Below are positions 1 to 64,000 of a stretch of 64,000 bases of DNA, piece by piece (position 1 is the first letter of the stretch; each line of letters opens with the position of its first letter). The stretch is taken from positions 32,001 to 96,000 of the IMG/VR virus record IMGVR_UViG_3300011116_001048. One strand, 5' to 3'. Position numbers and translations under genes: made by a program. The notes beneath the pieces are model-generated. The model did no database searches, was not told the DNA's origin, and saw only the letters and a list, made by a program, of their open reading frames with translations. The DNA comes from a virus.

Positions 1-1
1 C

Positions 2-2473
2 ACTGGTGTAACTTTTGCCGGTAATGTAAATTTCAACGGAACCGTTTCATTTACCACAGCACCAACCGTTTCGTCCATGGTTGTGGGAGTGACTCCAAAA
101 ATTACAGGTATCACTGCCGGTAACGTGGTTCGTGTATCCACCAACGGGTTAACTCTAGCAAAAGCAGACACCGCACAAAATGCAGAAGTTTTAGGAATTG
201 TTGTAGGCGAAAATGCATCGTCAAACATTGTTGCGGTTAGTGGTGTTATCAACAACACAACCTTTGCAAACACCATAGCCAATGCTTTACAGATCAGTGG
301 CGGCACACTGTCTCCCAATCAAGCGTACTTTTTGAGTCCTGATGTGGCCGGTGGTATTACCACCGTAGAACCCACGGCATTTAATACAGTATCAAAACCC
401 ATATTATTAGGCATTACTGGAAATGTTGGTTGCGTACTTCCGTATCGCGGGCAGCTAATAGGATTAAGTTCTGGTAGTAGTTCTAATGGCGGGTCAAAAC
501 GCGTAATTACCATAGACAAATCTGGATTTGATGCAGCGAATCTGGATACAACACAGTCAGTAAAAGTTGGAGATCTGGTTTTCTTTTTTAAAGACTCTTT
601 TGATGGCCAACAACAACTTTTACAAAGATTTGGTCCTGAATCATCTGAATACACATTAAGTTTTTTAAAATGGGCGGGCAAATTAGACGGTTGTGTATAC
701 AATACGTGTGGTATTTATGGTGCTCAATCATTAGGAGCATTACAAGAGATATTTACACCATACGATGACTTTATTTTGGGTTTGGTTAGTAAAGTTATTT
801 CTACATCCGCTACTGTTTTGACCGTAGAAGTCACACAGCCAGGTGGAAACTTTGATGTAAATACTGCAGATTTGGATGCACTTTTGTGGAGAGAGATTTT
901 TATAGAAAGTAGTGGATCTTATACATTACCATTTAATAGTTTTACGTTTACTAAATATACTAATTTAAATAGTAATTATCCAAAATTGTTTGATTTTATT
1001 AAAACTGGCCCAACCACAGCAAATATTAGTGTTTACGACGTTTCTCCCAGATCGTCTGTCGATGCTGTTACTGCAGCAACAGGCGTATTTAACCGTTTGG
1101 CAACACTGTTAGAAAACAGAATAGTGTCTGTAAACGGAGCATTAAACGCAAACCAGTACTCAAACACGTACACGTACGTCACAGGAAAACCACAAAAGTA
1201 CATAAATCCCATAACAGACGGCTGGTATTTTGTGACCACAGGAATAACGTATAACAATCTAAAAATAACTCCCGGTTTACCAAGCCAACCAATAAAAATT
1301 GACAAAATGGACTACGATTGGAGTCCATCAAAATGCCCAAATCTTCACTATTTTATAACAGGAGCAACACTAATTTCTGGTGTTTGTGGTGCGACGGGCT
1401 ACCAAAACGATTTAAAATCTATAATGCTTCCGTCTATTCAAAATATACGAAAATTTGATGCGGGAGACTTTTATTCTGGTACAAATTTAATAAAATTAAA
1501 ATTTAATTGTGCTACAGGACCAGGATATACAGGAACTTATCCAGGAATAACCCTCCAAGGTATTACTGTGTATGTGGATCGAACATACTACGCGGGTACA
1601 CAACATCCCGTAGGTCTTAGTGGGGCTATTGCGTTAAATAACTGGAGAGTTCTTAGATTGTATAATGTGCCCGGGGTTGATGGTGTAGAAAGGCAAGGAC
1701 CGCCAGCAATACCTTATGCGTTTATTCCGTTTGGTACTTCAAAAGAAATATCGTTTACTGTGAATGACACGTATTATAACCCAAGTATATCTTGGTATAC
1801 TTTTGACAGGTCTGGACTTCCATCTGTAGTGTACTTTCCGTCAGGAATATCTCAAGACATGCAGCAGTATCGTGAAACTTATTACAAGCGAAACGATGTC
1901 TGGGTAGGAACTTCCATATGGATGGAACCGTGGGCAGAACAGTTTGGTTTAAATATAGTAAGTCTTTCAGAATCTTTAACTCCATATGAAGGAAAATTAA
2001 GCGGAGCATCTCTGGCTGCATTTGATTATAAAACCGCCCAGCGGTATTATTTAAGAACGTATCCTGCAGGAGTAACAACAGGATTTCCAGAAACTGCCAG
2101 TTTAAATTACACAGAATTGTTATTAGGCAATTTAAGCACACAAAAACAGTACAAAATAAATTTTCCTGTAAAAACTGTTATTGTTCCTACAGGTATTACT
2201 CTTTATTCTCCCGTGTCTGGAACAGCAAACGAAGCGTATAACGTAAACGCAAGTAACGACATGCGAGAAACCGCAGGAAGTCTTAAAAATTTACCGTGGA
2301 GTACTGCATCAACAACCAGGACTTCTTTGACCACAAATAATATTACAGTTGCTGGTTACAATAAAGGTGCTATGACAGTACAGATTAATGATGGTGCGGA
2401 AAGTTTAGATTCATTACGATTCCACTACGTTGTTGACGCAACGTATAAAGATCAGCTTGAGCCCGGTTCTTAA
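2..2473 (+). CDS. Virion structural/fibre-like protein, 5'-truncated by the window edge
   Basis: The frame is open from base 2 through the ORF-track start at 77. The protein is Gly/Thr/Ser-rich, its N-terminal domain (G.V.R..NG.TLA.A....AEVLG.V) is paralogous to the next ORF, and it lies just upstream of the neck genes. Confidence 0.55.
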   Translation, partial: TGVTFAGNVNFNGTVSFTTAPTVSSMVVGVTPKITGITAGNVVRVSTNGLTLAKADTAQNAEVLGIVVGENASSNIVAVSGVINNTTFANTIANALQISGGTLSPNQAYFLSPDVAGGITTVEPTAFNTVSKPILLGITGNVGCVLPYRGQLIGLSSGSSSNGGSKRVITIDKSGFDAANLDTTQSVKVGDLVFFFKDSFDGQQQLLQRFGPESSEYTLSFLKWAGKLDGCVYNTCGIYGAQSLGALQEIFTPYDDFILGLVSKVISTSATVLTVEVTQPGGNFDVNTADLDALLWREIFIESSGSYTLPFNSFTFTKYTNLNSNYPKLFDFIKTGPTTANISVYDVSPRSSVDAVTAATGVFNRLATLLENRIVSVNGALNANQYSNTYTYVTGKPQKYINPITDGWYFVTTGITYNNLKITPGLPSQPIKIDKMDYDWSPSKCPNLHYFITGATLISGVCGATGYQNDLKSIMLPSIQNIRKFDAGDFYSGTNLIKLKFNCATGPGYTGTYPGITLQGITVYVDRTYYAGTQHPVGLSGAIALNNWRVLRLYNVPGVDGVERQGPPAIPYAFIPFGTSKEISFTVNDTYYNPSISWYTFDRSGLPSVVYFPSGISQDMQQYRETYYKRNDVWVGTSIWMEPWAEQFGLNIVSLSESLTPYEGKLSGASLAAFDYKTAQRYYLRTYPAGVTTGFPETASLNYTELLLGNLSTQKQYKINFPVKTVIVPTGITLYSPVSGTANEAYNVNASNDMRETAGSLKNLPWSTASTTRTSLTTNNITVAGYNKGAMTVQINDGAESLDSLRFHYVVDATYKDQLEPGS

Positions 2474-2492
2474 TTGTATAAAGAAAAAATAA

Positions 2493-3626
2493 ATGCCTAC
2501 ATCTTCAAGTCAAAACACAACAGTATATTCTCCGTACATAGTACTACAACAAAGCCCGTCTCGTGTTGCTATAAATTTATTAAATACAGACGGAATAACC
2601 TTTGTCGGGTTAACTCTAGGAGACGTAATCAGATATGATGCAATTAATGGTGGTTACACTTTAGCTATTGCTACTTCCGAAGCAAATGCAGAAGTTTTAG
2701 GTGTAGTAGAAAGTATTTCCACGACTAGTTGTACCGTTGTTACTTCTGGTTCTATAAAATACCCATCAGTACGTCTTAGTGGTATAACTTACGGTGGTGA
2801 TGGTGGAGTAGATATTTTATATCTAGACGAAACTGTTCGTGGAGGATTGACTGGTGCTGTAATAGTGGGCCTTACATCAGGTCAAAAAATTGTAAAACCT
2901 GTTATACAAGTCGCACCACACGGGCAGTACAATGGAATTGTAGTAAATTATCCTGGCTATAAATCGTGGTATACTCCTTCCACCGCAGAAGAAGGGGTTG
3001 TTTTAGCTCCTGGTGCTATTGTGTTTGCTGTTAATTCCGTGTCTCCGGGTCCAAATTGGTTGAACGTTTCAAACGATCTAACCGTTTCTGTCACTGCATA
3101 TCCTAATTTATATTCCATATACGCAAACAAAACAGATTTTATTGAAACAACAAAAATCTCATATGGAGCAATTTCTTCAGCATTAATAGGAAAAGAAGCG
3201 TATCAATTAGGAGGACTTAACAATACAACTAAAATAAACACAGGAACAGTTGTTGATGTTAATTTGTCTTCTGGATCTTTGGATATTAAAAAACTTGTTG
3301 GCACTTCACAGATGGATCCGGCCAAAATTTTATATATTACCACAGACACAAATCCGTTTAGTATATCTAATTCCAGTATTAGCAAAATAATTATACCTGC
3401 TGTTTCTTCAGGCAATCTGCCCTCGCAAAATGGTGTAACATTGGCCCCATATATCAAAGCATACGAAAGTATAAAAACCTTTATACCAAGTACTTTAAAA
3501 ATTGATAAATTAGTTGTTGATACCATTGCTCAGATTGGTACTGTTACAGACGTTCAACAAAAATTTAATACAATAGATTCTAAACTTAATGCAATTAATG
3601 CACGTTTAGGTGGTGGATTGTTTTAA
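2493..3626 (+). CDS. Virion structural protein (cement/fibre-like domain), paralogue of the upstream ORF
   Basis: Shares the motifs TLA.A...NAEVLGVV, YL.....GG.T and KP......G with the upstream ORF, and ends in a short heptad-like helix (VQQKFNTIDSKLNAINARL). Confidence 0.5.
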   Translation: MPTSSSQNTTVYSPYIVLQQSPSRVAINLLNTDGITFVGLTLGDVIRYDAINGGYTLAIATSEANAEVLGVVESISTTSCTVVTSGSIKYPSVRLSGITYGGDGGVDILYLDETVRGGLTGAVIVGLTSGQKIVKPVIQVAPHGQYNGIVVNYPGYKSWYTPSTAEEGVVLAPGAIVFAVNSVSPGPNWLNVSNDLTVSVTAYPNLYSIYANKTDFIETTKISYGAISSALIGKEAYQLGGLNNTTKINTGTVVDVNLSSGSLDIKKLVGTSQMDPAKILYITTDTNPFSISNSSISKIIIPAVSSGNLPSQNGVTLAPYIKAYESIKTFIPSTLKIDKLVVDTIAQIGTVTDVQQKFNTIDSKLNAINARLGGGLF

Positions 3627-3674
3627 TTAAAAATTTGTTGGTGTGATTGATATATACTTGTAGGAGTTTATATT

Positions 3675-4199
3675 ATGGGTTGTAATTGCAATAAAAACAA
3701 GCAAAACAATATTCAGTTTAGACAAGAAACTACTAATCAAAAGGTAGAAAGTATTCTGTCCAAAAAGATAGGCATGGTACAGAGTTTTGCTACAGCTTTG
3801 GCGTCTCGTGGTTTATCAAATCATAAAATAAACACACCAGCTAAACAGTTACGTGTTCTTAGTTGTTTTGGTAATCAACATACGGGAGGAGAACTTCTCC
3901 CGTGTCAACATCTAAAAGAAAGTGAAACTCCGGGAAAGCACTTCTGTGGTGGTTGTGGTTGTGGCGACAAACCCCACACATGGTTAATGGCTCAAGATCA
4001 AGAATACAGTAAATTAGACTACCCAAAACTAAACTGTCCGCTAAATATGCCTGGATTTACTAATTACGAACCCAGCAAACCGGATGAAGCAAACGAACCT
4101 ATAAGCAGACGATATTACATAGAAAATATTGATTACAGTGAAATTGCCAAAATTTTAGTGAGTCTTCCAGAAAAGAAGGAAGAACCTCCACAATCTTAA
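3675..4199 (+). CDS. Cys-rich hypothetical protein
   Basis: TAGGAG RBS upstream. Cys motifs are MGCNCN, SC, PC, FCGGCGCGD and NCP. Confidence 0.7.
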   Translation: MGCNCNKNKQNNIQFRQETTNQKVESILSKKIGMVQSFATALASRGLSNHKINTPAKQLRVLSCFGNQHTGGELLPCQHLKESETPGKHFCGGCGCGDKPHTWLMAQDQEYSKLDYPKLNCPLNMPGFTNYEPSKPDEANEPISRRYYIENIDYSEIAKILVSLPEKKEEPPQS

Positions 4200-4210
4200 A
4201 TTAATTTTGC

Positions 4211-4218
4211 CATAAATA
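4211..4218 (+). promoter_or_regulatory. T4-type late promoter (CATAAATA) upstream of gp13
   Basis: Matches the T4 late consensus TATAAATA at 7/8, is intergenic, and is followed by an AAGGAAG RBS. Confidence 0.65.
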
Positions 4219-4235
4219 CTGTTAAGGAAGTATAA

Positions 4236-5036
4236 ATGGCAAAACCTAATTCAAGACAAGCAATAATTGAATATGCTTACAGACAACTGGGTTCTCCGGT
4301 TATCGATATAAACGTAGATTGGCAACAAGCCGAAGACCGTTTAGACGATGCTTTACAATATTTTACTGAACGCCATTTTGATGGTGTTGAAAAGGTATTC
4401 TTTAAATATCAGTTAACACAAAACGATATTACCAATCGATACATCAATACCGAAGACATCCTTTCTCCAAATGAGGTTGATGGTCCTACAGGTAAAGAAA
4501 TAGTGTCTGTAATTAAAGTAATGCAATTTGGTCAGTTTACAAACATTAATATGTTTGATGTACGATACCAATTAGCCCTAACCGATTACTTTGGTATCAA
4601 TAGAAATCTTAGTGGTACTTATTCTATGGGCCTTGCATCATACGATGCCACAAAGAGATACATTCAATTAATTCAAGATCTATTTCAACCCGAAAAAGCA
4701 GTAGTGTTTAGTAAAGTAACAAATAGACTGTATCTAGACATGAATTGGGATGCTGAAACTAAAGCAGGAGACTGGATTTGTATCTGGGCATACGCTGCTT
4801 TAGATCCAGAAAAATACACAGAAATTTTTAATGACCGATATTTAAAACGATACGTGACTGCACTAATTAAACGCCAATGGGGTGCAAACATGGCAAAGTT
4901 TGATGGTGTTGCTCTTCCCGGTGGTGTTACTATGCGTGGTGGTCAAATATACGCAGAAGCAAACGCAGAAATTGCAGCGATTGAACAACAAATTCAGCGC
5001 GAATACGAACTGCCAGTTGATTTCATGACAGGCTAA
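4236..5036 (+). CDS. gp13: Neck protein gp13
   Basis: Motifs LG.PVIDINVD..Q.EDR.DDALQYF.E.HFDG and LIKRQWG.NM.KF.GV.LPGGVT; T4 synteny. Confidence 0.93.
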   Translation: MAKPNSRQAIIEYAYRQLGSPVIDINVDWQQAEDRLDDALQYFTERHFDGVEKVFFKYQLTQNDITNRYINTEDILSPNEVDGPTGKEIVSVIKVMQFGQFTNINMFDVRYQLALTDYFGINRNLSGTYSMGLASYDATKRYIQLIQDLFQPEKAVVFSKVTNRLYLDMNWDAETKAGDWICIWAYAALDPEKYTEIFNDRYLKRYVTALIKRQWGANMAKFDGVALPGGVTMRGGQIYAEANAEIAAIEQQIQREYELPVDFMTG

Positions 5037-5037
5037 T

Positions 5038-5967
5038 ATGGCAATCAATCCGTACTTTAAAGATTATTCTGGCGAGCAAGATCTAACAGAAGATCTAACC
5101 ATTGAAATTATCAAAACAATGGGTAGAGATATGATGTATATTCCCAGAAATATTGTGGAACTAGACAAAATTTTTGGTGAAGGAAAACAAGTAAACTATA
5201 AAAATGCTATTCCTATTGAAATGTATATTGATTCTGTTTCTGGATTTCAGGGGCAAGGCGATATAGCCAGCAAATTTGGTATAGAAATTAAAGATAACGT
5301 GTTTTTAACTTTATCAAAAAAACGTTTTACTCAAGAAGTTCAGACTCGTTTTCCGTCAATAACGAGACCACGTGAAGGGGATTTGGTATATTTTCCTCTT
5401 TCAAAATCCGTATTTGAAATTAATTTTGTGGAACACGAAAATCCTTTTTATCAGCACGGAAAATTACACTCGTATCGTTTAACATGTGAACTGTTCACTT
5501 ATAACGAAGAAAATGTAAATACTGGCAATACCGATATAGACGCAGTAGCAGAGGAAAACAAAGAATATGCTCGTCAACTGTATATGCTAGACGATGTAAA
5601 CGGAATAACTTTGTATGGCTACTATCCCGGAGAGCTTGTATATCAAGTTGACGGATTGAGTGGTGCTAATGCTAAACTAGAAAACGCAACAGCAACCGGT
5701 ATCGTGGCATTTGCTGATCGTGTTACCGGCTCTCTACAGCTAATCAATATTACAGGCAATTTCAAACAAGCAAACACAATAAAGGGAGTTCAAAGCAGTA
5801 TAGAGTGTGTTATGCAAACTGATGGTGGTCTTAGCTCCAATGCCGTTCTCAAGAATAGCGAAGACCGTACACCTCTTGGTGATAACGATGAACTAGAAAC
5901 CGAAAAAACTAAACTAGATATTTTTGATTTTACTGATGTAGATCCGTTCTCTGAGGGCAAATACTAA
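5038..5967 (+). CDS. gp14: Neck protein gp14
   Basis: Motifs NPYF...EQ.L.EDL..E.IK..G, SKFGIEIKD, RPREGDL.YFP, FEI.FVEHE.PFYQ.GK and C-terminal DPFSE. Confidence 0.93.
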   Translation: MAINPYFKDYSGEQDLTEDLTIEIIKTMGRDMMYIPRNIVELDKIFGEGKQVNYKNAIPIEMYIDSVSGFQGQGDIASKFGIEIKDNVFLTLSKKRFTQEVQTRFPSITRPREGDLVYFPLSKSVFEINFVEHENPFYQHGKLHSYRLTCELFTYNEENVNTGNTDIDAVAEENKEYARQLYMLDDVNGITLYGYYPGELVYQVDGLSGANAKLENATATGIVAFADRVTGSLQLINITGNFKQANTIKGVQSSIECVMQTDGGLSSNAVLKNSEDRTPLGDNDELETEKTKLDIFDFTDVDPFSEGKY

Positions 5968-6641
5968 TGTTTACGCACTATAAAAATGACAGTATCAGAA
6001 AATTAGTAATTGCTTTTGGTAGTCTTTTTAATAATATTAAATTAGAACAAAAAGACGAAAACGGAAATCAGCGACTGTTCACCGTTCCTCTTTCATATGC
6101 AGCAAAAGAAAAATTTGTAAAACGTTTAACAGAGCCAAGTTCTATTAGCGACAAAACGCGTATACAACTATCTTTACCACGAATGTCGTTTGAATTATTA
6201 GGTTTAGTGTACGACAATACACGAAAATTTAATAAAATGAATAAAATTGCCGATTGTAATTCCACCAACGGTTCGTACACATATTCTCCAGTTCCATACA
6301 ATTTTACATTTGGATTAAACGTTTTTACGCGAAATTTTGAAGAAAACTTACAAATAATGGAACAAATATTACCGTATTTTTCTCCAGAATTTATAGTTTC
6401 TATAAAAATGAACTCTATATTTCCCAGTGTGGACGTTCCTCTAGCTATTGCTAACACAACACTAACCCAGGAATATGAAAGCGATTTTAGCACTAGGCGA
6501 TTTATTGTTAGTACTTATCAGTTTGTGGCAAAATCGTATGTTTACGGAGAAATTCGTACAAAATACACTATTAATGATATTAACTTTAAAATGTATGATT
6601 TTAATGGACTGACGTTTTCTTCGTTTGGTATAACCGGATAA
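5967..6641 (+). CDS. gp15: Tail sheath stabiliser / tail terminator gp15
   Basis: Motifs IRK.VIAFG.LFNNI, VPLSYA.KEKF..RL, LPRMSFE, PVPYN and QI.EQILPYF.P. Confidence 0.92.
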   Translation: MFTHYKNDSIRKLVIAFGSLFNNIKLEQKDENGNQRLFTVPLSYAAKEKFVKRLTEPSSISDKTRIQLSLPRMSFELLGLVYDNTRKFNKMNKIADCNSTNGSYTYSPVPYNFTFGLNVFTRNFEENLQIMEQILPYFSPEFIVSIKMNSIFPSVDVPLAIANTTLTQEYESDFSTRRFIVSTYQFVAKSYVYGEIRTKYTINDINFKMYDFNGLTFSSFGITG

Positions 6642-6644
6642 ATA
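6637..6644 (+). promoter_or_regulatory. Late promoter-like GATAAATA, 6 nt before the gp16 ATG
   Basis: 7/8 match to TATAAATA; no Shine-Dalgarno between it and the ATG at 6651. Confidence 0.5.
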
Positions 6645-6650
6645 TAATGT

Positions 6651-7100
6651 ATGGAATCTTCTGATATTATTTCTGAAAATTTAGGTATTGAATTTAAAGA
6701 ATCAACACCAACACCAATAATAAAAAAACCAGAAACTACTTCTGGTATTAGTTTAGATGCGGATTTTAATTATGTTCGTGAAAATATCAAAGGATTGATT
6801 GATAATGGGTCTTGTGCTATAGACGAAATACTAAAGGTAGCAAAGGCGGGTGACTCCCCACGAGCATACGAAGTACTTGGTCAATTATTAAAAACTGTAT
6901 CAGAAATGAATAAAGATCTGATTGACCTGTATCAAAAAACTAAACACGTCAAAAAAGAAGAGATCAAAGTTAATAACACAACAAATAATTCAATATATGT
7001 GGGCTCTACAAGCGAACTGCAAGATCTTATCAATAAAGATCGTAGTAGAAGAAAAGCACTAGACAGTCAACATTTTTTAGACGGTAACAATGGGATATAA
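6651..7100 (+). CDS. gp16: Terminase small subunit gp16
   Basis: Motifs D..YVRENI..LI..G, SPRAYEV.GQL.K and NNSIYVGST.ELQ.LI; directly upstream of the large subunit. Confidence 0.88.
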   Translation: MESSDIISENLGIEFKESTPTPIIKKPETTSGISLDADFNYVRENIKGLIDNGSCAIDEILKVAKAGDSPRAYEVLGQLLKTVSEMNKDLIDLYQKTKHVKKEEIKVNNTTNNSIYVGSTSELQDLINKDRSRRKALDSQHFLDGNNGI

Positions 7101-8769
7101 AAAAAAATCAGGATATCTTGGTAATCCCAATCTTAAAGAGATTGGTACCGAAATACAGTTTACAAAAGAGCAGGTTGAAGAATATATTAAATGCTCTAAT
7201 GATCCTGTTTATTTTATTAAAAAATATATTAAGATTGTAACTACAGATAAAGGACTTGAATCGTTCGGATTATACGATTATCAAGAAGATATCGTAAACA
7301 CCATTCAGAATAATCGGTTTGTTATTGCAAAGCTGCCACGCCAGACAGGCAAGAGCACAACAACCGTTGCGTGGATGGTTCATTATCTGGTCTTTAATCA
7401 AAACGTAAATATAGCCATTCTTGCAAACAAAATGAAAACGGCTATGGAGATCATGAAACGTTTAAAAGAAGCGTATGAGTATCTTCCTAAATGGTTACAA
7501 CATGGCGTTGTAGAGTGGAACAAGACTTCTATTCAGCTAGAAAACGGATCCCGTGTAATGGCGTCCGCAACATCTGCATCTGCCGTTCGTGGTGGTTCAT
7601 ACAACGTGATATTCATGGATGAGTTTGCTCACGTTCCTGCTAATATTGCTGACGAATTCTTTAGTTCCGTATACCCAACTATTACTTCGGGTCAAACCAC
7701 CAAAGTTATTATAGTATCCACTCCAAACGGCTTAAACATGTTTTATAACCTTTGGCAAGGAGCTAATCGCAAACCCGGTGAAGAAGGCAAAAACGAATAT
7801 GTGCCCATCGAAGTTCATTGGAGTGAAGTTCCCCTGTATCCGGGTGGTCCATTACGCGATCAAAAATGGAAAGAACGAACCATCAAACAGTTAGGTGGTG
7901 GTTCTGGTGGAGAACAAAAGTTTAAAAGCGAGTACGATTGCGATTTTATTGGTTCTTCTAATACTCTTATTTCCACAGCAAAATTACACACTTTAGTTGC
8001 CAAAACACCGGAGTCAAGAATGGCAGAAGGGCTTTGGGTCTACGAAGAACCCAAATCTAATCGAGTGTATGTAATGACTGCGGACACTTCTCGTGGGCAA
8101 GGAAAAGATTATAGTGCTGCTATTGTTTTTGATATAACAGAAACCCCGTATCGTATTGTAGCAAGATATAGAAATAATATTATATCTCCTATGTTATACC
8201 CAACAATACTAGCTGCCTTGGGCAGAAAATACAATAATGCATACATGTTGGTTGAGGTTAATGATATTGGAGGGCAGGTAGCGGATATTTTACATTATGA
8301 TTTGGAATACGAAAATTTACTAACAAGCATGAATAAAGGCCGTGCTGGTATGGTTTTAAATGGTGGATTTGGTAGAGGCGAAACTTTACTGGGCGTTCGA
8401 ACAACGGCTGTAGTTAAAAAATTAGGCTGTTCTATTCTTAAAAGTCTTATAGAACAAGACAAATTGATAATACAAGACGAGGACACCATAAAAGAACTGT
8501 TATCATTTGTTGCAAAATGGAATAGTTTTTCTGCGGATGATGGTCACACCGACGATCTTGTTATGTGTTTAGTTTTGTTTTCTTGGGTAACCAAACAGCC
8601 ATATTTTAAAGAAATTACAAACATTGATATTCGAAAAGAATTGTTTGACGGAGAAATCAAAAAAATCGAAGATGATGATTGGTTTAGTTTTGGATTTATT
8701 TCCACAATTGACGACAATCCTCGGGCTCCAACAAAAACTGAAGACGGAGAGACTTGGTTTATGGCTTAA
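7090..8769 (+). CDS. gp17: Terminase large subunit gp17
   Basis: Walker A-type PRQTGKST, adenine-binding YDYQ, Walker B IFMDEFAHV, STPNG, and nuclease motifs DTSRG.G.DYSA and HTDDLVM. Confidence 0.97.
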   Translation: MGYKKKSGYLGNPNLKEIGTEIQFTKEQVEEYIKCSNDPVYFIKKYIKIVTTDKGLESFGLYDYQEDIVNTIQNNRFVIAKLPRQTGKSTTTVAWMVHYLVFNQNVNIAILANKMKTAMEIMKRLKEAYEYLPKWLQHGVVEWNKTSIQLENGSRVMASATSASAVRGGSYNVIFMDEFAHVPANIADEFFSSVYPTITSGQTTKVIIVSTPNGLNMFYNLWQGANRKPGEEGKNEYVPIEVHWSEVPLYPGGPLRDQKWKERTIKQLGGGSGGEQKFKSEYDCDFIGSSNTLISTAKLHTLVAKTPESRMAEGLWVYEEPKSNRVYVMTADTSRGQGKDYSAAIVFDITETPYRIVARYRNNIISPMLYPTILAALGRKYNNAYMLVEVNDIGGQVADILHYDLEYENLLTSMNKGRAGMVLNGGFGRGETLLGVRTTAVVKKLGCSILKSLIEQDKLIIQDEDTIKELLSFVAKWNSFSADDGHTDDLVMCLVLFSWVTKQPYFKEITNIDIRKELFDGEIKKIEDDDWFSFGFISTIDDNPRAPTKTEDGETWFMA

Positions 8770-8780
8770 CCTCCTAAAAA

Positions 8781-8788
8781 TATAAATA
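8781..8788 (+). promoter_or_regulatory. T4-type late promoter TATAAATA upstream of gp18
   Basis: Exact consensus, intergenic, followed by an AGGAGA RBS. Confidence 0.75.
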
Positions 8789-8818
8789 TTATGTAAATTA
8801 GACATTTTAGGAGAAAAA

Positions 8819-10006
8819 ATGCCAGTAACTACACAAAATAACGTTTTTACTTCCACAACATTCAGTGAAGCAGCTTCTCCACTGGTGGCTGGTGTGGTTT
8901 CTTTTAGAGGATTAGTTCAACTGTTTGGTAAAACTGGAAGTAATGGTACATCTGAAGTAGAAATTGGTTTAATGGGCGTTTCTAGCGTAAACGAATGGTT
9001 TAGCAGACTATATTCCAGCAGTGTTGGTGTGTCTGGTCCAACCGGATCTTGGGCTGGCGAATGGTGGGCAGTTCATAATTATTTACAATACGGTGGTGTC
9101 TGTTTAGTAGGTGCCACTGGTTCAACCGGTGATTATTATAGCGCAAATGGTGTATTAGGAATCACCAAAACCCCACTCCACAACAAATCTTTAGCATCTA
9201 TTGATGTGGTTTTTGAAGCAGGAAATACATTCTCAGTTGGTGCTGCCGTAGATATTGCAACAAATAGAAAAGATTGTATTGCCATAATTGGTAATATCAA
9301 TAAAATAACAGGAATTCCTCTAAGCACAACTTATACTAATCAACTATTAGATTTTGGTACAAACGCAACCAGTGAATACGTGGTTTACGTTGCTGGTAGA
9401 AAGAAATTTACTGCTGGTGTTGGTACCGACGTAATTATTTTAGAAAACAATCTAAGTCCAGATGTTGCTGGTTGTATGGCTCGTTCTGCCAGAGATTTTA
9501 CTATTTGGTCGTCGCCTGCAGGAAAAACCCGTGGACGAATATTAGGAGTTATTGCTTTACAACAAACATTTAACGAGACAGATTCAGATTATTTAGTTGC
9601 AGGAAATGTAAATCCTGTAATGGTTCTTCCCGGAGAAGGAACATTTTTAATGGGTAATGAAACCTCATACACTAGTACTGGTTCATTAAGTAAGATTAGC
9701 ACCACTAGTATGGTTGCATACCTGAAAAAACAACTACTATCTGTCGCTCAAGGGTTACTGTTTGAAGTAAATGATGCCAGTACTCGTCAAAGAATGGTGT
9801 CTTCAGCTACACCCATTTTAGAATCAATTAAATCTGGAAATGGAATTACAGATTATCGTGTGGTTTGTGATGACACCAACAACACGAGCACAACAATCTC
9901 TCAAAATAAACTAGTTGTAGACGTGTACGTTAAACCAACATTTACAGCAGAAACACTGGTAATTACCATTATAAATACTACAACTTCTCAAGCATTTAGT
10001 GGCTGA
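8819..10006 (+). CDS. gp18: Tail sheath protein gp18 (short, divergent)
   Basis: Motifs NYLQYGG, RKDCIA, LSPDVAG..AR, W.SPAG..RG, NPV...PGEG, LFE.ND..TR and DY.VVCD.TNNT....QN.LV.DVYVKP; sits between gp17 and gp19. Confidence 0.88.
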   Translation: MPVTTQNNVFTSTTFSEAASPLVAGVVSFRGLVQLFGKTGSNGTSEVEIGLMGVSSVNEWFSRLYSSSVGVSGPTGSWAGEWWAVHNYLQYGGVCLVGATGSTGDYYSANGVLGITKTPLHNKSLASIDVVFEAGNTFSVGAAVDIATNRKDCIAIIGNINKITGIPLSTTYTNQLLDFGTNATSEYVVYVAGRKKFTAGVGTDVIILENNLSPDVAGCMARSARDFTIWSSPAGKTRGRILGVIALQQTFNETDSDYLVAGNVNPVMVLPGEGTFLMGNETSYTSTGSLSKISTTSMVAYLKKQLLSVAQGLLFEVNDASTRQRMVSSATPILESIKSGNGITDYRVVCDDTNNTSTTISQNKLVVDVYVKPTFTAETLVITIINTTTSQAFSG

Positions 10007-10018
10007 TAAGGAATTTCA

Positions 10019-10591
10019 ATGGCCAATCATTCAATAACAGATTTTATTTCTAAATTTGGTGGTGGAACCAGAATTAACCGTTTTCACGTAACCGGTAAAT
10101 TGGGTGAATCTACAGTATTGGATGATAATGGTGGTACGTTTCATATTCGTGCTGCATCTTTGCCCGCATCCCAAATAGGCGGAATACCAATAAATTACAG
10201 GGGAAGAACTGTGGTGTACCCCGGCGATAGAGTTTACGCACCTTGGCAAATTACAGTTATTGATGAGAATCCAAAATCAACACAAACCGGTAAAACGCTT
10301 TATAAGGCGTTTCACGACTGGAGCAACCAGATCAATAATCACAAAATAAATACAAGTACCCAAACAAATCCGTCTAAGCATTTTTCTGACCAATCTTCCA
10401 GTGCAGCTTCAACGTGGTCCATCAAGCAACTAGATACTAACGGAACAACAGTTATACGCGAATTTAAATTATATAATTGCTGGCCCATGGTTGTTGGAGC
10501 AATCGAACTGGATATGAGTCAGGACAACGTTTTAGCGTCATTTTCTGTGGTCCTTGCGTACAGTCATTTTGATTATGTACTTTCTAACTAA
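10019..10591 (+). CDS. gp19: Tail tube protein gp19
   Basis: Motifs GG.R.NRF.V, AASLPAS.IG.I...YRGR....PGDR.Y..W.ITV.D and Y..WP..VG.IELD. Confidence 0.92.
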   Translation: MANHSITDFISKFGGGTRINRFHVTGKLGESTVLDDNGGTFHIRAASLPASQIGGIPINYRGRTVVYPGDRVYAPWQITVIDENPKSTQTGKTLYKAFHDWSNQINNHKINTSTQTNPSKHFSDQSSSAASTWSIKQLDTNGTTVIREFKLYNCWPMVVGAIELDMSQDNVLASFSVVLAYSHFDYVLSN

Positions 10592-10609
10592 AGGAATAGG
10601 TGAAAATAT

Positions 10610-12184
10610 ATGGAATTAGAACTGTTCGGATTCTCAATAGGCCGTAAAAAACAACCACAAGAAACTCGTGATGTTATCACGCCAGAAGCATACGATGGTG
10701 CGTATGTTTTAGAAACTGGTGGTGTTTTTGGTACTTTTGTTGATTTCTCTGGTTCGATTCGTGATGAAAATCAGATGATTCAACACTACCGTTCCATGTC
10801 ATTATATCCAGAAGTAGACATGGCGATTGAAGATATTGTTAATGAAGCAATAGTATTAGATCTAGACCGCAAACCAATTAAATTAAATTTAGATCATGTT
10901 AATCTATCAGAAACTATTAAAACTAAGATATATTCTGAGTTTAATCACATTTTAAAGCTGTTGGATTTTGCCAATAAAGGTCCAGAAATTTTTCGTAGAT
11001 GGTATATTGATTCTCGACTATTTTACTACAAAAAAGTAGATAAAAACGATCTACGTAAAGGGATCACCGAACTTATTCCAGTTGATCCTGTTAAAATTAA
11101 AAAAATTAGAAAGATAGAAAAAGACCGAGCTGTTTACGGCGGTTCTGGTCCTTTCTCTCCCACCAAAGAAATTCAAGAATACTTTGTGTACACTGATACC
11201 GATAAAGAATCCACGTTTCCAACCACTTCGTCTGGGTGGAAAATTGCTCCCGACACTATGGCGTATGTACACTCTGGTATAGTAGACAGTGTTACTCGTC
11301 GTATAGTTGGTCATTTACAAAAAGCTGTACGCCCACTAAATCTTCTACGTCAAATTGAAGACGCCGTTGCCATTTATCGTATTTCTCGTGCACCGGAACG
11401 TCGTATTTTTTATGTAGACGTAGGTAATCTTCCTAAACAAAAGGCAGAACAATATTTACGCGAAATCATGAATCGGTATCGTAACAAAGTAATTTACGAT
11501 CCTAATACTGGTCAAATTAAAGACGAACGCAACCACATGAGTATGCTTGAGGATTTTTGGATGCCTCGTCGTGAGGGTGGCCGTGGTACCGAAATTAGCA
11601 CCTTAGATGGTGGCCAAAATCTAGGTCAAATGGAAGACGTAATGTACTTACAACAAAAGCTTTTCCGTGCTCTTGGTGTACCTATTTCCAGAATGATGGG
11701 CGAAAGTGGCTTTAACATGGGTCGTTCTGCAGAAATTACACGCGATGAAGTTAAATTTAATAAATTTATTGATCGTCTACGTCATCGTTTTTGTGGGCTG
11801 TTTTTAGACGTTCTTAAGACTCAGATAATTCTTAAAGGAATTATGACTGAAGAAGATTGGAACCGTATTAATCAAGATATTACGTTTAGATTTAATAACG
11901 ATTCTTATTTTACTGAATTAAAAAATAATGATATTTTAAGAGAACGTTTAGATATTATTGCTGCTGTTACGCCTTATCTTGGAAGATTTTTCTCTAACGA
12001 ATACGTCAGAAAGAACTTCTTAAAACAATCTGAAGAAGACATTTTACAGATTGATGCAGAAATTACTCGTGAAATGCAAAAACAAGCAGAAGCACAAGAA
12101 ATGCAAGCGTATCAACAAATGTTGGCCGGAGAAGACCCAGAAGCAACTGAAGAAGAAACACCACAGGAAGAATCGCCAGAATGA
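10610..12184 (+). CDS. gp20: Portal protein gp20
   Basis: Motifs LFGFSI, FRRWYIDSR, YRISRAPERRIFYVDVGNLPK.KAEQYL, MLEDFWMPRREGGRGTEISTL.GGQNLG and EITRDE.KF.KFI.RLR. Confidence 0.98.
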   Translation: MELELFGFSIGRKKQPQETRDVITPEAYDGAYVLETGGVFGTFVDFSGSIRDENQMIQHYRSMSLYPEVDMAIEDIVNEAIVLDLDRKPIKLNLDHVNLSETIKTKIYSEFNHILKLLDFANKGPEIFRRWYIDSRLFYYKKVDKNDLRKGITELIPVDPVKIKKIRKIEKDRAVYGGSGPFSPTKEIQEYFVYTDTDKESTFPTTSSGWKIAPDTMAYVHSGIVDSVTRRIVGHLQKAVRPLNLLRQIEDAVAIYRISRAPERRIFYVDVGNLPKQKAEQYLREIMNRYRNKVIYDPNTGQIKDERNHMSMLEDFWMPRREGGRGTEISTLDGGQNLGQMEDVMYLQQKLFRALGVPISRMMGESGFNMGRSAEITRDEVKFNKFIDRLRHRFCGLFLDVLKTQIILKGIMTEEDWNRINQDITFRFNNDSYFTELKNNDILRERLDIIAAVTPYLGRFFSNEYVRKNFLKQSEEDILQIDAEITREMQKQAEAQEMQAYQQMLAGEDPEATEEETPQEESPE

Positions 12185-12594
12185 AAACGCCAGCTAGACT
12201 GATGAACATGGTCCTCAGGGGGCATGCAGACAAATTTAAAACCGTACTGCAAGAAGAACTAGCAGAACGTGCTTCTGTGATATTACAAGAATTCTATAAA
12301 CTAGAAGGCCAAAAAATACTAGACAGTATACAGGATACTAATGTTTCTGTTTCGGTACCACAATCCACACTAGAACGCCCCGCAGAATCTACGTCAAATT
12401 TTTTTCCAGAAAGTACGTATCAATTAAAAGATGGAAATATTGGAATATTAACCGAAAACGAACGACACTTAATAGCCAAATTACACAAAAATCTAAATAT
12501 TGATAATAAAGAAAGAATGGTAAAATTATTGTCAGAATCACGAGAATCTTTTAATAGAGTTCTCAAATTAGCAAAAACAGAGAATAAAAAGTAA
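12181..12594 (+). CDS. Putative prohead core protein (gp67/gp68-region)
   Basis: Lies between portal and protease. The helical N-terminus resembles gp67 and the gene is ATGA-coupled to gp20. Confidence 0.45.
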   Translation: MKTPARLMNMVLRGHADKFKTVLQEELAERASVILQEFYKLEGQKILDSIQDTNVSVSVPQSTLERPAESTSNFFPESTYQLKDGNIGILTENERHLIAKLHKNLNIDNKERMVKLLSESRESFNRVLKLAKTENKK

Positions 12595-12603
12595 GGAATA
12601 CCC

Positions 12604-12978
12604 ATGGAAAATAACAAATTAAAATCATTTATTGGTTCTGTCATGAGTGAAAATTTAGCTCATGCTAAAACAATCATTCACGACGAATTAAATAAAAGAT
12701 TAGGCTCTGCTCTAGAAGATAAGTTTGAAACTTACGCTTCTTCAATATACGAAGCTTCCGATGCCAAACCTGATTTCTTAGACTTAGATAAAGATGGAGA
12801 CACCGACGAGCCAATGAAAAAGGCTGCAAAAGAGGCTGAAGAAGGAGACGAAGATGAGACCGAGAGCGAGGACGAGTCTGAAGAAAAAGAAGAAGGTGAG
12901 TCCGAAGACGAAGAAGATGAGGAAAGTGATGAGGACTCAGAAGAAGATGAAGAAGATTCGGAGGAAGAGCAAGACTAA
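12604..12978 (+). CDS. Prohead core protein, gp67-like, with acidic tail
   Basis: Helical N-terminus plus a very long Asp/Glu tail, as in T4 gp67; contains KPDFLDLDKDGD; gp20-67-21 synteny. Confidence 0.6.
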   Translation: MENNKLKSFIGSVMSENLAHAKTIIHDELNKRLGSALEDKFETYASSIYEASDAKPDFLDLDKDGDTDEPMKKAAKEAEEGDEDETESEDESEEKEEGESEDEEDEESDEDSEEDEEDSEEEQD

Positions 12979-13625
12979 TGAAACTAATAACCGAGACAGT
13001 TGAACAAGTAGAATTTATTACTGAGGCCGCTGCTGATGGTGCAAAGTCTTATTTTATTGAGGGTACCTTCATGCAAGCGGATACCCTTAATCGTAACAAG
13101 AGAATGTACCCCAAGCACATTCTACTAAATGAAGTGGCTCGTTACACCAAAGAGTTTGTGAACAACAGCCGTGCTTTTGGTGAATTAAACCATCCATCAG
13201 GTCCAACTGTAAATCTTGATCGCGTTGCAATTATTATTAAAGAACTTAACTGCAACGGCACGGATGTGTACGGTAAAGCCAAAGTAATGAGCACCCCCAT
13301 GGGCGAAATTGTCAAGAACCTTATCAACGAAGGTGCTCGTCTTGGCGTTTCAACTCGTGGCATGGGTTCACTTAAAGCCAAGAACGGATACAATGAAGTT
13401 CAACCAGACTTTATGCTTTCTGCCGTAGATATCGTTGCAGATCCATCTGCTCCAAACGCTTTCGTAAACGGTATCATGGAAGGCAAAGAGTGGATCTGGG
13501 ACAACGGAATTCTAGTTGAACGTCACATCGAAGAGTACCGCAAACAAATTTCTAAAACTGCTGCTCGCAATTTAGAACAAAAAGGCATCAAGCTGTTTGA
13601 AGACTTCCTTAAGAGACTAAAATGA
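12978..13625 (+). CDS. gp21: Prohead protease gp21
   Basis: Motifs MKLITE, IEG.FMQA...NRN.R.YP, GELNHP.GP..NLDRV, LGVSTRG.GSL and D.VADPSAP.AFV.GIMEG.EW. Confidence 0.97.
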   Translation: MKLITETVEQVEFITEAAADGAKSYFIEGTFMQADTLNRNKRMYPKHILLNEVARYTKEFVNNSRAFGELNHPSGPTVNLDRVAIIIKELNCNGTDVYGKAKVMSTPMGEIVKNLINEGARLGVSTRGMGSLKAKNGYNEVQPDFMLSAVDIVADPSAPNAFVNGIMEGKEWIWDNGILVERHIEEYRKQISKTAARNLEQKGIKLFEDFLKRLK

Positions 13626-15244
13626 AAACAAAATTCACAGACTTAACCGAAGCTTTTGTTCAGATACAAAATCCCATGCTTACTTTTGGTGGAGTCCAAA
13701 AACAGTACTCTCCAATCAATACCCCACAACAACGTGGCCAAAAGATAGCCAGTGGTATTATGGGCGGTATTCGAGACACGTACCGCCAAATGCAAGGCCA
13801 AAATATAGCAAGTGGTATTATGGGCGGTATTCAAGACACGTATCGCCAGATGCAAGGCCAAAAGATAGCCAGCGGTATTATGAGTGGTATTCAAGACACT
13901 GCTAAAGAAATGGGAATCGGTGCAGCACAACCAGAATTTACACCAGTAGGTCAAGCAGGTCCTAAAGTAACTCCCGGTTTTACACCAACACCTTTTGGTC
14001 AAATTCCCGGAAAATTAACATCAGTACCGGGTAAACTACCAGAACAACCAATGGATCGTGCGGTACAAGATTTTAAAAATACTCCACCAGCAGGAAGTAA
14101 ACCCGGAGAAACAAATTTATTACAAAAACCATCAGAACTTCAAAAACATTTATTAAGCAGAATGAGCAAAGCTCAGTATGATGCTTATCGCGGAAAAGGA
14201 ATGACTGATGAAGACATAATGAAACAAACTTGGAAACTCCGAGAACAAGGTAAAGCTTGGACTAAACCGGCTGGGGTTTCTCAAGAAGATTGGGATAAAC
14301 TTGACGATAAAAGACAAGGAGAATATTGGGCAAACGAACGAAAAGTTCAAGACCGAATAAACGCACAAAATAAACCTGCTGGTTTAGGCGATATATCCGC
14401 TGGTGGAGAAGAGGCCCGCAGACAACAACGAGTCAGAACCGGAGAAACTAGTGGACGAGTAGTTCAACCCGGTGAAGTTGTTTCATCTGGTGCAGTTGGT
14501 ATGGGTGCTGCTCGTAGTGCTGGAGAAGGTATGCTTGGCGCAAACTGGGGCCAAAGTGTACAAACTAAATACACCGGTTATTATCAATACCCCCACCCCA
14601 AAGCTGGTATGCCCATAACTGCTGCAGATAAAAAATCACTACAAGATCGTGGTGTTGCGGTAACCGAGGGATTTAGATTTGGTAAAAATGTTTTAAAAAG
14701 TTTATTAAACGATGCGTTTGATCCCAAAAATCCATTAGGTTTGCCTAATGTTTTAGTGCCGGGATCGGTTGGTAAACCACAACCTCCAGCCGTAACTCCA
14801 AGCGGCCCGTACGTTCCAACCCCCGGTGGTGTTAAACCCAAAAACCCAAAAGTTAAATACCCCCCAATAACATCAAAAGCTCCTACTGGCAGAACAACAA
14901 AACAATCACAACTTTCACCAGAAGCAAAACAAGCACAGGACCAAGCTTTAGGTTTAATAGACAAAGTATCTGGTACAATATCCGGATTTTTAAAAGACCC
15001 TCTTGGCTCAATACGAACAGTAGCCGGTCTTGCTCTTGATCCGGGTCTTGGTCTTGTTTCCACTCCACCGGGAGAACTCGCATCTGCTACCACCGGAAGA
15101 CTGGCGGATCAAGGATTTAGTGCGTCTGGCAGCAAACGAAGACGAGATTATTATGAAAAAACATTAGGTATGCCAAGAGAAATGTCTACCATGTTGGGGA
15201 TGGCTACCTATGATCCCCGATTTGGTGCCTTGGAATCACGATAA
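13622..15244 (+). CDS. Low-complexity Gly/Pro/Gln/Lys-rich protein; candidate internal head protein
   Basis: 540-aa ORF ATGA-coupled to gp21 and inserted before gp22; has an N-terminal LTE/A site and internal 20-aa repeats. Confidence 0.5.
   Translation: MKTKFTDLTEAFVQIQNPMLTFGGVQKQYSPINTPQQRGQKIASGIMGGIRDTYRQMQGQNIASGIMGGIQDTYRQMQGQKIASGIMSGIQDTAKEMGIGAAQPEFTPVGQAGPKVTPGFTPTPFGQIPGKLTSVPGKLPEQPMDRAVQDFKNTPPAGSKPGETNLLQKPSELQKHLLSRMSKAQYDAYRGKGMTDEDIMKQTWKLREQGKAWTKPAGVSQEDWDKLDDKRQGEYWANERKVQDRINAQNKPAGLGDISAGGEEARRQQRVRTGETSGRVVQPGEVVSSGAVGMGAARSAGEGMLGANWGQSVQTKYTGYYQYPHPKAGMPITAADKKSLQDRGVAVTEGFRFGKNVLKSLLNDAFDPKNPLGLPNVLVPGSVGKPQPPAVTPSGPYVPTPGGVKPKNPKVKYPPITSKAPTGRTTKQSQLSPEAKQAQDQALGLIDKVSGTISGFLKDPLGSIRTVAGLALDPGLGLVSTPPGELASATTGRLADQGFSASGSKRRRDYYEKTLGMPREMSTMLGMATYDPRFGALESR
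13736..13900 (+). repeat. Coding tandem repeat, 60-bp unit, about 2.7 copies (GQKIASGIMGGIRDTYRQMQ)
   Basis: Three consecutive 60-base lines are near-identical (ggccaaaagatagccagtggtattatgggcggtattc...). Confidence 0.9.
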
Positions 15245-15265
15245 AACAGTTAAAAATTACTAAAT

Positions 15266-15273
15266 TATAAATA
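15266..15273 (+). promoter_or_regulatory. Late promoter TATAAATA upstream of gp22
   Basis: Exact consensus, intergenic, with an AGGA RBS downstream. Confidence 0.75.
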
Positions 15274-15294
15274 AAAAAGTACTAGGAAAAAAAT

Positions 15295-16296
15295 ATGAAA
15301 AAATCACAACAACAACGACCCGTAGTAATGGATGCCACCGGAAAAGGTGACATGGACGCAACAGGCAAAGGTTCATTCCTTGGCACACTAGACACTAGTG
15401 CCATGGAAGGCCAAGCTCAAATGAATCAAGCAAGCCTAAGACCGAACGGCAGTCAGTTTGCTGGCGATCCGTCTCGTCTAAAGCACGAGATGAAGGATCG
15501 TACCAAGGCTGCTGCCACTAATTTTGGTGTAGACGTTCCAGACACCGAAGGTGCTCACGAAGACCAAATTTCGGACACCGTTCAAGAGCACTTAACCGCT
15601 CTCTTTGGTGGCGAGAATCTTTCCGAGGAGTTTATGAACAAAGCTTCAGTAATTTTTGAAGCAGCAATCAACGAAAGAACCACCACAATTCGTGAACAAC
15701 TAGCACAAGAGAGTGCTGCTCTTCTAGAAGAACAAGTACAAAACACTGTAAACGAACTAGCTACTCGTCTAGACGAATATCTAAGTTACGTTGTAGAAGA
15801 GTGGCTCAAGGACAACAAGCTTGCAGTTGAAAGTGGTATTCGTACCGAAATCGCTGAGAGTTTTATCGGTGGTCTAAAGAATCTTTTTGAAACCCACTAC
15901 ATTGAAGTTCCAGAAAAGAAACACGACATTCTAGAAGACCTGTTCACCGAAAACAACAAGCTAGAAGAAGCACTAAACGAGCAAATTCAAGCCAACATTG
16001 ATCTCAACAAAGAAATTACTGCTGGTAAAGCTCGTTCAATCTTCCTAGAATCGGTTGCAGATCTGTCCAACGTAGACGCTGAACGTCTAGCTTCTTTAGC
16101 TGAAAGCATCGATTTTAGTAACGCAGAAGACTTCCAAAATAAGCTTCTTATTCTGAAAGAAAATTACCTTAAGGCTGCTCCTGTTGCTGCCAAAGAACCC
16201 GAAACACTTACAGAGCAAAGGAACACCACACAAGTTTCTGAAGGTCCAATGTCTGTATATGTAAACGCTCTGTCTCGTCAAACCAAAACTTACTAA
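15295..16296 (+). CDS. gp22: Prohead core scaffold protein gp22
   Basis: Motifs LF.GE.LSEEF..KA..IFEAA, D.YL.YVVEEW...N.LA.E.GIR.EI.ESF..GLK.LF..HYI.VPE.K.D and LA..I.F....F..KL..LKE.Y. Confidence 0.95.
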   Translation: MKKSQQQRPVVMDATGKGDMDATGKGSFLGTLDTSAMEGQAQMNQASLRPNGSQFAGDPSRLKHEMKDRTKAAATNFGVDVPDTEGAHEDQISDTVQEHLTALFGGENLSEEFMNKASVIFEAAINERTTTIREQLAQESAALLEEQVQNTVNELATRLDEYLSYVVEEWLKDNKLAVESGIRTEIAESFIGGLKNLFETHYIEVPEKKHDILEDLFTENNKLEEALNEQIQANIDLNKEITAGKARSIFLESVADLSNVDAERLASLAESIDFSNAEDFQNKLLILKENYLKAAPVAAKEPETLTEQRNTTQVSEGPMSVYVNALSRQTKTY

Positions 16297-16298
16297 TC

Positions 16299-16306
16299 CA
16301 TAAATA
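16299..16306 (+). promoter_or_regulatory. Late promoter CATAAATA upstream of gp23
   Basis: 7/8 match to consensus, intergenic, with an AAGGAG RBS downstream. Confidence 0.72.
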
Positions 16307-16334
16307 ACTAAAACTTTTCAAGGAGAAAATTAAA

Positions 16335-17756
16335 ATGTCAATGGATTTTGCAAACCAAACCCCCTACGATACACTCGTAGAAAAATGGAATCCTCTACTA
16401 AACCACGAGGCACTTCCAGAAATTCAAGATACTTACAAGAAAAAGTGCACTGCTATACTACTAGAAAACCAAGAGAAGGCTCTTCGTGAGCAATATCTTG
16501 TTGAAGCTCCAACCAACTCTATGGGCGGCAACCCAGCCACTGGTCAAGTAGGTGCTGCTTCCGGCGGTATCGCAGGTTACGACCCAATTCTTATCAGCCT
16601 AGTTCGTCGTAGCATGCCTAATCTCATGGCCTACGATCTAACCGGCGTTCAACCAATGAGCGCACCAACCGGCCTAATCTTTGCCATGCGTAGCCGTTAC
16701 GGTGGTCAAGGCACAAGAGGCAACGTAACTGGCGAAGCTCTGTTCCAAGAGCCATGGGCTAAGTTTGGTGGTTCAGCCGGTACTTCAGCCGGTGCACCAT
16801 TCTCAGCTACCGGCGGTATTAACCCAGTCGGTGTAAGCGGTGGTACTAGCGGTGGTTTTGCTCAAGGTCCTAACTTTGGTATCCGCGATAGCGCATTTGA
16901 CATCAACGGATTCCGTGGTTTGCTTACCAGCACTAGTGAAAATCTTTCAAACACTTCACCAGCGTTCCAAGAAATGGCGTTCAGCATTGAGCGTCTAGCT
17001 GTAGAAGCCAAGACTCGTGCCCTAAAGGCTGAGTACAGCACTGAGCTAGCTCAAGACCTCAAGGCTGTTCACGGCCTAGACGCTGAGAGCGAGCTTGCTA
17101 ACATCCTTAGCACCGAAATTCTCAGTGAAATTAACCGCGAGCTAATTTATACTCTATACCGCACAGCTAAAGCCGGTTGCCAACAAAGCGATCTAGACAA
17201 CAGAGGCGTGTACGATCTTAACACCGACTCTGACGGTCGTTGGAGTGCCGAGCGTTTCCGTGGCCTCATGTTCCAAATTGAGCGTGAAGCTAACGTAATT
17301 GCCAAGGAAACTCGTCGTGGTAAGGGTAACTTTGTTGTTTGCAGCAGCGACGTTGCTTCAGCTCTCGCCATGGGTGGCTTCCTAAACCTCACTCCTGCCT
17401 TACAACCTCAACTAGAGGTTGACGACACCGGCAACACTTTTGCTGGTATCCTCAACGGCAAGTTCAAGGTTTACATTGATCCGTACGCTGCTCTAGGTTC
17501 AAACTTCTGCCTAGTCGGCTATCGTGGTGCAAGCCCATACGATGCCGGTATGTTCTACTGCCCATACGTTCCTCTACAAATGGTAAGAGCAGTTGATACC
17601 AATACTTTCCAACCAAAGATTGGTTTCAAGACTCGTTACGGCATGGTAGCCAACCCCTTCGCTGAGAACACTGACATCAATGCTCTCGGTGGAAACCAAT
17701 ACTACCGTCTTTTTGCCGTTACCAACCTCCACGGTAACACCGGTTTCGGTCTCTGA
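16335..17756 (+). CDS. gp23: Major capsid protein gp23
   Basis: Motifs LLENQE, YDP.LISLVRRSMPNL.AYD..GVQPM..PTGLIFAMRSRY, EAKTRALKAEYS.ELAQDLKA.HGLDAE.EL and FYCPYVPLQMVRAVD..TFQPKIGFKTRYG. Confidence 0.99.
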   Translation: MSMDFANQTPYDTLVEKWNPLLNHEALPEIQDTYKKKCTAILLENQEKALREQYLVEAPTNSMGGNPATGQVGAASGGIAGYDPILISLVRRSMPNLMAYDLTGVQPMSAPTGLIFAMRSRYGGQGTRGNVTGEALFQEPWAKFGGSAGTSAGAPFSATGGINPVGVSGGTSGGFAQGPNFGIRDSAFDINGFRGLLTSTSENLSNTSPAFQEMAFSIERLAVEAKTRALKAEYSTELAQDLKAVHGLDAESELANILSTEILSEINRELIYTLYRTAKAGCQQSDLDNRGVYDLNTDSDGRWSAERFRGLMFQIEREANVIAKETRRGKGNFVVCSSDVASALAMGGFLNLTPALQPQLEVDDTGNTFAGILNGKFKVYIDPYAALGSNFCLVGYRGASPYDAGMFYCPYVPLQMVRAVDTNTFQPKIGFKTRYGMVANPFAENTDINALGGNQYYRLFAVTNLHGNTGFGL

Positions 17757-17790
17757 TCTAAACCGTAACTAATCACTAAACCCTAACGTT

Positions 17791-17822
17791 AAGGGCTCCC
17801 CCCAAAAAGGGGAGCCCTTTTC
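17791..17822 (+). terminator. Rho-independent terminator after gp23
   Basis: Perfect 11-bp stem AAGGGCTCCCC / GGGGAGCCCTT with a 7-nt loop, followed by a T tract. Confidence 0.9.
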
Positions 17823-17827
17823 GTTTG

Positions 17828-17835
17828 CATAAATA
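17828..17835 (+). promoter_or_regulatory. Late promoter CATAAATA, 5 nt before the gp3 ATG
   Basis: 7/8 match to consensus, immediately after the terminator; no RBS. Confidence 0.65.
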
Positions 17836-17840
17836 TTATT

Positions 17841-18335
17841 ATGACAGCACCATGCAATCGTTCTACCAATCCATTATTAGTAAATTATTTTCAATTTATA
17901 TTGGATCGTGTTCCTAACATGGTTTTCTTTTGTCAGAGTGTAAATTTACCGGGAATTGGATACGGTGTAGAAGAACAGCCAACAACCTTAGGCCATCCTG
18001 TAAAAATTCCAACCGGAGCTTTTCGGTTTGAAGATCTGGAAGTTACGTTTCGTGTAGACGAAAATCTTACCAACTGGAGAGAGCTACACGAATGGATACG
18101 AACAACCGGTAACTATACTGACGATATAGCAACATTACCGTACAATAAAAAAACCTCAGACGCCACATTAATAATCACAAACAGTGCGTTTAATCCAAAA
18201 TATAAAATTCATTTTAAAAATGTGTTTCCGCAGTACATAAGTGGAATTAATTTTACTGTAAACGCTGCTTCATCCACAGAAGTGATTGCTAGTGCTAAGT
18301 TTGCACACACAGGATATACTGTAGAATTAGCTTGA
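17841..18335 (+). CDS. gp3: Tail tube terminator/completion protein gp3
   Basis: Motifs N.L..N.F.F.L.R.P...FFCQSVNLPGI, FEDL.V.F.VDE.L.NW.E...WI and SDATL.I.NS..NP. Confidence 0.88.
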   Translation: MTAPCNRSTNPLLVNYFQFILDRVPNMVFFCQSVNLPGIGYGVEEQPTTLGHPVKIPTGAFRFEDLEVTFRVDENLTNWRELHEWIRTTGNYTDDIATLPYNKKTSDATLIITNSAFNPKYKIHFKNVFPQYISGINFTVNAASSTEVIASAKFAHTGYTVELA

Positions 18336-18359
18336 ATTTTTTATAATTTATTGTATAAT
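18332..18359 (+). promoter_or_regulatory. Sigma70-type promoter upstream of uvsY
   Basis: TTGAAT-16 nt-(TG)TATAAT; the -10 hexamer ends 6 nt before the ATG at 18366. Confidence 0.6.
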
Positions 18360-18365
18360 ATGAGT

Positions 18366-18800
18366 ATGAACCTAGATGAATTAAAAAACATGATCAAAAA
18401 AGATCTGGAAATCGACCAAACTGCTTTAGACGCAGAATCGTCCAGAACTCCGCAAATACACAACAAATATCTGATTATGTACATGGATGAGAAGTTAAAA
18501 CTTAAGCGGATGGAAAACGAGTTAGCCGTTCTTCGTCGTAATAAATGGTTATACTATACTGGCCGCATGAGCAAAGAAGAGCTAGACCAGCACGGTTGGG
18601 AGCCGTTTGAACTAAACATCCTCAAGAACGAAGCAGACCAAATGATTGAATCAGATTCAGATTACATTAAAGCATCAGAAAAAGTAAACTTTCAACAAGA
18701 AAAAGTTAACTATCTGGAAGATGTAGTAAAAATTGTTAATAATCGCCAATGGCAGATTCGTTCAATTATAGATTGGCTTAAATTTACCCAAGGGGTTTAA
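18366..18800 (+). CDS. uvsY: Recombination mediator UvsY
   Basis: Motifs DL.ID...LD.ES.R.P..H.KY, KW.YYTG and YLE...K....R.WQI...I.W.KF. Start moved from the TTG at 18351 to the ATG at 18366. Confidence 0.88.
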   Translation: MNLDELKNMIKKDLEIDQTALDAESSRTPQIHNKYLIMYMDEKLKLKRMENELAVLRRNKWLYYTGRMSKEELDQHGWEPFELNILKNEADQMIESDSDYIKASEKVNFQQEKVNYLEDVVKIVNNRQWQIRSIIDWLKFTQGV

Positions 18801-20329
18801 TGGCTGATATAACGATCACACAACCGGATTCGGTTAATTTAAAGATTGATTGTGATCGCTCTTTAGCCAAAGAGTTGAACGGCTACTTCACGTTTACTGT
18901 TCCTAATTTTCAATACACCCCTGCGTTTAAAAAACGTCTCTGGGACGGTAAGATTCGTCTGTTTAATCTGTATACCCAGACTGTATACGCTGGCCTTATA
19001 GACCATGTGGTTAAATTTGCCAAAGATCGGGGGTACACTTGGGAGCATATTCCTGCTCCATACGATATCCCTAAACCAGAAAAAGTCAAGGAGTTTATAC
19101 ACGGGTTACCGCTGTCTGCAGGAGGCAAGCCCATTCAACCCTACGACTACCAGATAGAAGCCGTACAACACGCCCTAGAGCGTTCTAGGGCCCTTCTAGT
19201 GTCTCCTACAGGCTCTGGTAAGTCTATGATGATCTACCTCCTGTGTCGTTGGATGCTAGACCAAAACCCAACCGGAAAACTCCTGATAATTGTTCCTACA
19301 ACCAGCCTTGTGGCGCAGATGTTGGCAGACTTTCGAGACTATTCCAAACAAGATACGTGGAAAGCGGATAGAAACATCCATACCGTCATGTCCGGTAAAG
19401 ACAAAACCTCTACCAAACGAATAATTATTTCCACATGGCAAAGCATTTACAACCAGCCATTTGAGTACTTTGACGATTTTATTGGAGTGTTTGGCGATGA
19501 GTGCCACCTGTTTAAAGCCAAATCACTTACTTCAATCATGAGTAAGGCCAAGAAAACCAAGTACAGAATAGGCACAACCGGTACATTAGACGGTACTCAA
19601 ACACACAAATTGGTTATTGAGGGGCTGTTTGGTCCAACGTATCACACCACCACAACCAAAAAACTTATAGACCAGGATTTGTTGTCGCAGATTAGTATTG
19701 ATTGTTTACAACTTCAGTACAGCCCCGAAGACGTTCAAACAACTAAAAAAATGACGTATGTGGACGAAATTCGTTGGGTTGTGAGTAATCCACAACGAAA
19801 TCAATTTATTAAAACCCTGTGTAAAAAATTACCCGGTAATACATTAGTGCTGTTTAACTTTGTGGAACTGCAAGGCAAACCGCTTCACGAACTATTACAA
19901 TCAGAATTGGATAAACCTGTTTATTTTATCCATGGTGAAACAGAAGTAGAATCCCGTGAACAAATCCGTAAAGCAGTCGATAAAGGATCCGATTCAGTTC
20001 TTCTTGCTTCGTACGGTACATGCAGCACAGGTATAAATATTAAGAACATTCACAACGTTATTTTTGCTTCACCATCCAAATCAGTCGTTCGTGTATTACA
20101 ATCAATCGGTCGTGGATTACGTAAGAGTGACACTAAACAGCACATGAAGCTGTTTGATATAGCTGACGATCTTCGTTATAAGAGCTACATCAACCACGGC
20201 ATGAACCATTTAGATGCTCGTTTAAAAATATATAATAATGAGAGATTTCCTTACAAAATTTTCTCTATTCAGTTACCAAAGGAGTCCAATGAGAAAACCG
20301 TACAAGATACTCAAAATGAAATCGGGTGA
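18800..20329 (+). CDS. uvsW: SF2 DNA helicase UvsW
   Basis: Motifs WDGKIRLF, SPTGSGKS, IVPTTSLV.QM, DECH.FKAKSL, TGTL and Q.IGRGLR. Confidence 0.96.
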   Translation: MADITITQPDSVNLKIDCDRSLAKELNGYFTFTVPNFQYTPAFKKRLWDGKIRLFNLYTQTVYAGLIDHVVKFAKDRGYTWEHIPAPYDIPKPEKVKEFIHGLPLSAGGKPIQPYDYQIEAVQHALERSRALLVSPTGSGKSMMIYLLCRWMLDQNPTGKLLIIVPTTSLVAQMLADFRDYSKQDTWKADRNIHTVMSGKDKTSTKRIIISTWQSIYNQPFEYFDDFIGVFGDECHLFKAKSLTSIMSKAKKTKYRIGTTGTLDGTQTHKLVIEGLFGPTYHTTTTKKLIDQDLLSQISIDCLQLQYSPEDVQTTKKMTYVDEIRWVVSNPQRNQFIKTLCKKLPGNTLVLFNFVELQGKPLHELLQSELDKPVYFIHGETEVESREQIRKAVDKGSDSVLLASYGTCSTGINIKNIHNVIFASPSKSVVRVLQSIGRGLRKSDTKQHMKLFDIADDLRYKSYINHGMNHLDARLKIYNNERFPYKIFSIQLPKESNEKTVQDTQNEIG

Positions 20330-21002
20330 AGAACTTATAGCTGGTGTTACCAGAACCAGAGACGGTAAATATAAGCTACATCGACCCATGGTTTTTAGAT
20401 CAATGGTTTCTCAAGACTTGTTTGGTAGCATGAAAGAAATTTTTATGTTAAAAAATTGGTTGATATTATCAACCGATAAACAAACTGTTATTCCGCAAGA
20501 TGCTGTGAACGCATTATTAGAACCATCCAAAGATGTAACATTTTTATACGAATCAGAAAAGCGTAAGGAAGATAAATCTGTATTAAAAGCTAAACCGTTT
20601 AAGCCACATTTACCTCCCTTAGGTTTGCCAGAATTGCCCCCAAATGCAACGGAAATGGATGAACAATCGTTGGACAAGATTCAGCAAAATCTCGAAAAGA
20701 TGATGGAAGATCTGTTTAATTTACCCGAAGAAGATTCTAACTTAAAAGATCTTGCAAAACCCAAAAAAGATGATAAAATGGTGTTTATGAACATGGTCTT
20801 TTCACCCGAAGTACTTGTTGAACTTCTTCGTTCAGGCATTCTTGATCGAAAAGAATTAGGTGAAATGATCAATGAAATTACCAATGGAAATGGCGAAGGT
20901 ATGAACCCCACCAAGTACACTGGTAATAAGAAGGACAAGAAGGATTTGGGTAATGAGTGGACGGATTGGAGTGCTGATCCGTCTTCAGAAGACTACAGAT
21001 AA
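20289..21002 (+). CDS. Hypothetical protein (conserved-looking N-terminal beta domain K.K.GEELIA)
   Basis: AAGGAG RBS precedes the ATG at 20289, in frame with track ORF 20238; located between uvsW and gp55. Confidence 0.6.
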   Translation: MRKPYKILKMKSGEELIAGVTRTRDGKYKLHRPMVFRSMVSQDLFGSMKEIFMLKNWLILSTDKQTVIPQDAVNALLEPSKDVTFLYESEKRKEDKSVLKAKPFKPHLPPLGLPELPPNATEMDEQSLDKIQQNLEKMMEDLFNLPEEDSNLKDLAKPKKDDKMVFMNMVFSPEVLVELLRSGILDRKELGEMINEITNGNGEGMNPTKYTGNKKDKKDLGNEWTDWSADPSSEDYR

Positions 21003-21053
21003 TCTAATATTCCTTTTTACTCAGACAATATATTATATCAGGATTTTTATAGC

Positions 21054-21647
21054 ATGTCAAGTGGAAAATTAAAAAAAGTTAAAAAGAAGATAAAACCAGA
21101 AAAACAAATAGAAAAATTAGTAGAAAAAGAATTAAACAACGATCATTACGTAGACAACAAGCAATTCTTAGCGGAAATGATCAAGTGGAAAAGAGAAATA
21201 CGAGAAGCTGAAGATAGTGGCGATGAAAAACCACCAGTTTCTGAATATATTGGAAGTTGCTTTTTAAAGATTGCAGAACGATTATGTTCTAAATCTAATT
21301 TTATGAACTATCCGTACAAAGATGAAATGATCGGTGATGGAATTGAAAATTGTTTGATGTACGCTCACAATTTTAATCCACGTAAATCAAAAAATCCATT
21401 TTCATATTTTACTCAAATAATATATTATGCATTTTTACGCCGAATAGAAAGAGAAAAGAAACAAGCATACATAAAATTTAAGTTGACAGAGAACATGGAT
21501 GATGGTACACTACATAAGTGGTTTAAAGAAAATTATTTTGATAAATCAACCGAACGTGAAGCTCTAAGTGAGCATTTTAGTATTTCTGAACGTGATATAG
21601 AAAAGTACGAACCAAAAAAACGTAAAAAGCGTAAATCTACAAAATGA
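21054..21647 (+). CDS. gp55: Late-transcription sigma factor gp55
   Basis: Motifs HYVDNK.FL, YIG.CF.KIA..L..K.NF.NY.Y.DEMI.DGIENC..Y..NF.P.KS.NPF.YFTQI.YYAFLRRI..EKKQ. Confidence 0.96.
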   Translation: MSSGKLKKVKKKIKPEKQIEKLVEKELNNDHYVDNKQFLAEMIKWKREIREAEDSGDEKPPVSEYIGSCFLKIAERLCSKSNFMNYPYKDEMIGDGIENCLMYAHNFNPRKSKNPFSYFTQIIYYAFLRRIEREKKQAYIKFKLTENMDDGTLHKWFKENYFDKSTEREALSEHFSISERDIEKYEPKKRKKRKSTK

Positions 21648-22681
21648 AAATTGCAGTTATTAGTGATACGCATTTTGGAGCACGTGGCGATTCTCCTCTG
21701 TTCCTTAATCATTTTTTAAAGTTTTTTGAAGACCAGTTTTTTCCGTATCTTAAAAAACACGGAATTACTAAAGTTCTTCACTTAGGTGATCTGTTTGACC
21801 GTCGAAAGTTTGTGAACTTTAATACCCTTCATCACACCAAGAAGCGATTTATTGATTGGTTTGACCAGAATGGTGTAGAGTTACACTGCATCTTGGGTAA
21901 CCACGATGTGTTTTACAAGAACACAAACCGGCTAAACTCACCCAAAGAAGTGCTGGCAGAATGTCATCCTTCGTTCCATCTGTATGAAGATGCACAAGAA
22001 GTGTGCTTCAACGGTGCTACTATTCTTATGGTTCCGTGGATCAACGAAGAAAATCAAGACCGGTTCATGCAAAAAATCAAGAACACCAAGGCAACTATAC
22101 TAGCAGGCCACTTGGAATTAAGTGGTTACGAAGTTATGCCCGGTGTAAAGTTCGGTGAAGGCATGGACGATAAGTTCCTAGAAAAGTTTGATCTGGTGCT
22201 GTCTGGTCACTTTCACAAGAAAAGTTCCAAGGGAAATGTACACTATCTGGGCACACAATACCAGATGACCAGTATTGATACCAATGAGATTAAGGGATTC
22301 CATGTGCTGGACACAGAGACCCGAGATCTTCAATTTATTCCCAATCCCATGAAAATGTTCCATAATGTGGAATGGCGAAACGGAACTCTGATTCAAGACT
22401 TTGATCCGGCCCGTTACAAGGGAACGTATGTAAAAGTGCTGGTGTACGAGAAGAAGAGTGAAACTAAGTTTGATCAGTTTATTGACAACCTGTACGCTGC
22501 TGAACCAGCAAACGTTAGTATTATTGAAGATCTGACTGATCGTACCAAGGAAGAGGGCGAACTGGATATCTCCGAAGACACTCTAAGTCTTATCAACAAA
22601 GAGATTGATGGGATGGAAGCAGAAAACAAAGAAGAGTTAAAGAATATTGTGCGTGAGCTTTATATGGAGAGTTTAGAGTGA
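21644..22681 (+). CDS. gp47: Recombination endonuclease subunit gp47 (Mre11/SbcD-like)
   Basis: Metallophosphoesterase motifs D.HFG, GDLFD, GNHD, GHLE and SGHFH. Confidence 0.95.
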   Translation: MKIAVISDTHFGARGDSPLFLNHFLKFFEDQFFPYLKKHGITKVLHLGDLFDRRKFVNFNTLHHTKKRFIDWFDQNGVELHCILGNHDVFYKNTNRLNSPKEVLAECHPSFHLYEDAQEVCFNGATILMVPWINEENQDRFMQKIKNTKATILAGHLELSGYEVMPGVKFGEGMDDKFLEKFDLVLSGHFHKKSSKGNVHYLGTQYQMTSIDTNEIKGFHVLDTETRDLQFIPNPMKMFHNVEWRNGTLIQDFDPARYKGTYVKVLVYEKKSETKFDQFIDNLYAAEPANVSIIEDLTDRTKEEGELDISEDTLSLINKEIDGMEAENKEELKNIVRELYMESLE

Positions 22682-24402
22682 TCACATTCAAGACTGTTCG
22701 TTTTAAGAATTTTGGTTCTTTCGGTAATACCTTTACTGAAATTAACCTAAACAAAAATAACACAACTCTGGTGTGTGGTTCTAATGGTAACGGTAAGTCG
22801 TTTGCTTTCCTAGACTCTATCTCGTTTGCCCTATTTGGCAAACCGTTTCGTAACATGAACATTCCCCAACTTGTAAATAGCATCAACAAGAAAAATTGTG
22901 TGGTGGAATTAGAATTCAGTATTGGTAAAACCGAATACAAAATTGTTCGTGGTTTGGCTCCCAAAGTGTTTAAGATCTACAAGGACGATGAGCTACTGAA
23001 TGAAGACGCTAAGAGTAAAGACTACCAGAAGATCCTAGAAGAACAAATTGTGGGCATGAATCATAAGACGTTCTCTCAAGTGGTTGTGCTTGGCTCATCT
23101 TCGTTTATTCCGTTCATGCAGTTAACCCCAGCAGATCGTCGTCTAGTTATTGAAAATATTTTAGACATCGGTATCTTCTCAGAGATGAATGGTGTACTAA
23201 AAACCAAGATTGGTACTGCCAAAGGCAACCTACAGGCAGTAGAGTCTGAACTATTGTTAGTAAACGAAAAAGTTTCTGCAACCAAAGAGGTGTTGGAGTC
23301 GTACCAACGCAACACGTCAGATCGTGTGGCAGACCGTAAAAAGACTCTGGAAGAAAACACCGAAACCATCAAGGCCCTTTCCAAGGAGATCAAAGCTCTT
23401 CAAAAGACCATGAAGGAACTGGAAGCCGAAACAGAACCGGGAGATCAGATCAGTGCTGAACTTAAAAAACAACAAATTGTACTTTTTAAACTGGAAAGTA
23501 CTATTGAGGGAGTTCAAGAAGACATCAAGTTCTTTGAAAAGAACCAAAGTTGCCCAACCTGCAAACAAACCATCAGCAAGGAACACAAAGAAACAGTTAT
23601 TGCTGAAAAGACAGAAAAAGCACAAGAACATAACCGTTCACTGGAACGCATAAAAGAAGCAATCAATATGTCTAAGAATAATTTGAACAAGATTACCAGT
23701 GTTCAAAATAAACTTAATGATCTAATCATCAAAGCTTCTGCCAAAGAGCAAACAGTAGAGTCTCTGGTTAAACTAAACCAAAAGTTAGATCAGGAGATGC
23801 TGGCGGTTGTAGAAACCGCAGACACACAAGCCAAGATTCAAGAAGCACAGGAACGTCTTTCTGATCTGCTATCCAAACAAGAAAAACTTTTGGAAAAAAA
23901 ACAGAAAGCTCTTGACACGCTCCGTTCGTATGATAAACTGGTATTCTTGTTCAAGGACAGTGGAATCAAAGCCAAGATTGTAAAATACTATATTCCACTA
24001 ATTAACAAGTACGTGAACAAGTATCTAAACAACATGGACTTCTACGCAAACTTCCATCTAGACGAGGAGTTTAACGAAGTCATTAAGAGCCGCCATCGTG
24101 ACGAGTTCTGTTACGAATCGTTCAGCGAAGGCGAGAAAATGAGAATCGATCTGGCACTGCTTCTGACATGGCGAGAGATCGCAAAGTTGAAGAACAGTGT
24201 CAATACTAATCTGCTTATTCTGGATGAAGTATTTGATTCCAGTTTGGACAGTGGTGGAGTGGATGAGCTAATGAAACTGCTGTCTAGTTTTGGTGCCCGT
24301 GCAAACGTCTATGTCATTAGCCATAAGACGGACCAACTACTAGATAGATTCAATCACGTTGTTCAATTCGACAAGAAAAAGAACTTTAGTAGGATTGTAT
24401 GA
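22678..24402 (+). CDS. gp46: Recombination ATPase subunit gp46 (Rad50/SbcC-like)
   Basis: Walker A G.NGNGKS, zinc hook CPTC, signature FSEGEKMRID and Walker B LILDEVFDSSLD. Confidence 0.97.
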   Translation: MITFKTVRFKNFGSFGNTFTEINLNKNNTTLVCGSNGNGKSFAFLDSISFALFGKPFRNMNIPQLVNSINKKNCVVELEFSIGKTEYKIVRGLAPKVFKIYKDDELLNEDAKSKDYQKILEEQIVGMNHKTFSQVVVLGSSSFIPFMQLTPADRRLVIENILDIGIFSEMNGVLKTKIGTAKGNLQAVESELLLVNEKVSATKEVLESYQRNTSDRVADRKKTLEENTETIKALSKEIKALQKTMKELEAETEPGDQISAELKKQQIVLFKLESTIEGVQEDIKFFEKNQSCPTCKQTISKEHKETVIAEKTEKAQEHNRSLERIKEAINMSKNNLNKITSVQNKLNDLIIKASAKEQTVESLVKLNQKLDQEMLAVVETADTQAKIQEAQERLSDLLSKQEKLLEKKQKALDTLRSYDKLVFLFKDSGIKAKIVKYYIPLINKYVNKYLNNMDFYANFHLDEEFNEVIKSRHRDEFCYESFSEGEKMRIDLALLLTWREIAKLKNSVNTNLLILDEVFDSSLDSGGVDELMKLLSSFGARANVYVISHKTDQLLDRFNHVVQFDKKKNFSRIV

Positions 24403-24593
24403 GAAAAAAACAAGATAAAAGAAAAATACCATATCAAGGATCTCCACATAAGTTTAGAGTTCCTGATGCTTATCTTAAAAATCCTAAATTGTGGGAAGCT
24501 AAAATTAAAAAAGAAGAAGATAAAAAGAAAAAAGAAGAAGCAGAATTTTTTGAATGGTATAATAAAGAACTGAAAAAATACGGATATAAATGA
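24399..24593 (+). CDS. Small Lys-rich hypothetical protein
   Basis: ATGA-overlaps gp46 and the next gene, filling the operon gap. Confidence 0.55.
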   Translation: MRKKQDKRKIPYQGSPHKFRVPDAYLKNPKLWEAKIKKEEDKKKKEEAEFFEWYNKELKKYGYK

Positions 24594-25330
24594 AAAAGAA
24601 AAAGAAAAAGGTGTCACGCCGCATCGGTAGGGGAGATTCTGTAGACTCGCTAATTATGGGTAGCGAGCCTATATGGAAGGATGCAGACAAGCTAACTCCA
24701 GAAGAATACGATACCAAGATCCTTAAGGCTATTAACTGGTACAGTTATTCGTGTGACAATAACATGTGCAAGCCATGGGTCATCGACTGGATGATGAAGA
24801 ACGAGTATTCTAAAAAGGACATCAAGGCGGCTGCAGCATGCGATATCAATGCTATGGAGTTTATGTATATTGGTAGCCGTTGCCGTATTATGAATCTGGG
24901 GGCTAAACTACGACCAGAAACTCTGGATATGATCAAGAAGAACGTAGACCAGATTATTCATCAGGGGTTGATTCGTCCGGCTAAGATCGAAGATCCTAAC
25001 AAGGAAAGGGTTAATGTTCAAGAACGTATTCTAAAGAAGAGTATAGAATACATGGCCGTAATTGAAGGCCGTATTGATCATTTTTACGATCTTGCAATCC
25101 ACGATGGACTAAAGAACGTAGATCATACTGAATGGCTTCGTAGTGAAGGCATCAAGCCTGTACACTATAAGCGTTTAGCTAAAGTTCTAGACCCACACAT
25201 TAAAGAACTAAAAACAGCATATAAAGGCCAAGATGCAGATCTTAAAGAAGGATTTTCGTTCCTCGGTAAACGTAAGATCAAACAAATGATAACTACATTA
25301 GAGGAATTTAAGGAAATTCTTAATGGCTAA
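24590..25330 (+). CDS. Hypothetical protein
   Basis: 246-aa ORF, coupled on both sides, with phage-typical codon use; function not recognised. Confidence 0.7.
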   Translation: MKKKKKKVSRRIGRGDSVDSLIMGSEPIWKDADKLTPEEYDTKILKAINWYSYSCDNNMCKPWVIDWMMKNEYSKKDIKAAAACDINAMEFMYIGSRCRIMNLGAKLRPETLDMIKKNVDQIIHQGLIRPAKIEDPNKERVNVQERILKKSIEYMAVIEGRIDHFYDLAIHDGLKNVDHTEWLRSEGIKPVHYKRLAKVLDPHIKELKTAYKGQDADLKEGFSFLGKRKIKQMITTLEEFKEILNG

Positions 25331-25643
25331 TTTTCCAACAATATTTAAAGTAACAGACGGTTCTGGAAATTGTATACAATACGCCAAAGGTGATGTTGTA
25401 TATAAAAATGGAGAAGCGTATATTGCAAAAGTAATTCCTACACCGTGTCTTTCTCCGGAGCACAAAGCGTCAGGATGGGAACCACTAGCAAGTGAAAGAA
25501 CTGGAACAACAGTAACTTATTACAATTCCACTACCGCACCCGCCAGAGTGGTTCAGGGAGATGAATGGTTCAATCCAAGTACTGGAAGATTGTACAAATA
25601 TATTATTGATTCAAATTCCGAACAATGGGTACAAATCTTTTGA
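25323..25643 (+). CDS. Small protein with a CBM5/12 (ChtBD3)-like N-terminal half and a fibre-type GDxW module
   Basis: Y.KGD.V..NG..Y.AK......P......W, followed by GDEWFNPSTGRLYKY..D....QWVQ. Confidence 0.5.
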   Translation: MANFPTIFKVTDGSGNCIQYAKGDVVYKNGEAYIAKVIPTPCLSPEHKASGWEPLASERTGTTVTYYNSTTAPARVVQGDEWFNPSTGRLYKYIIDSNSEQWVQIF

Positions 25644-25667
25644 CTTTTGTTTTTTCTGTGGTATATT
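25640..25667 (+). promoter_or_regulatory. Sigma70-type promoter upstream of rnh
   Basis: TTGACT-16 nt-TATATT; the -10 hexamer ends 6 nt before the ATG at 25674. Confidence 0.6.
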
Positions 25668-25673
25668 TAAATC

Positions 25674-26510
25674 ATGTTACTTATTGACAACAACCAGATT
25701 ATTCTGGCTAATATTTTTCAGGCATCCAAAGATGGCGAACCCTTGAATGAAGATTATGTTCGCCATACGGTTCTGAACACGTATCGTAAATATCGCACAA
25801 AGTTTCGCAATTATGGAGAAATGATTCTCTGTAATGACGGAAATAATTATTGGCGCAAAGAGATTTTTCCTTATTATAAGGCAAATCGTAAAAAGCAGCA
25901 AGAATCTAAGAAAGAAGAATGGAAAGCTGTTTTTGATGTACTGGATAATCTAAGAGAAGAAATTAAAGACGTTTTTCCGTATCCTAGCATTCGTATGCAA
26001 GGAGCAGAAGCAGACGATATTATTTACACTCTTTGCAAGACTTATTCGCCATCCGAAAAAGTTCTTATTATTTCTAACGATAAAGACTTTCAACAATTAC
26101 AGATGTTTCCAAATGTAGAGCAATACAGCCCCACTACAGATAAATATCTTACATGTTCCGATCCTCGTGGATTTCTTTTTGAACATGTAATTGGTGGTGA
26201 TTCTAGTGACGGAATTCCTAATATTCTGAGCGATGACGATACCTTTGTGCAAGACGGAAAGCGCCAAACACCATTAACTCAAAAACGAATTACACAAATT
26301 AAAAAGGACGCGGAATTGTCCACATTTTATGAAAATCCTAAATATGTTAGAAACAGTACACTAATTGATATGAGTAATGTACCACAAGATCTACAAGATC
26401 GTATTTTAGAATCTTATCAGTCTCAGAAAGGAAAAGGCAGAACCAAGCTGCTTCAGTATTTTATTGATCATAAACTGAAGAGTCTCATGCCACATTTAGA
26501 GGAGTTTTGA
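25674..26510 (+). CDS. rnh: RNase H / 5'-3' exonuclease (T4 rnh family)
   Basis: Motifs LID.NQI, WR...FPYYKA.RK, EADDII, IISNDKDF.QL and GD.SDGIPN.LS.D. Confidence 0.93.
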   Translation: MLLIDNNQIILANIFQASKDGEPLNEDYVRHTVLNTYRKYRTKFRNYGEMILCNDGNNYWRKEIFPYYKANRKKQQESKKEEWKAVFDVLDNLREEIKDVFPYPSIRMQGAEADDIIYTLCKTYSPSEKVLIISNDKDFQQLQMFPNVEQYSPTTDKYLTCSDPRGFLFEHVIGGDSSDGIPNILSDDDTFVQDGKRQTPLTQKRITQIKKDAELSTFYENPKYVRNSTLIDMSNVPQDLQDRILESYQSQKGKGRTKLLQYFIDHKLKSLMPHLEEF

Positions 26511-26692
26511 TGTATACCCCAGAACCTGAATCAGAGTATGAGCGTTGGAAGCGTGAACAAAAAGAACGTAAGCAAGCGCGAAAAACAAAACGCCCTCGCA
26601 AACCAAATCAACAACAGTGGTTAAATGATCTTCGCCACGGATACACATCTGATGGCGATGATTTTGAAAATTTTGAACGATTTAACAAATAA
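26507..26692 (+). CDS. Small basic hypothetical protein
   Basis: ATGA-coupled to rnh; fills the gap before gp45. Confidence 0.5.
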   Translation: MMYTPEPESEYERWKREQKERKQARKTKRPRKPNQQQWLNDLRHGYTSDGDDFENFERFNK

Positions 26693-26707
26693 AAGGAAAT
26701 GTATATT

Positions 26708-27394
26708 ATGACTAAAGCGACAACAACAATCTCTAAGGATACGCTGAACATTCTTAAGAATTTCAGCGGTATTAATTCTAATCTGTATGTAAAGCCCGGT
26801 TCAAAGATTACAACTATGTCCCCTACCAAGAACATCATGGCAGAGGTAGAAGTTGAAGAATCTTTTGATACTGAGTTTGGTATTTGGGATCTGAACAAGC
26901 TTCTGGGTGTTATTTCACTGTTTCAAGAACCAGAATTTGCTTTTGAAAACAAGTACATGACAATTACTGGTGCTAGAGGTTCCACTGTAAAATACTATTA
27001 TTCTGATCCTAAGCTCCTATCATATCCAACTAAGAGCATCAAGAAGATCGATTCTGTCGTAGAGTTTGATCTTACTGCAGATGACTTTAAGGAACTACAA
27101 CGAGCAAGTGCTGTTCTAGGCAATCCAGATTTGTGTTTTATTTCTGAAGATGACAAGGTACTTGCTGTGGTAAAGGATCTCAAGGATCCAACCTGTAACG
27201 TGTTCTCTATTGAGGTTGGTGAAAACAAGAACGAAGCCGAGTTTTCATTTAACTTCAAGATGGAAAACATGAAGATGTTAGATGGAGATTATCACGTAGC
27301 TCTGTCTAAGAGCGTGATTGGTCAGTTTACAAACGCCAGTCGTCCACTAACGTATTGGGTGGCTATGGATGCCAGCAGCACCTACAAGGGATAA
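26708..27394 (+). CDS. gp45: Sliding clamp gp45
   Basis: Motifs T..ILKNFS.IN, F...FGI.DLN..LG and YYYSDP..L..P.K. AAGGA RBS; the ATG at 26699 is an alternative start. Confidence 0.93.
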   Translation: MTKATTTISKDTLNILKNFSGINSNLYVKPGSKITTMSPTKNIMAEVEVEESFDTEFGIWDLNKLLGVISLFQEPEFAFENKYMTITGARGSTVKYYYSDPKLLSYPTKSIKKIDSVVEFDLTADDFKELQRASAVLGNPDLCFISEDDKVLAVVKDLKDPTCNVFSIEVGENKNEAEFSFNFKMENMKMLDGDYHVALSKSVIGQFTNASRPLTYWVAMDASSTYKG

Positions 27395-27395
27395 T

Positions 27396-28355
27396 ATGCT
27401 AACTGCAAATGATGCTATTGGACTTCTCGTTGAGAAGTATCGTCCTGCTATTATTGATCATTGCGTACTTCCTCAAGACTTGAAGGACACGTTTAATAGT
27501 ATTGTGGAGTCTGGGGAGTGCCCTAATCTGCTTCTAGCAGGCAAGCCCGGTATGGGTAAGACCACAGTAGCCAAGGCACTGTGTACCCAACTAGGCGCAG
27601 ATTATATTCTGATCAACTGTTCTGAAGACGGTAATATTGATACCCTACGAACCAAGATCCGACAATTTGCCAGTACGGTGTCGCTGTCAGAAGGGGCCAA
27701 GCAGAAGATCGTTATTCTGGACGAGTTCGACTACTCTAACGCCCAGAGCATTCAGCCAGCCCTTCGTGGAGCTATTGAAGAGTTTGCTAAGACTTGCCGG
27801 TTTATCTTGACGTGCAACTACAAGAACCGTATTATTGAGCCTATCCATTCTCGTTGCACGGTTATTGATTTTAATTTCCCTGCAAAGGAACGTCCAGAAC
27901 TGGCCAAGCAGTTTCTGTCCCGTTGTCAAGGTATTCTAGACGAAGAAGGCATCAAGTACGATCTCAAGGTGCTGTCTAAGGTCGTCGTCAAGTTTTTTCC
28001 GGATTTTCGTCGTACCCTAAACGAACTCCAGAGGTACTCTGCGGCTGGGGTTATTGATATTGGAATCCTTAGCACGGCTGGAGAACTTAACATCAAGGAA
28101 TTGATGGGGTTCTTAAAGACCAAGAACTTTACAGAGATTCGTAAGTGGGTAGCCAACAATCTAGACAACAGCCCTCAGGACGTGTTTAGGAAGGTCTACG
28201 ATGGCTTATACGAGCATCTAGATCCCAAGAGCATTCCTCAAGCAGTTGTGATTATAGGCGAATACCAATACAAAACCGCATTTGTAGCGGACCAAGAAAT
28301 CAATCTGTGTGCGTTTATGGTAGAAGTAATGATGAATTGTGAGTTTAAGGAATGA
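27396..28355 (+). CDS. gp44: Clamp loader large subunit gp44
   Basis: Motifs VEKYRP, G.PGMGKTT, ILDEFD, FILTCN..N.II.P.HSRC and FPDFRR..NELQRY. Confidence 0.96.
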   Translation: MLTANDAIGLLVEKYRPAIIDHCVLPQDLKDTFNSIVESGECPNLLLAGKPGMGKTTVAKALCTQLGADYILINCSEDGNIDTLRTKIRQFASTVSLSEGAKQKIVILDEFDYSNAQSIQPALRGAIEEFAKTCRFILTCNYKNRIIEPIHSRCTVIDFNFPAKERPELAKQFLSRCQGILDEEGIKYDLKVLSKVVVKFFPDFRRTLNELQRYSAAGVIDIGILSTAGELNIKELMGFLKTKNFTEIRKWVANNLDNSPQDVFRKVYDGLYEHLDPKSIPQAVVIIGEYQYKTAFVADQEINLCAFMVEVMMNCEFKE

Positions 28356-28747
28356 ATCCGTTTGACTTCCTAAATTCCATAAATCAAACAAAAATTCCAC
28401 TTATGGACGAAGACCCCGGGTGCGAACGGGAGTACAATCCATTTCTAGCCAATCGTGGTCTTTCGTACTTTTCTGATACTATATTTTTGGCAAATGAAAT
28501 GAACCGCTTACCAGGTTTGGGCAAAAAGCTCCAGTACGACTTTCTTCGAGTATCTGCCCGAGCCCGTAAACGATACAGTAAGTGGATCAAGGACGAGTCT
28601 AATGACCGTATAGACGCTTTAAAGACCCTATACGGTTACTCCCATACCAAAGCCAAACAGGCAGCAGAACTAATATCAGAAGACGATTGGAAGCTTATTT
28701 TTGCTCGTTTGAATCAAGGTGGCACAAATACTAAAATTCCTAAATAA
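28352..28747 (+). CDS. gp62: Clamp loader small subunit gp62
   Basis: Motifs PFDFLNSIN..K, Y.PF..NR.LSYF.DT...ANEMN, QYDF.....R.RKR.SKW.K and YGYS..KA. Confidence 0.93.
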   Translation: MNPFDFLNSINQTKIPLMDEDPGCEREYNPFLANRGLSYFSDTIFLANEMNRLPGLGKKLQYDFLRVSARARKRYSKWIKDESNDRIDALKTLYGYSHTKAKQAAELISEDDWKLIFARLNQGGTNTKIPK

Positions 28748-28784
28748 TTCCGTGTTACTGAAATTTTAATGAAAGCGGATTATT

Positions 28785-29189
28785 ATGGAACCCGAAGATA
28801 TTTTTGATGGCCTTGGAGTTGAAATTAAATTAAAATCTAAAGACGATTTTCTCAAGGTCAAAGAAACACTTACCCGCATGGGTGTGTCATCCAAGAAAGA
28901 AAAAAAGCTGTATCAAAGTTGTCACATCCTCCACAAGCGAGGACGTTACGCTATTATGCATTTTAAAGAAATGTTAGATCTTGACGGATTAGAAACAGAT
29001 ATAGACGATACCGACCTTGGCCGTCGTAATATGATTGTAAAGCTGCTAGTAGAATGGGGGCTAGTAGAAGCAGTCGATCCAGAAGAATATAAAGAACCAA
29101 TTATTTCTCTGGCTCAATTAAAAATTATTCCCCATAAAGAAAAGAAAGAATGGCAACTGGTGCCTAAATATCATATAGGAAACTCTTAA
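28785..29189 (+). CDS. regA: Translational repressor RegA
   Basis: Motifs DDFLKVKETLTR.GV.S.K.K.LYQSCHILHK.GRY.I.HFKE...LDG, RRN.I..LL..WGL and KI...KEK.EW.LVPKY.IG. Confidence 0.97.
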   Translation: MEPEDIFDGLGVEIKLKSKDDFLKVKETLTRMGVSSKKEKKLYQSCHILHKRGRYAIMHFKEMLDLDGLETDIDDTDLGRRNMIVKLLVEWGLVEAVDPEEYKEPIISLAQLKIIPHKEKKEWQLVPKYHIGNS

Positions 29190-29191
29190 TC

Positions 29192-29830
29192 ATGAAAACT
29201 GAAGTGATTTCTTTTTATAGTGACATAGACGGTAAAACATATTACAGCGATCATGCAAAACGGCTACACGAACAGTTAGTTCGTTTAAATATACCACATG
29301 ATATCAGACAAAAAGATTCTTTAGGTTCGTATCAAAAAAATTGTCTGAGTAAACCACAATTCATTTATCAACTGTTAGTCCAAAAACAAAAACCACTTGT
29401 TTGGTTGGATATTGATTCAGACGTGCGAAAAGATCTGAATATATTTGATCAATTTATAGGAAATACAGATTTGGCAGTCGCATGTTCTACCAACAAACTG
29501 CACGCAGCAAAAGCATCACCGATCTATTTAGATTTTAATTCCAAAGTATTGGAATTTTTACAACACTGGACCTTTATGGCAAAACAAATGGCTAACAATG
29601 GCCAATGGTTTGATCATGAAGCTTTAATAGGAATTTTACACTCTTTCTACCAAAAAGAAGGATTTCGTATGAAATTTATAGGTCCAGAATATTGTGTATG
29701 GCCCGGTCAAGAAAATGAACATTCGGCTATTGTAATGGGTCTAGCGGATGCTGATTCAAAGAAAGAAGCTCTGAAAAGATTAGGAATGAGTGAGGATTTA
29801 ATAGCATGGCAGAGTCCCGGTACAAAATAA
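29192..29830 (+). CDS. Putative GT-A nucleotide-diphospho-sugar transferase
   Basis: KP.FI before the DxD motif WLDID, then DHEAL; pattern of GT77/GT34-like enzymes. Confidence 0.6.
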   Translation: MKTEVISFYSDIDGKTYYSDHAKRLHEQLVRLNIPHDIRQKDSLGSYQKNCLSKPQFIYQLLVQKQKPLVWLDIDSDVRKDLNIFDQFIGNTDLAVACSTNKLHAAKASPIYLDFNSKVLEFLQHWTFMAKQMANNGQWFDHEALIGILHSFYQKEGFRMKFIGPEYCVWPGQENEHSAIVMGLADADSKKEALKRLGMSEDLIAWQSPGTK

Positions 29831-30690
29831 AAGGAATAGGTCTTCCTTTTGATGCGTCTCATTCGTCTTGTTCTAATATAAAACCAAAAAAATTTGATTG
29901 GAATTTACAAACAGGAATATGTAACGTCCATGTTGATCGTGGATTGATGATTCGTCCTGATTATTCTTTTGAAAAAAATAAAACATTCGGATGGGTGTGT
30001 GAGTCCAAATTTATTGTTCCGGACGTTTATAATTTTTTAATTCATAATTATAAAATTTTATTTGAAAATTATTATAATAAAATATTTACATGCGATCATG
30101 AATTATTATCTTTGCATAAAAATTTTATATATTGCCCTAATGGTAGTAATTATCCTTGGGTAAATAAAAATGATTGGAAAATTTACTCTAAAAATAAAAC
30201 ATGTTCGATGTTTTGTTCTCCAAAATTGATGACAGAAGGGCATGTATACAGACATCAAATTGCGAGATTAGCTCTTGATTGTGGTTTTGATGTATTTGGC
30301 GGTGCACACGGAACAAAAAGAACAGTAACAGATATACGCAATCCATGGAATACTAAAATAGATGGTATCAGAGATTATATGTTTAGTATCGTGGTAGAAA
30401 ATGGTGTTTACGATGCGTACACCACAGAAAAAATAACAGATTGTTTTGCCACAGGTACTATTCCTATATACGTAGGAACAAAACAAATCCCAAGCTGTTT
30501 TGATCCACAGGGAATTATTTGGTTGGAAATGGACAAAGAAAAACAAATACTTGATACTTTAACCGAAGAATTATACATATCTAAGATTAAGTCAATAGAG
30601 CACAATTTAAATGCTTTGAGTCATTTTAAATTAGCAGATGATTACTTATACGAGATGATAGAACATGAAATTTTTAACCCAACTAAATAG
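29806..30690 (+). CDS. GT10 (alpha-1,3-fucosyltransferase-like) glycosyltransferase
   Basis: GT10 motif K...I.DY.FSI.VEN.....Y.TEK..DCF..G.IPIY.G. Confidence 0.8.
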   Translation: MAESRYKIKGIGLPFDASHSSCSNIKPKKFDWNLQTGICNVHVDRGLMIRPDYSFEKNKTFGWVCESKFIVPDVYNFLIHNYKILFENYYNKIFTCDHELLSLHKNFIYCPNGSNYPWVNKNDWKIYSKNKTCSMFCSPKLMTEGHVYRHQIARLALDCGFDVFGGAHGTKRTVTDIRNPWNTKIDGIRDYMFSIVVENGVYDAYTTEKITDCFATGTIPIYVGTKQIPSCFDPQGIIWLEMDKEKQILDTLTEELYISKIKSIEHNLNALSHFKLADDYLYEMIEHEIFNPTK

Positions 30691-31327
30691 TGGCTGTATT
30701 GATATCTGTAAAAATATGATTAAATCTGGAGAATTAGTAGGATTAAATCCAGATGATTTTATTATTGCTTGCCTGGATAAAAATGCACACAACGAATTGA
30801 AGCATTATAAAGGTGCGTTTTTATATCAAGAAACACCATTAACAAATTATCAAAATTGGTCTTTTGATCCGTCTAGTAATTTTAGACAAATTGTTAAAAA
30901 TAAATGGAAATTAATTAAAGAAATATACCAAACACATAAATCTCTTTGTTGGATCGATACGGATATTGTGTTTAAATCAAATCCATTACCCATAATCGAC
31001 AACCACACTCATATACTGTTTCAATGCGATACTCCCGGTTCTTTTATTTGTTCTGGATTTATGGTATTTAATAATACAAAAGAATGTGAACAACTAATAT
31101 CTGAATGTGGAGAAAACACAGAAGAAGACGATCAAATTTTAATCAACAATAAAGTAAGAAAGTACGCAAACAGCTGTGGCATATTAGATCAAGAAAAATT
31201 TCCAAATGGTTATGTGTATCATACACTAGGAAAGAAAGACAAAGCCGTGATAGTGCACAATAATCATATGGTGGGGATTGATACAAAAATTAATAAATTT
31301 AAACAAGAAGGAATGTGGCATATATGA
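30665..31327 (+). CDS. Nucleotide-diphospho-sugar transferase (GT77-like)
   Basis: Motifs ACLD, K.K.I, W.DTD.VF..NP, CSGF, DDQ...N, FPNG and VH.N..VG...K. Confidence 0.75.
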   Translation: MKFLTQLNSGCIDICKNMIKSGELVGLNPDDFIIACLDKNAHNELKHYKGAFLYQETPLTNYQNWSFDPSSNFRQIVKNKWKLIKEIYQTHKSLCWIDTDIVFKSNPLPIIDNHTHILFQCDTPGSFICSGFMVFNNTKECEQLISECGENTEEDDQILINNKVRKYANSCGILDQEKFPNGYVYHTLGKKDKAVIVHNNHMVGIDTKINKFKQEGMWHI

Positions 31328-32172
31328 TCTATACAGAAGACCGATTTAGAATTAAACCCAGTTATCCAACATATCCACCATATCATATTGGTGATTATCT
31401 TGAAGATTATTTTTATAATAAATTTTCAAAAGAATTACCACATGTAAATGCAGATTATATTGGTATAAGTTGGACTACACTATACTGTGATAATAAAAAA
31501 CAAGATCTCCAAGAATATTTAAATAATCTTCCTATAAATGGTAACTATTTTACAGTGAGTCAACACGATGATGCTCCCATGGAGCATTTACCAAAAAATA
31601 CTTTGTGTTTTTCTGCTGGAGGAAATATACAAAAATCTGGTATAGTACCAATACCTTTAGTTTGTTCAGAATTACCAATAAAATCACAACAAGAAACACA
31701 TAAACGAGAATTGCTTGCATGTTTTGTTGGTTCTTATACTCACCCTATCAGACAAAAATTAATGAAAATTTGTGAAAATATAAAAGATATTACATTTTAT
31801 ATGAGACAATCAACTGGTAAGCCTTTGATACAAGATGAATTTAAAATGTTTATAAACAGTGCAATAAACAGTAAATTTTGTTTATGTCCTAGAGGATACG
31901 GTTTAAATAGTTTTAGATTATATGAATGTATGCAATTGGGTTGCATACCAGTTATTATAACAAATAAATTTTATTTACCATGGGAAGATGAATTAAATTG
32001 GAATGATTTTTCTGTTCTGATAACAGAAAATGATTTACCCAATTTAGAAAATATTTTACGATCATATTCCGATGAAAAAATAGAATATATGAGAAATAAA
32101 ATAAAACAACTATGGCCTATTTATTTTTCTCTAAATGGTGTTTATAACAATATAATCAAGAGAATCAAATAA
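31324..32172 (+). CDS. Exostosin-family (GT47) glycosyltransferase
   Basis: Motifs F.GS..HPIR..L, SKFCLCPRG.G..SFRLYE.M..GCIPVII....LP....L.W..FSV. ATGA-coupled start. Confidence 0.85.
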   Translation: MIYTEDRFRIKPSYPTYPPYHIGDYLEDYFYNKFSKELPHVNADYIGISWTTLYCDNKKQDLQEYLNNLPINGNYFTVSQHDDAPMEHLPKNTLCFSAGGNIQKSGIVPIPLVCSELPIKSQQETHKRELLACFVGSYTHPIRQKLMKICENIKDITFYMRQSTGKPLIQDEFKMFINSAINSKFCLCPRGYGLNSFRLYECMQLGCIPVIITNKFYLPWEDELNWNDFSVLITENDLPNLENILRSYSDEKIEYMRNKIKQLWPIYFSLNGVYNNIIKRIK

Positions 32173-32801
32173 TGAAAATATTTTTAGTACACAAAAAAGG
32201 ATTAAAAAACAGACTTAATAACATTTTAGAGTTATTAACTAAATGTAATTTTGTAGAAGATATAGAAATTGTTACTTCTGAAGATAGCTCTGTTGTATTT
32301 GCTTCAGATGCGGAAAGAAATTCAATACTTCTTCCTAATTTTCCAAACAAAAATTTAACAAATAAAGAAAAATCATTATATCATAAACAATATAAAATAT
32401 TAGAAAAAATATCAAATTTAACAGAACCTGCATTAGTTTTTGAAGATGATGTTTTTTTTGATCCTATAATTCTAGAAAAATTTATTGCTGATTTAAAAAA
32501 TATTCCTAATGATTGGGATTTTATATTTTTTGGAACCGGTTGTAATTTAAGTATAGAAGGACAGGGATTTGTTAAAAACACAAAACTATTAAAGTCAAAA
32601 TGTACAGACAGCATGTTAATAACACCATCAGCTGCTAATAAATTATTTAATGAGATAAAACAAAATAAAGCATATTATGCATACGATTGGGATTTAAATT
32701 ATAGGTTTCTTAAATTAAATATGAATGTATACTGGTATGAGCCAGGTATAACTATTCAGGGTTCACAAAATAACATTTATAAAAGTGAAATACAAATATG
32801 A
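32172..32801 (+). CDS. GT25-like glycosyltransferase
   Basis: Motifs R..I, SL..K, LVFEDDV, WD.IF.G and T...LI...AA.KL. Confidence 0.7.
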   Translation: MKIFLVHKKGLKNRLNNILELLTKCNFVEDIEIVTSEDSSVVFASDAERNSILLPNFPNKNLTNKEKSLYHKQYKILEKISNLTEPALVFEDDVFFDPIILEKFIADLKNIPNDWDFIFFGTGCNLSIEGQGFVKNTKLLKSKCTDSMLITPSAANKLFNEIKQNKAYYAYDWDLNYRFLKLNMNVYWYEPGITIQGSQNNIYKSEIQI

Positions 32802-33574
32802 AAATAGAAATAATAACATTACCGAGTGCAAAAAATAGACAAGAAAGAATGCAAAAATTATTTGGTGAATTTAATTTACTATTTACATTCAAAAATGGTA
32901 TATCTCAAGATGAATGTTCTTTTGAAAATATTCATGGGCTGTGGTATGTTAATTGTAAAGGTAAAAAATTTTTAATAAATGAACCAAAAATATTAAAATA
33001 TACAAATCGAGCTTGGATGCGTTTTGGAGAAATTGCGGCATATCTTGCCCATTATTTTTTATGGAAAGAGTTTTTAAACACGGAAGACGAATATTTGGTT
33101 ATCTGTGAAGATGATGCAAAACCACAATCAAATTTATCTAAATTAAAACAATTATTTTTATCAAATAATGATGTTTGTTTTTTAAATCTACAAGCAGTAA
33201 CAGCACACAATCAATCAAAAACCCCCGGTTACAATTTTCCTCATGTTAACGTACTATCTCCAGATCTGGTAGAATACATTAATACCCCAGCACTTCCATT
33301 ATTATGTGAAGGATTGGCCGCATACGCCATAAACAAAAATGGAGCTAAAATTTTAACCGATTACGTAGAAAATAATGGTTATGTTGGTCCTAATGATTGT
33401 ATGTTAGCTCAAGTAGTCAAAGAAAATATTTTAAAAATACATTCTCCAAAAGATATAGACCAGTATTTTTTATTAGATGAGCAGACATATGAACATTCAT
33501 ATACCCATAGCGGAAAATTTGAATTATTACATAATTTTAATACAACTTATATTAATAAAGTTACACAATTTTGA
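32798..33574 (+). CDS. GT25-family glycosyltransferase
   Basis: Motifs I.L.....R...M, GEIA.Y..H..LW, I.EDDA, AY.I...GA..L and P.D. Confidence 0.8.
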   Translation: MKIEIITLPSAKNRQERMQKLFGEFNLLFTFKNGISQDECSFENIHGLWYVNCKGKKFLINEPKILKYTNRAWMRFGEIAAYLAHYFLWKEFLNTEDEYLVICEDDAKPQSNLSKLKQLFLSNNDVCFLNLQAVTAHNQSKTPGYNFPHVNVLSPDLVEYINTPALPLLCEGLAAYAINKNGAKILTDYVENNGYVGPNDCMLAQVVKENILKIHSPKDIDQYFLLDEQTYEHSYTHSGKFELLHNFNTTYINKVTQF

Positions 33575-33610
33575 TATAAGATATACTGATAGACCTTTAA
33601 GGAAATAATA

Positions 33611-34462
33611 ATGAACATATCATTTATTGATTTTTGGGATGGATTCGTATATGAAAATAATTTTTTTATTGATTTATTAAAATCAATGAATAGAAATTAC
33701 AATTTAGTTCCATTTTCAGACAAAACTGATGTTTTAATTTATTCTTGTTTTGGTGAAAGGCACAAAGCAGCAAACAGAAATAAAGTTAAAAAAATATTTT
33801 ATACCGGAGAAAATGTAAGACCAAATTATAATGATTGTGATTATAGTTTAACATTTGATTTTGATACGTATTCTCATAAAAATATACGATTACCTTTATG
33901 GTTATTACAATTAGATTGGTTTAATAAAAAAAACTATGGCAATCCACAATTTGTCATTCCATTACAAGAAATAGCTTATAATAAATGGATACAAAAAGAA
34001 AAAACTCAATTTTGTTCTATTGTTTTTAATAATCCCTCACCATATAGAATAGAAATGATACAAAAGTTGTCAAAATATAAACCAGTTCATTGTTATGGAA
34101 GAGTAACTAATAACTCTATTCCTTATGGAGAAGATACTAAATGTGAATTAATATCTAATTATAAATTTAATATATGTTTTGAAAATTCAATACATCCAGG
34201 CTATTATACAGAAAAATTAATACACGCAAAAATATCAGGATGTCTTCCTTTGTATTGGGCAGACAATAATTGTGAAAAAGATTTCAATCCAAATTCATTT
34301 TTAAATCTTTACAATTTTAATAGTATAAATGAATTTGTAGATAGAGTTATATGGTTAGATAACAATCAAGAAGAATATAATAAAATTTGCGACGAATATC
34401 TTTTTAAGGATAAGGTTTTATCACTAGATAATATAAAACAACAGCTTACTAATATTTTATAA
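33611..34462 (+). CDS. GT10 alpha-1,3-fucosyltransferase-like enzyme
   Basis: Motifs F.GEN.RP, FCS.V..N....R, K......YKFNICFENS..PGYYTEK..HA...G..P.YW; H. pylori FucT-type layout. Confidence 0.87.
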   Translation: MNISFIDFWDGFVYENNFFIDLLKSMNRNYNLVPFSDKTDVLIYSCFGERHKAANRNKVKKIFYTGENVRPNYNDCDYSLTFDFDTYSHKNIRLPLWLLQLDWFNKKNYGNPQFVIPLQEIAYNKWIQKEKTQFCSIVFNNPSPYRIEMIQKLSKYKPVHCYGRVTNNSIPYGEDTKCELISNYKFNICFENSIHPGYYTEKLIHAKISGCLPLYWADNNCEKDFNPNSFLNLYNFNSINEFVDRVIWLDNNQEEYNKICDEYLFKDKVLSLDNIKQQLTNIL

Positions 34463-34479
34463 ATGAAAGAAACATTTTT

Positions 34480-35118
34480 ATGATATATCAAAGAGAAAGT
34501 ACTTTACCATACCCCCAACCATGGGAATATGTTATGCATAACATATTTAATAATGCAAAAAATTTATTTTTTGTTGATGTTGGAGCTCATGATGGATTAT
34601 GTTCATCTAATACAGCATATGCCGAAATGGATTTAGAATGGAATGGTATTTGTGTAGAACCACACCCAGATGTATACCCCAAGCTAATAAAAAATAGAAA
34701 ATGCAAAACCTACAATTGTTGTATAAGTCAAAATACTGAAGAAGTAGAATTTTGTAGTATACGAGGATATTCTGAGATGTTAAGTGGGATAAAATCAGCA
34801 TATGACGAAAAACATATGGATAGAATCAAAAATGAAATTACAAATCATGGCGGTGAATTAAATATAATAAAAATTCAATCCAAAACATTAAATGATTTAT
34901 TTCAAGAAAATAATATAAATCATATTAATTATCTTTCTATTGATACCGAAGGATCCGAATTAAACGTTTTAAAAAGTGTAGATTTGAACAAATACAAAAT
35001 AGATGTAATAAGTGCAGAAAATAATGGTTACAATTCAGATGTTAAAGATTATTTAAATGATTTATATCTTTTTGTTGGTAAAGTTTGCCACGATGAAATT
35101 TATGTGAGAAAACCATAA
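34480..35118 (+). CDS. FkbM-family SAM methyltransferase
   Basis: Motifs FFVDVGA.DG...SNT, W.GIC.EP.P and I.YLSIDTEG.E..VL. Confidence 0.9.
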   Translation: MIYQRESTLPYPQPWEYVMHNIFNNAKNLFFVDVGAHDGLCSSNTAYAEMDLEWNGICVEPHPDVYPKLIKNRKCKTYNCCISQNTEEVEFCSIRGYSEMLSGIKSAYDEKHMDRIKNEITNHGGELNIIKIQSKTLNDLFQENNINHINYLSIDTEGSELNVLKSVDLNKYKIDVISAENNGYNSDVKDYLNDLYLFVGKVCHDEIYVRKP

Positions 35119-36119
35119 TGAAAACTATTTGCTTTTATACACCACATTTCACTGTAAGAGGAACAGAAGTAGCCGTTTACGACTATGCTCATTATAATGA
35201 AAAAATATTAGGAAATAAATCTATAATTGTTCATCATAAAAATGATTCCAGAAATGAGGCAGAATCTGTTACTAAGTTTAAAAATAGATTTGATGTTGTT
35301 TCTATGGAAGGATTCAATTATATTGAAAATAATCCAAGAGCTCATGCCGCAGAAGTTGTAACTCAATTAAATAAAGTTATCGAAACTAATAAAGCAGATG
35401 CCATGTATTTAATAAAAGGTGGTTGGAATGATGGTATAGTTCCAACAGCATGCAAAAGCCTCATACACTGCTGTGGGCTTCCTCCAGTAACAGAGAAGCA
35501 CGGTGATCGTTATGCGTACGTTTCTTATTGGTGCAGTCAACATTGCTCTAATGGAACCATACCAGCAGTTCCGCATATGGTAGATTTACCAGATATAAAT
35601 GAAGATTTTAGATTAGAATTAAATATTCCACAAAATGCAACAGTATTTGGTAGGTCTGGAGGATATGATACTTTTGATCTTCCATGGGTAAAACAAATTA
35701 TACAAGAAGTATTAAAACGACGATCTGATATTTTCTTTATATTTTTAAATACTGAAAAGTTTATAGATCATCCAAATGTAATTCATCTGGGTAAAAACAC
35801 AGATTTAATTTATAAAACAAAATTTATTAATACTTGTGATGCAATGCTTCATGGTAGATTTATTGGTGAATCTTTTGGTTTGAGCTGTGGAGAATTTTCT
35901 ATAAGAAATAAACCAGTAATAACTTGGTTTGGTTCTAAAGAAAGAAATCACATCTATATTTTAGGCGACAGAGGAATTTATTATAATAACCCTACAGATT
36001 TATTTAAAATATTAATGAATTATGATCGAGAATATTACCTAAATAAAGACAACAATTGCTATAGAGATTATAGCCCAGAAAAAATAATTAAGGTATTTGA
36101 TGAGGTTTATTTAAAATGA
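35118..36119 (+). CDS. Putative GT-B (GT4-like) glycosyltransferase
   Basis: N-terminal RGT..A.YDYA.YNE.ILG, and the donor-binding-like motif CDAMLH.R..GESFGL..GEFS. Confidence 0.7.
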   Translation: MKTICFYTPHFTVRGTEVAVYDYAHYNEKILGNKSIIVHHKNDSRNEAESVTKFKNRFDVVSMEGFNYIENNPRAHAAEVVTQLNKVIETNKADAMYLIKGGWNDGIVPTACKSLIHCCGLPPVTEKHGDRYAYVSYWCSQHCSNGTIPAVPHMVDLPDINEDFRLELNIPQNATVFGRSGGYDTFDLPWVKQIIQEVLKRRSDIFFIFLNTEKFIDHPNVIHLGKNTDLIYKTKFINTCDAMLHGRFIGESFGLSCGEFSIRNKPVITWFGSKERNHIYILGDRGIYYNNPTDLFKILMNYDREYYLNKDNNCYRDYSPEKIIKVFDEVYLK

Positions 36120-36934
36120 AAAACAATCTAGTAATTACAACTTCTTTATTTGATCTAAATAGACAAAATTGGAAAAATTATAATAGATCTATAGATCAAT
36201 ATAAAGCTTATTCTAAAGGAATGTTGTCGCTTGATTGCGACATGGTAATTTATACACAGCCGCAATTTAAAACTTATTTTGAAGAAGCAAGATCAGGTAA
36301 AGAAAATAAAACAAAAATAATAACAATGAGTTTGGAAGAAATTCCATATTATGAATATATGGAAGAAATAACAAACTTAATGAATAGTGATTTTTTTATT
36401 AAAAATGTAAGAAATGTACCTGGAATTGATATATACAGACCAGAAGCAAATTATCCAATTTATAATATTATACAATTTGCAAAATCAAAATTTGTTAAAA
36501 ATACAATAAAAAATAATTATTTTAATTCCAAATACCATTGTTGGATGGATGTTGGCATTTATCATGACAAATACCCCGAAAGATTTAAAAATAAAAAATA
36601 TCCTAGTAGGAATTTAGAACAATTAGATGATGAAAAGATTCACCATTTTTATGTCGATTTTCCAAGAGAAACTGATTTGAATAAGTTAGAATATTATTCA
36701 ATGATTGGTGATGTTAGAATGGCCGGTGGTTGGTTTGGTGGAGTTAAAAATTCTATGATATTGTATTCAGAATTAATAGAAGATGTTGTAAAACAGTCTA
36801 TAAAAGAAAATGTTATTTCCGATGATCAAAACATGTATACAATAGCGTATTTACAAAATAAAGATAAATTTACACTACATGATGGAAGGTTTGCAGTAAA
36901 TCCCATGTTTGCTGGTCTGGATTATTTTCTATGA
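36116..36934 (+). CDS. HtrL/YibB (WlaTC)-family glycan-associated protein
   Basis: Motifs .T..FD..R..W....RS...Y, M.I.T, Y..I...K..FV, W.D.G, AGG.FGG and DDQ. Confidence 0.75.
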   Translation: MKNNLVITTSLFDLNRQNWKNYNRSIDQYKAYSKGMLSLDCDMVIYTQPQFKTYFEEARSGKENKTKIITMSLEEIPYYEYMEEITNLMNSDFFIKNVRNVPGIDIYRPEANYPIYNIIQFAKSKFVKNTIKNNYFNSKYHCWMDVGIYHDKYPERFKNKKYPSRNLEQLDDEKIHHFYVDFPRETDLNKLEYYSMIGDVRMAGGWFGGVKNSMILYSELIEDVVKQSIKENVISDDQNMYTIAYLQNKDKFTLHDGRFAVNPMFAGLDYFL

Positions 36935-37755
36935 TTAGTGTTACACTGTATGGTCGTTTAGGTAATCATTTATGGCAATATGCTGTTTGTAGAACTGTTG
37001 CTGAACAAAAAAACTACGAATATCATATTCCTAAAAATTTTTTAGGAATTCATCTGTTTGATTGTTCTTTGGGTACAGAACAAGATCTAACAAATAAATG
37101 TTTTCCAACATGTAATAACCACGATCAGATGCAAAAATACGATCCAGAAATATTTAATATTGAAGATTTTACAAAAATAGATGGTTATGTTCAAACAGAA
37201 AAATACATTAAACATAATAAAAAAAATATAATAGAATGGTTTAAACCAAAACATGATGTCACTCCAATAATAAAAGAACTAAAATTAGATGAGGATGTTT
37301 GTGTTATTGGATTTAGAGGAGGGGATTATAAAGATAAACCTCACGTATATCTTAATATAAAGTTTTATTACGATTCTATGGATTATATGCGAAGTATAAA
37401 TCCTAATATTAAATTTATTATTATTACAGATGATCCAGAAGAAGCAAAGAAGCATTTTTCTGAATATCCAATTTATAATTATGGAATGGTTGGAGATTTT
37501 TATGCGATACAATTTGCAAAATATTTAATAATAGCAAATTCCACATTTTATTGGTGGGCAGCTTGGTTGAATACCAGATCAAAAGTAACCGTTCTTCCAA
37601 AGTATTGGTTACGACATAATATAAGTGAAGGGTGGTGGATGCCTTCTGATTCTCTAACAGAAGATTTTATTTATATTGATAGAGATGGAAAAGTCCAAAC
37701 TTATGAGCATTGTTTGGCCGAAATAACAGATATAAATTATCAACCGCAATACTAA
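36931..37755 (+). CDS. GT11 (alpha-1,2-fucosyltransferase-like) glycosyltransferase
   Basis: Motifs GRLGN.L.QYA, DGY.Q..KY, RGGDY, TDD.E and IIANSTF.WWAAWLN. Confidence 0.85.
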   Translation: MISVTLYGRLGNHLWQYAVCRTVAEQKNYEYHIPKNFLGIHLFDCSLGTEQDLTNKCFPTCNNHDQMQKYDPEIFNIEDFTKIDGYVQTEKYIKHNKKNIIEWFKPKHDVTPIIKELKLDEDVCVIGFRGGDYKDKPHVYLNIKFYYDSMDYMRSINPNIKFIIITDDPEEAKKHFSEYPIYNYGMVGDFYAIQFAKYLIIANSTFYWWAAWLNTRSKVTVLPKYWLRHNISEGWWMPSDSLTEDFIYIDRDGKVQTYEHCLAEITDINYQPQY

Positions 37756-37761
37756 TTTATC

Positions 37762-38388
37762 ATGCTAAATTTAGTAATAATAACTTCTGTAATTAATGCG
37801 TTTGTTCCATCTATATATTCTTCAACAGAAAGATTAGAACAAACTTTAAGATCTATACAAACAGTCAAAGACAAAATACCAAATTCTTATATAGTATTGC
37901 TAGAAGGAAGTCAATTAAATGAAGATCACTCCATTATCTTACGAAGCAAAACAGATGAATTATTTTATATAGATGTTTCTGGATTACCAAAAAGTGTTGG
38001 AGAATTAACTTTATTGGATTCGTATTTAAATTGTGAAAATTTTAATATTATTAAAGATAAAATTAATAGTTTAAGTAAATTATCTGGCAGATATTATCTA
38101 AATGATAATTTTAAATTTGTTGATAATAATTTATGTATGGTAAAAAAAACAGATAAATCATGGAGCGGAAAAGGAACGTACGATACCAGATTTTATAAAA
38201 TACCAAAAATTTTATTAAATAATTATATTACGAATTTAAAACAAGTTTATTTGAATAGGTATAATATACACGATATTGAACATGGGTTTTACGAATATCA
38301 AGTTATATCAAAAGACAATATAATGCTCTTAGATAAACTAGGAGTGTCCGGTAATTATGCCCCAAATGGGGGATATGTAGAGGATTAA
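37762..38388 (+). CDS. Hypothetical protein, probably glycosyltransferase-like
   Basis: ITS.I...ER..QT...I..V..KIP...I.L.EGS and KLSGRY.LN.NF; GT-A-like topology and operon context. Confidence 0.45.
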   Translation: MLNLVIITSVINAFVPSIYSSTERLEQTLRSIQTVKDKIPNSYIVLLEGSQLNEDHSIILRSKTDELFYIDVSGLPKSVGELTLLDSYLNCENFNIIKDKINSLSKLSGRYYLNDNFKFVDNNLCMVKKTDKSWSGKGTYDTRFYKIPKILLNNYITNLKQVYLNRYNIHDIEHGFYEYQVISKDNIMLLDKLGVSGNYAPNGGYVED

Positions 38389-38390
38389 AT

Positions 38391-38993
38391 ATGCTAAGAA
38401 CAGAAATTATTAATTTATTAATAAACAAGAATAACTACGAATCATATTTAGAAATTGGAATAGGCGATGGTGGTAATTTTACACAAATAAATTGCAAAAC
38501 AAAAATCAGTGTAGATCCGCATCCAGAATGTTACAAATTAAATCCAACATTTAAAATGACTTCTGATGAGTTTTTTAAAATTAATAAACAAAAATTTGAT
38601 ATCATTTTTGTAGATGGCCTTCATACATTCGAGCAAACATACATCGATATCAAAAATGCGTTATCGTGTTTAAATGAAAATGGAATAGTATTAGCTCATG
38701 ATACTTTACCACCATCCGAATACCACCAACGAGAACCAGACCAATATAAGATTGGGGAGGCATGGAATGGTACTTGCTGGAAAGCAATTGCCAAACTTAG
38801 AATAGAAGAAGAAAATCTGACAATTAATACGGTCGATACTGATTGGGGGGTTTCTTTAATTAAATTTGGTAAAAATAATAAATTTAATACAGAAAAAAAT
38901 TCAACATTAGATTACTTATTTTTTTCTAAAAATAAATTAAATTTAATGAACATAATTACAATTGAACAATTTAAAAATTTATATTTATCATGA
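38391..38993 (+). CDS. Class I SAM methyltransferase (Methyltransf_24-like)
   Basis: Motifs SYLEIG...G, SVDP, SD.FF, FD.IFVDGLH..EQ...DI.NAL..L..NG....HD and D.DWG. Confidence 0.85.
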   Translation: MLRTEIINLLINKNNYESYLEIGIGDGGNFTQINCKTKISVDPHPECYKLNPTFKMTSDEFFKINKQKFDIIFVDGLHTFEQTYIDIKNALSCLNENGIVLAHDTLPPSEYHQREPDQYKIGEAWNGTCWKAIAKLRIEEENLTINTVDTDWGVSLIKFGKNNKFNTEKNSTLDYLFFSKNKLNLMNIITIEQFKNLYLS

Positions 38994-39508
38994 TAATAGG
39001 AGAATATACATACGGTCACGAGACCATTAATTTAATAAAACCAAAAGAAAATCCTTATAATTTAATTATAAAAAAATTTTGTTCTATTGGGGAAAATTTA
39101 ACAGTTTATATGGGAGGTCACCATAGAAAAGAATGGATTACTACGTATCCTTTTGGTCATAGATACAAACAAACATTTAATCAATTTGATGGAAAAGAAT
39201 ACTGCGTATTTAAAGGTGATGTGATTATAGGAAATGACGTATGGATTGGAATGAATGTGTTTATTATGGATGGAGTCTCCATAGGAGATGGTGCAATAAT
39301 TGCTGCTAATTCTCATGTTATAAAAAACGTAGAACCATATTCAATATACGGTGGAAATCCAGCAAAATTAATAAAATATAGATTTTCAAAAGAATTAATA
39401 AATCATTTATTAAAATTACAATGGTGGGACAAATCAATTGAAGAAATTAATAGCATATTGACAATATTGTGTTCAAATAATTACGAGGATATAAAAAAAA
39501 TAAAATGA
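38990..39508 (+). CDS. CatB/Vat-type hexapeptide O-acetyltransferase
   Basis: Motifs .G.YTYG, FCSIG, .TTYPF and IGNDVWIG......GV.IGDGAIIAA...V.K.V.PY.I.GGNPA..I..RF. Confidence 0.88.
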   Translation: MIIGEYTYGHETINLIKPKENPYNLIIKKFCSIGENLTVYMGGHHRKEWITTYPFGHRYKQTFNQFDGKEYCVFKGDVIIGNDVWIGMNVFIMDGVSIGDGAIIAANSHVIKNVEPYSIYGGNPAKLIKYRFSKELINHLLKLQWWDKSIEEINSILTILCSNNYEDIKKIK

Positions 39509-40389
39509 AAATACTTTACATATCATTAGGACAACCTGATTATCAGTGTGATTGTGTCATGCACGGATTATATAATTTATTGGGGGCAGATTTAACACAT
39601 ACAGATAATTATCATTTAATGTATAAACAGCACACTAGTCCAGAATTACTAAAAACTATTTCCGGGAGAGGTTTTACTATATGGGGCAATCTTCCATTAT
39701 ACCTCAATGATAATTCTGATATTGAAAATAAAATAAAATCCAAATATTTTGATTATGTAATATATGGCAGCTATAGAAGGTGTTTAGATTATTTGGATAC
39801 AGTAAAGCAAAATTATCCAGCAAATAAAATAGCGTTTATAGACGGAGAAGATGATACTAATTTAATTAAACCAGCTGATGGAGTTATATTTAAAAGAGAA
39901 TTGGTTTATGATATTAATGGAGTACATCCGATATCTTTTGCAATACCCAAAGAAAAAATATGGAACAATGCAACATTAAAAGAAAAATATAAAAAAATAG
40001 CAAACTATAAACCATCAAATCCTGGAACCGGATATGTGTATACAGAAGAACAAGAATACTATAATGATTATAAAACATCCTATTTTGCTCTTACACACAA
40101 AAAGGGAGGTTGGGATTGTATGCGGCATTATGAAATTTTAGCAAATTTTTGCATACCGTATTTTCCAAATATAGAAAATTGCCCAACAAAAACCATGTAC
40201 AATTTTCCTAAAGATAAAATTATTAAAGGCAATAAAATGTTTGAAGATAATTTTAATGAAGACATCAAAACAATTAATATAGAACAATACTCTGAATTAT
40301 TATACAGCATTTTTGAATATACAAAAAATAATTTAACAACAGAAAATTTAGCAAAATATATTATACATACTATAAAGAAGGATTCTTAA
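39505..40389 (+). CDS. Hypothetical protein, probably glycosyltransferase-like
   Basis: DY..D....GL, FIDGED, FKREL, PI.F.IP..K, Y...Y..S.F..T..K.GWDC.RHYEI.A..C.P; resembles GT-B C-terminal domains. Confidence 0.5.
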   Translation: MKILYISLGQPDYQCDCVMHGLYNLLGADLTHTDNYHLMYKQHTSPELLKTISGRGFTIWGNLPLYLNDNSDIENKIKSKYFDYVIYGSYRRCLDYLDTVKQNYPANKIAFIDGEDDTNLIKPADGVIFKRELVYDINGVHPISFAIPKEKIWNNATLKEKYKKIANYKPSNPGTGYVYTEEQEYYNDYKTSYFALTHKKGGWDCMRHYEILANFCIPYFPNIENCPTKTMYNFPKDKIIKGNKMFEDNFNEDIKTINIEQYSELLYSIFEYTKNNLTTENLAKYIIHTIKKDS

Positions 40390-40391
40390 TT

Positions 40392-41387
40392 ATGAAAAAT
40401 GTTTTAATTACAGGCGGCGTTGGTTTTGTTGGTCACCATATGGTGAATTATTTATTACAAAATAGTGATGCAAATATTATTGTTATGGATAGATTGGATA
40501 CTTCTGGTAATCTTAATCGATTAACAGAAATGACCAGCTATCAAAAAAATAAAAATCGTGTAAATTTTGTTTGGCATGATTTTAAATCAGAAATTATTAA
40601 AAACGAAGTACTGGGAGCCATGTTAGGTAAACCAGATACTATACTACACGTCGGCGCAGGATCGCATGTTGACAGAAGTATTGAAGATCCATTATCCTTT
40701 GTTATGGATAATGTCGTAGGTACATGTAATGTTTTAAATTATGCAAGACAATTAGATAATTTAGAAAATATAGTATATTTTTCTACAGATGAAGTATTCG
40801 GCCCTGCTGCACCTGGCATCGCACATCATGAGTGGCATCATTATAATTCCGGCAATCCGTATTCTGCATCAAAGGCAGGAGGAGAAGAACTTTGTCTAGC
40901 ATTCCACAATACGTATAAATTACCAGTTATGATATCGCATTGTATGAATATTTTTGGTGAACGACAACACCCAGAGAAATTTATACCTTCTTGTATACGA
41001 AAAATATACAAAGGCGAAAAGGTAATAATTCACAGCAATAAAGATTTAACAAAAGCAGGAAGTAGATTTTATATTCACGCAAATAATGTGTGCTCTGCTG
41101 TGAACTTTATATTAAATAAAGGAACTCATGGAGACAAGTACAATATCGTTGGAGAAAAAGAATTAGATAATTATCAAGTTGCTTCTATTATCGCGGATAT
41201 TCTTGGCAAACCATTAAATTATCAATTTGTTGATTTTCATAGTAGCAGACCTGGGCACGATTTAAGATATGCTCTAGACGGTTCAAAATTGGCAAAAATG
41301 GGCTGGAATTTAGAATGCACCGTAGAAAAATCATTAGAAGCTACCGTTAAATGGTCATTAGAAAATCCTAAATGGATTGGAATGTAA
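40392..41387 (+). CDS. rfbB: dTDP-glucose 4,6-dehydratase (RmlB/RfbB-type SDR)
   Basis: Motifs GGVGFVG, A.SHVDRSI, STDEVFG, NPYSASKA, N.FGERQHPEKFIP and RPGHD.RY..D..K. Confidence 0.88.
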   Translation: MKNVLITGGVGFVGHHMVNYLLQNSDANIIVMDRLDTSGNLNRLTEMTSYQKNKNRVNFVWHDFKSEIIKNEVLGAMLGKPDTILHVGAGSHVDRSIEDPLSFVMDNVVGTCNVLNYARQLDNLENIVYFSTDEVFGPAAPGIAHHEWHHYNSGNPYSASKAGGEELCLAFHNTYKLPVMISHCMNIFGERQHPEKFIPSCIRKIYKGEKVIIHSNKDLTKAGSRFYIHANNVCSAVNFILNKGTHGDKYNIVGEKELDNYQVASIIADILGKPLNYQFVDFHSSRPGHDLRYALDGSKLAKMGWNLECTVEKSLEATVKWSLENPKWIGM

Positions 41388-41399
41388 TTTTTATCAGTA

Positions 41400-42659
41400 A
41401 TGGAGAATAAACACGTGCCTAAATTATGCTTATCGATGATTGTTAAGAATGAAACTCACATCATCAAAGAGTGCTTAGATACTATTTCAAAATACGTTGA
41501 TTATTGGGTTATTGTAGACACCGGCTCTACAGACGGCACTCAAGACCTAATTCGTAATTATTTTGCAGAAAAAGGAATCCCCGGAGAGCTCCACGAACGT
41601 CCATGGGTAGGTTTCGGGCATAACAGATCAGAAGCTCTGGCTCTTTGTGATGGAAAGGCTGATTGGGCTTGGATGATTGATGCTGATGATTATATCGAAG
41701 GTAAATTTGAATTTCCTATAAACATTCCTCAAGAAATTGATGCGTTTGCGTTAAAATTTAAACGTCAAGAATTTGTGTGGTGGCGCACTCAAATATTTAA
41801 AACCGGATGTGGTTGGAAATACGTAGGCGTCCTTCACGAATATCCAACAATAGAAAATAAACAACCAAACATTAGTAAAATTGATGGAAATTACGCAATC
41901 GTTGCTCGTACCATGGGGGCACGTAATCTTAATATTACGCCTATAGAAAAGTATAAAAAAGATGCAGAGCTTCTAGAAAAGGCACTTCAAGAAGAACCTA
42001 ACAATATACGATACCAGTTCTATCTGGCTCAAAGCTATTTTGATTCGCAGCAATGGGAAAAAGCAGAAGAAGCGTACATAAAACGTGTACATATGGGTGG
42101 TTGGGAAGAAGAACAATTCTACGCTGCGTATCGTATAGGCATGTGCCGGGGGCTGCAAAACAAACCGTGGATTGAAATCCAACAAGCATTCTTGGAAGCA
42201 TGGGAACTACGTCCTACCCGGGCAGAACCCTTACATCAAATTGCAAGAATTTACCGTTTAATGGGGCATCCTCGTTTGGGGTTCTTGTACGCCAAAATGG
42301 CTGCAGAAATTCCTTATCCTTCAGACGATATTTTATTCGTATCAGAAGATGTTTACAAATACGGAATTTTAGATGAGCTTGGATCCACTGCATTCTATGC
42401 GGGCAAGCCCCATATGGGCTATGCTGCATGCAAGAAACTACTCACCGAAACCCGTTTACCAGAGGACCAAATTCCTCGGGTACAAAACAATCTAAACGAA
42501 TATCTGAAGTTTTTTGAACAAACTAATCAGACGCATCTTATCCAACAAATAGATGAGCAGGCCAAAAAACAGAGCGAAAAAAAGGACCATAAACCCGCAA
42601 TTTTCCCTGCTCATTTACCCAAAAAGAAGTTTAAGGACCGAAAAGCTGTCAGTCGATAA
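41400..42659 (+). CDS. GT2 glycosyltransferase fused to C-terminal TPR-like helices
   Basis: L.MIVKNE...I..CL, DTGSTDGT, F...R..AL, the DxD motif IDADD and G..HEY, then RY.FYLAQSY.D...W.KA...Y..R and P.RAEP. Confidence 0.85.
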   Translation: MENKHVPKLCLSMIVKNETHIIKECLDTISKYVDYWVIVDTGSTDGTQDLIRNYFAEKGIPGELHERPWVGFGHNRSEALALCDGKADWAWMIDADDYIEGKFEFPINIPQEIDAFALKFKRQEFVWWRTQIFKTGCGWKYVGVLHEYPTIENKQPNISKIDGNYAIVARTMGARNLNITPIEKYKKDAELLEKALQEEPNNIRYQFYLAQSYFDSQQWEKAEEAYIKRVHMGGWEEEQFYAAYRIGMCRGLQNKPWIEIQQAFLEAWELRPTRAEPLHQIARIYRLMGHPRLGFLYAKMAAEIPYPSDDILFVSEDVYKYGILDELGSTAFYAGKPHMGYAACKKLLTETRLPEDQIPRVQNNLNEYLKFFEQTNQTHLIQQIDEQAKKQSEKKDHKPAIFPAHLPKKKFKDRKAVSR

Positions 42660-42661
42660 AC

Positions 42662-42669
42662 GATAAATA
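42662..42669 (+). promoter_or_regulatory. Late promoter-like GATAAATA, 5 nt before the ATG at 42675
   Basis: 7/8 match to consensus; marks the switch from glyco-enzymes to structural genes. Confidence 0.55.
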
Positions 42670-42674
42670 CTCGT

Positions 42675-43085
42675 ATGACAGCAAAATACGACTTATCAAT
42701 CAATCAGGGTTCTAATTTTGATCTTTGGGTACAGTACTTAACAGACGGAAATACCGCTGTTAATTTGTCTCCGTACCGAGCAGAAATGCAAATAAAACGG
42801 TACAGAGGAGCAGACTATCCTTTAGTGTTTGCTACCAATAACGGAATAACCTACGGATACACCGGTGGCTATACCGGTGGAATAGGTGGCGTAGGAGGCA
42901 TCACCCTTAATAGAAACTATGATGGATCCGGTTTGACAGGGGGTATCTACATCACTATGGACGCAAACACAACCGATTCTATGCCATACGGTAAATACTT
43001 CTACGATATTAAATTATTAATAGGAACCACGTATTCACAAAGACTTTTAGAAGGTAGAGTTTCTGTTGAAGGGAAAGTCGTTTGA
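42675..43085 (+). CDS. Virion structural protein, BppU-like Ig-type anchor domain
   Basis: YD..I.QG..F......D.....NL..Y.A.MQI.R ... T......Y.YD..L ... R.LEG...V. Confidence 0.55.
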   Translation: MTAKYDLSINQGSNFDLWVQYLTDGNTAVNLSPYRAEMQIKRYRGADYPLVFATNNGITYGYTGGYTGGIGGVGGITLNRNYDGSGLTGGIYITMDANTTDSMPYGKYFYDIKLLIGTTYSQRLLEGRVSVEGKVV

Positions 43086-45457
43086 AAATCAAAATTCGTC
43101 AAATTTCAGAAAATATATCATTTTTTGAACCCGATTTATACTACAGTTTTCCAAAATTAAAATTAAATCAGGCGACGAAATATGTTACTTTATTCGGACC
43201 GTATGAAGGAATATACGACTTTTTACCGGCTGTTCCAGTAGATTTTACTGTACAATTTGATACAGTATTTAAATATCTTATAAACAGATATGAACCAGAG
43301 TGGGCTCAAGGGAAAACAGCAGTGGCCCAAACTTTGGGGGTTTCTTTATCAGAAAATCCTTTTAATACTGGTGGTTCTGTCATGTCTGCATTTCAATATG
43401 TTGCAAACCCTTCAACAATAGGCGCATCTGCTGGTTGGTTTGATACATTTACACACCCCAGATATTATGCAAATGCTGTAAAATCTACTTATATACCATT
43501 TCAACGAGCCAAATCACCACAAAATGCAAATCTTAAATTTATTGATTACGATTTAAGAGCACTTCTGGCGGTAGATTATCATTATAACCAAGGGGGTTAT
43601 GCTACAAGTTTTTTCAATATAGGTCCAAAATTTACTTGGGATCCTGATGATTCAGATTTAGAACAACAAATTTCTTTTAATATTCAACAAAATCATGATA
43701 ATGGTATTAAAAGAATTATGTTGCATAGTCCATATGGTTATTTAAGAAGTGCAATGAGTGATCTTTTGGCTGTTGGTGCATGGAGAGCCGTTCCTTGGAT
43801 TTCAGACAGATACAGTTCTGAAGGATTTAAGTTTGATTCTTATTTAATGTTACAAGAATCAACAACAGTTAGAGATCTATTAAATGATCCATTAGCAATC
43901 AGAAATGCTTTATTGGGAGTTACCGTTGATGGAATTACTGATATTAATTTAAACACCTTATATCGCGGACTAACATTTTTAGAAGGAACCGTAGCAGCAA
44001 AACGAGATTTTAATAGAGCCAATACTATTGGTTATACCATGAGCGTTAATGTTGGTTCTCCATGGATTAAATATCCACAAGGGTTGACCTGGCAAGGTGG
44101 ATGGTTCAGTGCAAATACTCCGGGCATTTGTTTTGATAAAAGAACACTAATAATGTATGATGGTTCTACATTTTCTGATACCCCACCAACAATAAACAAC
44201 ACGTTTACCCCTGCTAATATTCCAGCCGGTTCTGAGACAGGATTATCGTTTGGATACGGCACTAAACTATTAAATTCACTTAATAAATTGTCTACCGAAT
44301 GGGGAGATAAGATAGAATTTATCGGCTATCTGGGAATGCTTCCATACGGACCGATGCACGAAACAGCAGTGCCATGGATGTTTTATAAAGATCCAACAAA
44401 CAACGAAAACGTAAAATACACTAAATGGCGGTTAGACGCTTCAGTATCTCACTGGAAGAATAAATTTAAATCACCACACGACGGATTTGCGCACGTGTTT
44501 ATGGATGCTAGTGCTGTTATTGACCGTACGTATCACAAGTATCAAGCACCGGGATTTACTGCTTGGAAAAATATATTAGCACCGGGAGTAAGTTTTGTTG
44601 AAAACATTCCCGTTTCGTGGGCGCGAGATCAATACAATTACAGTAGAGGAATTTCCGGACCTAATACAAACAAAGCTGTAATATTAGGAACAGAAACATT
44701 TGCCCAATATATGTTTAAATACGATGCATATTACGGCGATCCTACAAGAACCGAACAAAGCAGATTTAACGGAGATTCTGCGCCTAGACATTGGTGTTTG
44801 GACGATGATATAGCAACAGATTTACATTCTAGATCGTACGATTTACTTTTAGGTCAAAGAAAATGGGGAATAACTTATTCAAATGCTATTTGGGGCCGTG
44901 GCGTATGTGGTTCGTCTGATTTGGGAGAAATACTAACAGTAGATACTCCGGCGAATATGCAAACTTTAGATGCGTATCCTATGTTTTATAATAGTTTTAT
45001 TGGTATTTCTGGTAGTGCTTTATATTGGAAAACTGTTCCCAATACAACATATCTTGGAAACACTTCAGGAATTCCTTGGAACCGGGACAGGCGTTTCCGA
45101 TTATTTTATCTGTATCCTATGATGTTGGCTTTGAATACTACAATAGTAGATCATATGCACAATGGAATGGGTTATTATAGGCCACAAGAATCTGGCTGGT
45201 TTGATATTTCATTAGGAAATACATTTAATAATAATATGGAAAGTTCTGCAGAATACCCTGTAGTCGCTTCGTATCCAAGAAGCAACAGAAAAACGCCAAC
45301 CACTCCACCCAGAAATTATTGGTCAGGAAATAAATCTTCTTCGGAATTTGAATTATTATACGCATGTATGAAGGCAGGAGTTACTATGGGCCTAAATAGT
45401 TTAGGATTTAATAATTTGTATAATCAACTATACAACGAAGGTGCTACAGGATTTTGA
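43082..45457 (+). CDS. Large hypothetical protein, aromatic-rich, possibly glycan-active
   Basis: 791-aa ORF with a TTG start overlapping the upstream stop; rich in Trp/Tyr/Phe, with alternating strand/helix segments (GIKRIMLHSPYG, IEFIGYLG, VFMDAS, ILGTET). Confidence 0.45.
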   Translation: MKIKIRQISENISFFEPDLYYSFPKLKLNQATKYVTLFGPYEGIYDFLPAVPVDFTVQFDTVFKYLINRYEPEWAQGKTAVAQTLGVSLSENPFNTGGSVMSAFQYVANPSTIGASAGWFDTFTHPRYYANAVKSTYIPFQRAKSPQNANLKFIDYDLRALLAVDYHYNQGGYATSFFNIGPKFTWDPDDSDLEQQISFNIQQNHDNGIKRIMLHSPYGYLRSAMSDLLAVGAWRAVPWISDRYSSEGFKFDSYLMLQESTTVRDLLNDPLAIRNALLGVTVDGITDINLNTLYRGLTFLEGTVAAKRDFNRANTIGYTMSVNVGSPWIKYPQGLTWQGGWFSANTPGICFDKRTLIMYDGSTFSDTPPTINNTFTPANIPAGSETGLSFGYGTKLLNSLNKLSTEWGDKIEFIGYLGMLPYGPMHETAVPWMFYKDPTNNENVKYTKWRLDASVSHWKNKFKSPHDGFAHVFMDASAVIDRTYHKYQAPGFTAWKNILAPGVSFVENIPVSWARDQYNYSRGISGPNTNKAVILGTETFAQYMFKYDAYYGDPTRTEQSRFNGDSAPRHWCLDDDIATDLHSRSYDLLLGQRKWGITYSNAIWGRGVCGSSDLGEILTVDTPANMQTLDAYPMFYNSFIGISGSALYWKTVPNTTYLGNTSGIPWNRDRRFRLFYLYPMMLALNTTIVDHMHNGMGYYRPQESGWFDISLGNTFNNNMESSAEYPVVASYPRSNRKTPTTPPRNYWSGNKSSSEFELLYACMKAGVTMGLNSLGFNNLYNQLYNEGATGF

Positions 45458-45472
45458 TGTTTTTTTATTACC

Positions 45473-48400
45473 ATGAAATTAAAAATACGAAACATTTTAA
45501 ATCAAATAACTCCAAAAATAATTCAAGGAGTCCGTCGTAGTGTATTTTCGCTCTCTATAAAAGATAAAATACAATATCAAATTATACCGTTACAAATACC
45601 GTATCCAAATATAATAGGAGAATCAGAATCATACAATATTATTCTGGGTTCTTGGTTTGAAATACCTAATAGCTCCAGTTTAACTTCTATTGTTCCGTTT
45701 GTCTGGGTTAGCTATAATGATATTTTTAATATTAATAATTCCAATACACCTATTGAATCCGCATCTGCCGTAAGAAGCCGATTGGATGGAATTTCGGCTG
45801 GTAAACGGTTCCTTGCTCCTATACGATATTGGGGACCCAGATCAATTTGGGGGGCAACAACCGACAATATACCGTCCGGATCTGTTCCCGGAGTGACAAA
45901 CGTAACTCCATGGGCAGATACTGGAATAAAAGGAGTAACTACCGAATGGAATTCTTGGTTAGATTCTCTGGGAACTACTTTTGATTTTCTTATTATTGAT
46001 CAAGAAAACCAATACATGATAAGTTCCTTTGATGGAATTACTTTTGAAAAAAAATTAAAAGGACTAACCGGAGACTCCAGATATACGCAAGCAAAATACG
46101 GCCTTTCTTCTTTGTCTGATTTGTTATCAGGAATTACATTAACTAACGTTACTTTAGGAGCATATTCTTCAGGAGCAGAATATATCACATTCAATAAAGT
46201 TATTGGGCAATACGGTGCAGCAGTACTGAATCGTGCATTGTGGGATTATTCAAAACAAAAATTACCAGATTTAAGAGGAAGCAATTACGACGGATTTATT
46301 GCTACAATAAACCCCGGACCGGATTCTAATGGTCACCCACAAAGCCACGACGATATCTTTGGTACTGCTTCTGCACCACATTTCTACGGAATATTAGAAG
46401 GAATAAAGACCGCATGGTATGTGAACAAATCCAACCCAACTCAATTAATTTTTAGATACACTGCACCTGCTGGATACACTTTTTCGGATCTGGTGCCACA
46501 AACCGTTTGGTCTGGATTTATTCAAAGCCAACAGCTAGCACGGTCTGTTCGTCGTTCTGATGCTACTAAAGGATTTCATCCGTGGATCGCCAGTCCAGGA
46601 TACACCGGAATTTCGGTTGATGCTCCTGTATTATTTTCTACAGACGATAGGTATTATTACGAAAATATAATACATCTTGGACTATTGGGAGCAGAAGCGT
46701 ATTTGTATTGGAATCCATCACAATTTAATGGATTAAGTTTAACGTATGCAACTAAAATAGATTCCACAATAAACGAATTAAACACGCGATTTGGTAATAA
46801 AAGAATAAAAGAAACAGCCCCATCAGGACTTACTTCCATTTCTTGGAACACAAATTATATAACAACAGGGGCTAAACTAGCAAACAATACGTATTTGTGG
46901 CGAACAACATTTAAACCAGAAATTTCAATAGCTGTTGATACAAGCACAAATGTACAATATATTTTGGGTTCTGATGTTGGTGTCTGGAAAACAACCACAA
47001 ACTCTACCCCACCAGAATATTCATATATTGACAGTTTAATATTTTATGACGGTAGTACAGGCGGAATAACTCAAATTTACGATATTAGACAAATGAGTGG
47101 TGGTGGTAGAGCTCCTGTTGCTGCTTACGAAGCAATGGGAGCCAAATATATGCCGTATGTGCAAAATATAGATCCGTATTATTTGTGGTATTACGACAAA
47201 ATTGACGGCATTCCTGGTCTAACTACTGGTTGGAAAGGCGGTCTGACTGCTAATGGCTCTTTACGATTTGGTGAAGGGTATAATACTAATGCTTTCAATT
47301 ACGTGACATCACGAGAAATCGACAACATAGTTCGTCTTCTGGTGTTACAAGGGGTAACTGCAAGTAAAACCGAATATATTTACATAAATTGGTTTGAAGA
47401 TCATAGAGATGTTGGTCATTTTGGGTTTGGAGTAATGACAGGTCCAACCGATAGTGTTGATATTATCAGCACCACTGTCGATAATAACGGAATAACATTC
47501 CAACAGCCGCAAGCTTTAATTTCTCAAGACAATCAAGGACGAACTGTTCGACAAAACTTTACAGAACTAGCGTACACTATAGCAAAAATTTTTGATGGCG
47601 GAACAGGAACAGACGGCGTATATTTCCACGGTTTACGTCATTACTTTCCTAAATGTAAATTTGGTGTGTACAATTGGCCTGTTTGGGGTTATTATTTTCA
47701 AGACGGTTCCGGGAACGTGTTAGGAAATAACGTTTCTGTTGCGAACATTCAAAGTAAAATTGATTTTTATGCGGACGCGTGGATTAAAGGAATGAGTGGT
47801 GCTATTGATTCTTTTGATATGTGGATGCCTAGTTTTTATTCTAGTTTAAATTCTCCAGATATGAATAGAATTAGAGTTATACAAGGGGTTTCCGCATGCG
47901 TTAAGATTAATGAATTATTGAGTGCAGCAGGAAAACCTAAAAAATTAATTATTCCGTTTGTTAGTGTGTTCTACAACACCATAGCAACAGGCAACCCGTA
48001 TTCACGGCAAACTTACGAAACAGAATATTATTATACTCCTCCTTGGACTATACAGACCGATGCTAATATAAATTACGAACAGTTACAACCTATTATGAAT
48101 GGTGGAGGAAATGGAATTGCTATATGGCAAAATACCGCTACCAATAGATGGATCGTGGCGGGAAGAATAACTAACGGACAAAATGAAGACACAGCACCAC
48201 AACCAGAGTGGCGAAAATGGATGTTTAATCACCCAGGCGGAACAACGGCTGGAATTAATCAGTGGTCGGATAAAACTATGTTAAGGCAAGCAATTTCAGC
48301 ACAGTATAATTACCTTAAAGGCGTGTGTTTGGGTGCAACAGGAAATCGTTGGTGGTGGGCAACAGCAAGCCAGAACACATTTGCAGGCCCTGTAGAACAG

Positions 48401-48598
48401 TATACGCCGTCAGAATGGTTACCGTTGGGACTGTCGTTGGCTCCTTACGGAAACAAAGTAGCGTATTACAACGGAACAGCAGACAGAGGAGCCACTTCAT
48501 CGTTTGAAACTCAACAAATAATAGACTATGTATTAGAAGACGCAAAAGTTCGAATGATACAAACCGCTAAATCTCTTTGGTCTAAAAACAATACTTAA
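45473..48598 (+). CDS. Large protein with two putative glycoside-hydrolase-like barrels
   Basis: Domain 1 has FLIIDQE...SAPHFYG...PWI...LYWNP. Domain 2 has [12 protein letters not shown]...MWMPSFY...GGNGIAIW, resembling GH56 hyaluronidase motifs. Confidence 0.45.
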
Positions 48599-48612
48599 TA
48601 ATTTTTAATCGT

Positions 48613-50073
48613 ATGGATAAATTTAAAAAATATTTTAATATAGACGAATCTGCAGAACCACAAGCAGAACCACCTGTATTAGAAAGAGTGGTACCCATTC
48701 CCGGTCCACAAGGACCAAGAGGTCCTGTTGGCCCACCCGGACCTCCGGGCGAAGACGGCTGGGCAGGCCCACAAGGCGAGCGTGGTCCTGTTGGCCCTCA
48801 AGGCCCTCAAGGCATACCCGGTCCCAAAGGCGATAAAGGTGATAAGGGTGATACAGGCGAAACCGGTTGGCCCGGTGATAAGGGCGAACCCGGCATTCAA
48901 GGCGAACCCGGTCTTATGGGACCTCAAGGACCTAAAGGCGAACGTGGAGAACCCGGCCCCCAAGGACCCCAAGGCGTTCCCGGTGTAAACGGTAAAGACG
49001 GTGCTCAAGGACCAAAAGGTGAACAAGGTATTCGAGGCGAACGTGGGCCTCAAGGACCTCAAGGAGTTCCCGGTGTAAACGGTAAAGATGGTGCTCAAGG
49101 ACCAAAAGGAAAACAAGGACCGCAAGGAAAACAAGGACCTCAAGGACTACAAGGACCACAAGGACCTCAAGGCCCAGAAGGCCCGCAAGGACCACAGGGC
49201 CCTCAAGGCGAACCGGGAATCGTTTCTGCTAACTATCCTTTAGTATTAGAACAGGGCGAGCTTTCTTTTGATGGGTCTAAATTTAAACAAGACATTACCA
49301 GTTTAATAAAAACAAAGCTGGATGCTCAAACTGTAGCTCAAAACTTCCAATGGCTGAATACCGGTTCGGTTGGTGGTGGTGCTGTTGGAATTTATAAAGA
49401 TAAAGCCAGAATAATAAAATCTGTAAACGATTTAAATTTTGTTGGTAATAATATAACAGTTACCCGTAAAGGTAAACAAGTAGACGTTTCAGTTAGTAGT
49501 GAAATTACTGGAGATTATGTTAAATACGTAAACGGTCTTATTGGTGCGGTCACATTAGCAGCAGGACCAAACATATCATTAACCACAAATAATAATACTA
49601 TTACTGTTGCCAGTAGTCCTGGATTTACATACACTTCAGAAACACCGGTGTATACTCCTACAGTTGGTGATCGTTGGATGGATTCTGATACTGGTGTGGA
49701 ATACGTTTGGGTAGACGATGGTACCAGTACACAATGGATTCAACCAACTAACACAGCACAAGGCAGCGCATCTAAAGTTTCCATACTACAAACAGTTTCT
49801 ATAACCGGAGCCACTTACGCAGCCACTGCATTGGACTACTATATTGGTGTGAGTTACGCTGGTCAGTCCGTAATCACGCTTCCTGCTGCTCCAGAAGCTG
49901 GTCGAGAAATGGTGGTTAAGGACGAATCGGGCCATGCTGGCGATAATATTAATCGCTGGATTACTATTTGTGGAGCCAGCCCAACCAAGATAGACAACCA
50001 AGACACTGCCGTACTAAACATAAGTAACGGTGGTCTTCACTTCATATACAACAACGGATGGAGAATTATATGA
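48613..50073 (+). CDS. Collagen-like fibre protein
   Basis: About 57 uninterrupted G-X-Y triplets, then a V..VNG..G.V motif, a GDRW module and a C-terminal DYY.GV......TLP...GR...VKDESG domain. Confidence 0.85.
48703..49218 (+). repeat. Collagen G-X-Y repeat tract
   Basis: Continuous Gly at every third codon, with an internal duplication of [22 protein letters not shown]. Confidence 0.95.
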
Positions 50074-51305
50074 GTTACCTGTTTAACAATAAAGTGGGAT
50101 TTGTGGATAATGCGGTGGACGCGTTTAATCGTCTCCGAGTTTCTACGGAATTTACACTTTTTGACAGCCAAAATCGTTACCAAGCCAATGATAAGTGGGA
50201 CACGTTTGGTGTAACAGGCGGCACTGCTGAATACGTTTTGAACGAAAGTGCTATTAATCTGATTGTGGGAACCACAGTAGGTTCCAAACTAACCAAAGAA
50301 ACCAAGCGTGTGTTTCCGTATCAACCGGGTAAATCACTACTGATACTGAATACTTTTGCCATGGCTACGCCAGTAGACGGTGTACGTCAGCGTGTAGGAT
50401 ACTTTGGTATAACCGGTGGTGCCACTGCTGGTGTTCCGTATAACGGAATTTATTTAGAACAAGACGGAATCACGTTAAGTATTGTTTTAGAATCTGCTTC
50501 ACTAAACACCACAACCCGTGTAAATCAGACCGCATGGAACGGAGACACGTTTAACGGACTGGGAGCTTCAGGCAGAAGTCTAAACGTGACCAAAGGTAAC
50601 ATATTCTGGATGGACATTGAATGGTTAGGTGTAGGCGATGTCCGTACCGGATTCTTTGTTGACGGAAAACCGGTAGTGGCCCACACGTTCCATAATGATA
50701 ATGAAAACTCAACCACGTATATGACTACTGCGTGTCTGCCTATTCGTTACGAGATAGAAACCACTAAAGCACAAGCGTCCAGTCATACCATGAAACAGAT
50801 TTGTTCCAGCGTTATTTCAGACGGTGGATACGAAGGGTTTAGTCGCAGATACAACGTTTCTTCGGATGGAGATTTAATTACCATGGGAACCGCAAAGGTG
50901 TATTATCCCCTAGTGTCTATCCGATTAAATCCTAACAGACTGGACTCTATTATTGTTCCGTCTAATATCTCTATGGTATTAAACGGCCAACAATGGGTTC
51001 ACTACCGTGTTGTATTAAACGGAACGTTTACTGGAGGAACCCCGGTTTGGAGTACCCACTACAACGGAAATGTAGACTATATTGTTCACACCGCCGGAAC
51101 TTTAGGTTTAACTGGAGCAACAGACATTATCGGCGGTTATATCAGTTCTAGTAGTTCCGTGATTGATATTAATTCTGCTTCAAACTTTAATTTTCAGCTA
51201 GGCCGTACTCAGACAGGAGTTAGTGATGTGTTGACCATAGTAGCAGCAGGAAGTTCTAACAATGCTGGTGTTGGTGTAGACTTGTCTTGGTTCGAGATCG
51301 TATAA
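50070..51305 (+). CDS. Putative virion structural protein (beta-rich)
   Basis: ATGA-coupled to the collagen gene. DAFNRLRVS...LFD, YQPGKSL, GV.QRVG.F, W.D.EWLGVG.VR.GF and T..LP.RYEI; lies between two fibre genes. Confidence 0.55.
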
Positions 51306-51308
51306 ATA
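51301..51308 (+). promoter_or_regulatory. Late promoter TATAAATA upstream of the long fibre gene
   Basis: Exact consensus, 10 nt before the ATG at 51319; no RBS. Confidence 0.7.
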
Positions 51309-51318
51309 CCTTTAATCT

Positions 51319-54150
51319 ATGCCATTAAATTTTCCATCTAATCCTGCTGTAAACGAACCGTACACTTTTGGTGGTCGTACGTGGATCTGGAACGGTTCTG
51401 CATGGGATTCGTATAACACTGCAGTTACTGGTCCTACTGGTCCTATTGGATTCACCGGAGCTACGGGTCCAACAGGTCCAACAGGAGCTACGGGTCCTAC
51501 TGGTCCTATTGGATTCACCGGAGCTACGGGTCCAACAGGTCCAACAGGAGCTACGGGTCCTACTGGTCCTATTGGATTCACCGGAGCTACGGGTCCAACA
51601 GGTCCAACAGGATTGCAAGGAAACACTGGGGCAACTGGTCCTGTAGGTGATTACGTAATATCGCTTAATGGATTAACTGGTATACTTTCGCTCCTAGCGT
51701 CCACAGGAATAAGTGTTGCTGCAGCCGAAAAAGGAATTACGTTTATTAATACCGGTGTACTGAATTTTAATGGTTTAACTGGTGCTGTAACAGGAATTAC
51801 ACAAATTAATTCTGGATCAGGTATCTTAATATCTGGAACCACCAATCCAACTATAACAAACACTGGTGTTACCGGATTTAACGGTTTAACCGGAGCAGTG
51901 TCTGGTGTAACTGCAGTAAATGCTGGTACAGGTATCAGCGTATCAGGCACTACCAATCCTACCGTAACCAATACTGGTGTATTGAGTTTTAATACACTAA
52001 CCGGAGCAGTAACAGGCGTAACACAAATAAACGCTGGATCGGGTGTACAGATAACAGGTACTACCAATCCTACAATTACTAATACTGGCGTTACAGGATT
52101 TAACGGAGCAACAGGAAATGTTACTGGAGTTACTGGAGTTGCGGCAGGTACCGGTATCAGTATATCCGGTTCCACCAATCCTACAATTACCAATACGGGT
52201 GTTCAGTCATTCAATGGTCTCACAGGAGCAGTATCTGGTGTTACCACATCCGTAGCTAATACCTTTACCGCACTTCAAACATTCAATACAGGTATAACTT
52301 CTGCTGGTGCCACATTTAACGGCAACGTGGCCATGACCAGCACTTCGTCCCATACAGGTCTTGCGTCCTTTGCTGGTGGTATTAGTGCTTCTGGTGGTAT
52401 CACGTTTACAGGAACAATAAACGGACTTCGATTAACCGCTTTTGGTACAGACAATACTATAATCGGAGCAACAGGAGCAGGTATTGCCTTAACCACAGGA
52501 ACAGACAACTTCTTTGGTGGGGCACGAGCAGGAGATGCAGTAACAACAGGTAGTAGAAACGTTGCTATAGGTACTGATGCGTTGGGCGGGACTACTGGAG
52601 CATCCGATACAGTAGCTATAGGATATAATGCTCTGTTAGTAAATAGAGCAGACGGTGCGGTAGCTATAGGATCCAATGCACTAAAAAGTTTAACAACGGG
52701 AACGGAAAATTTTGCATTAGGTTTTAATGCTGGAGCCGCAATCAATACGGGCAGTAGAAACGTGGCAATGGGTGCGTATGCGTTAGCACAAGCCACAACA
52801 GTAAATGATTGTGTGGCAATAGGACGTTATGCTCTAAACTATAAAACTGGTAGTGGCGACCATTGTGTTGCTATAGGTCCCGGTTCTATGTTATACGCAA
52901 CATCGGCGTCTAATTGCGTTGCTGTTGGTGGTGCTTCACAAAGAGGTAGTGATCTGGTAACAGGTACGTATAATTCGTCTATCGGTTACGGGTCAATGCT
53001 TAATATAATAAGCGGTAACTACAATACCGCCGTAGGTTACAATTCATTATACAGTTTAACCGGCGGTTCAGAAAACATTGCTTTTGGTGGCGAAGCTTTG
53101 GTGGCTTTAACAAACACAGGAAAAAATACTGCTGTAGGTCAAGTTGCTTTACGAAACATTACCACAGGTAATTCTAATACTGCTATAGGATATGGTGCTG
53201 GTCAATACAAAACTTCGTCAGATACCAATCATACTTTATCTGGTGATGCAAACGTGTATATTGGGTTTCAAGCTAGAGCCAGTGGAGACAATGTTACTAA
53301 TGAAGTAGTTATAGGCGGCAATAAACCTGTTGGTTCTGGTTCTAATACTACAACTATTGGTAATTCTTCTACAACATTAACTCAACTGTTTGGCAAAATT
53401 AGTACTGCCCAAGGTATCAGTGCTTCTGGTGGTATCACATTTCAGGATACTATTTCACTAAACGGACAAACATTTACAAATGTGGTTTCTTCTGTGAATG
53501 GTTTAACAGGAGCACTTGCTAATCTATCTGCACCGGCGGGGCTCACTTCATCTACTGCGGTATATACGTTTCCTAACGGAGTGACTGCTTACAGTGCAAG
53601 TAGCACACCGTATTACACTTCTCCGTATTTTGGTTCTCGTTCTGTTAGTACTAGCACACTAACACCAAACAGAACTTATTTTGTTTTACATCAAGCACCA
53701 CGAGCGATATCTTTGAAGAATATAAGAATAGCCGCAAATTCGCCTTCAGTTGCTATGAACTTATATCTAAGTGTATGGACTGTGAATCCTTTAACAGGGT
53801 TACCACAATCTAGATTGTACGTATCTGGAGGACTAACGGCCAATGCTAGTACTTTTAACTATGTAACAGTAACAAATGCTTCAGGATTAGTTAGCGTGCC
53901 TGCAGGTCCATTTTATATGGCAGTAACAGTCAGTAATTCGCTTCCCACGTACGCACACAGTAACGATAGATCGATAAATCTTTACGGATCCGATAATTAC
54001 GTAACCGGTTATCAGAATTACGCTCCTGTTTTAGACACTGATGGATTTACTGCCCCAACCAGTATCACTCAAGCAGGAACAACATTTGCTTTCGTTAATT
54101 ATATTAATGCTGTGGCACCTACTCCAGTGATGGAGTGGAACCACGTATAA
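51319..54150 (+). CDS. Long tail-fibre/adhesin with Thr-rich collagen segment, 37-aa repeats and beta-roll (YadA-head-like) repeats
   Basis: N-terminal FP.NP..N..YT.G.RTW.WNG..W; a GPT/GAT collagen tract; NTGV..FNG.TG.V repeats; and about 14-residue N.AIG..AL repeats. Confidence 0.85.
51430..51612 (+). repeat. Perfect 63-bp tandem repeat, about 2.9 copies ([21 protein letters not shown])
   Basis: Units start at 51430, 51493 and 51556 and are identical at the nucleotide level. Confidence 0.95.
51748..52250 (+). repeat. Degenerate 111-bp (37-aa) repeat, four copies plus a partial fifth
   Basis: Unit NTGV..FNG.TG.V.GVT....G.G..I.G.TNPT.T; unit 1 starts at 51748 and the fifth at 52192. Confidence 0.9.
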
Positions 54151-54160
54151 AGGAGATTTT

Positions 54161-54496
54161 ATGGACGTAATGATTCATACAATTTACGATGAAGACACAG
54201 GAGAAACTGTAATTATCGATAAAAGACATTTTTATCGGTGTGTAGACCATCAGCTTCAAATTATTCGTGAACAAGCCAAAACTCTTATTCTTGAAGCCGC
54301 ACCAGAATACAAACAACGAAATGCTGCTTTAGGACTGTTATCTTCAGAAGAAATAGAAGAAATTAAAACAAAGATTCAAAATATTCGTACCGTTTCAAAT
54401 CAAAAAGAACAGGAAATTTTATCTGTTGTTTGGGATGGAACAGAAAACACCAGACCGGCAGCATGTGATGCGGTACAATCGGTAAGATGGGATTAA
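54161..54496 (+). CDS. Small protein after the fibre gene, possibly a tail-fibre assembly chaperone
   Basis: AAGGAG RBS; helical I...A...I....P.YKQ.N..LG......I..IR..SN..E pattern typical of fibre-adjacent genes. Confidence 0.5.
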   Translation: MDVMIHTIYDEDTGETVIIDKRHFYRCVDHQLQIIREQAKTLILEAAPEYKQRNAALGLLSSEEIEEIKTKIQNIRTVSNQKEQEILSVVWDGTENTRPAACDAVQSVRWD

Positions 54497-54500
54497 TTAT

Positions 54501-54529
54501 TTGACTTTGTTATTTTTTTAATGTATACT
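54501..54529 (+). promoter_or_regulatory. Near-consensus sigma70 promoter upstream of dut
   Basis: TTGACT-17 nt-TATACT with TG immediately before the -10; the ATG is 7 nt after the -10. Confidence 0.8.
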
Positions 54530-54536
54530 ATGACAA

Positions 54537-55055
54537 ATGCTGAAATACTATAAAGTCCATCCAGACGCACAACCACCAGTATTTGCAACCCCCGGATCTG
54601 CATGTTTTGATCTGAAGGCGTATCTGGGAAATGATATTTTTCAGGTGCGTGGATATTGCCAGAACAACCGTGAGTGTAATGTGGCCATTCACCAGACCAC
54701 TGAAGACCGTTACGTAAAGATTGAACCGGGTCAACGTATTCTGGTTCCTACTGGTCTTGTATTTGATATCCCCGAAGGATACTCTGTGCGTGTTCACGCC
54801 CGTTCTGGTCTGGCGTTGAAGCAAGGTCTAGTAATGGCTAATGCTGAAGGTATCATTGATTGGGATTACGTGGAACAAACCCATATTATGGTTCTGAATG
54901 TTTCAAACGAAAATTTGTTTGTCCATAATGGCGAACGTATTGCTCAAGGTGAACTGGTTCCTGTACTACAGTACAGTATTGAACCCACCGAAACAAAGCC
55001 CGAGCAAAAGACCAGTCGTAGTGGTGGTTTTGGATCAACAGGAGTACACGGATGA
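54537..55055 (+). CDS. dut: Trimeric dUTPase
   Basis: The dUTPase motifs are present: GSACFDL, RSGLA, GIID.DY, G.RIAQ and R.GGFGSTG. Confidence 0.95.
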   Translation: MLKYYKVHPDAQPPVFATPGSACFDLKAYLGNDIFQVRGYCQNNRECNVAIHQTTEDRYVKIEPGQRILVPTGLVFDIPEGYSVRVHARSGLALKQGLVMANAEGIIDWDYVEQTHIMVLNVSNENLFVHNGERIAQGELVPVLQYSIEPTETKPEQKTSRSGGFGSTGVHG

Positions 55056-55372
55056 CGCGAGACGACCTAATTCGTAATCACGAGATGCTGTGCAATACCG
55101 CCCGTGAATTGATGAAGAAAAAAAATGCAGATTACGCAGGTCGAAACGGTGTAGAGCCGTTTGCTAATTTTACCCGCGTGGAAGCCATGGGTATTTGCCC
55201 AACCGAAGTAGGATTTTTGGTCCGTGTAACCGACAAGATGAGCCGCCTATCTTCGTTTATGGAATCGGGCAAACTTGAGGTTGCCAACGAGTCTTTTGAG
55301 GATACAATAGTAGACGTGATTAACTACATGGTGCTACTACACTCGTATCTAAAAGACAAAAAGCATGGCTGA
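55052..55372 (+). CDS. DUF1599/Nmad1-like alpha-helical nucleotide-modification-associated protein
   Basis: KKN.DYA.....F.NF ... R..DK..RL ... NES.EDT..D.INY.VL. Confidence 0.7.
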   Translation: MTRDDLIRNHEMLCNTARELMKKKNADYAGRNGVEPFANFTRVEAMGICPTEVGFLVRVTDKMSRLSSFMESGKLEVANESFEDTIVDVINYMVLLHSYLKDKKHG

Positions 55373-57935
55373 ATTTTACACTGCTGTACACTGTTTCGGT
55401 GATACCATTGCCGAGATTTATTATAAGGATGGGAAGCGGTACACACGGAAGACGCAGTTTCTTCCGTCGCTGTACGCTCCATCACTAACCAAGGCAACTC
55501 CGTGGAGATCCCTGGAAGGTCTTCCTCTAGACGAGTTCTGCCCCGGTTCTATCTCTGAATGTAAAGACACCATTGAGCAATACTCTAACGTGGCCAACTT
55601 CCAGATCTACGGTAATACCGACTGGACCGCACAGTATATTGCCAAAACGTATCCCGGAGAAGTGGAATACGATTACAAGGCTCTTCGTATCGGATTCTTA
55701 GACATTGAGACCGAATCGGAAGACGGATTCCCGTCTATCTCCGATCCCAACGAACGCATCAACGCTATTACCATTGAGACAGACGGTAAGCGTGTCTCGT
55801 TTGCTCTACACGAGTTTGACCTGCCCGGTGTGGAGTGCCATGTGTTTGGAGACGAACGCAGCATGCTTCGGGCATTCTTGGAGTATTGGGAGCTACACTA
55901 TCCTGATATCATTACGGGATGGAACATCCGATTCTTTGATATTCCGTACATCTACGGGCGTATTGCTAAACTGTTTGACGAGAAGACCGCCAAGCGGCTG
56001 TCTCCGTTCAAGAAGATCCAAGAAAAGATTATTAACCGTAAGGGTAAAGACCATACGGTATTTGATCTGCTGGGTGTGGCTACTCTGGACTACTACGAAC
56101 TGTACATCAAGTTTACGTACACCAATCGTGAGTCGTACGCTCTAAACCATATCGCTCAGGTAGAACTGGGTGAGAGGAAGCTGGACTATACCGAACACGA
56201 CAGTATTCGTGAGTTCTACACCAACGACTTTCAGAAGTTTATGGAGTACAACTCTCATGACGTTACTCTGGTCCAGAAACTAGACAAGAAGCTGAAACTG
56301 CTAGAACTGGTTGTGGCTCTGGCGTACAATGCCAAAGTTAATTTCACAGACACGTTCAGTCAGGTTAAGACGTGGGACTGTATCATCTACCATCACCTCC
56401 ACTCCAAGGGTGTCGTGATCCCACTAAAGCCCCAAGCAGAAGAGAAGGCCCAGCAGTTTGAAGGTGCGTATGTGAAAGATCCTCAGGTGGGCATGCACAA
56501 CTGGATTGTGTCGTTTGACTTGGATTCGTTGTATCCCCATCTTATTATGGGTTTTAATATTTCTCCAGAAACCAAGGATAAGTTGGGTAAAAGAAATACT
56601 TTAAGCCCGGATTATATTCTTAATCCAGAATCTGAAGAGGCTGGCAAGCAATTTATTCGTTATCAAGACCATTACGAATATGCCAAAAAACATAACACCA
56701 CTATTGCGGCTAATGGTGTGTATTTTACACGGGCCAAGCAAGGCTTTTTGCCTGAACTGATGGAAACCATGTACGGTGAGCGTAAGCTGTACAAGGAAAA
56801 GATGTTGGATGCCAAGAGAGAACTAAAGGCTCTGCCTGATACTGCATCTCAGGCAGAACGAGATCGATTAGAGTTTGATATAACCAAATACCATAACTTT
56901 CAATTGGTCCGTAAGATTCAGCTAAACTCTGCTTTTGGAACAGTGGGAAATCCTTATTTTAGGTTTTACGATATTGATTGTGCAGAAGCCATAACTGTTT
57001 CCGGTAAACTGGCAATTCGTTGGATTGAACAAGAATTAAACAAGTACCTGAACAAAATGGCCGGTACCACAGACGTAGACTTTGTGGTGGCTTCAGATAC
57101 CGATTCGGTGTACTTATGTCTGGATAAAGTTGTGCAAAAGATTTTTACCAAGCCTGCTACCAATCAAAAAATCACCACAACTTTGGAAAAGTTATGTAAG
57201 GACAAGATTGAACCGTTTATTGCAGACAGCTACGAGAAGTTGGCCACGCGTGTAAACGCATACGCCCAGAAAATGCGTATGAAGCGTGAAAGTATTTGCA
57301 GCAAGGGTATCTGGACCGCCAAAAAGAGGTATATGCTTAATGTGATGATGGGCGAAGACGGAGTACTACTCAAAGAACCAGAACTCAAGATCATGGGTAT
57401 TGAAACCGCACGGTCCAGTACACCACAGATTGTACGTCAGGCTCTGAAGACCGCAATAGGTCTGATTATGAATCAGGGTGAGGCTGCTGTCAAACAGTTT
57501 GTTCAAACGTTTCAAGACCAGTTTAACGCTGCACCTGTGGAAGAGATTGCGTTTCCACGATCTGTTACAGGTATGGAAAAGTATTCGTGCAAGACTAATG
57601 TGTACAAGAAGTCTACACCCATTGCTGTCAAAGGTTCGCTACTGTTTAACCATTTCTTAACAAAGCATGGGCTGGATAAAAAATACCGGTTAATTGGTGA
57701 AGCAGATAAAATTAAATTTATTTACCTGAAAGAACCTAATCCACTTTCACACGTAAGTGGAAAAGAACAAGTTATTTCGTTTATGAACCAGATTCCTAAG
57801 GAACTCCACCTAGATAAGTACGTGAACCGGGATCTACAATTTGAAAAATCTTTCAAAGAGCCCTTGAAAACCATTTTAGATGTGCTATACTGGAGTATTG
57901 AAAACCAGCCGACGCTGGAAGACTTTTTTGTGTAA
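55365..57935 (+). CDS. gp43: Family B DNA polymerase gp43
   Basis: Exonuclease motifs DIET and GWN...FDIPY; polymerase motifs SFDLDSLYP, K..LNS.FG and DTDS; KKRY and KIMGIE..RSSTP. Confidence 0.98.
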   Translation: MAEFYTAVHCFGDTIAEIYYKDGKRYTRKTQFLPSLYAPSLTKATPWRSLEGLPLDEFCPGSISECKDTIEQYSNVANFQIYGNTDWTAQYIAKTYPGEVEYDYKALRIGFLDIETESEDGFPSISDPNERINAITIETDGKRVSFALHEFDLPGVECHVFGDERSMLRAFLEYWELHYPDIITGWNIRFFDIPYIYGRIAKLFDEKTAKRLSPFKKIQEKIINRKGKDHTVFDLLGVATLDYYELYIKFTYTNRESYALNHIAQVELGERKLDYTEHDSIREFYTNDFQKFMEYNSHDVTLVQKLDKKLKLLELVVALAYNAKVNFTDTFSQVKTWDCIIYHHLHSKGVVIPLKPQAEEKAQQFEGAYVKDPQVGMHNWIVSFDLDSLYPHLIMGFNISPETKDKLGKRNTLSPDYILNPESEEAGKQFIRYQDHYEYAKKHNTTIAANGVYFTRAKQGFLPELMETMYGERKLYKEKMLDAKRELKALPDTASQAERDRLEFDITKYHNFQLVRKIQLNSAFGTVGNPYFRFYDIDCAEAITVSGKLAIRWIEQELNKYLNKMAGTTDVDFVVASDTDSVYLCLDKVVQKIFTKPATNQKITTTLEKLCKDKIEPFIADSYEKLATRVNAYAQKMRMKRESICSKGIWTAKKRYMLNVMMGEDGVLLKEPELKIMGIETARSSTPQIVRQALKTAIGLIMNQGEAAVKQFVQTFQDQFNAAPVEEIAFPRSVTGMEKYSCKTNVYKKSTPIAVKGSLLFNHFLTKHGLDKKYRLIGEADKIKFIYLKEPNPLSHVSGKEQVISFMNQIPKELHLDKYVNRDLQFEKSFKEPLKTILDVLYWSIENQPTLEDFFV

Positions 57936-57980
57936 GGGCACACATATGGACCTGTCAACCCTGGTATTTTTGGTTATTAT

Positions 57981-58000
57981 TGTGATATTTTGTGATATTT
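57981..58000. repeat. Tandem 10-bp direct repeat TGTGATATTT x2 in the gp43-spike intergenic region
   Basis: Sequence tgtgatattt tgtgatattt. Confidence 0.6.
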
Positions 58001-58066
58001 TAGAAAAATGGATGAATAAAGAGTAAACATATATAAGTGTATACACATTTATGAGGAACCCGCAGC

Positions 58067-60067
58067 ATGTTTAACCCCTTTGGAAATGTACTAAGATTCC
58101 CTGATGGCCGAGTTATAGTCAAACAGCCCAATGGAATGTGGAAAGACACCACTACAGGGGTTCAGTTCCACCAAAACACCGCCCAAGACTTGTTTTACTC
58201 GTCCATGTATCATCTAGACGTTTCAGACGGTGGACGGGTAAAAAAAGCAAGAAGTGGCGATGGTTCAACTTTAAATTTGGATTTTACTGCTACAACCTCT
58301 TTAAATTCCATGTTTACGTTTAGTCGAACCACTACGGCAACCTTCATCAACAGCAGCGGGCTGGTGCAATATGCAGATGCGAATCTGATTCTTCAGAGTG
58401 AGTCCCTAGCCACGTCACCGTGGACCCCAACCAATGGAGCAAGTGTTGCCGACGTTTCAACCACAAATCCGATAGGAGGCTCAACGGCAACACAACTGAC
58501 TTCTGGTGGCGCAAATAACTCTGTTCTGCAAGCACCATCTCTCGCAGCAAGTGTTCCACACACGGTGCGGTTTTGGGTGCGTGGCGGAACGTCTACACAG
58601 ATGCAGTTCGGATACTTCGCTGGTAGTTTTCAGACCGCAAGCGGAGTCACGGTTGTCGGAAGTGGAAGCGTGATTGGTACTGGGTTGATGACGATTACGG
58701 GATTGTCTACGACAACGTGGACGCAAGTTACATTTGTGTTGGCCTCGCCAGCCGCCAGTGGGTCACTTCTGTTCTATCCAGACACCGCAAGCCCAACTGT
58801 TGGAAGAACGAACTTTGTGTGGGGTGTGCAGATGAATGCAGGATCAACTGCAAGTGCGTACAATCGCACGACTACTTCTGCCTACCATTCCCCCCGTTTC
58901 GACTACGACCCGACCACGCTCGCGCCTCGCGGGCTGCTGATTGAAGGCAGCGCGACCAACTTAATACCGTACAGTTTTGCTATGACCGGTGGACAATGGG
59001 AGTATGCTGCAGGAGGAACTATTACAGTTACACTTAATACCTCAGAGACGACCGCACCAGACGGAACAACCGGAGCAATAAAGATACTAAAAAACTCCGG
59101 TTCAAATTCGTACACATTTGTACGAAACTCAGTAACACCAACAACGTCTGATTATCACACTGTAAGTTTTTGGGCCAAAAAACCTAGTATTAACGGATCA
59201 ACATACGCAGGATTGCGTACCACCGGTGCAGGATTTGTGCCAGCAGACGCAACTAAAAGTATAGTATTTGATCTGGTAAACGGTACTGTTGTGACTGGTT
59301 TGAGCGGAAACCAGTTTTACACCAATCCTACAATTACGCCGTATAGAGACGGTTGGTACCGAATAAGTGCCACATCTGGGGCAACTATGGCTTCAGGGTT
59401 AGGATCTGTTTACGCCAGCATATGTATGACAACTCCTGAAGATAATGGCAAAGAAAACAACACGCTTCCAGCAAACACAAGCATGTATGTATGGGGTCCT
59501 ATGCATGAAGCTGGATCTGGGGCTTCATCGTACATTCCAACCGGTGCGGCATCGGGAGGTGCTCAAAGAACATCAGATAATGCGTATCTAACAAATTGGT
59601 CTGCATTCTCATCAAACTGGAACCAATACGAAGGAACTCTGTTAATCGATGGTGATGTAACCAGAATTTCTTCAATTCAATCATATCCACGTATTGTTGC
59701 GTTTACTACCACAACAAACACCACTCCACGATTTGGTGTATTTATGGATACTGCGCTCAATACATACAAAGGAGAAGTGTATCTTCAAACATATCTTATA
59801 GATGCAACGGTAAGTATAACACCCGGAACACGATTTGTTCACGCAATTTCTGCTCTTCAAGATACAACAAGCCGTTTGCGTGGATCGATAAACGGGAGTA
59901 CAGTCACAGAAGTTACTGACGCTTCACCTCTTGGTTTAACTTTGGTTGGAGGTCTGGCTTTTAACTCCGGCCCAAATACTAATTGCCCATCCGTTCATTT
60001 GCGCCGTGTAAAATATTGGCCTCGTGCTTTTTCACAAACAGAACTAAATTCTATTACCACAATCTAA
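58067..60067 (+). CDS. Spike/adhesin protein with two CBM-like modules and a C-terminal LamG/concanavalin-like domain
   Basis: L.LDF ... TFSR.T.AT.....G.VQ ... PRFDYDP.T..PRGLLIEGS.TNL; two NL....W...WG....G..AS.Y..T modules; GAGGA RBS. Confidence 0.7.
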   Translation: MFNPFGNVLRFPDGRVIVKQPNGMWKDTTTGVQFHQNTAQDLFYSSMYHLDVSDGGRVKKARSGDGSTLNLDFTATTSLNSMFTFSRTTTATFINSSGLVQYADANLILQSESLATSPWTPTNGASVADVSTTNPIGGSTATQLTSGGANNSVLQAPSLAASVPHTVRFWVRGGTSTQMQFGYFAGSFQTASGVTVVGSGSVIGTGLMTITGLSTTTWTQVTFVLASPAASGSLLFYPDTASPTVGRTNFVWGVQMNAGSTASAYNRTTTSAYHSPRFDYDPTTLAPRGLLIEGSATNLIPYSFAMTGGQWEYAAGGTITVTLNTSETTAPDGTTGAIKILKNSGSNSYTFVRNSVTPTTSDYHTVSFWAKKPSINGSTYAGLRTTGAGFVPADATKSIVFDLVNGTVVTGLSGNQFYTNPTITPYRDGWYRISATSGATMASGLGSVYASICMTTPEDNGKENNTLPANTSMYVWGPMHEAGSGASSYIPTGAASGGAQRTSDNAYLTNWSAFSSNWNQYEGTLLIDGDVTRISSIQSYPRIVAFTTTTNTTPRFGVFMDTALNTYKGEVYLQTYLIDATVSITPGTRFVHAISALQDTTSRLRGSINGSTVTEVTDASPLGLTLVGGLAFNSGPNTNCPSVHLRRVKYWPRAFSQTELNSITTI

Positions 60068-60069
60068 TT

Positions 60070-60369
60070 ATGAGCGATTTTTTCCTTCGAACAAACAATA
60101 AAACACTTATGAAAACTGCGTTGTTATCTTCTGGTATTGAGGTAGAAGGTATCGACGGAGAAACGGTATGGTTTAACGGTATTCGTATCGATTTAGGTTG
60201 GATCGGGCCTATTTCACAGCCCAATCCCACGAATCCCAGTGGCCCTCTTATTACTGATAATCGATTTCATGCAAACATGAGAGTAAGTGGAGAACTGGCA
60301 AAAGATATATTGGATAAGCTTCCGATATTAGATCCGCCACCTAGTACTCCTGTACGTGTTTGGGCGTAA
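60070..60369 (+). CDS. Small partner protein of the spike gene
   Basis: ATG 2 nt after the spike stop; D..G.I ... H.N.R ... P.TP.RVWA C-terminus typical of fibre-adjacent small genes. Confidence 0.55.
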   Translation: MSDFFLRTNNKTLMKTALLSSGIEVEGIDGETVWFNGIRIDLGWIGPISQPNPTNPSGPLITDNRFHANMRVSGELAKDILDKLPILDPPPSTPVRVWA

Positions 60370-60410
60370 CAGGCAACACATTTAACTACATTTAAAAAGG
60401 AATATACATT

Positions 60411-61430
60411 ATGAGTGGGTTTTTACATGATCTAATCAAAGAGTCGGGTAATCAGTACGCAGGTATGATTGAAGACGGTATTGAAGGCAGTGATATTCGT
60501 GGGTTTATTGACACGGGCTCGTACGCGTTCAACGCTCTGGTGTCAGGCTCGCTGTACGGTGGTATTGCAGACAACAAGATTATTGCACTGGCTGGTGAGT
60601 CGGCTACAGGCAAGACGTACTTTTCCATCGGTATGGTACGTAAGTTTCTGGAAGACCGTAAGGACGGTATGGTACTGTACTTTGATTCAGAGCAGGCTGT
60701 GACTTCAGACATGTTCTTGGATCGCGGTGTAGACCCCAAGCGTATTGCAGTGTTCCCTGTGGCTACGATTGAAGAGTTCCGTGGTCAGCTAATCAAAATT
60801 GTGGACAAGTATCTGGAGCAAGACGCAGAGAAGCGTAAGCCCCTGATGGTTGTACTGGACTCACTGGGCATGTTGAGCACCAGCAAGGAAATGAACGATA
60901 CTGCTGAAGGTAAGGAAGTACGTGACATGACCCGTGCTCAGGTTATCAAGAGTACCTTCCGTGTGCTTACCCTGAAGCTTGGCAAGGCTGGTATTCCACT
61001 AGTAATGACCAACCACACCTACGACGTGGTAGGCTCGTACGTTCCCACCAAGGAGATGGGTGGTGGTTCTGGTCTTAAGTACGCCGCATCAACTATCGTA
61101 TACCTGTCCAAGAAGAAGGACAAGGACGCAGACGGTCAGGTGGTTGGTAATATCATCCACTGCAAGCTGTACAAAAGCCGCCTCACCAAGGAAAACCAGA
61201 TGGTGGATGTACGTCTCAACTACGACAGTGGCCTGAATCGTTACTACGGACTTCTTGACATTGCTCTAAAGCATGATATATTTAAGAAGGTGTCTACTCG
61301 TATTGAACTTCCCGGAGGCGAAAAGGCGTTCGAGAAGAACATTAACGAAGAACCGGAAAAGTATTTCACTGAGGATGTAATGAAGCGTCTAGAAGAGGCT
61401 GTAGCAAAGGAATTTAAGTATGGACAGTAA
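60411..61430 (+). CDS. uvsX: RecA-like recombinase UvsX
   Basis: Motifs [44 protein letters not shown] and TNHTY. Confidence 0.96.
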
Positions 61431-61689
61431 TACTGTGTGGTGGTTTGTTGGTGGTCTAGTAGGTGGTGTTGTTGGTGCTGCAATTGGAAGGACAGTGTAT
61501 AATTTTGTTTGGACGTATTACGAAGATTTACGAAAGTTAAATCTACGTATCGTGGACGTTCAACGTGAACTGGGCGAAAATATACGCCAAAATGATCTTC
61601 GTCGTAGCGATAATTTTCATCTCTTATGGAACAAAATTCAAGATTTAACGTGTCGTGTTACTGCACTGGAACCTAAGAAGACCAAGTAA
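61420..61689 (+). CDS. Small single-pass membrane protein with a glycine zipper and coiled coil
   Basis: Hydrophobic segment [18 protein letters not shown] followed by a heptad-like region; overlaps both neighbouring genes. Confidence 0.55.
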
Positions 61690-63083
61690 TGAAAGAATTT
61701 GAACTAGTGCTTCTAGAAGCACTTCTCTTCCGAGAAGACTTCTACAAGAAGGTTATACCTTTTATCAAGAATGAATACTTCCACAGGAAGCCTATTCAGA
61801 TGTTGTATACGTGCATCCACGACTTTGTGATGCAGTACAACGCGTGTCCGTCCAAGGATGCTATGAGTATCTGTCTTGAGAAGCACAAGGGCATTGCTCA
61901 GAAAGAGTACGATGAGTGTATTGAGATGCTGGAAGACTTTAACAAGAAGTCTGCAGACCAGCACAATCTGGAATGGCTGATCACAGAAACTGAAAACTTC
62001 TGTAAAGAAAAGGCGTTATACAATGGCATCATGGAATCCATTCAGATTATTGATGGAAAGTCCAAGGACAAAATCCGAACGGCTATTCCAAGTATTCTAT
62101 CTGATGCTCTTGCAGTTAGTTTTGATACTAATATCGGTCACGATTACTTGGAAGATTCAGATCAACGATACGAGTTTTATCATCGAATCGAAAAGCGGAT
62201 TCCGTTTGATCTGGAGTTTTTCAACACCATCACCAACGGCGGAACTCCCATCAAGACCTTGAATATCGTGATGGCAGGTACAGGTGTAGGCAAGTCCTTA
62301 TTTCTTTGCCATCATGCAGCAAATTGTCTTGCACAAGGCATGAACGTGTTGTATATTACGTGTGAGATGGCCGAGGAACGTATTGCCGAACGTATTGATG
62401 CTAATCTGCTGGACATCACTCTGGATTCGCTGCGTGAACTTCCCAAGGAAGTGTACGAGAAAAAGATGAACACACTAAAGCAAACCGTGAAGGGTAAGAT
62501 TATTATTAAAGAGTATCCTACATCCAGTGCCAGTGTGAACCACTTCCGTGTCCTGCTGGACGAACTTAATCTGAAGAAGAAGTTCAAGCCAGACGTGATT
62601 ATTATTGATTACCTGAACATCTGTGCGTCTAGTCGTATGAAGCACAACGGTAACGTTAATTCGTATATGTACATCAAGGCTATTGCAGAGGAACTCCGAA
62701 GCATGGCTGTGGAGTACAGCGTACCAATCTGGTCCGCCACACAAGTCAATCGTACAGGATTTGCCAGCACCGATATCGGTCTGGAAGACACTTCCGAATC
62801 GTTTGGTCTACCAGCAACAGCAGACTTTATGTTTGCTCTGATCTCTACAGAAAAGCTGGACGAGATGAACCAGATCATGGTGAAGCAATTGAAGAACAGG
62901 TATAACGATACCGCAATCAATCGTAAGTTTATTGTGGGTATCAATCGTGCCAAGATGAAACTATTTGATGTGGAGCAGTCTGAACTGGCAGACGCCAATC
63001 AAGAACCGGACACAGAAGAGGACGAGGAGTATCGCTTTACCAGCAAGTTTGGTAAGAAAGACTTTTCCAAGTTTCGATCATGA
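61689..63083 (+). CDS. gp41: Replicative DNA helicase gp41
   Basis: Motifs SF.T..GHDY, AGTGVGKSL, T.EMAEERIAERIDAN, KEYPT..A, IDYLNIC.S, TQ.NR.G and EDTSESFGLPATAD. Confidence 0.97.
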   Translation: MKEFELVLLEALLFREDFYKKVIPFIKNEYFHRKPIQMLYTCIHDFVMQYNACPSKDAMSICLEKHKGIAQKEYDECIEMLEDFNKKSADQHNLEWLITETENFCKEKALYNGIMESIQIIDGKSKDKIRTAIPSILSDALAVSFDTNIGHDYLEDSDQRYEFYHRIEKRIPFDLEFFNTITNGGTPIKTLNIVMAGTGVGKSLFLCHHAANCLAQGMNVLYITCEMAEERIAERIDANLLDITLDSLRELPKEVYEKKMNTLKQTVKGKIIIKEYPTSSASVNHFRVLLDELNLKKKFKPDVIIIDYLNICASSRMKHNGNVNSYMYIKAIAEELRSMAVEYSVPIWSATQVNRTGFASTDIGLEDTSESFGLPATADFMFALISTEKLDEMNQIMVKQLKNRYNDTAINRKFIVGINRAKMKLFDVEQSELADANQEPDTEEDEEYRFTSKFGKKDFSKFRS

Positions 63084-64000
63084 CCCTATTCATCGATAAA
63101 AAGTTTATCAATCTGATGTCAGGCCAACTGGAACGTTTCAGTTGGAAGAAAGACAATCTGGCTAATTGTCGTTGTCCTATCTGTGGTGATTCCAGCAAGA
63201 ACAAAGTTAAGGCTCGTGGATTCTTCTTTGAGAAGAAAGGTGAGTTCTTTTACAAGTGTCATAACTGTAGTGTAGGATTGAATTTATACAACTTTATGAG
63301 TAAAGTTACTCCAAACCTATGTAAAGAGTACAGTCTAGAAAAGTTTAAAGAGAAACAACCAACACAGGAAAGGGAAAAACCTAAGATGCTGTTCTCCAAG
63401 AAGCCCAAAAAGAAGTACACTATTGAGCTGCCCACTGTTGCAGAACTGCCACCTAATCACATGTGCCGCCAGTTTGTGGAACTACGAAAAATTCCCAAGA
63501 AGATGTGGCAGCATCTGTATTACGCAGAAGATTTTGCAGAGTGGGCCAAGCGTATTAATAAAGAGTCTGCAGAAGGTTTAGCCAGTGAACCTCGTCTGGT
63601 GATTCCTATTCTAGATCGTAAAGGGCATCTAGTAGGAGCACAAGGACGAGTACTTAAAGTGTCCACAGATCGTGCTGCCCGTAAGAGTGTTCGTTACATC
63701 ACCATCAAACCACACGATCAAGAACACAAGTCGTGGTACGGTTTAGATCGTCTAGATCTAACAGGAACTGTGTATGTTGTTGAAGGACCACTAGATTCGT
63801 TATTCCTTCCTAACTGTCTTGCGACTGTGGGAATGAGTGATGTGTTTAACGTTCCTAAGGAAATTAAAACTCGTTCTGTGATTTATGTGGTGGACAACGA
63901 ACCACGAAACGCTCAAGTAGTTCATACCATGGAAAAACTTGTTGATCAACATAAACGTGTTTGTGTTTGGCCTGACCATATCAAACACAAAGATATTAAT
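63080..64000 (+). CDS. gp61: DNA primase gp61, 3'-truncated by the window edge (absent from the ORF track)
   Basis: The ATG overlaps the gp41 stop. Translation gives MTLFIDKKFINL...NCRCPICGDS.KNK.KARG...YKCHNC, then the TOPRIM motifs YVVEGPLDS and DNEPRN. Confidence 0.95.
   Translation, partial: MTLFIDKKFINLMSGQLERFSWKKDNLANCRCPICGDSSKNKVKARGFFFEKKGEFFYKCHNCSVGLNLYNFMSKVTPNLCKEYSLEKFKEKQPTQEREKPKMLFSKKPKKKYTIELPTVAELPPNHMCRQFVELRKIPKKMWQHLYYAEDFAEWAKRINKESAEGLASEPRLVIPILDRKGHLVGAQGRVLKVSTDRAARKSVRYITIKPHDQEHKSWYGLDRLDLTGTVYVVEGPLDSLFLPNCLATVGMSDVFNVPKEIKTRSVIYVVDNEPRNAQVVHTMEKLVDQHKRVCVWPDHIKHKDIN

Follow-up and report, generated by a model that had tools for sequence, protein, structure and literature searches.

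Among described systems, the closest to the locus considered here is the SgtA-BclA3 pair of the Clostridioides difficile exosporium, in which SgtA adds β-O-GlcNAc to Thr of the GPT repeats of BclA3 (PMC7157674). The BclA3 gene is adjacent to the SgtA gene, as a check of its neighbour confirmed, and the acceptor triplets of BclA3 are G-P-T/G-A-T. As papers that cite Freeman et al. 2023 (Cell Host Microbe) describe it (PMC12801897, PMC12619734), mycobacteriophages, which are siphoviruses of Actinobacteria, use their own glycosyltransferases, some with methyltransferases, to glycosylate structural proteins in the cytoplasm; the sugars go onto the C-termini of the capsid and tail-tube subunits. 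For P-SSM2, S-SCSM1, S-SCSM2R, and pelagimyophages, 'LPS'/cell-wall and host-recognition clusters have been described (PMC1079782, PMC12801897, PMC7029224). Since 2005, the label 'LPS genes' has been applied to the large glycosyltransferase (GT) clusters of T4-like marine and freshwater phages. To our knowledge, their function has never been tested. Chloroviruses and mimivirus use their own soluble GTs, methyltransferases, and nucleotide-sugar enzymes to build clade-specific glycans on capsid and fibril proteins.

In this study, we analysed a window of 64,000 nucleotides from an uncultured T4-like lake phage (118-kb record, 65% complete), which contains a swappable 13-kb island of soluble sugar-building genes (Table 1). 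Because the island ends in a relative of SgtA and precedes fibre genes, the phage probably sugar-coats its own fibres. Judged from sequence, the best reading of the locus is that the phage O-glycosylates its own tail-fibre and baseplate-associated proteins in the cytoplasm, to which we give a probability of roughly 0.55. Such a glycan had been proposed in a first-pass annotation of the window; it is favoured by the cytoplasmic island, the homology of G17, the collagen linkage of bacterial G17 homologues, and the G-X-T fibre, whereas the early/middle setting and the occurrence of G-X-T collagen in only 7 of 21 relatives weigh against it.

Table 1. Features of the island and of the genes that follow it (positions in the window; single positions are gene starts)
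Feature	Position	Strand	Basis
regA translational repressor, left anchor	28785..29189	+	phrog_242, E 1.5e-52
Conserved 5' bookend, G01+G02	29192..30690	+	directly after regA in relatives; Pfam; ESM atlas
G01, 212 aa, GT34/GT77-like	29192	+	language-model lead only
G02, GT10-like, weak	29806	+	Pfam GT10, E 5e-6
Variable low-GC cassette, G03-G16	30665..41387	+	Pfam, NCBIfam, GC, content differences
G03, Nucleotid_trans, GT77-like	30665	+	Pfam
G04, GT47	31315	+	Pfam
G05 and G06, GT25	32172, 32798	+	Pfam
G07, GT10 FucT	33611	+	Pfam
G08, FkbM methyltransferase	34480	+	Pfam
G10, HtrL	36116	+	Pfam
G11, GT11	36931	+	Pfam
G13, Methyltransf_24	38391	+	Pfam
G14, hexapeptide acyltransferase, soluble type	38990	+	Pfam, NCBIfam
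G16, SDR / NDP-hexose 4,6-dehydratase	40392	+	Pfam, NCBIfam
G17, GT2 (GT-A)+TPR glycosyltransferase, conserved 3' bookend, candidate protein-priming enzyme	41400..42659	+	Pfam, profiles, fold
Late-promoter-like motif GATAAATA before S1	42663..42670	+	motif scan
S1, 136-aa BppU_N-like late protein, constant neighbour of G17	42675..43085	+	phrog_1084; ESM atlas lead
S2, 791 aa, probable receptor-binding protein or enzyme	43082..45457	+	N-terminal adaptor common with S3
S3, 1041 aa, two modules, N-module (β/α)8 glycoside-hydrolase-like	45473..48598	+	AF2 and structure comparison
S4, collagen-like fibre, G-P-Q type, 58 triplets, 3% Thr	48613..50073	+	Pfam Collagen 6e-30; tail-fibre PHROGs
S5, virion structural protein	50058..51305	+	phrog_1645, E 1.1e-94
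S6, 943-aa fibre, N-terminal G-X-T collagen region, Gly/Thr-rich repeats	51319..54150	+	triplet count, composition
S7, 111 aa, last gene before the early dcd/gp43 block	54161..54496	+	conserved position

The ORF list bears out the tightly packed run of 17 successive plus-strand genes reported earlier (29192-42659), located between regA and the late fibre genes, with neighbouring genes overlapping or spaced at most 37 nt apart throughout. The accompanying claim that all 17 are glycan enzymes or look-alikes holds for most of them: 13 match glycan-enzyme families in Pfam, and G01 is probably a glycosyltransferase as well, as suggested by its assignment to Nucleotid_trans/GT34 clusters in the ESM atlas (score 0.98), whereas the genes at 35118, 37762, and 39505 (G09, G12, and G15) gave no family match in Pfam, NCBIfam, and other profile searches; for G09 and G15, sequence searches against PDB and Pfam gave nothing either. 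G16, previously called RmlB, is retained as a 4,6-dehydratase but falls below the NCBIfam equivalog cut-off (270 vs 365 bits). It is the single RmlB-like dehydratase present; the RmlA, RmlB, RmlC, and RmlD set of the dTDP-L-rhamnose (rml) pathway was not found, nor were the RmlA and RmlC families (PF00483, PF00908) anywhere in the 118-kb record at 65% completeness, and the rhamnose analogy drawn earlier is backed by one enzyme only.

These enzyme families also bear on DNA hypermodification, in which the GTs would decorate hydroxymethyl-pyrimidines in the phage DNA to evade restriction. T4 itself glucosylates its own DNA, and phage GTs building di-/oligosaccharides on 5hmC DNA are known and offer a precedent (bioRxiv 10.1101/2023.12.21.572611). 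However, the families found here are fucosyl-, galactosyl-, and exostosin-type transferases together with sugar O-methyl and O-acetyl transferases; the thymidylate-synthase/hydroxymethylase family (PF00303) is absent from the record and from five relatives that are 68-85% complete, and a C5 DNA methylase (PF00145) was not found in the record, itself incomplete. A search for Tet/JBP (PF12851) was uninformative, since it gave no match here nor in any control genome. Taken together, modification of phage DNA is very improbable.

Glycosylation of the phage's own fibres in the cytoplasm is consistent with the predicted topology of the enzymes. No TM-like segment was found in 16 of the 17 island proteins, and a purely cytoplasmic island is supported by these predictions. 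G12 has one marginal N-terminal segment; it was considered as a TM anchor and rejected, as it resembles the first β-strand of a GT-A fold. In the relatives, 871 of 896 cassette ORFs are without a TM segment, the maximum is two segments, and none of the 896 ORFs from 117 loci encodes a polytopic membrane protein. The island thereby shows the feature expected of virion glycosylation, namely soluble virus GTs without export machinery.

The same organization recurs throughout the lineage. Across about 100 related contigs, a variable low-GC cassette is enclosed by conserved GT genes; its content varies among relatives and draws on a pool of 236 families across 117 loci. Island genes come directly after regA in the relatives, and of the 80 nearest relatives, almost all with sequence there have the G01/G02 bookend in this position; in the window, G01 starts 2 nt past the regA stop. 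The GC content of the cassette is 23.5-33%, in contrast to 37-45% for the backbone. Cultured phages gave little: megablast of both halves of the region yielded nothing useful, tblastn with G01 and S1 yielded nothing, G17 had no mycobacteriophage match by tblastn, and none of G17, G01, and S1 has a tblastn homologue in any cultured phage of the marine T4-like group. The motif scan found no late-promoter motif inside the island, which directly adjoins regA and forms a continuation of the early/middle replication operon; the island is therefore probably expressed early or in the middle phase. Sigma-70 promoters and terminators were not in excess over chance between 24400 and 43200, except for one good site at 25640.

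Early expression would also suit host-surface glycan remodelling akin to seroconversion, in which, during infection, the soluble GTs would take over the lipid-linked pathway by which the host makes O-antigen, LOS, or capsule, and the altered receptor glycan, recognised or degraded by this phage and its competitors, blocks superinfection or stops the loss of progeny on debris. GT10, GT11, GT25, and HtrL are families of LOS/O-antigen synthesis, and the low-GC, hypervariable cassette is of the kind seen in bacterial O-antigen loci. Transferases of this kind work on lipid-linked acceptors as soluble or peripheral enzymes and do not require the phage to supply a dedicated membrane protein of its own. 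Moreover, the island adjoins glycoside-hydrolase-like receptor-binding proteins, which recalls P22 and Sf6, where tailspike genes are paired with O-antigen-modification genes, and published work interprets the clusters of P-SSM2 and S-SCSM2R and the host-recognition clusters of pelagimyophages as remodelling. However, despite the exchange of whole cassettes, no wzx, wzy, wzm/wzt, initiating phosphoglycosyl transferase, or ligase was found in the 117 loci, and the components of a seroconversion module (GtrA/B/C, Wzx/Wzy, a TM O-acetyltransferase, a lipid-carrier enzyme) were found neither in the window nor in these loci. In addition, the conserved core enzyme, G17, falls among protein/peptide GTs and has collagen-gene neighbours, away from LPS enzymes; a lytic infection allows little time for replacing the LPS already on the cell; and we found no supporting experiment for any T4-like phage. 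We consider host-surface remodelling, in either of its supposed benefits, the main rival reading but a less likely one.

The case for fibre glycosylation centres on G17, which forms the conserved core of the island. The gene occurs in 64 related loci and four of five distant relatives, its GC content (40%) is backbone-like, and it is the sole GT of the minimal locus, regA-G17-S1-collagen (L123). Homology of both of its domains to protein/peptide glycosyltransferases including SgtA is supported by sequence and predicted fold. The GT2 domain (Pfam E 4e-11) contains a DxD motif, D94-A95-D96, which is invariant in 19 homologues and aligns with DADD of SgtA, and the C-terminal region matches TPR_19/TPR_17 in Pfam, with helices at 181-395 in the AF2 model (pLDDT 87); TPR structures are also among the matches of the profile and fold searches. 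BLASTP against C. difficile SgtA gave E 6e-19 over 288 aa covering the GT and TPR domains, at 25% identity. In profile searches against PDB, GmaR (1.9e-17), SunS (2e-11), and ThuS (8.6e-10) were matched, and Foldseek matched ThuS/SunS at E 1e-15 over about 400 columns, the full length, the next unrelated match being at 1e-6. G17 was not accepted as a SunS orthologue because it lies far under the NCBIfam SunS equivalog cut-off (48.6 vs 350 bits).

Acceptors of the G17 relatives need not be fibres, as GmaR acts on flagellin and SunS/ThuS on secreted peptides. G17 might accordingly prime, and the cassette extend, a glycan on a host pilin, flagellin, S-layer protein, or porin, or on a non-virion phage protein. 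PaBG and Tunturi_5 have solitary G17-like genes away from fibre genes, and two relatives (L033 and L037) keep G17 and S1 without a collagen gene. However, throughout the lineage G17 stays coupled to S1, a late gene, and to the fibre module, its homologues show an association with collagen-like genes, and no candidate host target can be named; a target of this kind is improbable.

The collagen association, which bears on the fibre reading, was found in bacteria. Among 80 bacterial G17 homologues (40-45% identity) whose flanks were scanned for G-X-T triplets, a G-X-T collagen-like ORF was found in the flank of 30, in 24 cases within 1 kb. The density of such ORFs is 0.16 per kb near the gene vs 0.008 per kb past 2.5 kb (p 4e-12), which supports the conclusion that bacterial G17 homologues adjoin G-X-T collagen genes far above positional expectation. 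BLAST clustering of the neighbours had given no conserved neighbour, a misleading result because low-complexity collagen genes escape BLAST; the direct triplet scan found them.

Downstream of the island, the genes at 42675 and 51319 are each immediately preceded by the late-promoter motif NATAAATA, which is also found ahead of the genes for sheath, tube, scaffold, and capsid; an equivalent motif stands ahead of S1 in most relatives, including distant ones. The earlier statement that the island runs into late-promoter-driven virion genes is correct to this extent, but the supposed fusion is an adjacency that is not obligatory in relatives. In close relatives, S1 begins 17-19 nt past the stop of G17, and in L123 it forms a fusion with a 643-aa protein; S1 has a conserved Gly/Thr loop in which T59 and T63 are nearly invariant. 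Complex prediction for G17 and S1 scored 0.00 in both runs, which speaks neither for nor against binding.

The genes at 43082 and 45473 (S2 and S3), formerly labelled adhesin-like fibres, are better described as glycoside-hydrolase-like from structure comparison. In the S3 model (AF2 pLDDT 87.7), the N-module resembles clan GH-A-like (β/α)8 glycoside hydrolases: it superposes on GH42 β-galactosidase (VIA Z 17.6, rmsd 4.1, 364 residues), and nearly all of its top 50 structural matches are glycoside hydrolases. D117, D122, E124, E343, and H347 of S3 are invariant. The two S3 modules occur apart from each other in relatives, and at the sequence level S3 matches no family in Pfam or PDB. The N-terminus of S2 matches that of the S3 orthologue in L002 at 44%; the two were rejected as paralogues, since clear sharing is limited to the N-terminal ~77 aa. 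S2 had no family match in Pfam, PHROGs, PDB, and other sequence searches, and a search for related loci with it as query gave no relative. S7, which adjoins o106b/gp43 in L016 and L018, had no family match.

Both collagen-like fibres noticed in the first pass were confirmed, a G-P-Q one at 48613 and a G-X-T one at 51319. The latter, S6, has its own late promoter at 51301 and contains 25 triplets, 76% of them with Thr (G-X-T), and 16% Thr overall. Co-occurrence of GT clusters with such genes, proposed earlier as a check, is partial: of 21 relatives, 15 have collagen-like ORFs after S1 but only 7 have the G-X-T type, and two have G17 without any collagen gene. In S6, 32 G-[AVILFY]-T motifs were counted against 8.5 expected, and this motif, which was chosen by eye and could be structural, is 3-5 fold above composition-matched expectation in S1, S2, S3, S5, S6, and upstream tail proteins; no enrichment was seen for non-virion proteins, for gp23, or for T4 gp34/gp37.

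A mechanism of own-fibre glycosylation can be outlined as follows. The TPR domain of G17 would bind the protein acceptor, and its GT domain would put the first sugar on Thr in Gly-X-Thr contexts, namely in the G-X-T collagen region of S6 and possibly also in the conserved S1 loop rich in Gly/Thr and at G-hydrophobic-T sites of fibre proteins encoded nearby. G01 and G02 would add the inner part of the glycan, and the interchangeable low-GC cassette, contributing about seven more GTs, two methyltransferases, and an acetyltransferase, would make a strain-specific, methylated and acetylated outer oligosaccharide, for which its 4,6-dehydratase may supply a 6-deoxy-4-keto sugar donor. The enzymes would be made with the early/middle replication genes and the acceptors late. 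In this outline we infer the acceptor, the order of steps, the sugars, and that all 17 genes make one glycan, and we assume, from co-location only, that the cassette enzymes extend the sugar added by G17. As a more tentative extension, the whole lineage may carry strain-specific methylated/acetylated O-glycans on tail fibres, and perhaps on other tail proteins, with SgtA-like priming at Gly-X-Thr and swapped cassettes.

The kinship of G17 with SgtA, SunS, and GmaR, its collagen-gene neighbours, and the exporter-free pathway make virion glycosylation experimentally addressable. If the reading is right, abundant aquatic phages bear variable glycan coats, with consequences for host recognition, the stability of the particles, their stickiness to organic matter, and grazing, and virion glycosylation extends from mycobacteriophages to Gram-negative myoviruses. 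It would be in effect a 'serotype' system for virus particles, with cassettes swapped like bacterial O-antigen loci.

Among known systems, those bacterial O-antigen and capsule loci resemble the island in architecture only, with conserved flanks, a lower-GC variable middle, and cassette exchange; unlike the pan-cassette, they carry wzx/wzy or ABC transporter genes. The clusters of marine T4-like phages are alike in belonging to aquatic myoviruses, in being hypervariable, and in containing many GTs (GT10, GT11, GT25, GT2), SDR enzymes, and tail-fibre genes, but they lie at another genome position (VrlC-gp14, or scattered), are read as host O-chain modification, and have no described conserved-bookend architecture. 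Because large GT clusters beside fibre genes have been published for these aquatic phages, the island is not unusually elaborate within this group, although it had been thought so for a tailed phage. Virion glycosylation in mycobacteriophages involves only 2-4 GT genes, and chloroviruses and mimivirus are eukaryotic giant viruses with unrelated enzymes. The glycocin S-/O-glycosyltransferases SunS/ThuS and the flagellin O-GlcNAc transferase GmaR are cytoplasmic like G17, have a helical-repeat domain, and gave the best fold (SunS/ThuS) and profile matches, but their acceptors are small bacteriocin peptides or flagellin, which receive a single sugar with no elaboration cassette. SgtA-BclA3 differs in that identity to G17 is 25%, its collagen gene is adjacent whereas that of the phage is 8.7 kb downstream of G17, the phage enzyme, a predicted transferase, closes a 16-gene elaboration island, and a spore takes the place of the phage particle. 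In common with G17, however, SgtA has a GT-A domain followed by TPRs, and BclA3 has the same triplet make-up as the S6 fibre.

We put at about 0.55 the probability that the 17-gene island between regA and the late fibre genes serves to glycosylate the phage's own fibre or virion proteins. The window (bases 32001-96000 of a 118,564-bp IMG/VR record, estimated 65% complete) shows a classic T4-like gene order by PHROG matches. The best cultured relatives of its gp43 are cyanomyoviruses, at just 46% identity, no cultured phage with DNA-level similarity was found, and the lineage is an uncultured one. The 540-aa ORF near the scaffold gene matches nothing in PHROG or Pfam, and the AT skew of the surrounding stretch is very high (0.23-0.25). 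Nearly all relatives have kept, upstream of gp45, the 106-aa gene that lies before RNase H; the C-terminus of its product resembles tail-fibre assembly proteins (phrog_3304), as does, weakly, S1, the product of the first gene downstream of the island.

Positions (nt) of features in the window
Feature	Position	Remark
Terminase, sheath, portal, scaffold, major capsid protein	7-18 kb	PHROG
540-aa ORF	13622-15244	between prohead-protease region and scaffold gene
UvsW, gp55, gp47/46, RNase H, gp45, gp44, gp62, regA	block ends at 29189	PHROG
Two small genes (246 and 106 aa)	24590-25643	between gp46 and RNase H
Sigma-70-like promoter	25640-25667	before RNase H gene
Island (G01-G17, + strand)	29192-42659	first gene starts at 29192
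G17	41400-42659	GT2+TPR glycosyltransferase
S1	from 42675
S2	from 43082
S3	45473-48598	modules ~45635-47038, ~47039-48598
S4	from 48613
S6	from 51319
Sigma-70-like promoter	~54500-54530	before dCTP deaminase gene
dCTP deaminase/dUTPase, gp43 DNA polymerase, UvsX, gp41, gp61	after island and fibre region	PHROG
666-aa tail protein (phrog_5939)	58067-60067	between gp43 and uvsX

The island consists of 17 consecutive ORFs whose overlaps or spacings do not exceed 37 nt, as the first-pass annotation described, which took all 17 for glycan enzymes or look-alikes. Thirteen do belong to glycan-related Pfam families; three, for which our searches found no family match, are unassigned. The transferases are GT10-like, GT77-like Nucleotid_trans, GT47, two GT25, two-domain GT10 fucosyltransferase-like, GT11 and GT2+TPR proteins, accompanied by FkbM methyltransferase, HtrL, Methyltransf_24, hexapeptide acyltransferase and SDR NDP-hexose 4,6-dehydratase; a language-model lead suggests that the first gene is GT34/GT77-like. 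The dehydratase, previously named RmlB, scores below the RmlB equivalog cut-off, and the RmlA and RmlC families are absent from the 65% complete record, so the proposed analogy with rhamnose glycans rests on one enzyme. That the enzymes glycosylate DNA is highly improbable, considering that the hydroxymethylase family was found neither in the record nor in five relatives (all incomplete), and no C5 DNA methylase family in this record, likewise incomplete; a Tet/JBP search carries no weight, the family being matched in none of the control genomes.

An IMG/VR search with G17, the last island enzyme, gave 64 loci, and a gp44 search was followed for the nearest 80 of ~600 relatives. In nearly every gp44 relative (65-99% identity) with post-regA sequence, homologues of G01 and G02 come immediately after regA. 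In the G17 loci S1 almost always comes next after G17, starting 17-19 nt past its stop in close relatives, and a late-promoter-like motif lies 5' of S1 in most relatives, distant ones included. Between these bookends gene content varies (236 families among 896 ORFs from 117 loci, 133 of them singletons), the commonest families being SDR sugar enzymes, GT47, FkbM and other methyltransferases, GT2, FUT8-like, GT1, DegT aminotransferases and NeuB. Island size ranges from zero to ~20 kb; the largest islands are found in more distant relatives, 4/5 of which carry G17. One relative (L123) has the order regA-G17-S1-collagen, with S1 as the N-terminus of a 643-aa protein, and a G17 homologue with an in-frame stop (L018:10001-11251) is either a pseudogene or misassembled.

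In the window, GC content drops to 23.5-30% in island genes 4-15, compared with 37-45% in the backbone, and across relatives the variable middle is lower than the backbone in 43/43 loci and lower than G17 in 41/41 (median difference 9 points). A low-GC, variable cassette is O-antigen-like, and remodelling of host-surface glycans, the interpretation given to comparable clusters in the literature (PMC1079782, PMC12801897, PMC7029224), is a tentative alternative, to which GT families of LOS/O-antigen type, adjoining predicted glycan-degrading receptor-binding proteins and probably early expression also point. It leaves unexplained why wzx/wzy never travel with the cassettes: those of the 117 loci lacked any flippase, polymerase, transporter or initiating phosphoglycosyl transferase. 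None of the 17 island proteins has a credible transmembrane segment, and 871 of the 896 cassette ORFs have no TM-like segment, the maximum being two. The total lack of export genes fits virion glycosylation, as does the suitable candidate acceptor that the window encodes.

As to expression, the NATAAATA motif lies upstream of the sheath, tube, scaffold and capsid genes and directly 5' of S1 and S6. Because the island contains no copy of it, begins 2 nt after the regA stop and shows no convincing internal promoter or terminator, it is probably transcribed together with the early/middle replication operon. Two good sigma-70-like promoters (TTGACT-N16/17-TATATT/TATACT) mark early transcription units flanking the island-plus-fibre block.

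G17, with a backbone-like GC of 40% and an invariant DxD motif (D94-A95-D96), is the conserved core. A profile of 19 homologues matched GmaR (1.9e-17), SunS (2e-11) and ThuS (8.6e-10), then TarS (8e-7); GmaR is the Listeria flagellin O-GlcNAc transferase and TarS a wall teichoic acid enzyme. The AlphaFold model of G17 (pLDDT 87) matched ThuS and SunS over ~400 columns (E 1e-15), the next unrelated match being at 1e-6. C. difficile SgtA, a GT-A domain with four TPRs encoded directly upstream of bclA3, transfers beta-O-GlcNAc onto Thr of collagen-repeat peptides in vitro (PMC7157674). Against an sgtA sequence taken from a metagenome contig and located via a published primer, G17 aligned over 288 residues spanning both domains (25% identity, E 6e-19); the next ORF on that contig has 143 triplets, 76% G-X-T. 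Jumbo phages PaBG (Pseudomonas) and Tunturi_5 (Tunturiibacter) each carry one solitary G17-like GT2-TPR gene without glycan cassette, annotated 'beta-1,4-glycosyltransferase'; that of PaBG precedes the head maturation protease gene by ~1.5 kb.

A one-genome-per-species scan found G17 homologues in very diverse bacteria (40-45% identity). BLAST clustering of their neighbours revealed no conserved one, and a (G-X-Y)n scan detected a G-X-T-rich collagen-like ORF in 30 of 80 bacterial loci, at a median of 221 bp from the homologue and within 1 kb in 24. The density of such ORFs was 0.16 per kb within 1 kb vs 0.008 per kb beyond 2.5 kb (binomial p 4e-12); the count took one ORF per locus, the nearest, a choice that leans somewhat towards proximity, but the effect is large even so. 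By this proximity test, members of the G17 family repeatedly come paired with G-X-T collagen-like proteins. In Mycobacterium and other loci (L164, L166-L168, L174) the neighbours of the homologues are not G-X-T collagens but Gly-rich PE_PGRS-like repeat ORFs (GGAGGxGG), and these were left out of the collagen count. Host-surface remodelling leaves this protein-directed, collagen-associated type of core enzyme unexplained. Virion glycosylation fits both the homology and associations of G17 and its position just upstream of late genes; a different protein target is unlikely.

Among the downstream genes, S4 encodes a G-P-Q collagen and S6 has 25 collagen triplets, 76% G-X-T. The expected co-occurrence with collagen genes held in part: of 21 relatives with a sufficient length of sequence, 15 have collagen-like ORFs after S1 and 7 have the G-X-T type, and none lies downstream of S1 in L033 and L037, two related loci. 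The link is thus frequent but not obligatory. A lead suggests that S1 is a small phage protein of BppU_N-like type; T59 and T63 are nearly invariant within its conserved Gly/Thr loop. The proposed sequon G-[AVILFY]-T is enriched over composition-preserving shuffles in S1 (z 4.9), S2 (5.4), S3 (7.8), S5 (3.6) and S6 (8.3) and in several upstream tail proteins; replication proteins, island enzymes and T4 gp34 and gp37 show no enrichment, and gp23 has zero copies. The enrichment is real, albeit for a motif chosen after looking, which could be structural.

S2 and S3 had been read as adhesin fibres, which does not agree with the S3 N-module, whose model (pLDDT 87.7) is a (beta/alpha)8 barrel plus beta-sandwich; its best structural matches, with Z reaching 17.6, are GH42, GH164, GH35 and GH5 enzymes, and glycoside hydrolases make up nearly all of the top 50. 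S2 and S3 share ~77 N-terminal residues, and S3 comprises two ~500-aa modules that occur in relatives singly or within 2000-aa proteins. Considering this shared N-terminus, modularity, fold and the invariant acidic residues of the N-module, S2 and S3 are probably depolymerase-type receptor-binding proteins that are carried on the virion and built on a shared adaptor. The modules have no sequence match in Pfam or PDB; among 1.8 billion proteins their family counts ~130 representatives, some of which form part of proteins of at least 2000 aa. It may be a glycoside-hydrolase family of phage receptor-binding proteins that has yet to be described. The 666-aa tail protein (15% Thr, 11% Ser), without G-hydrophobic-T enrichment (3 motifs), may be the 'Thr/Ser-rich adhesin' of the first-pass annotation.

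Mycobacteriophages and giant viruses are known to glycosylate their virions. Hypervariable islands that combine many GTs with fibre genes have been described before in aquatic T4-like phages (PMC1079782, PMC12801897, PMC7029224). New here are the arrangement with conserved bookends at the regA-gp43 junction, the kinship of G17 with SgtA, SunS and GmaR, and the statistical pairing of its family with G-X-T collagen genes, which in bacteria resembles sgtA-bclA3.
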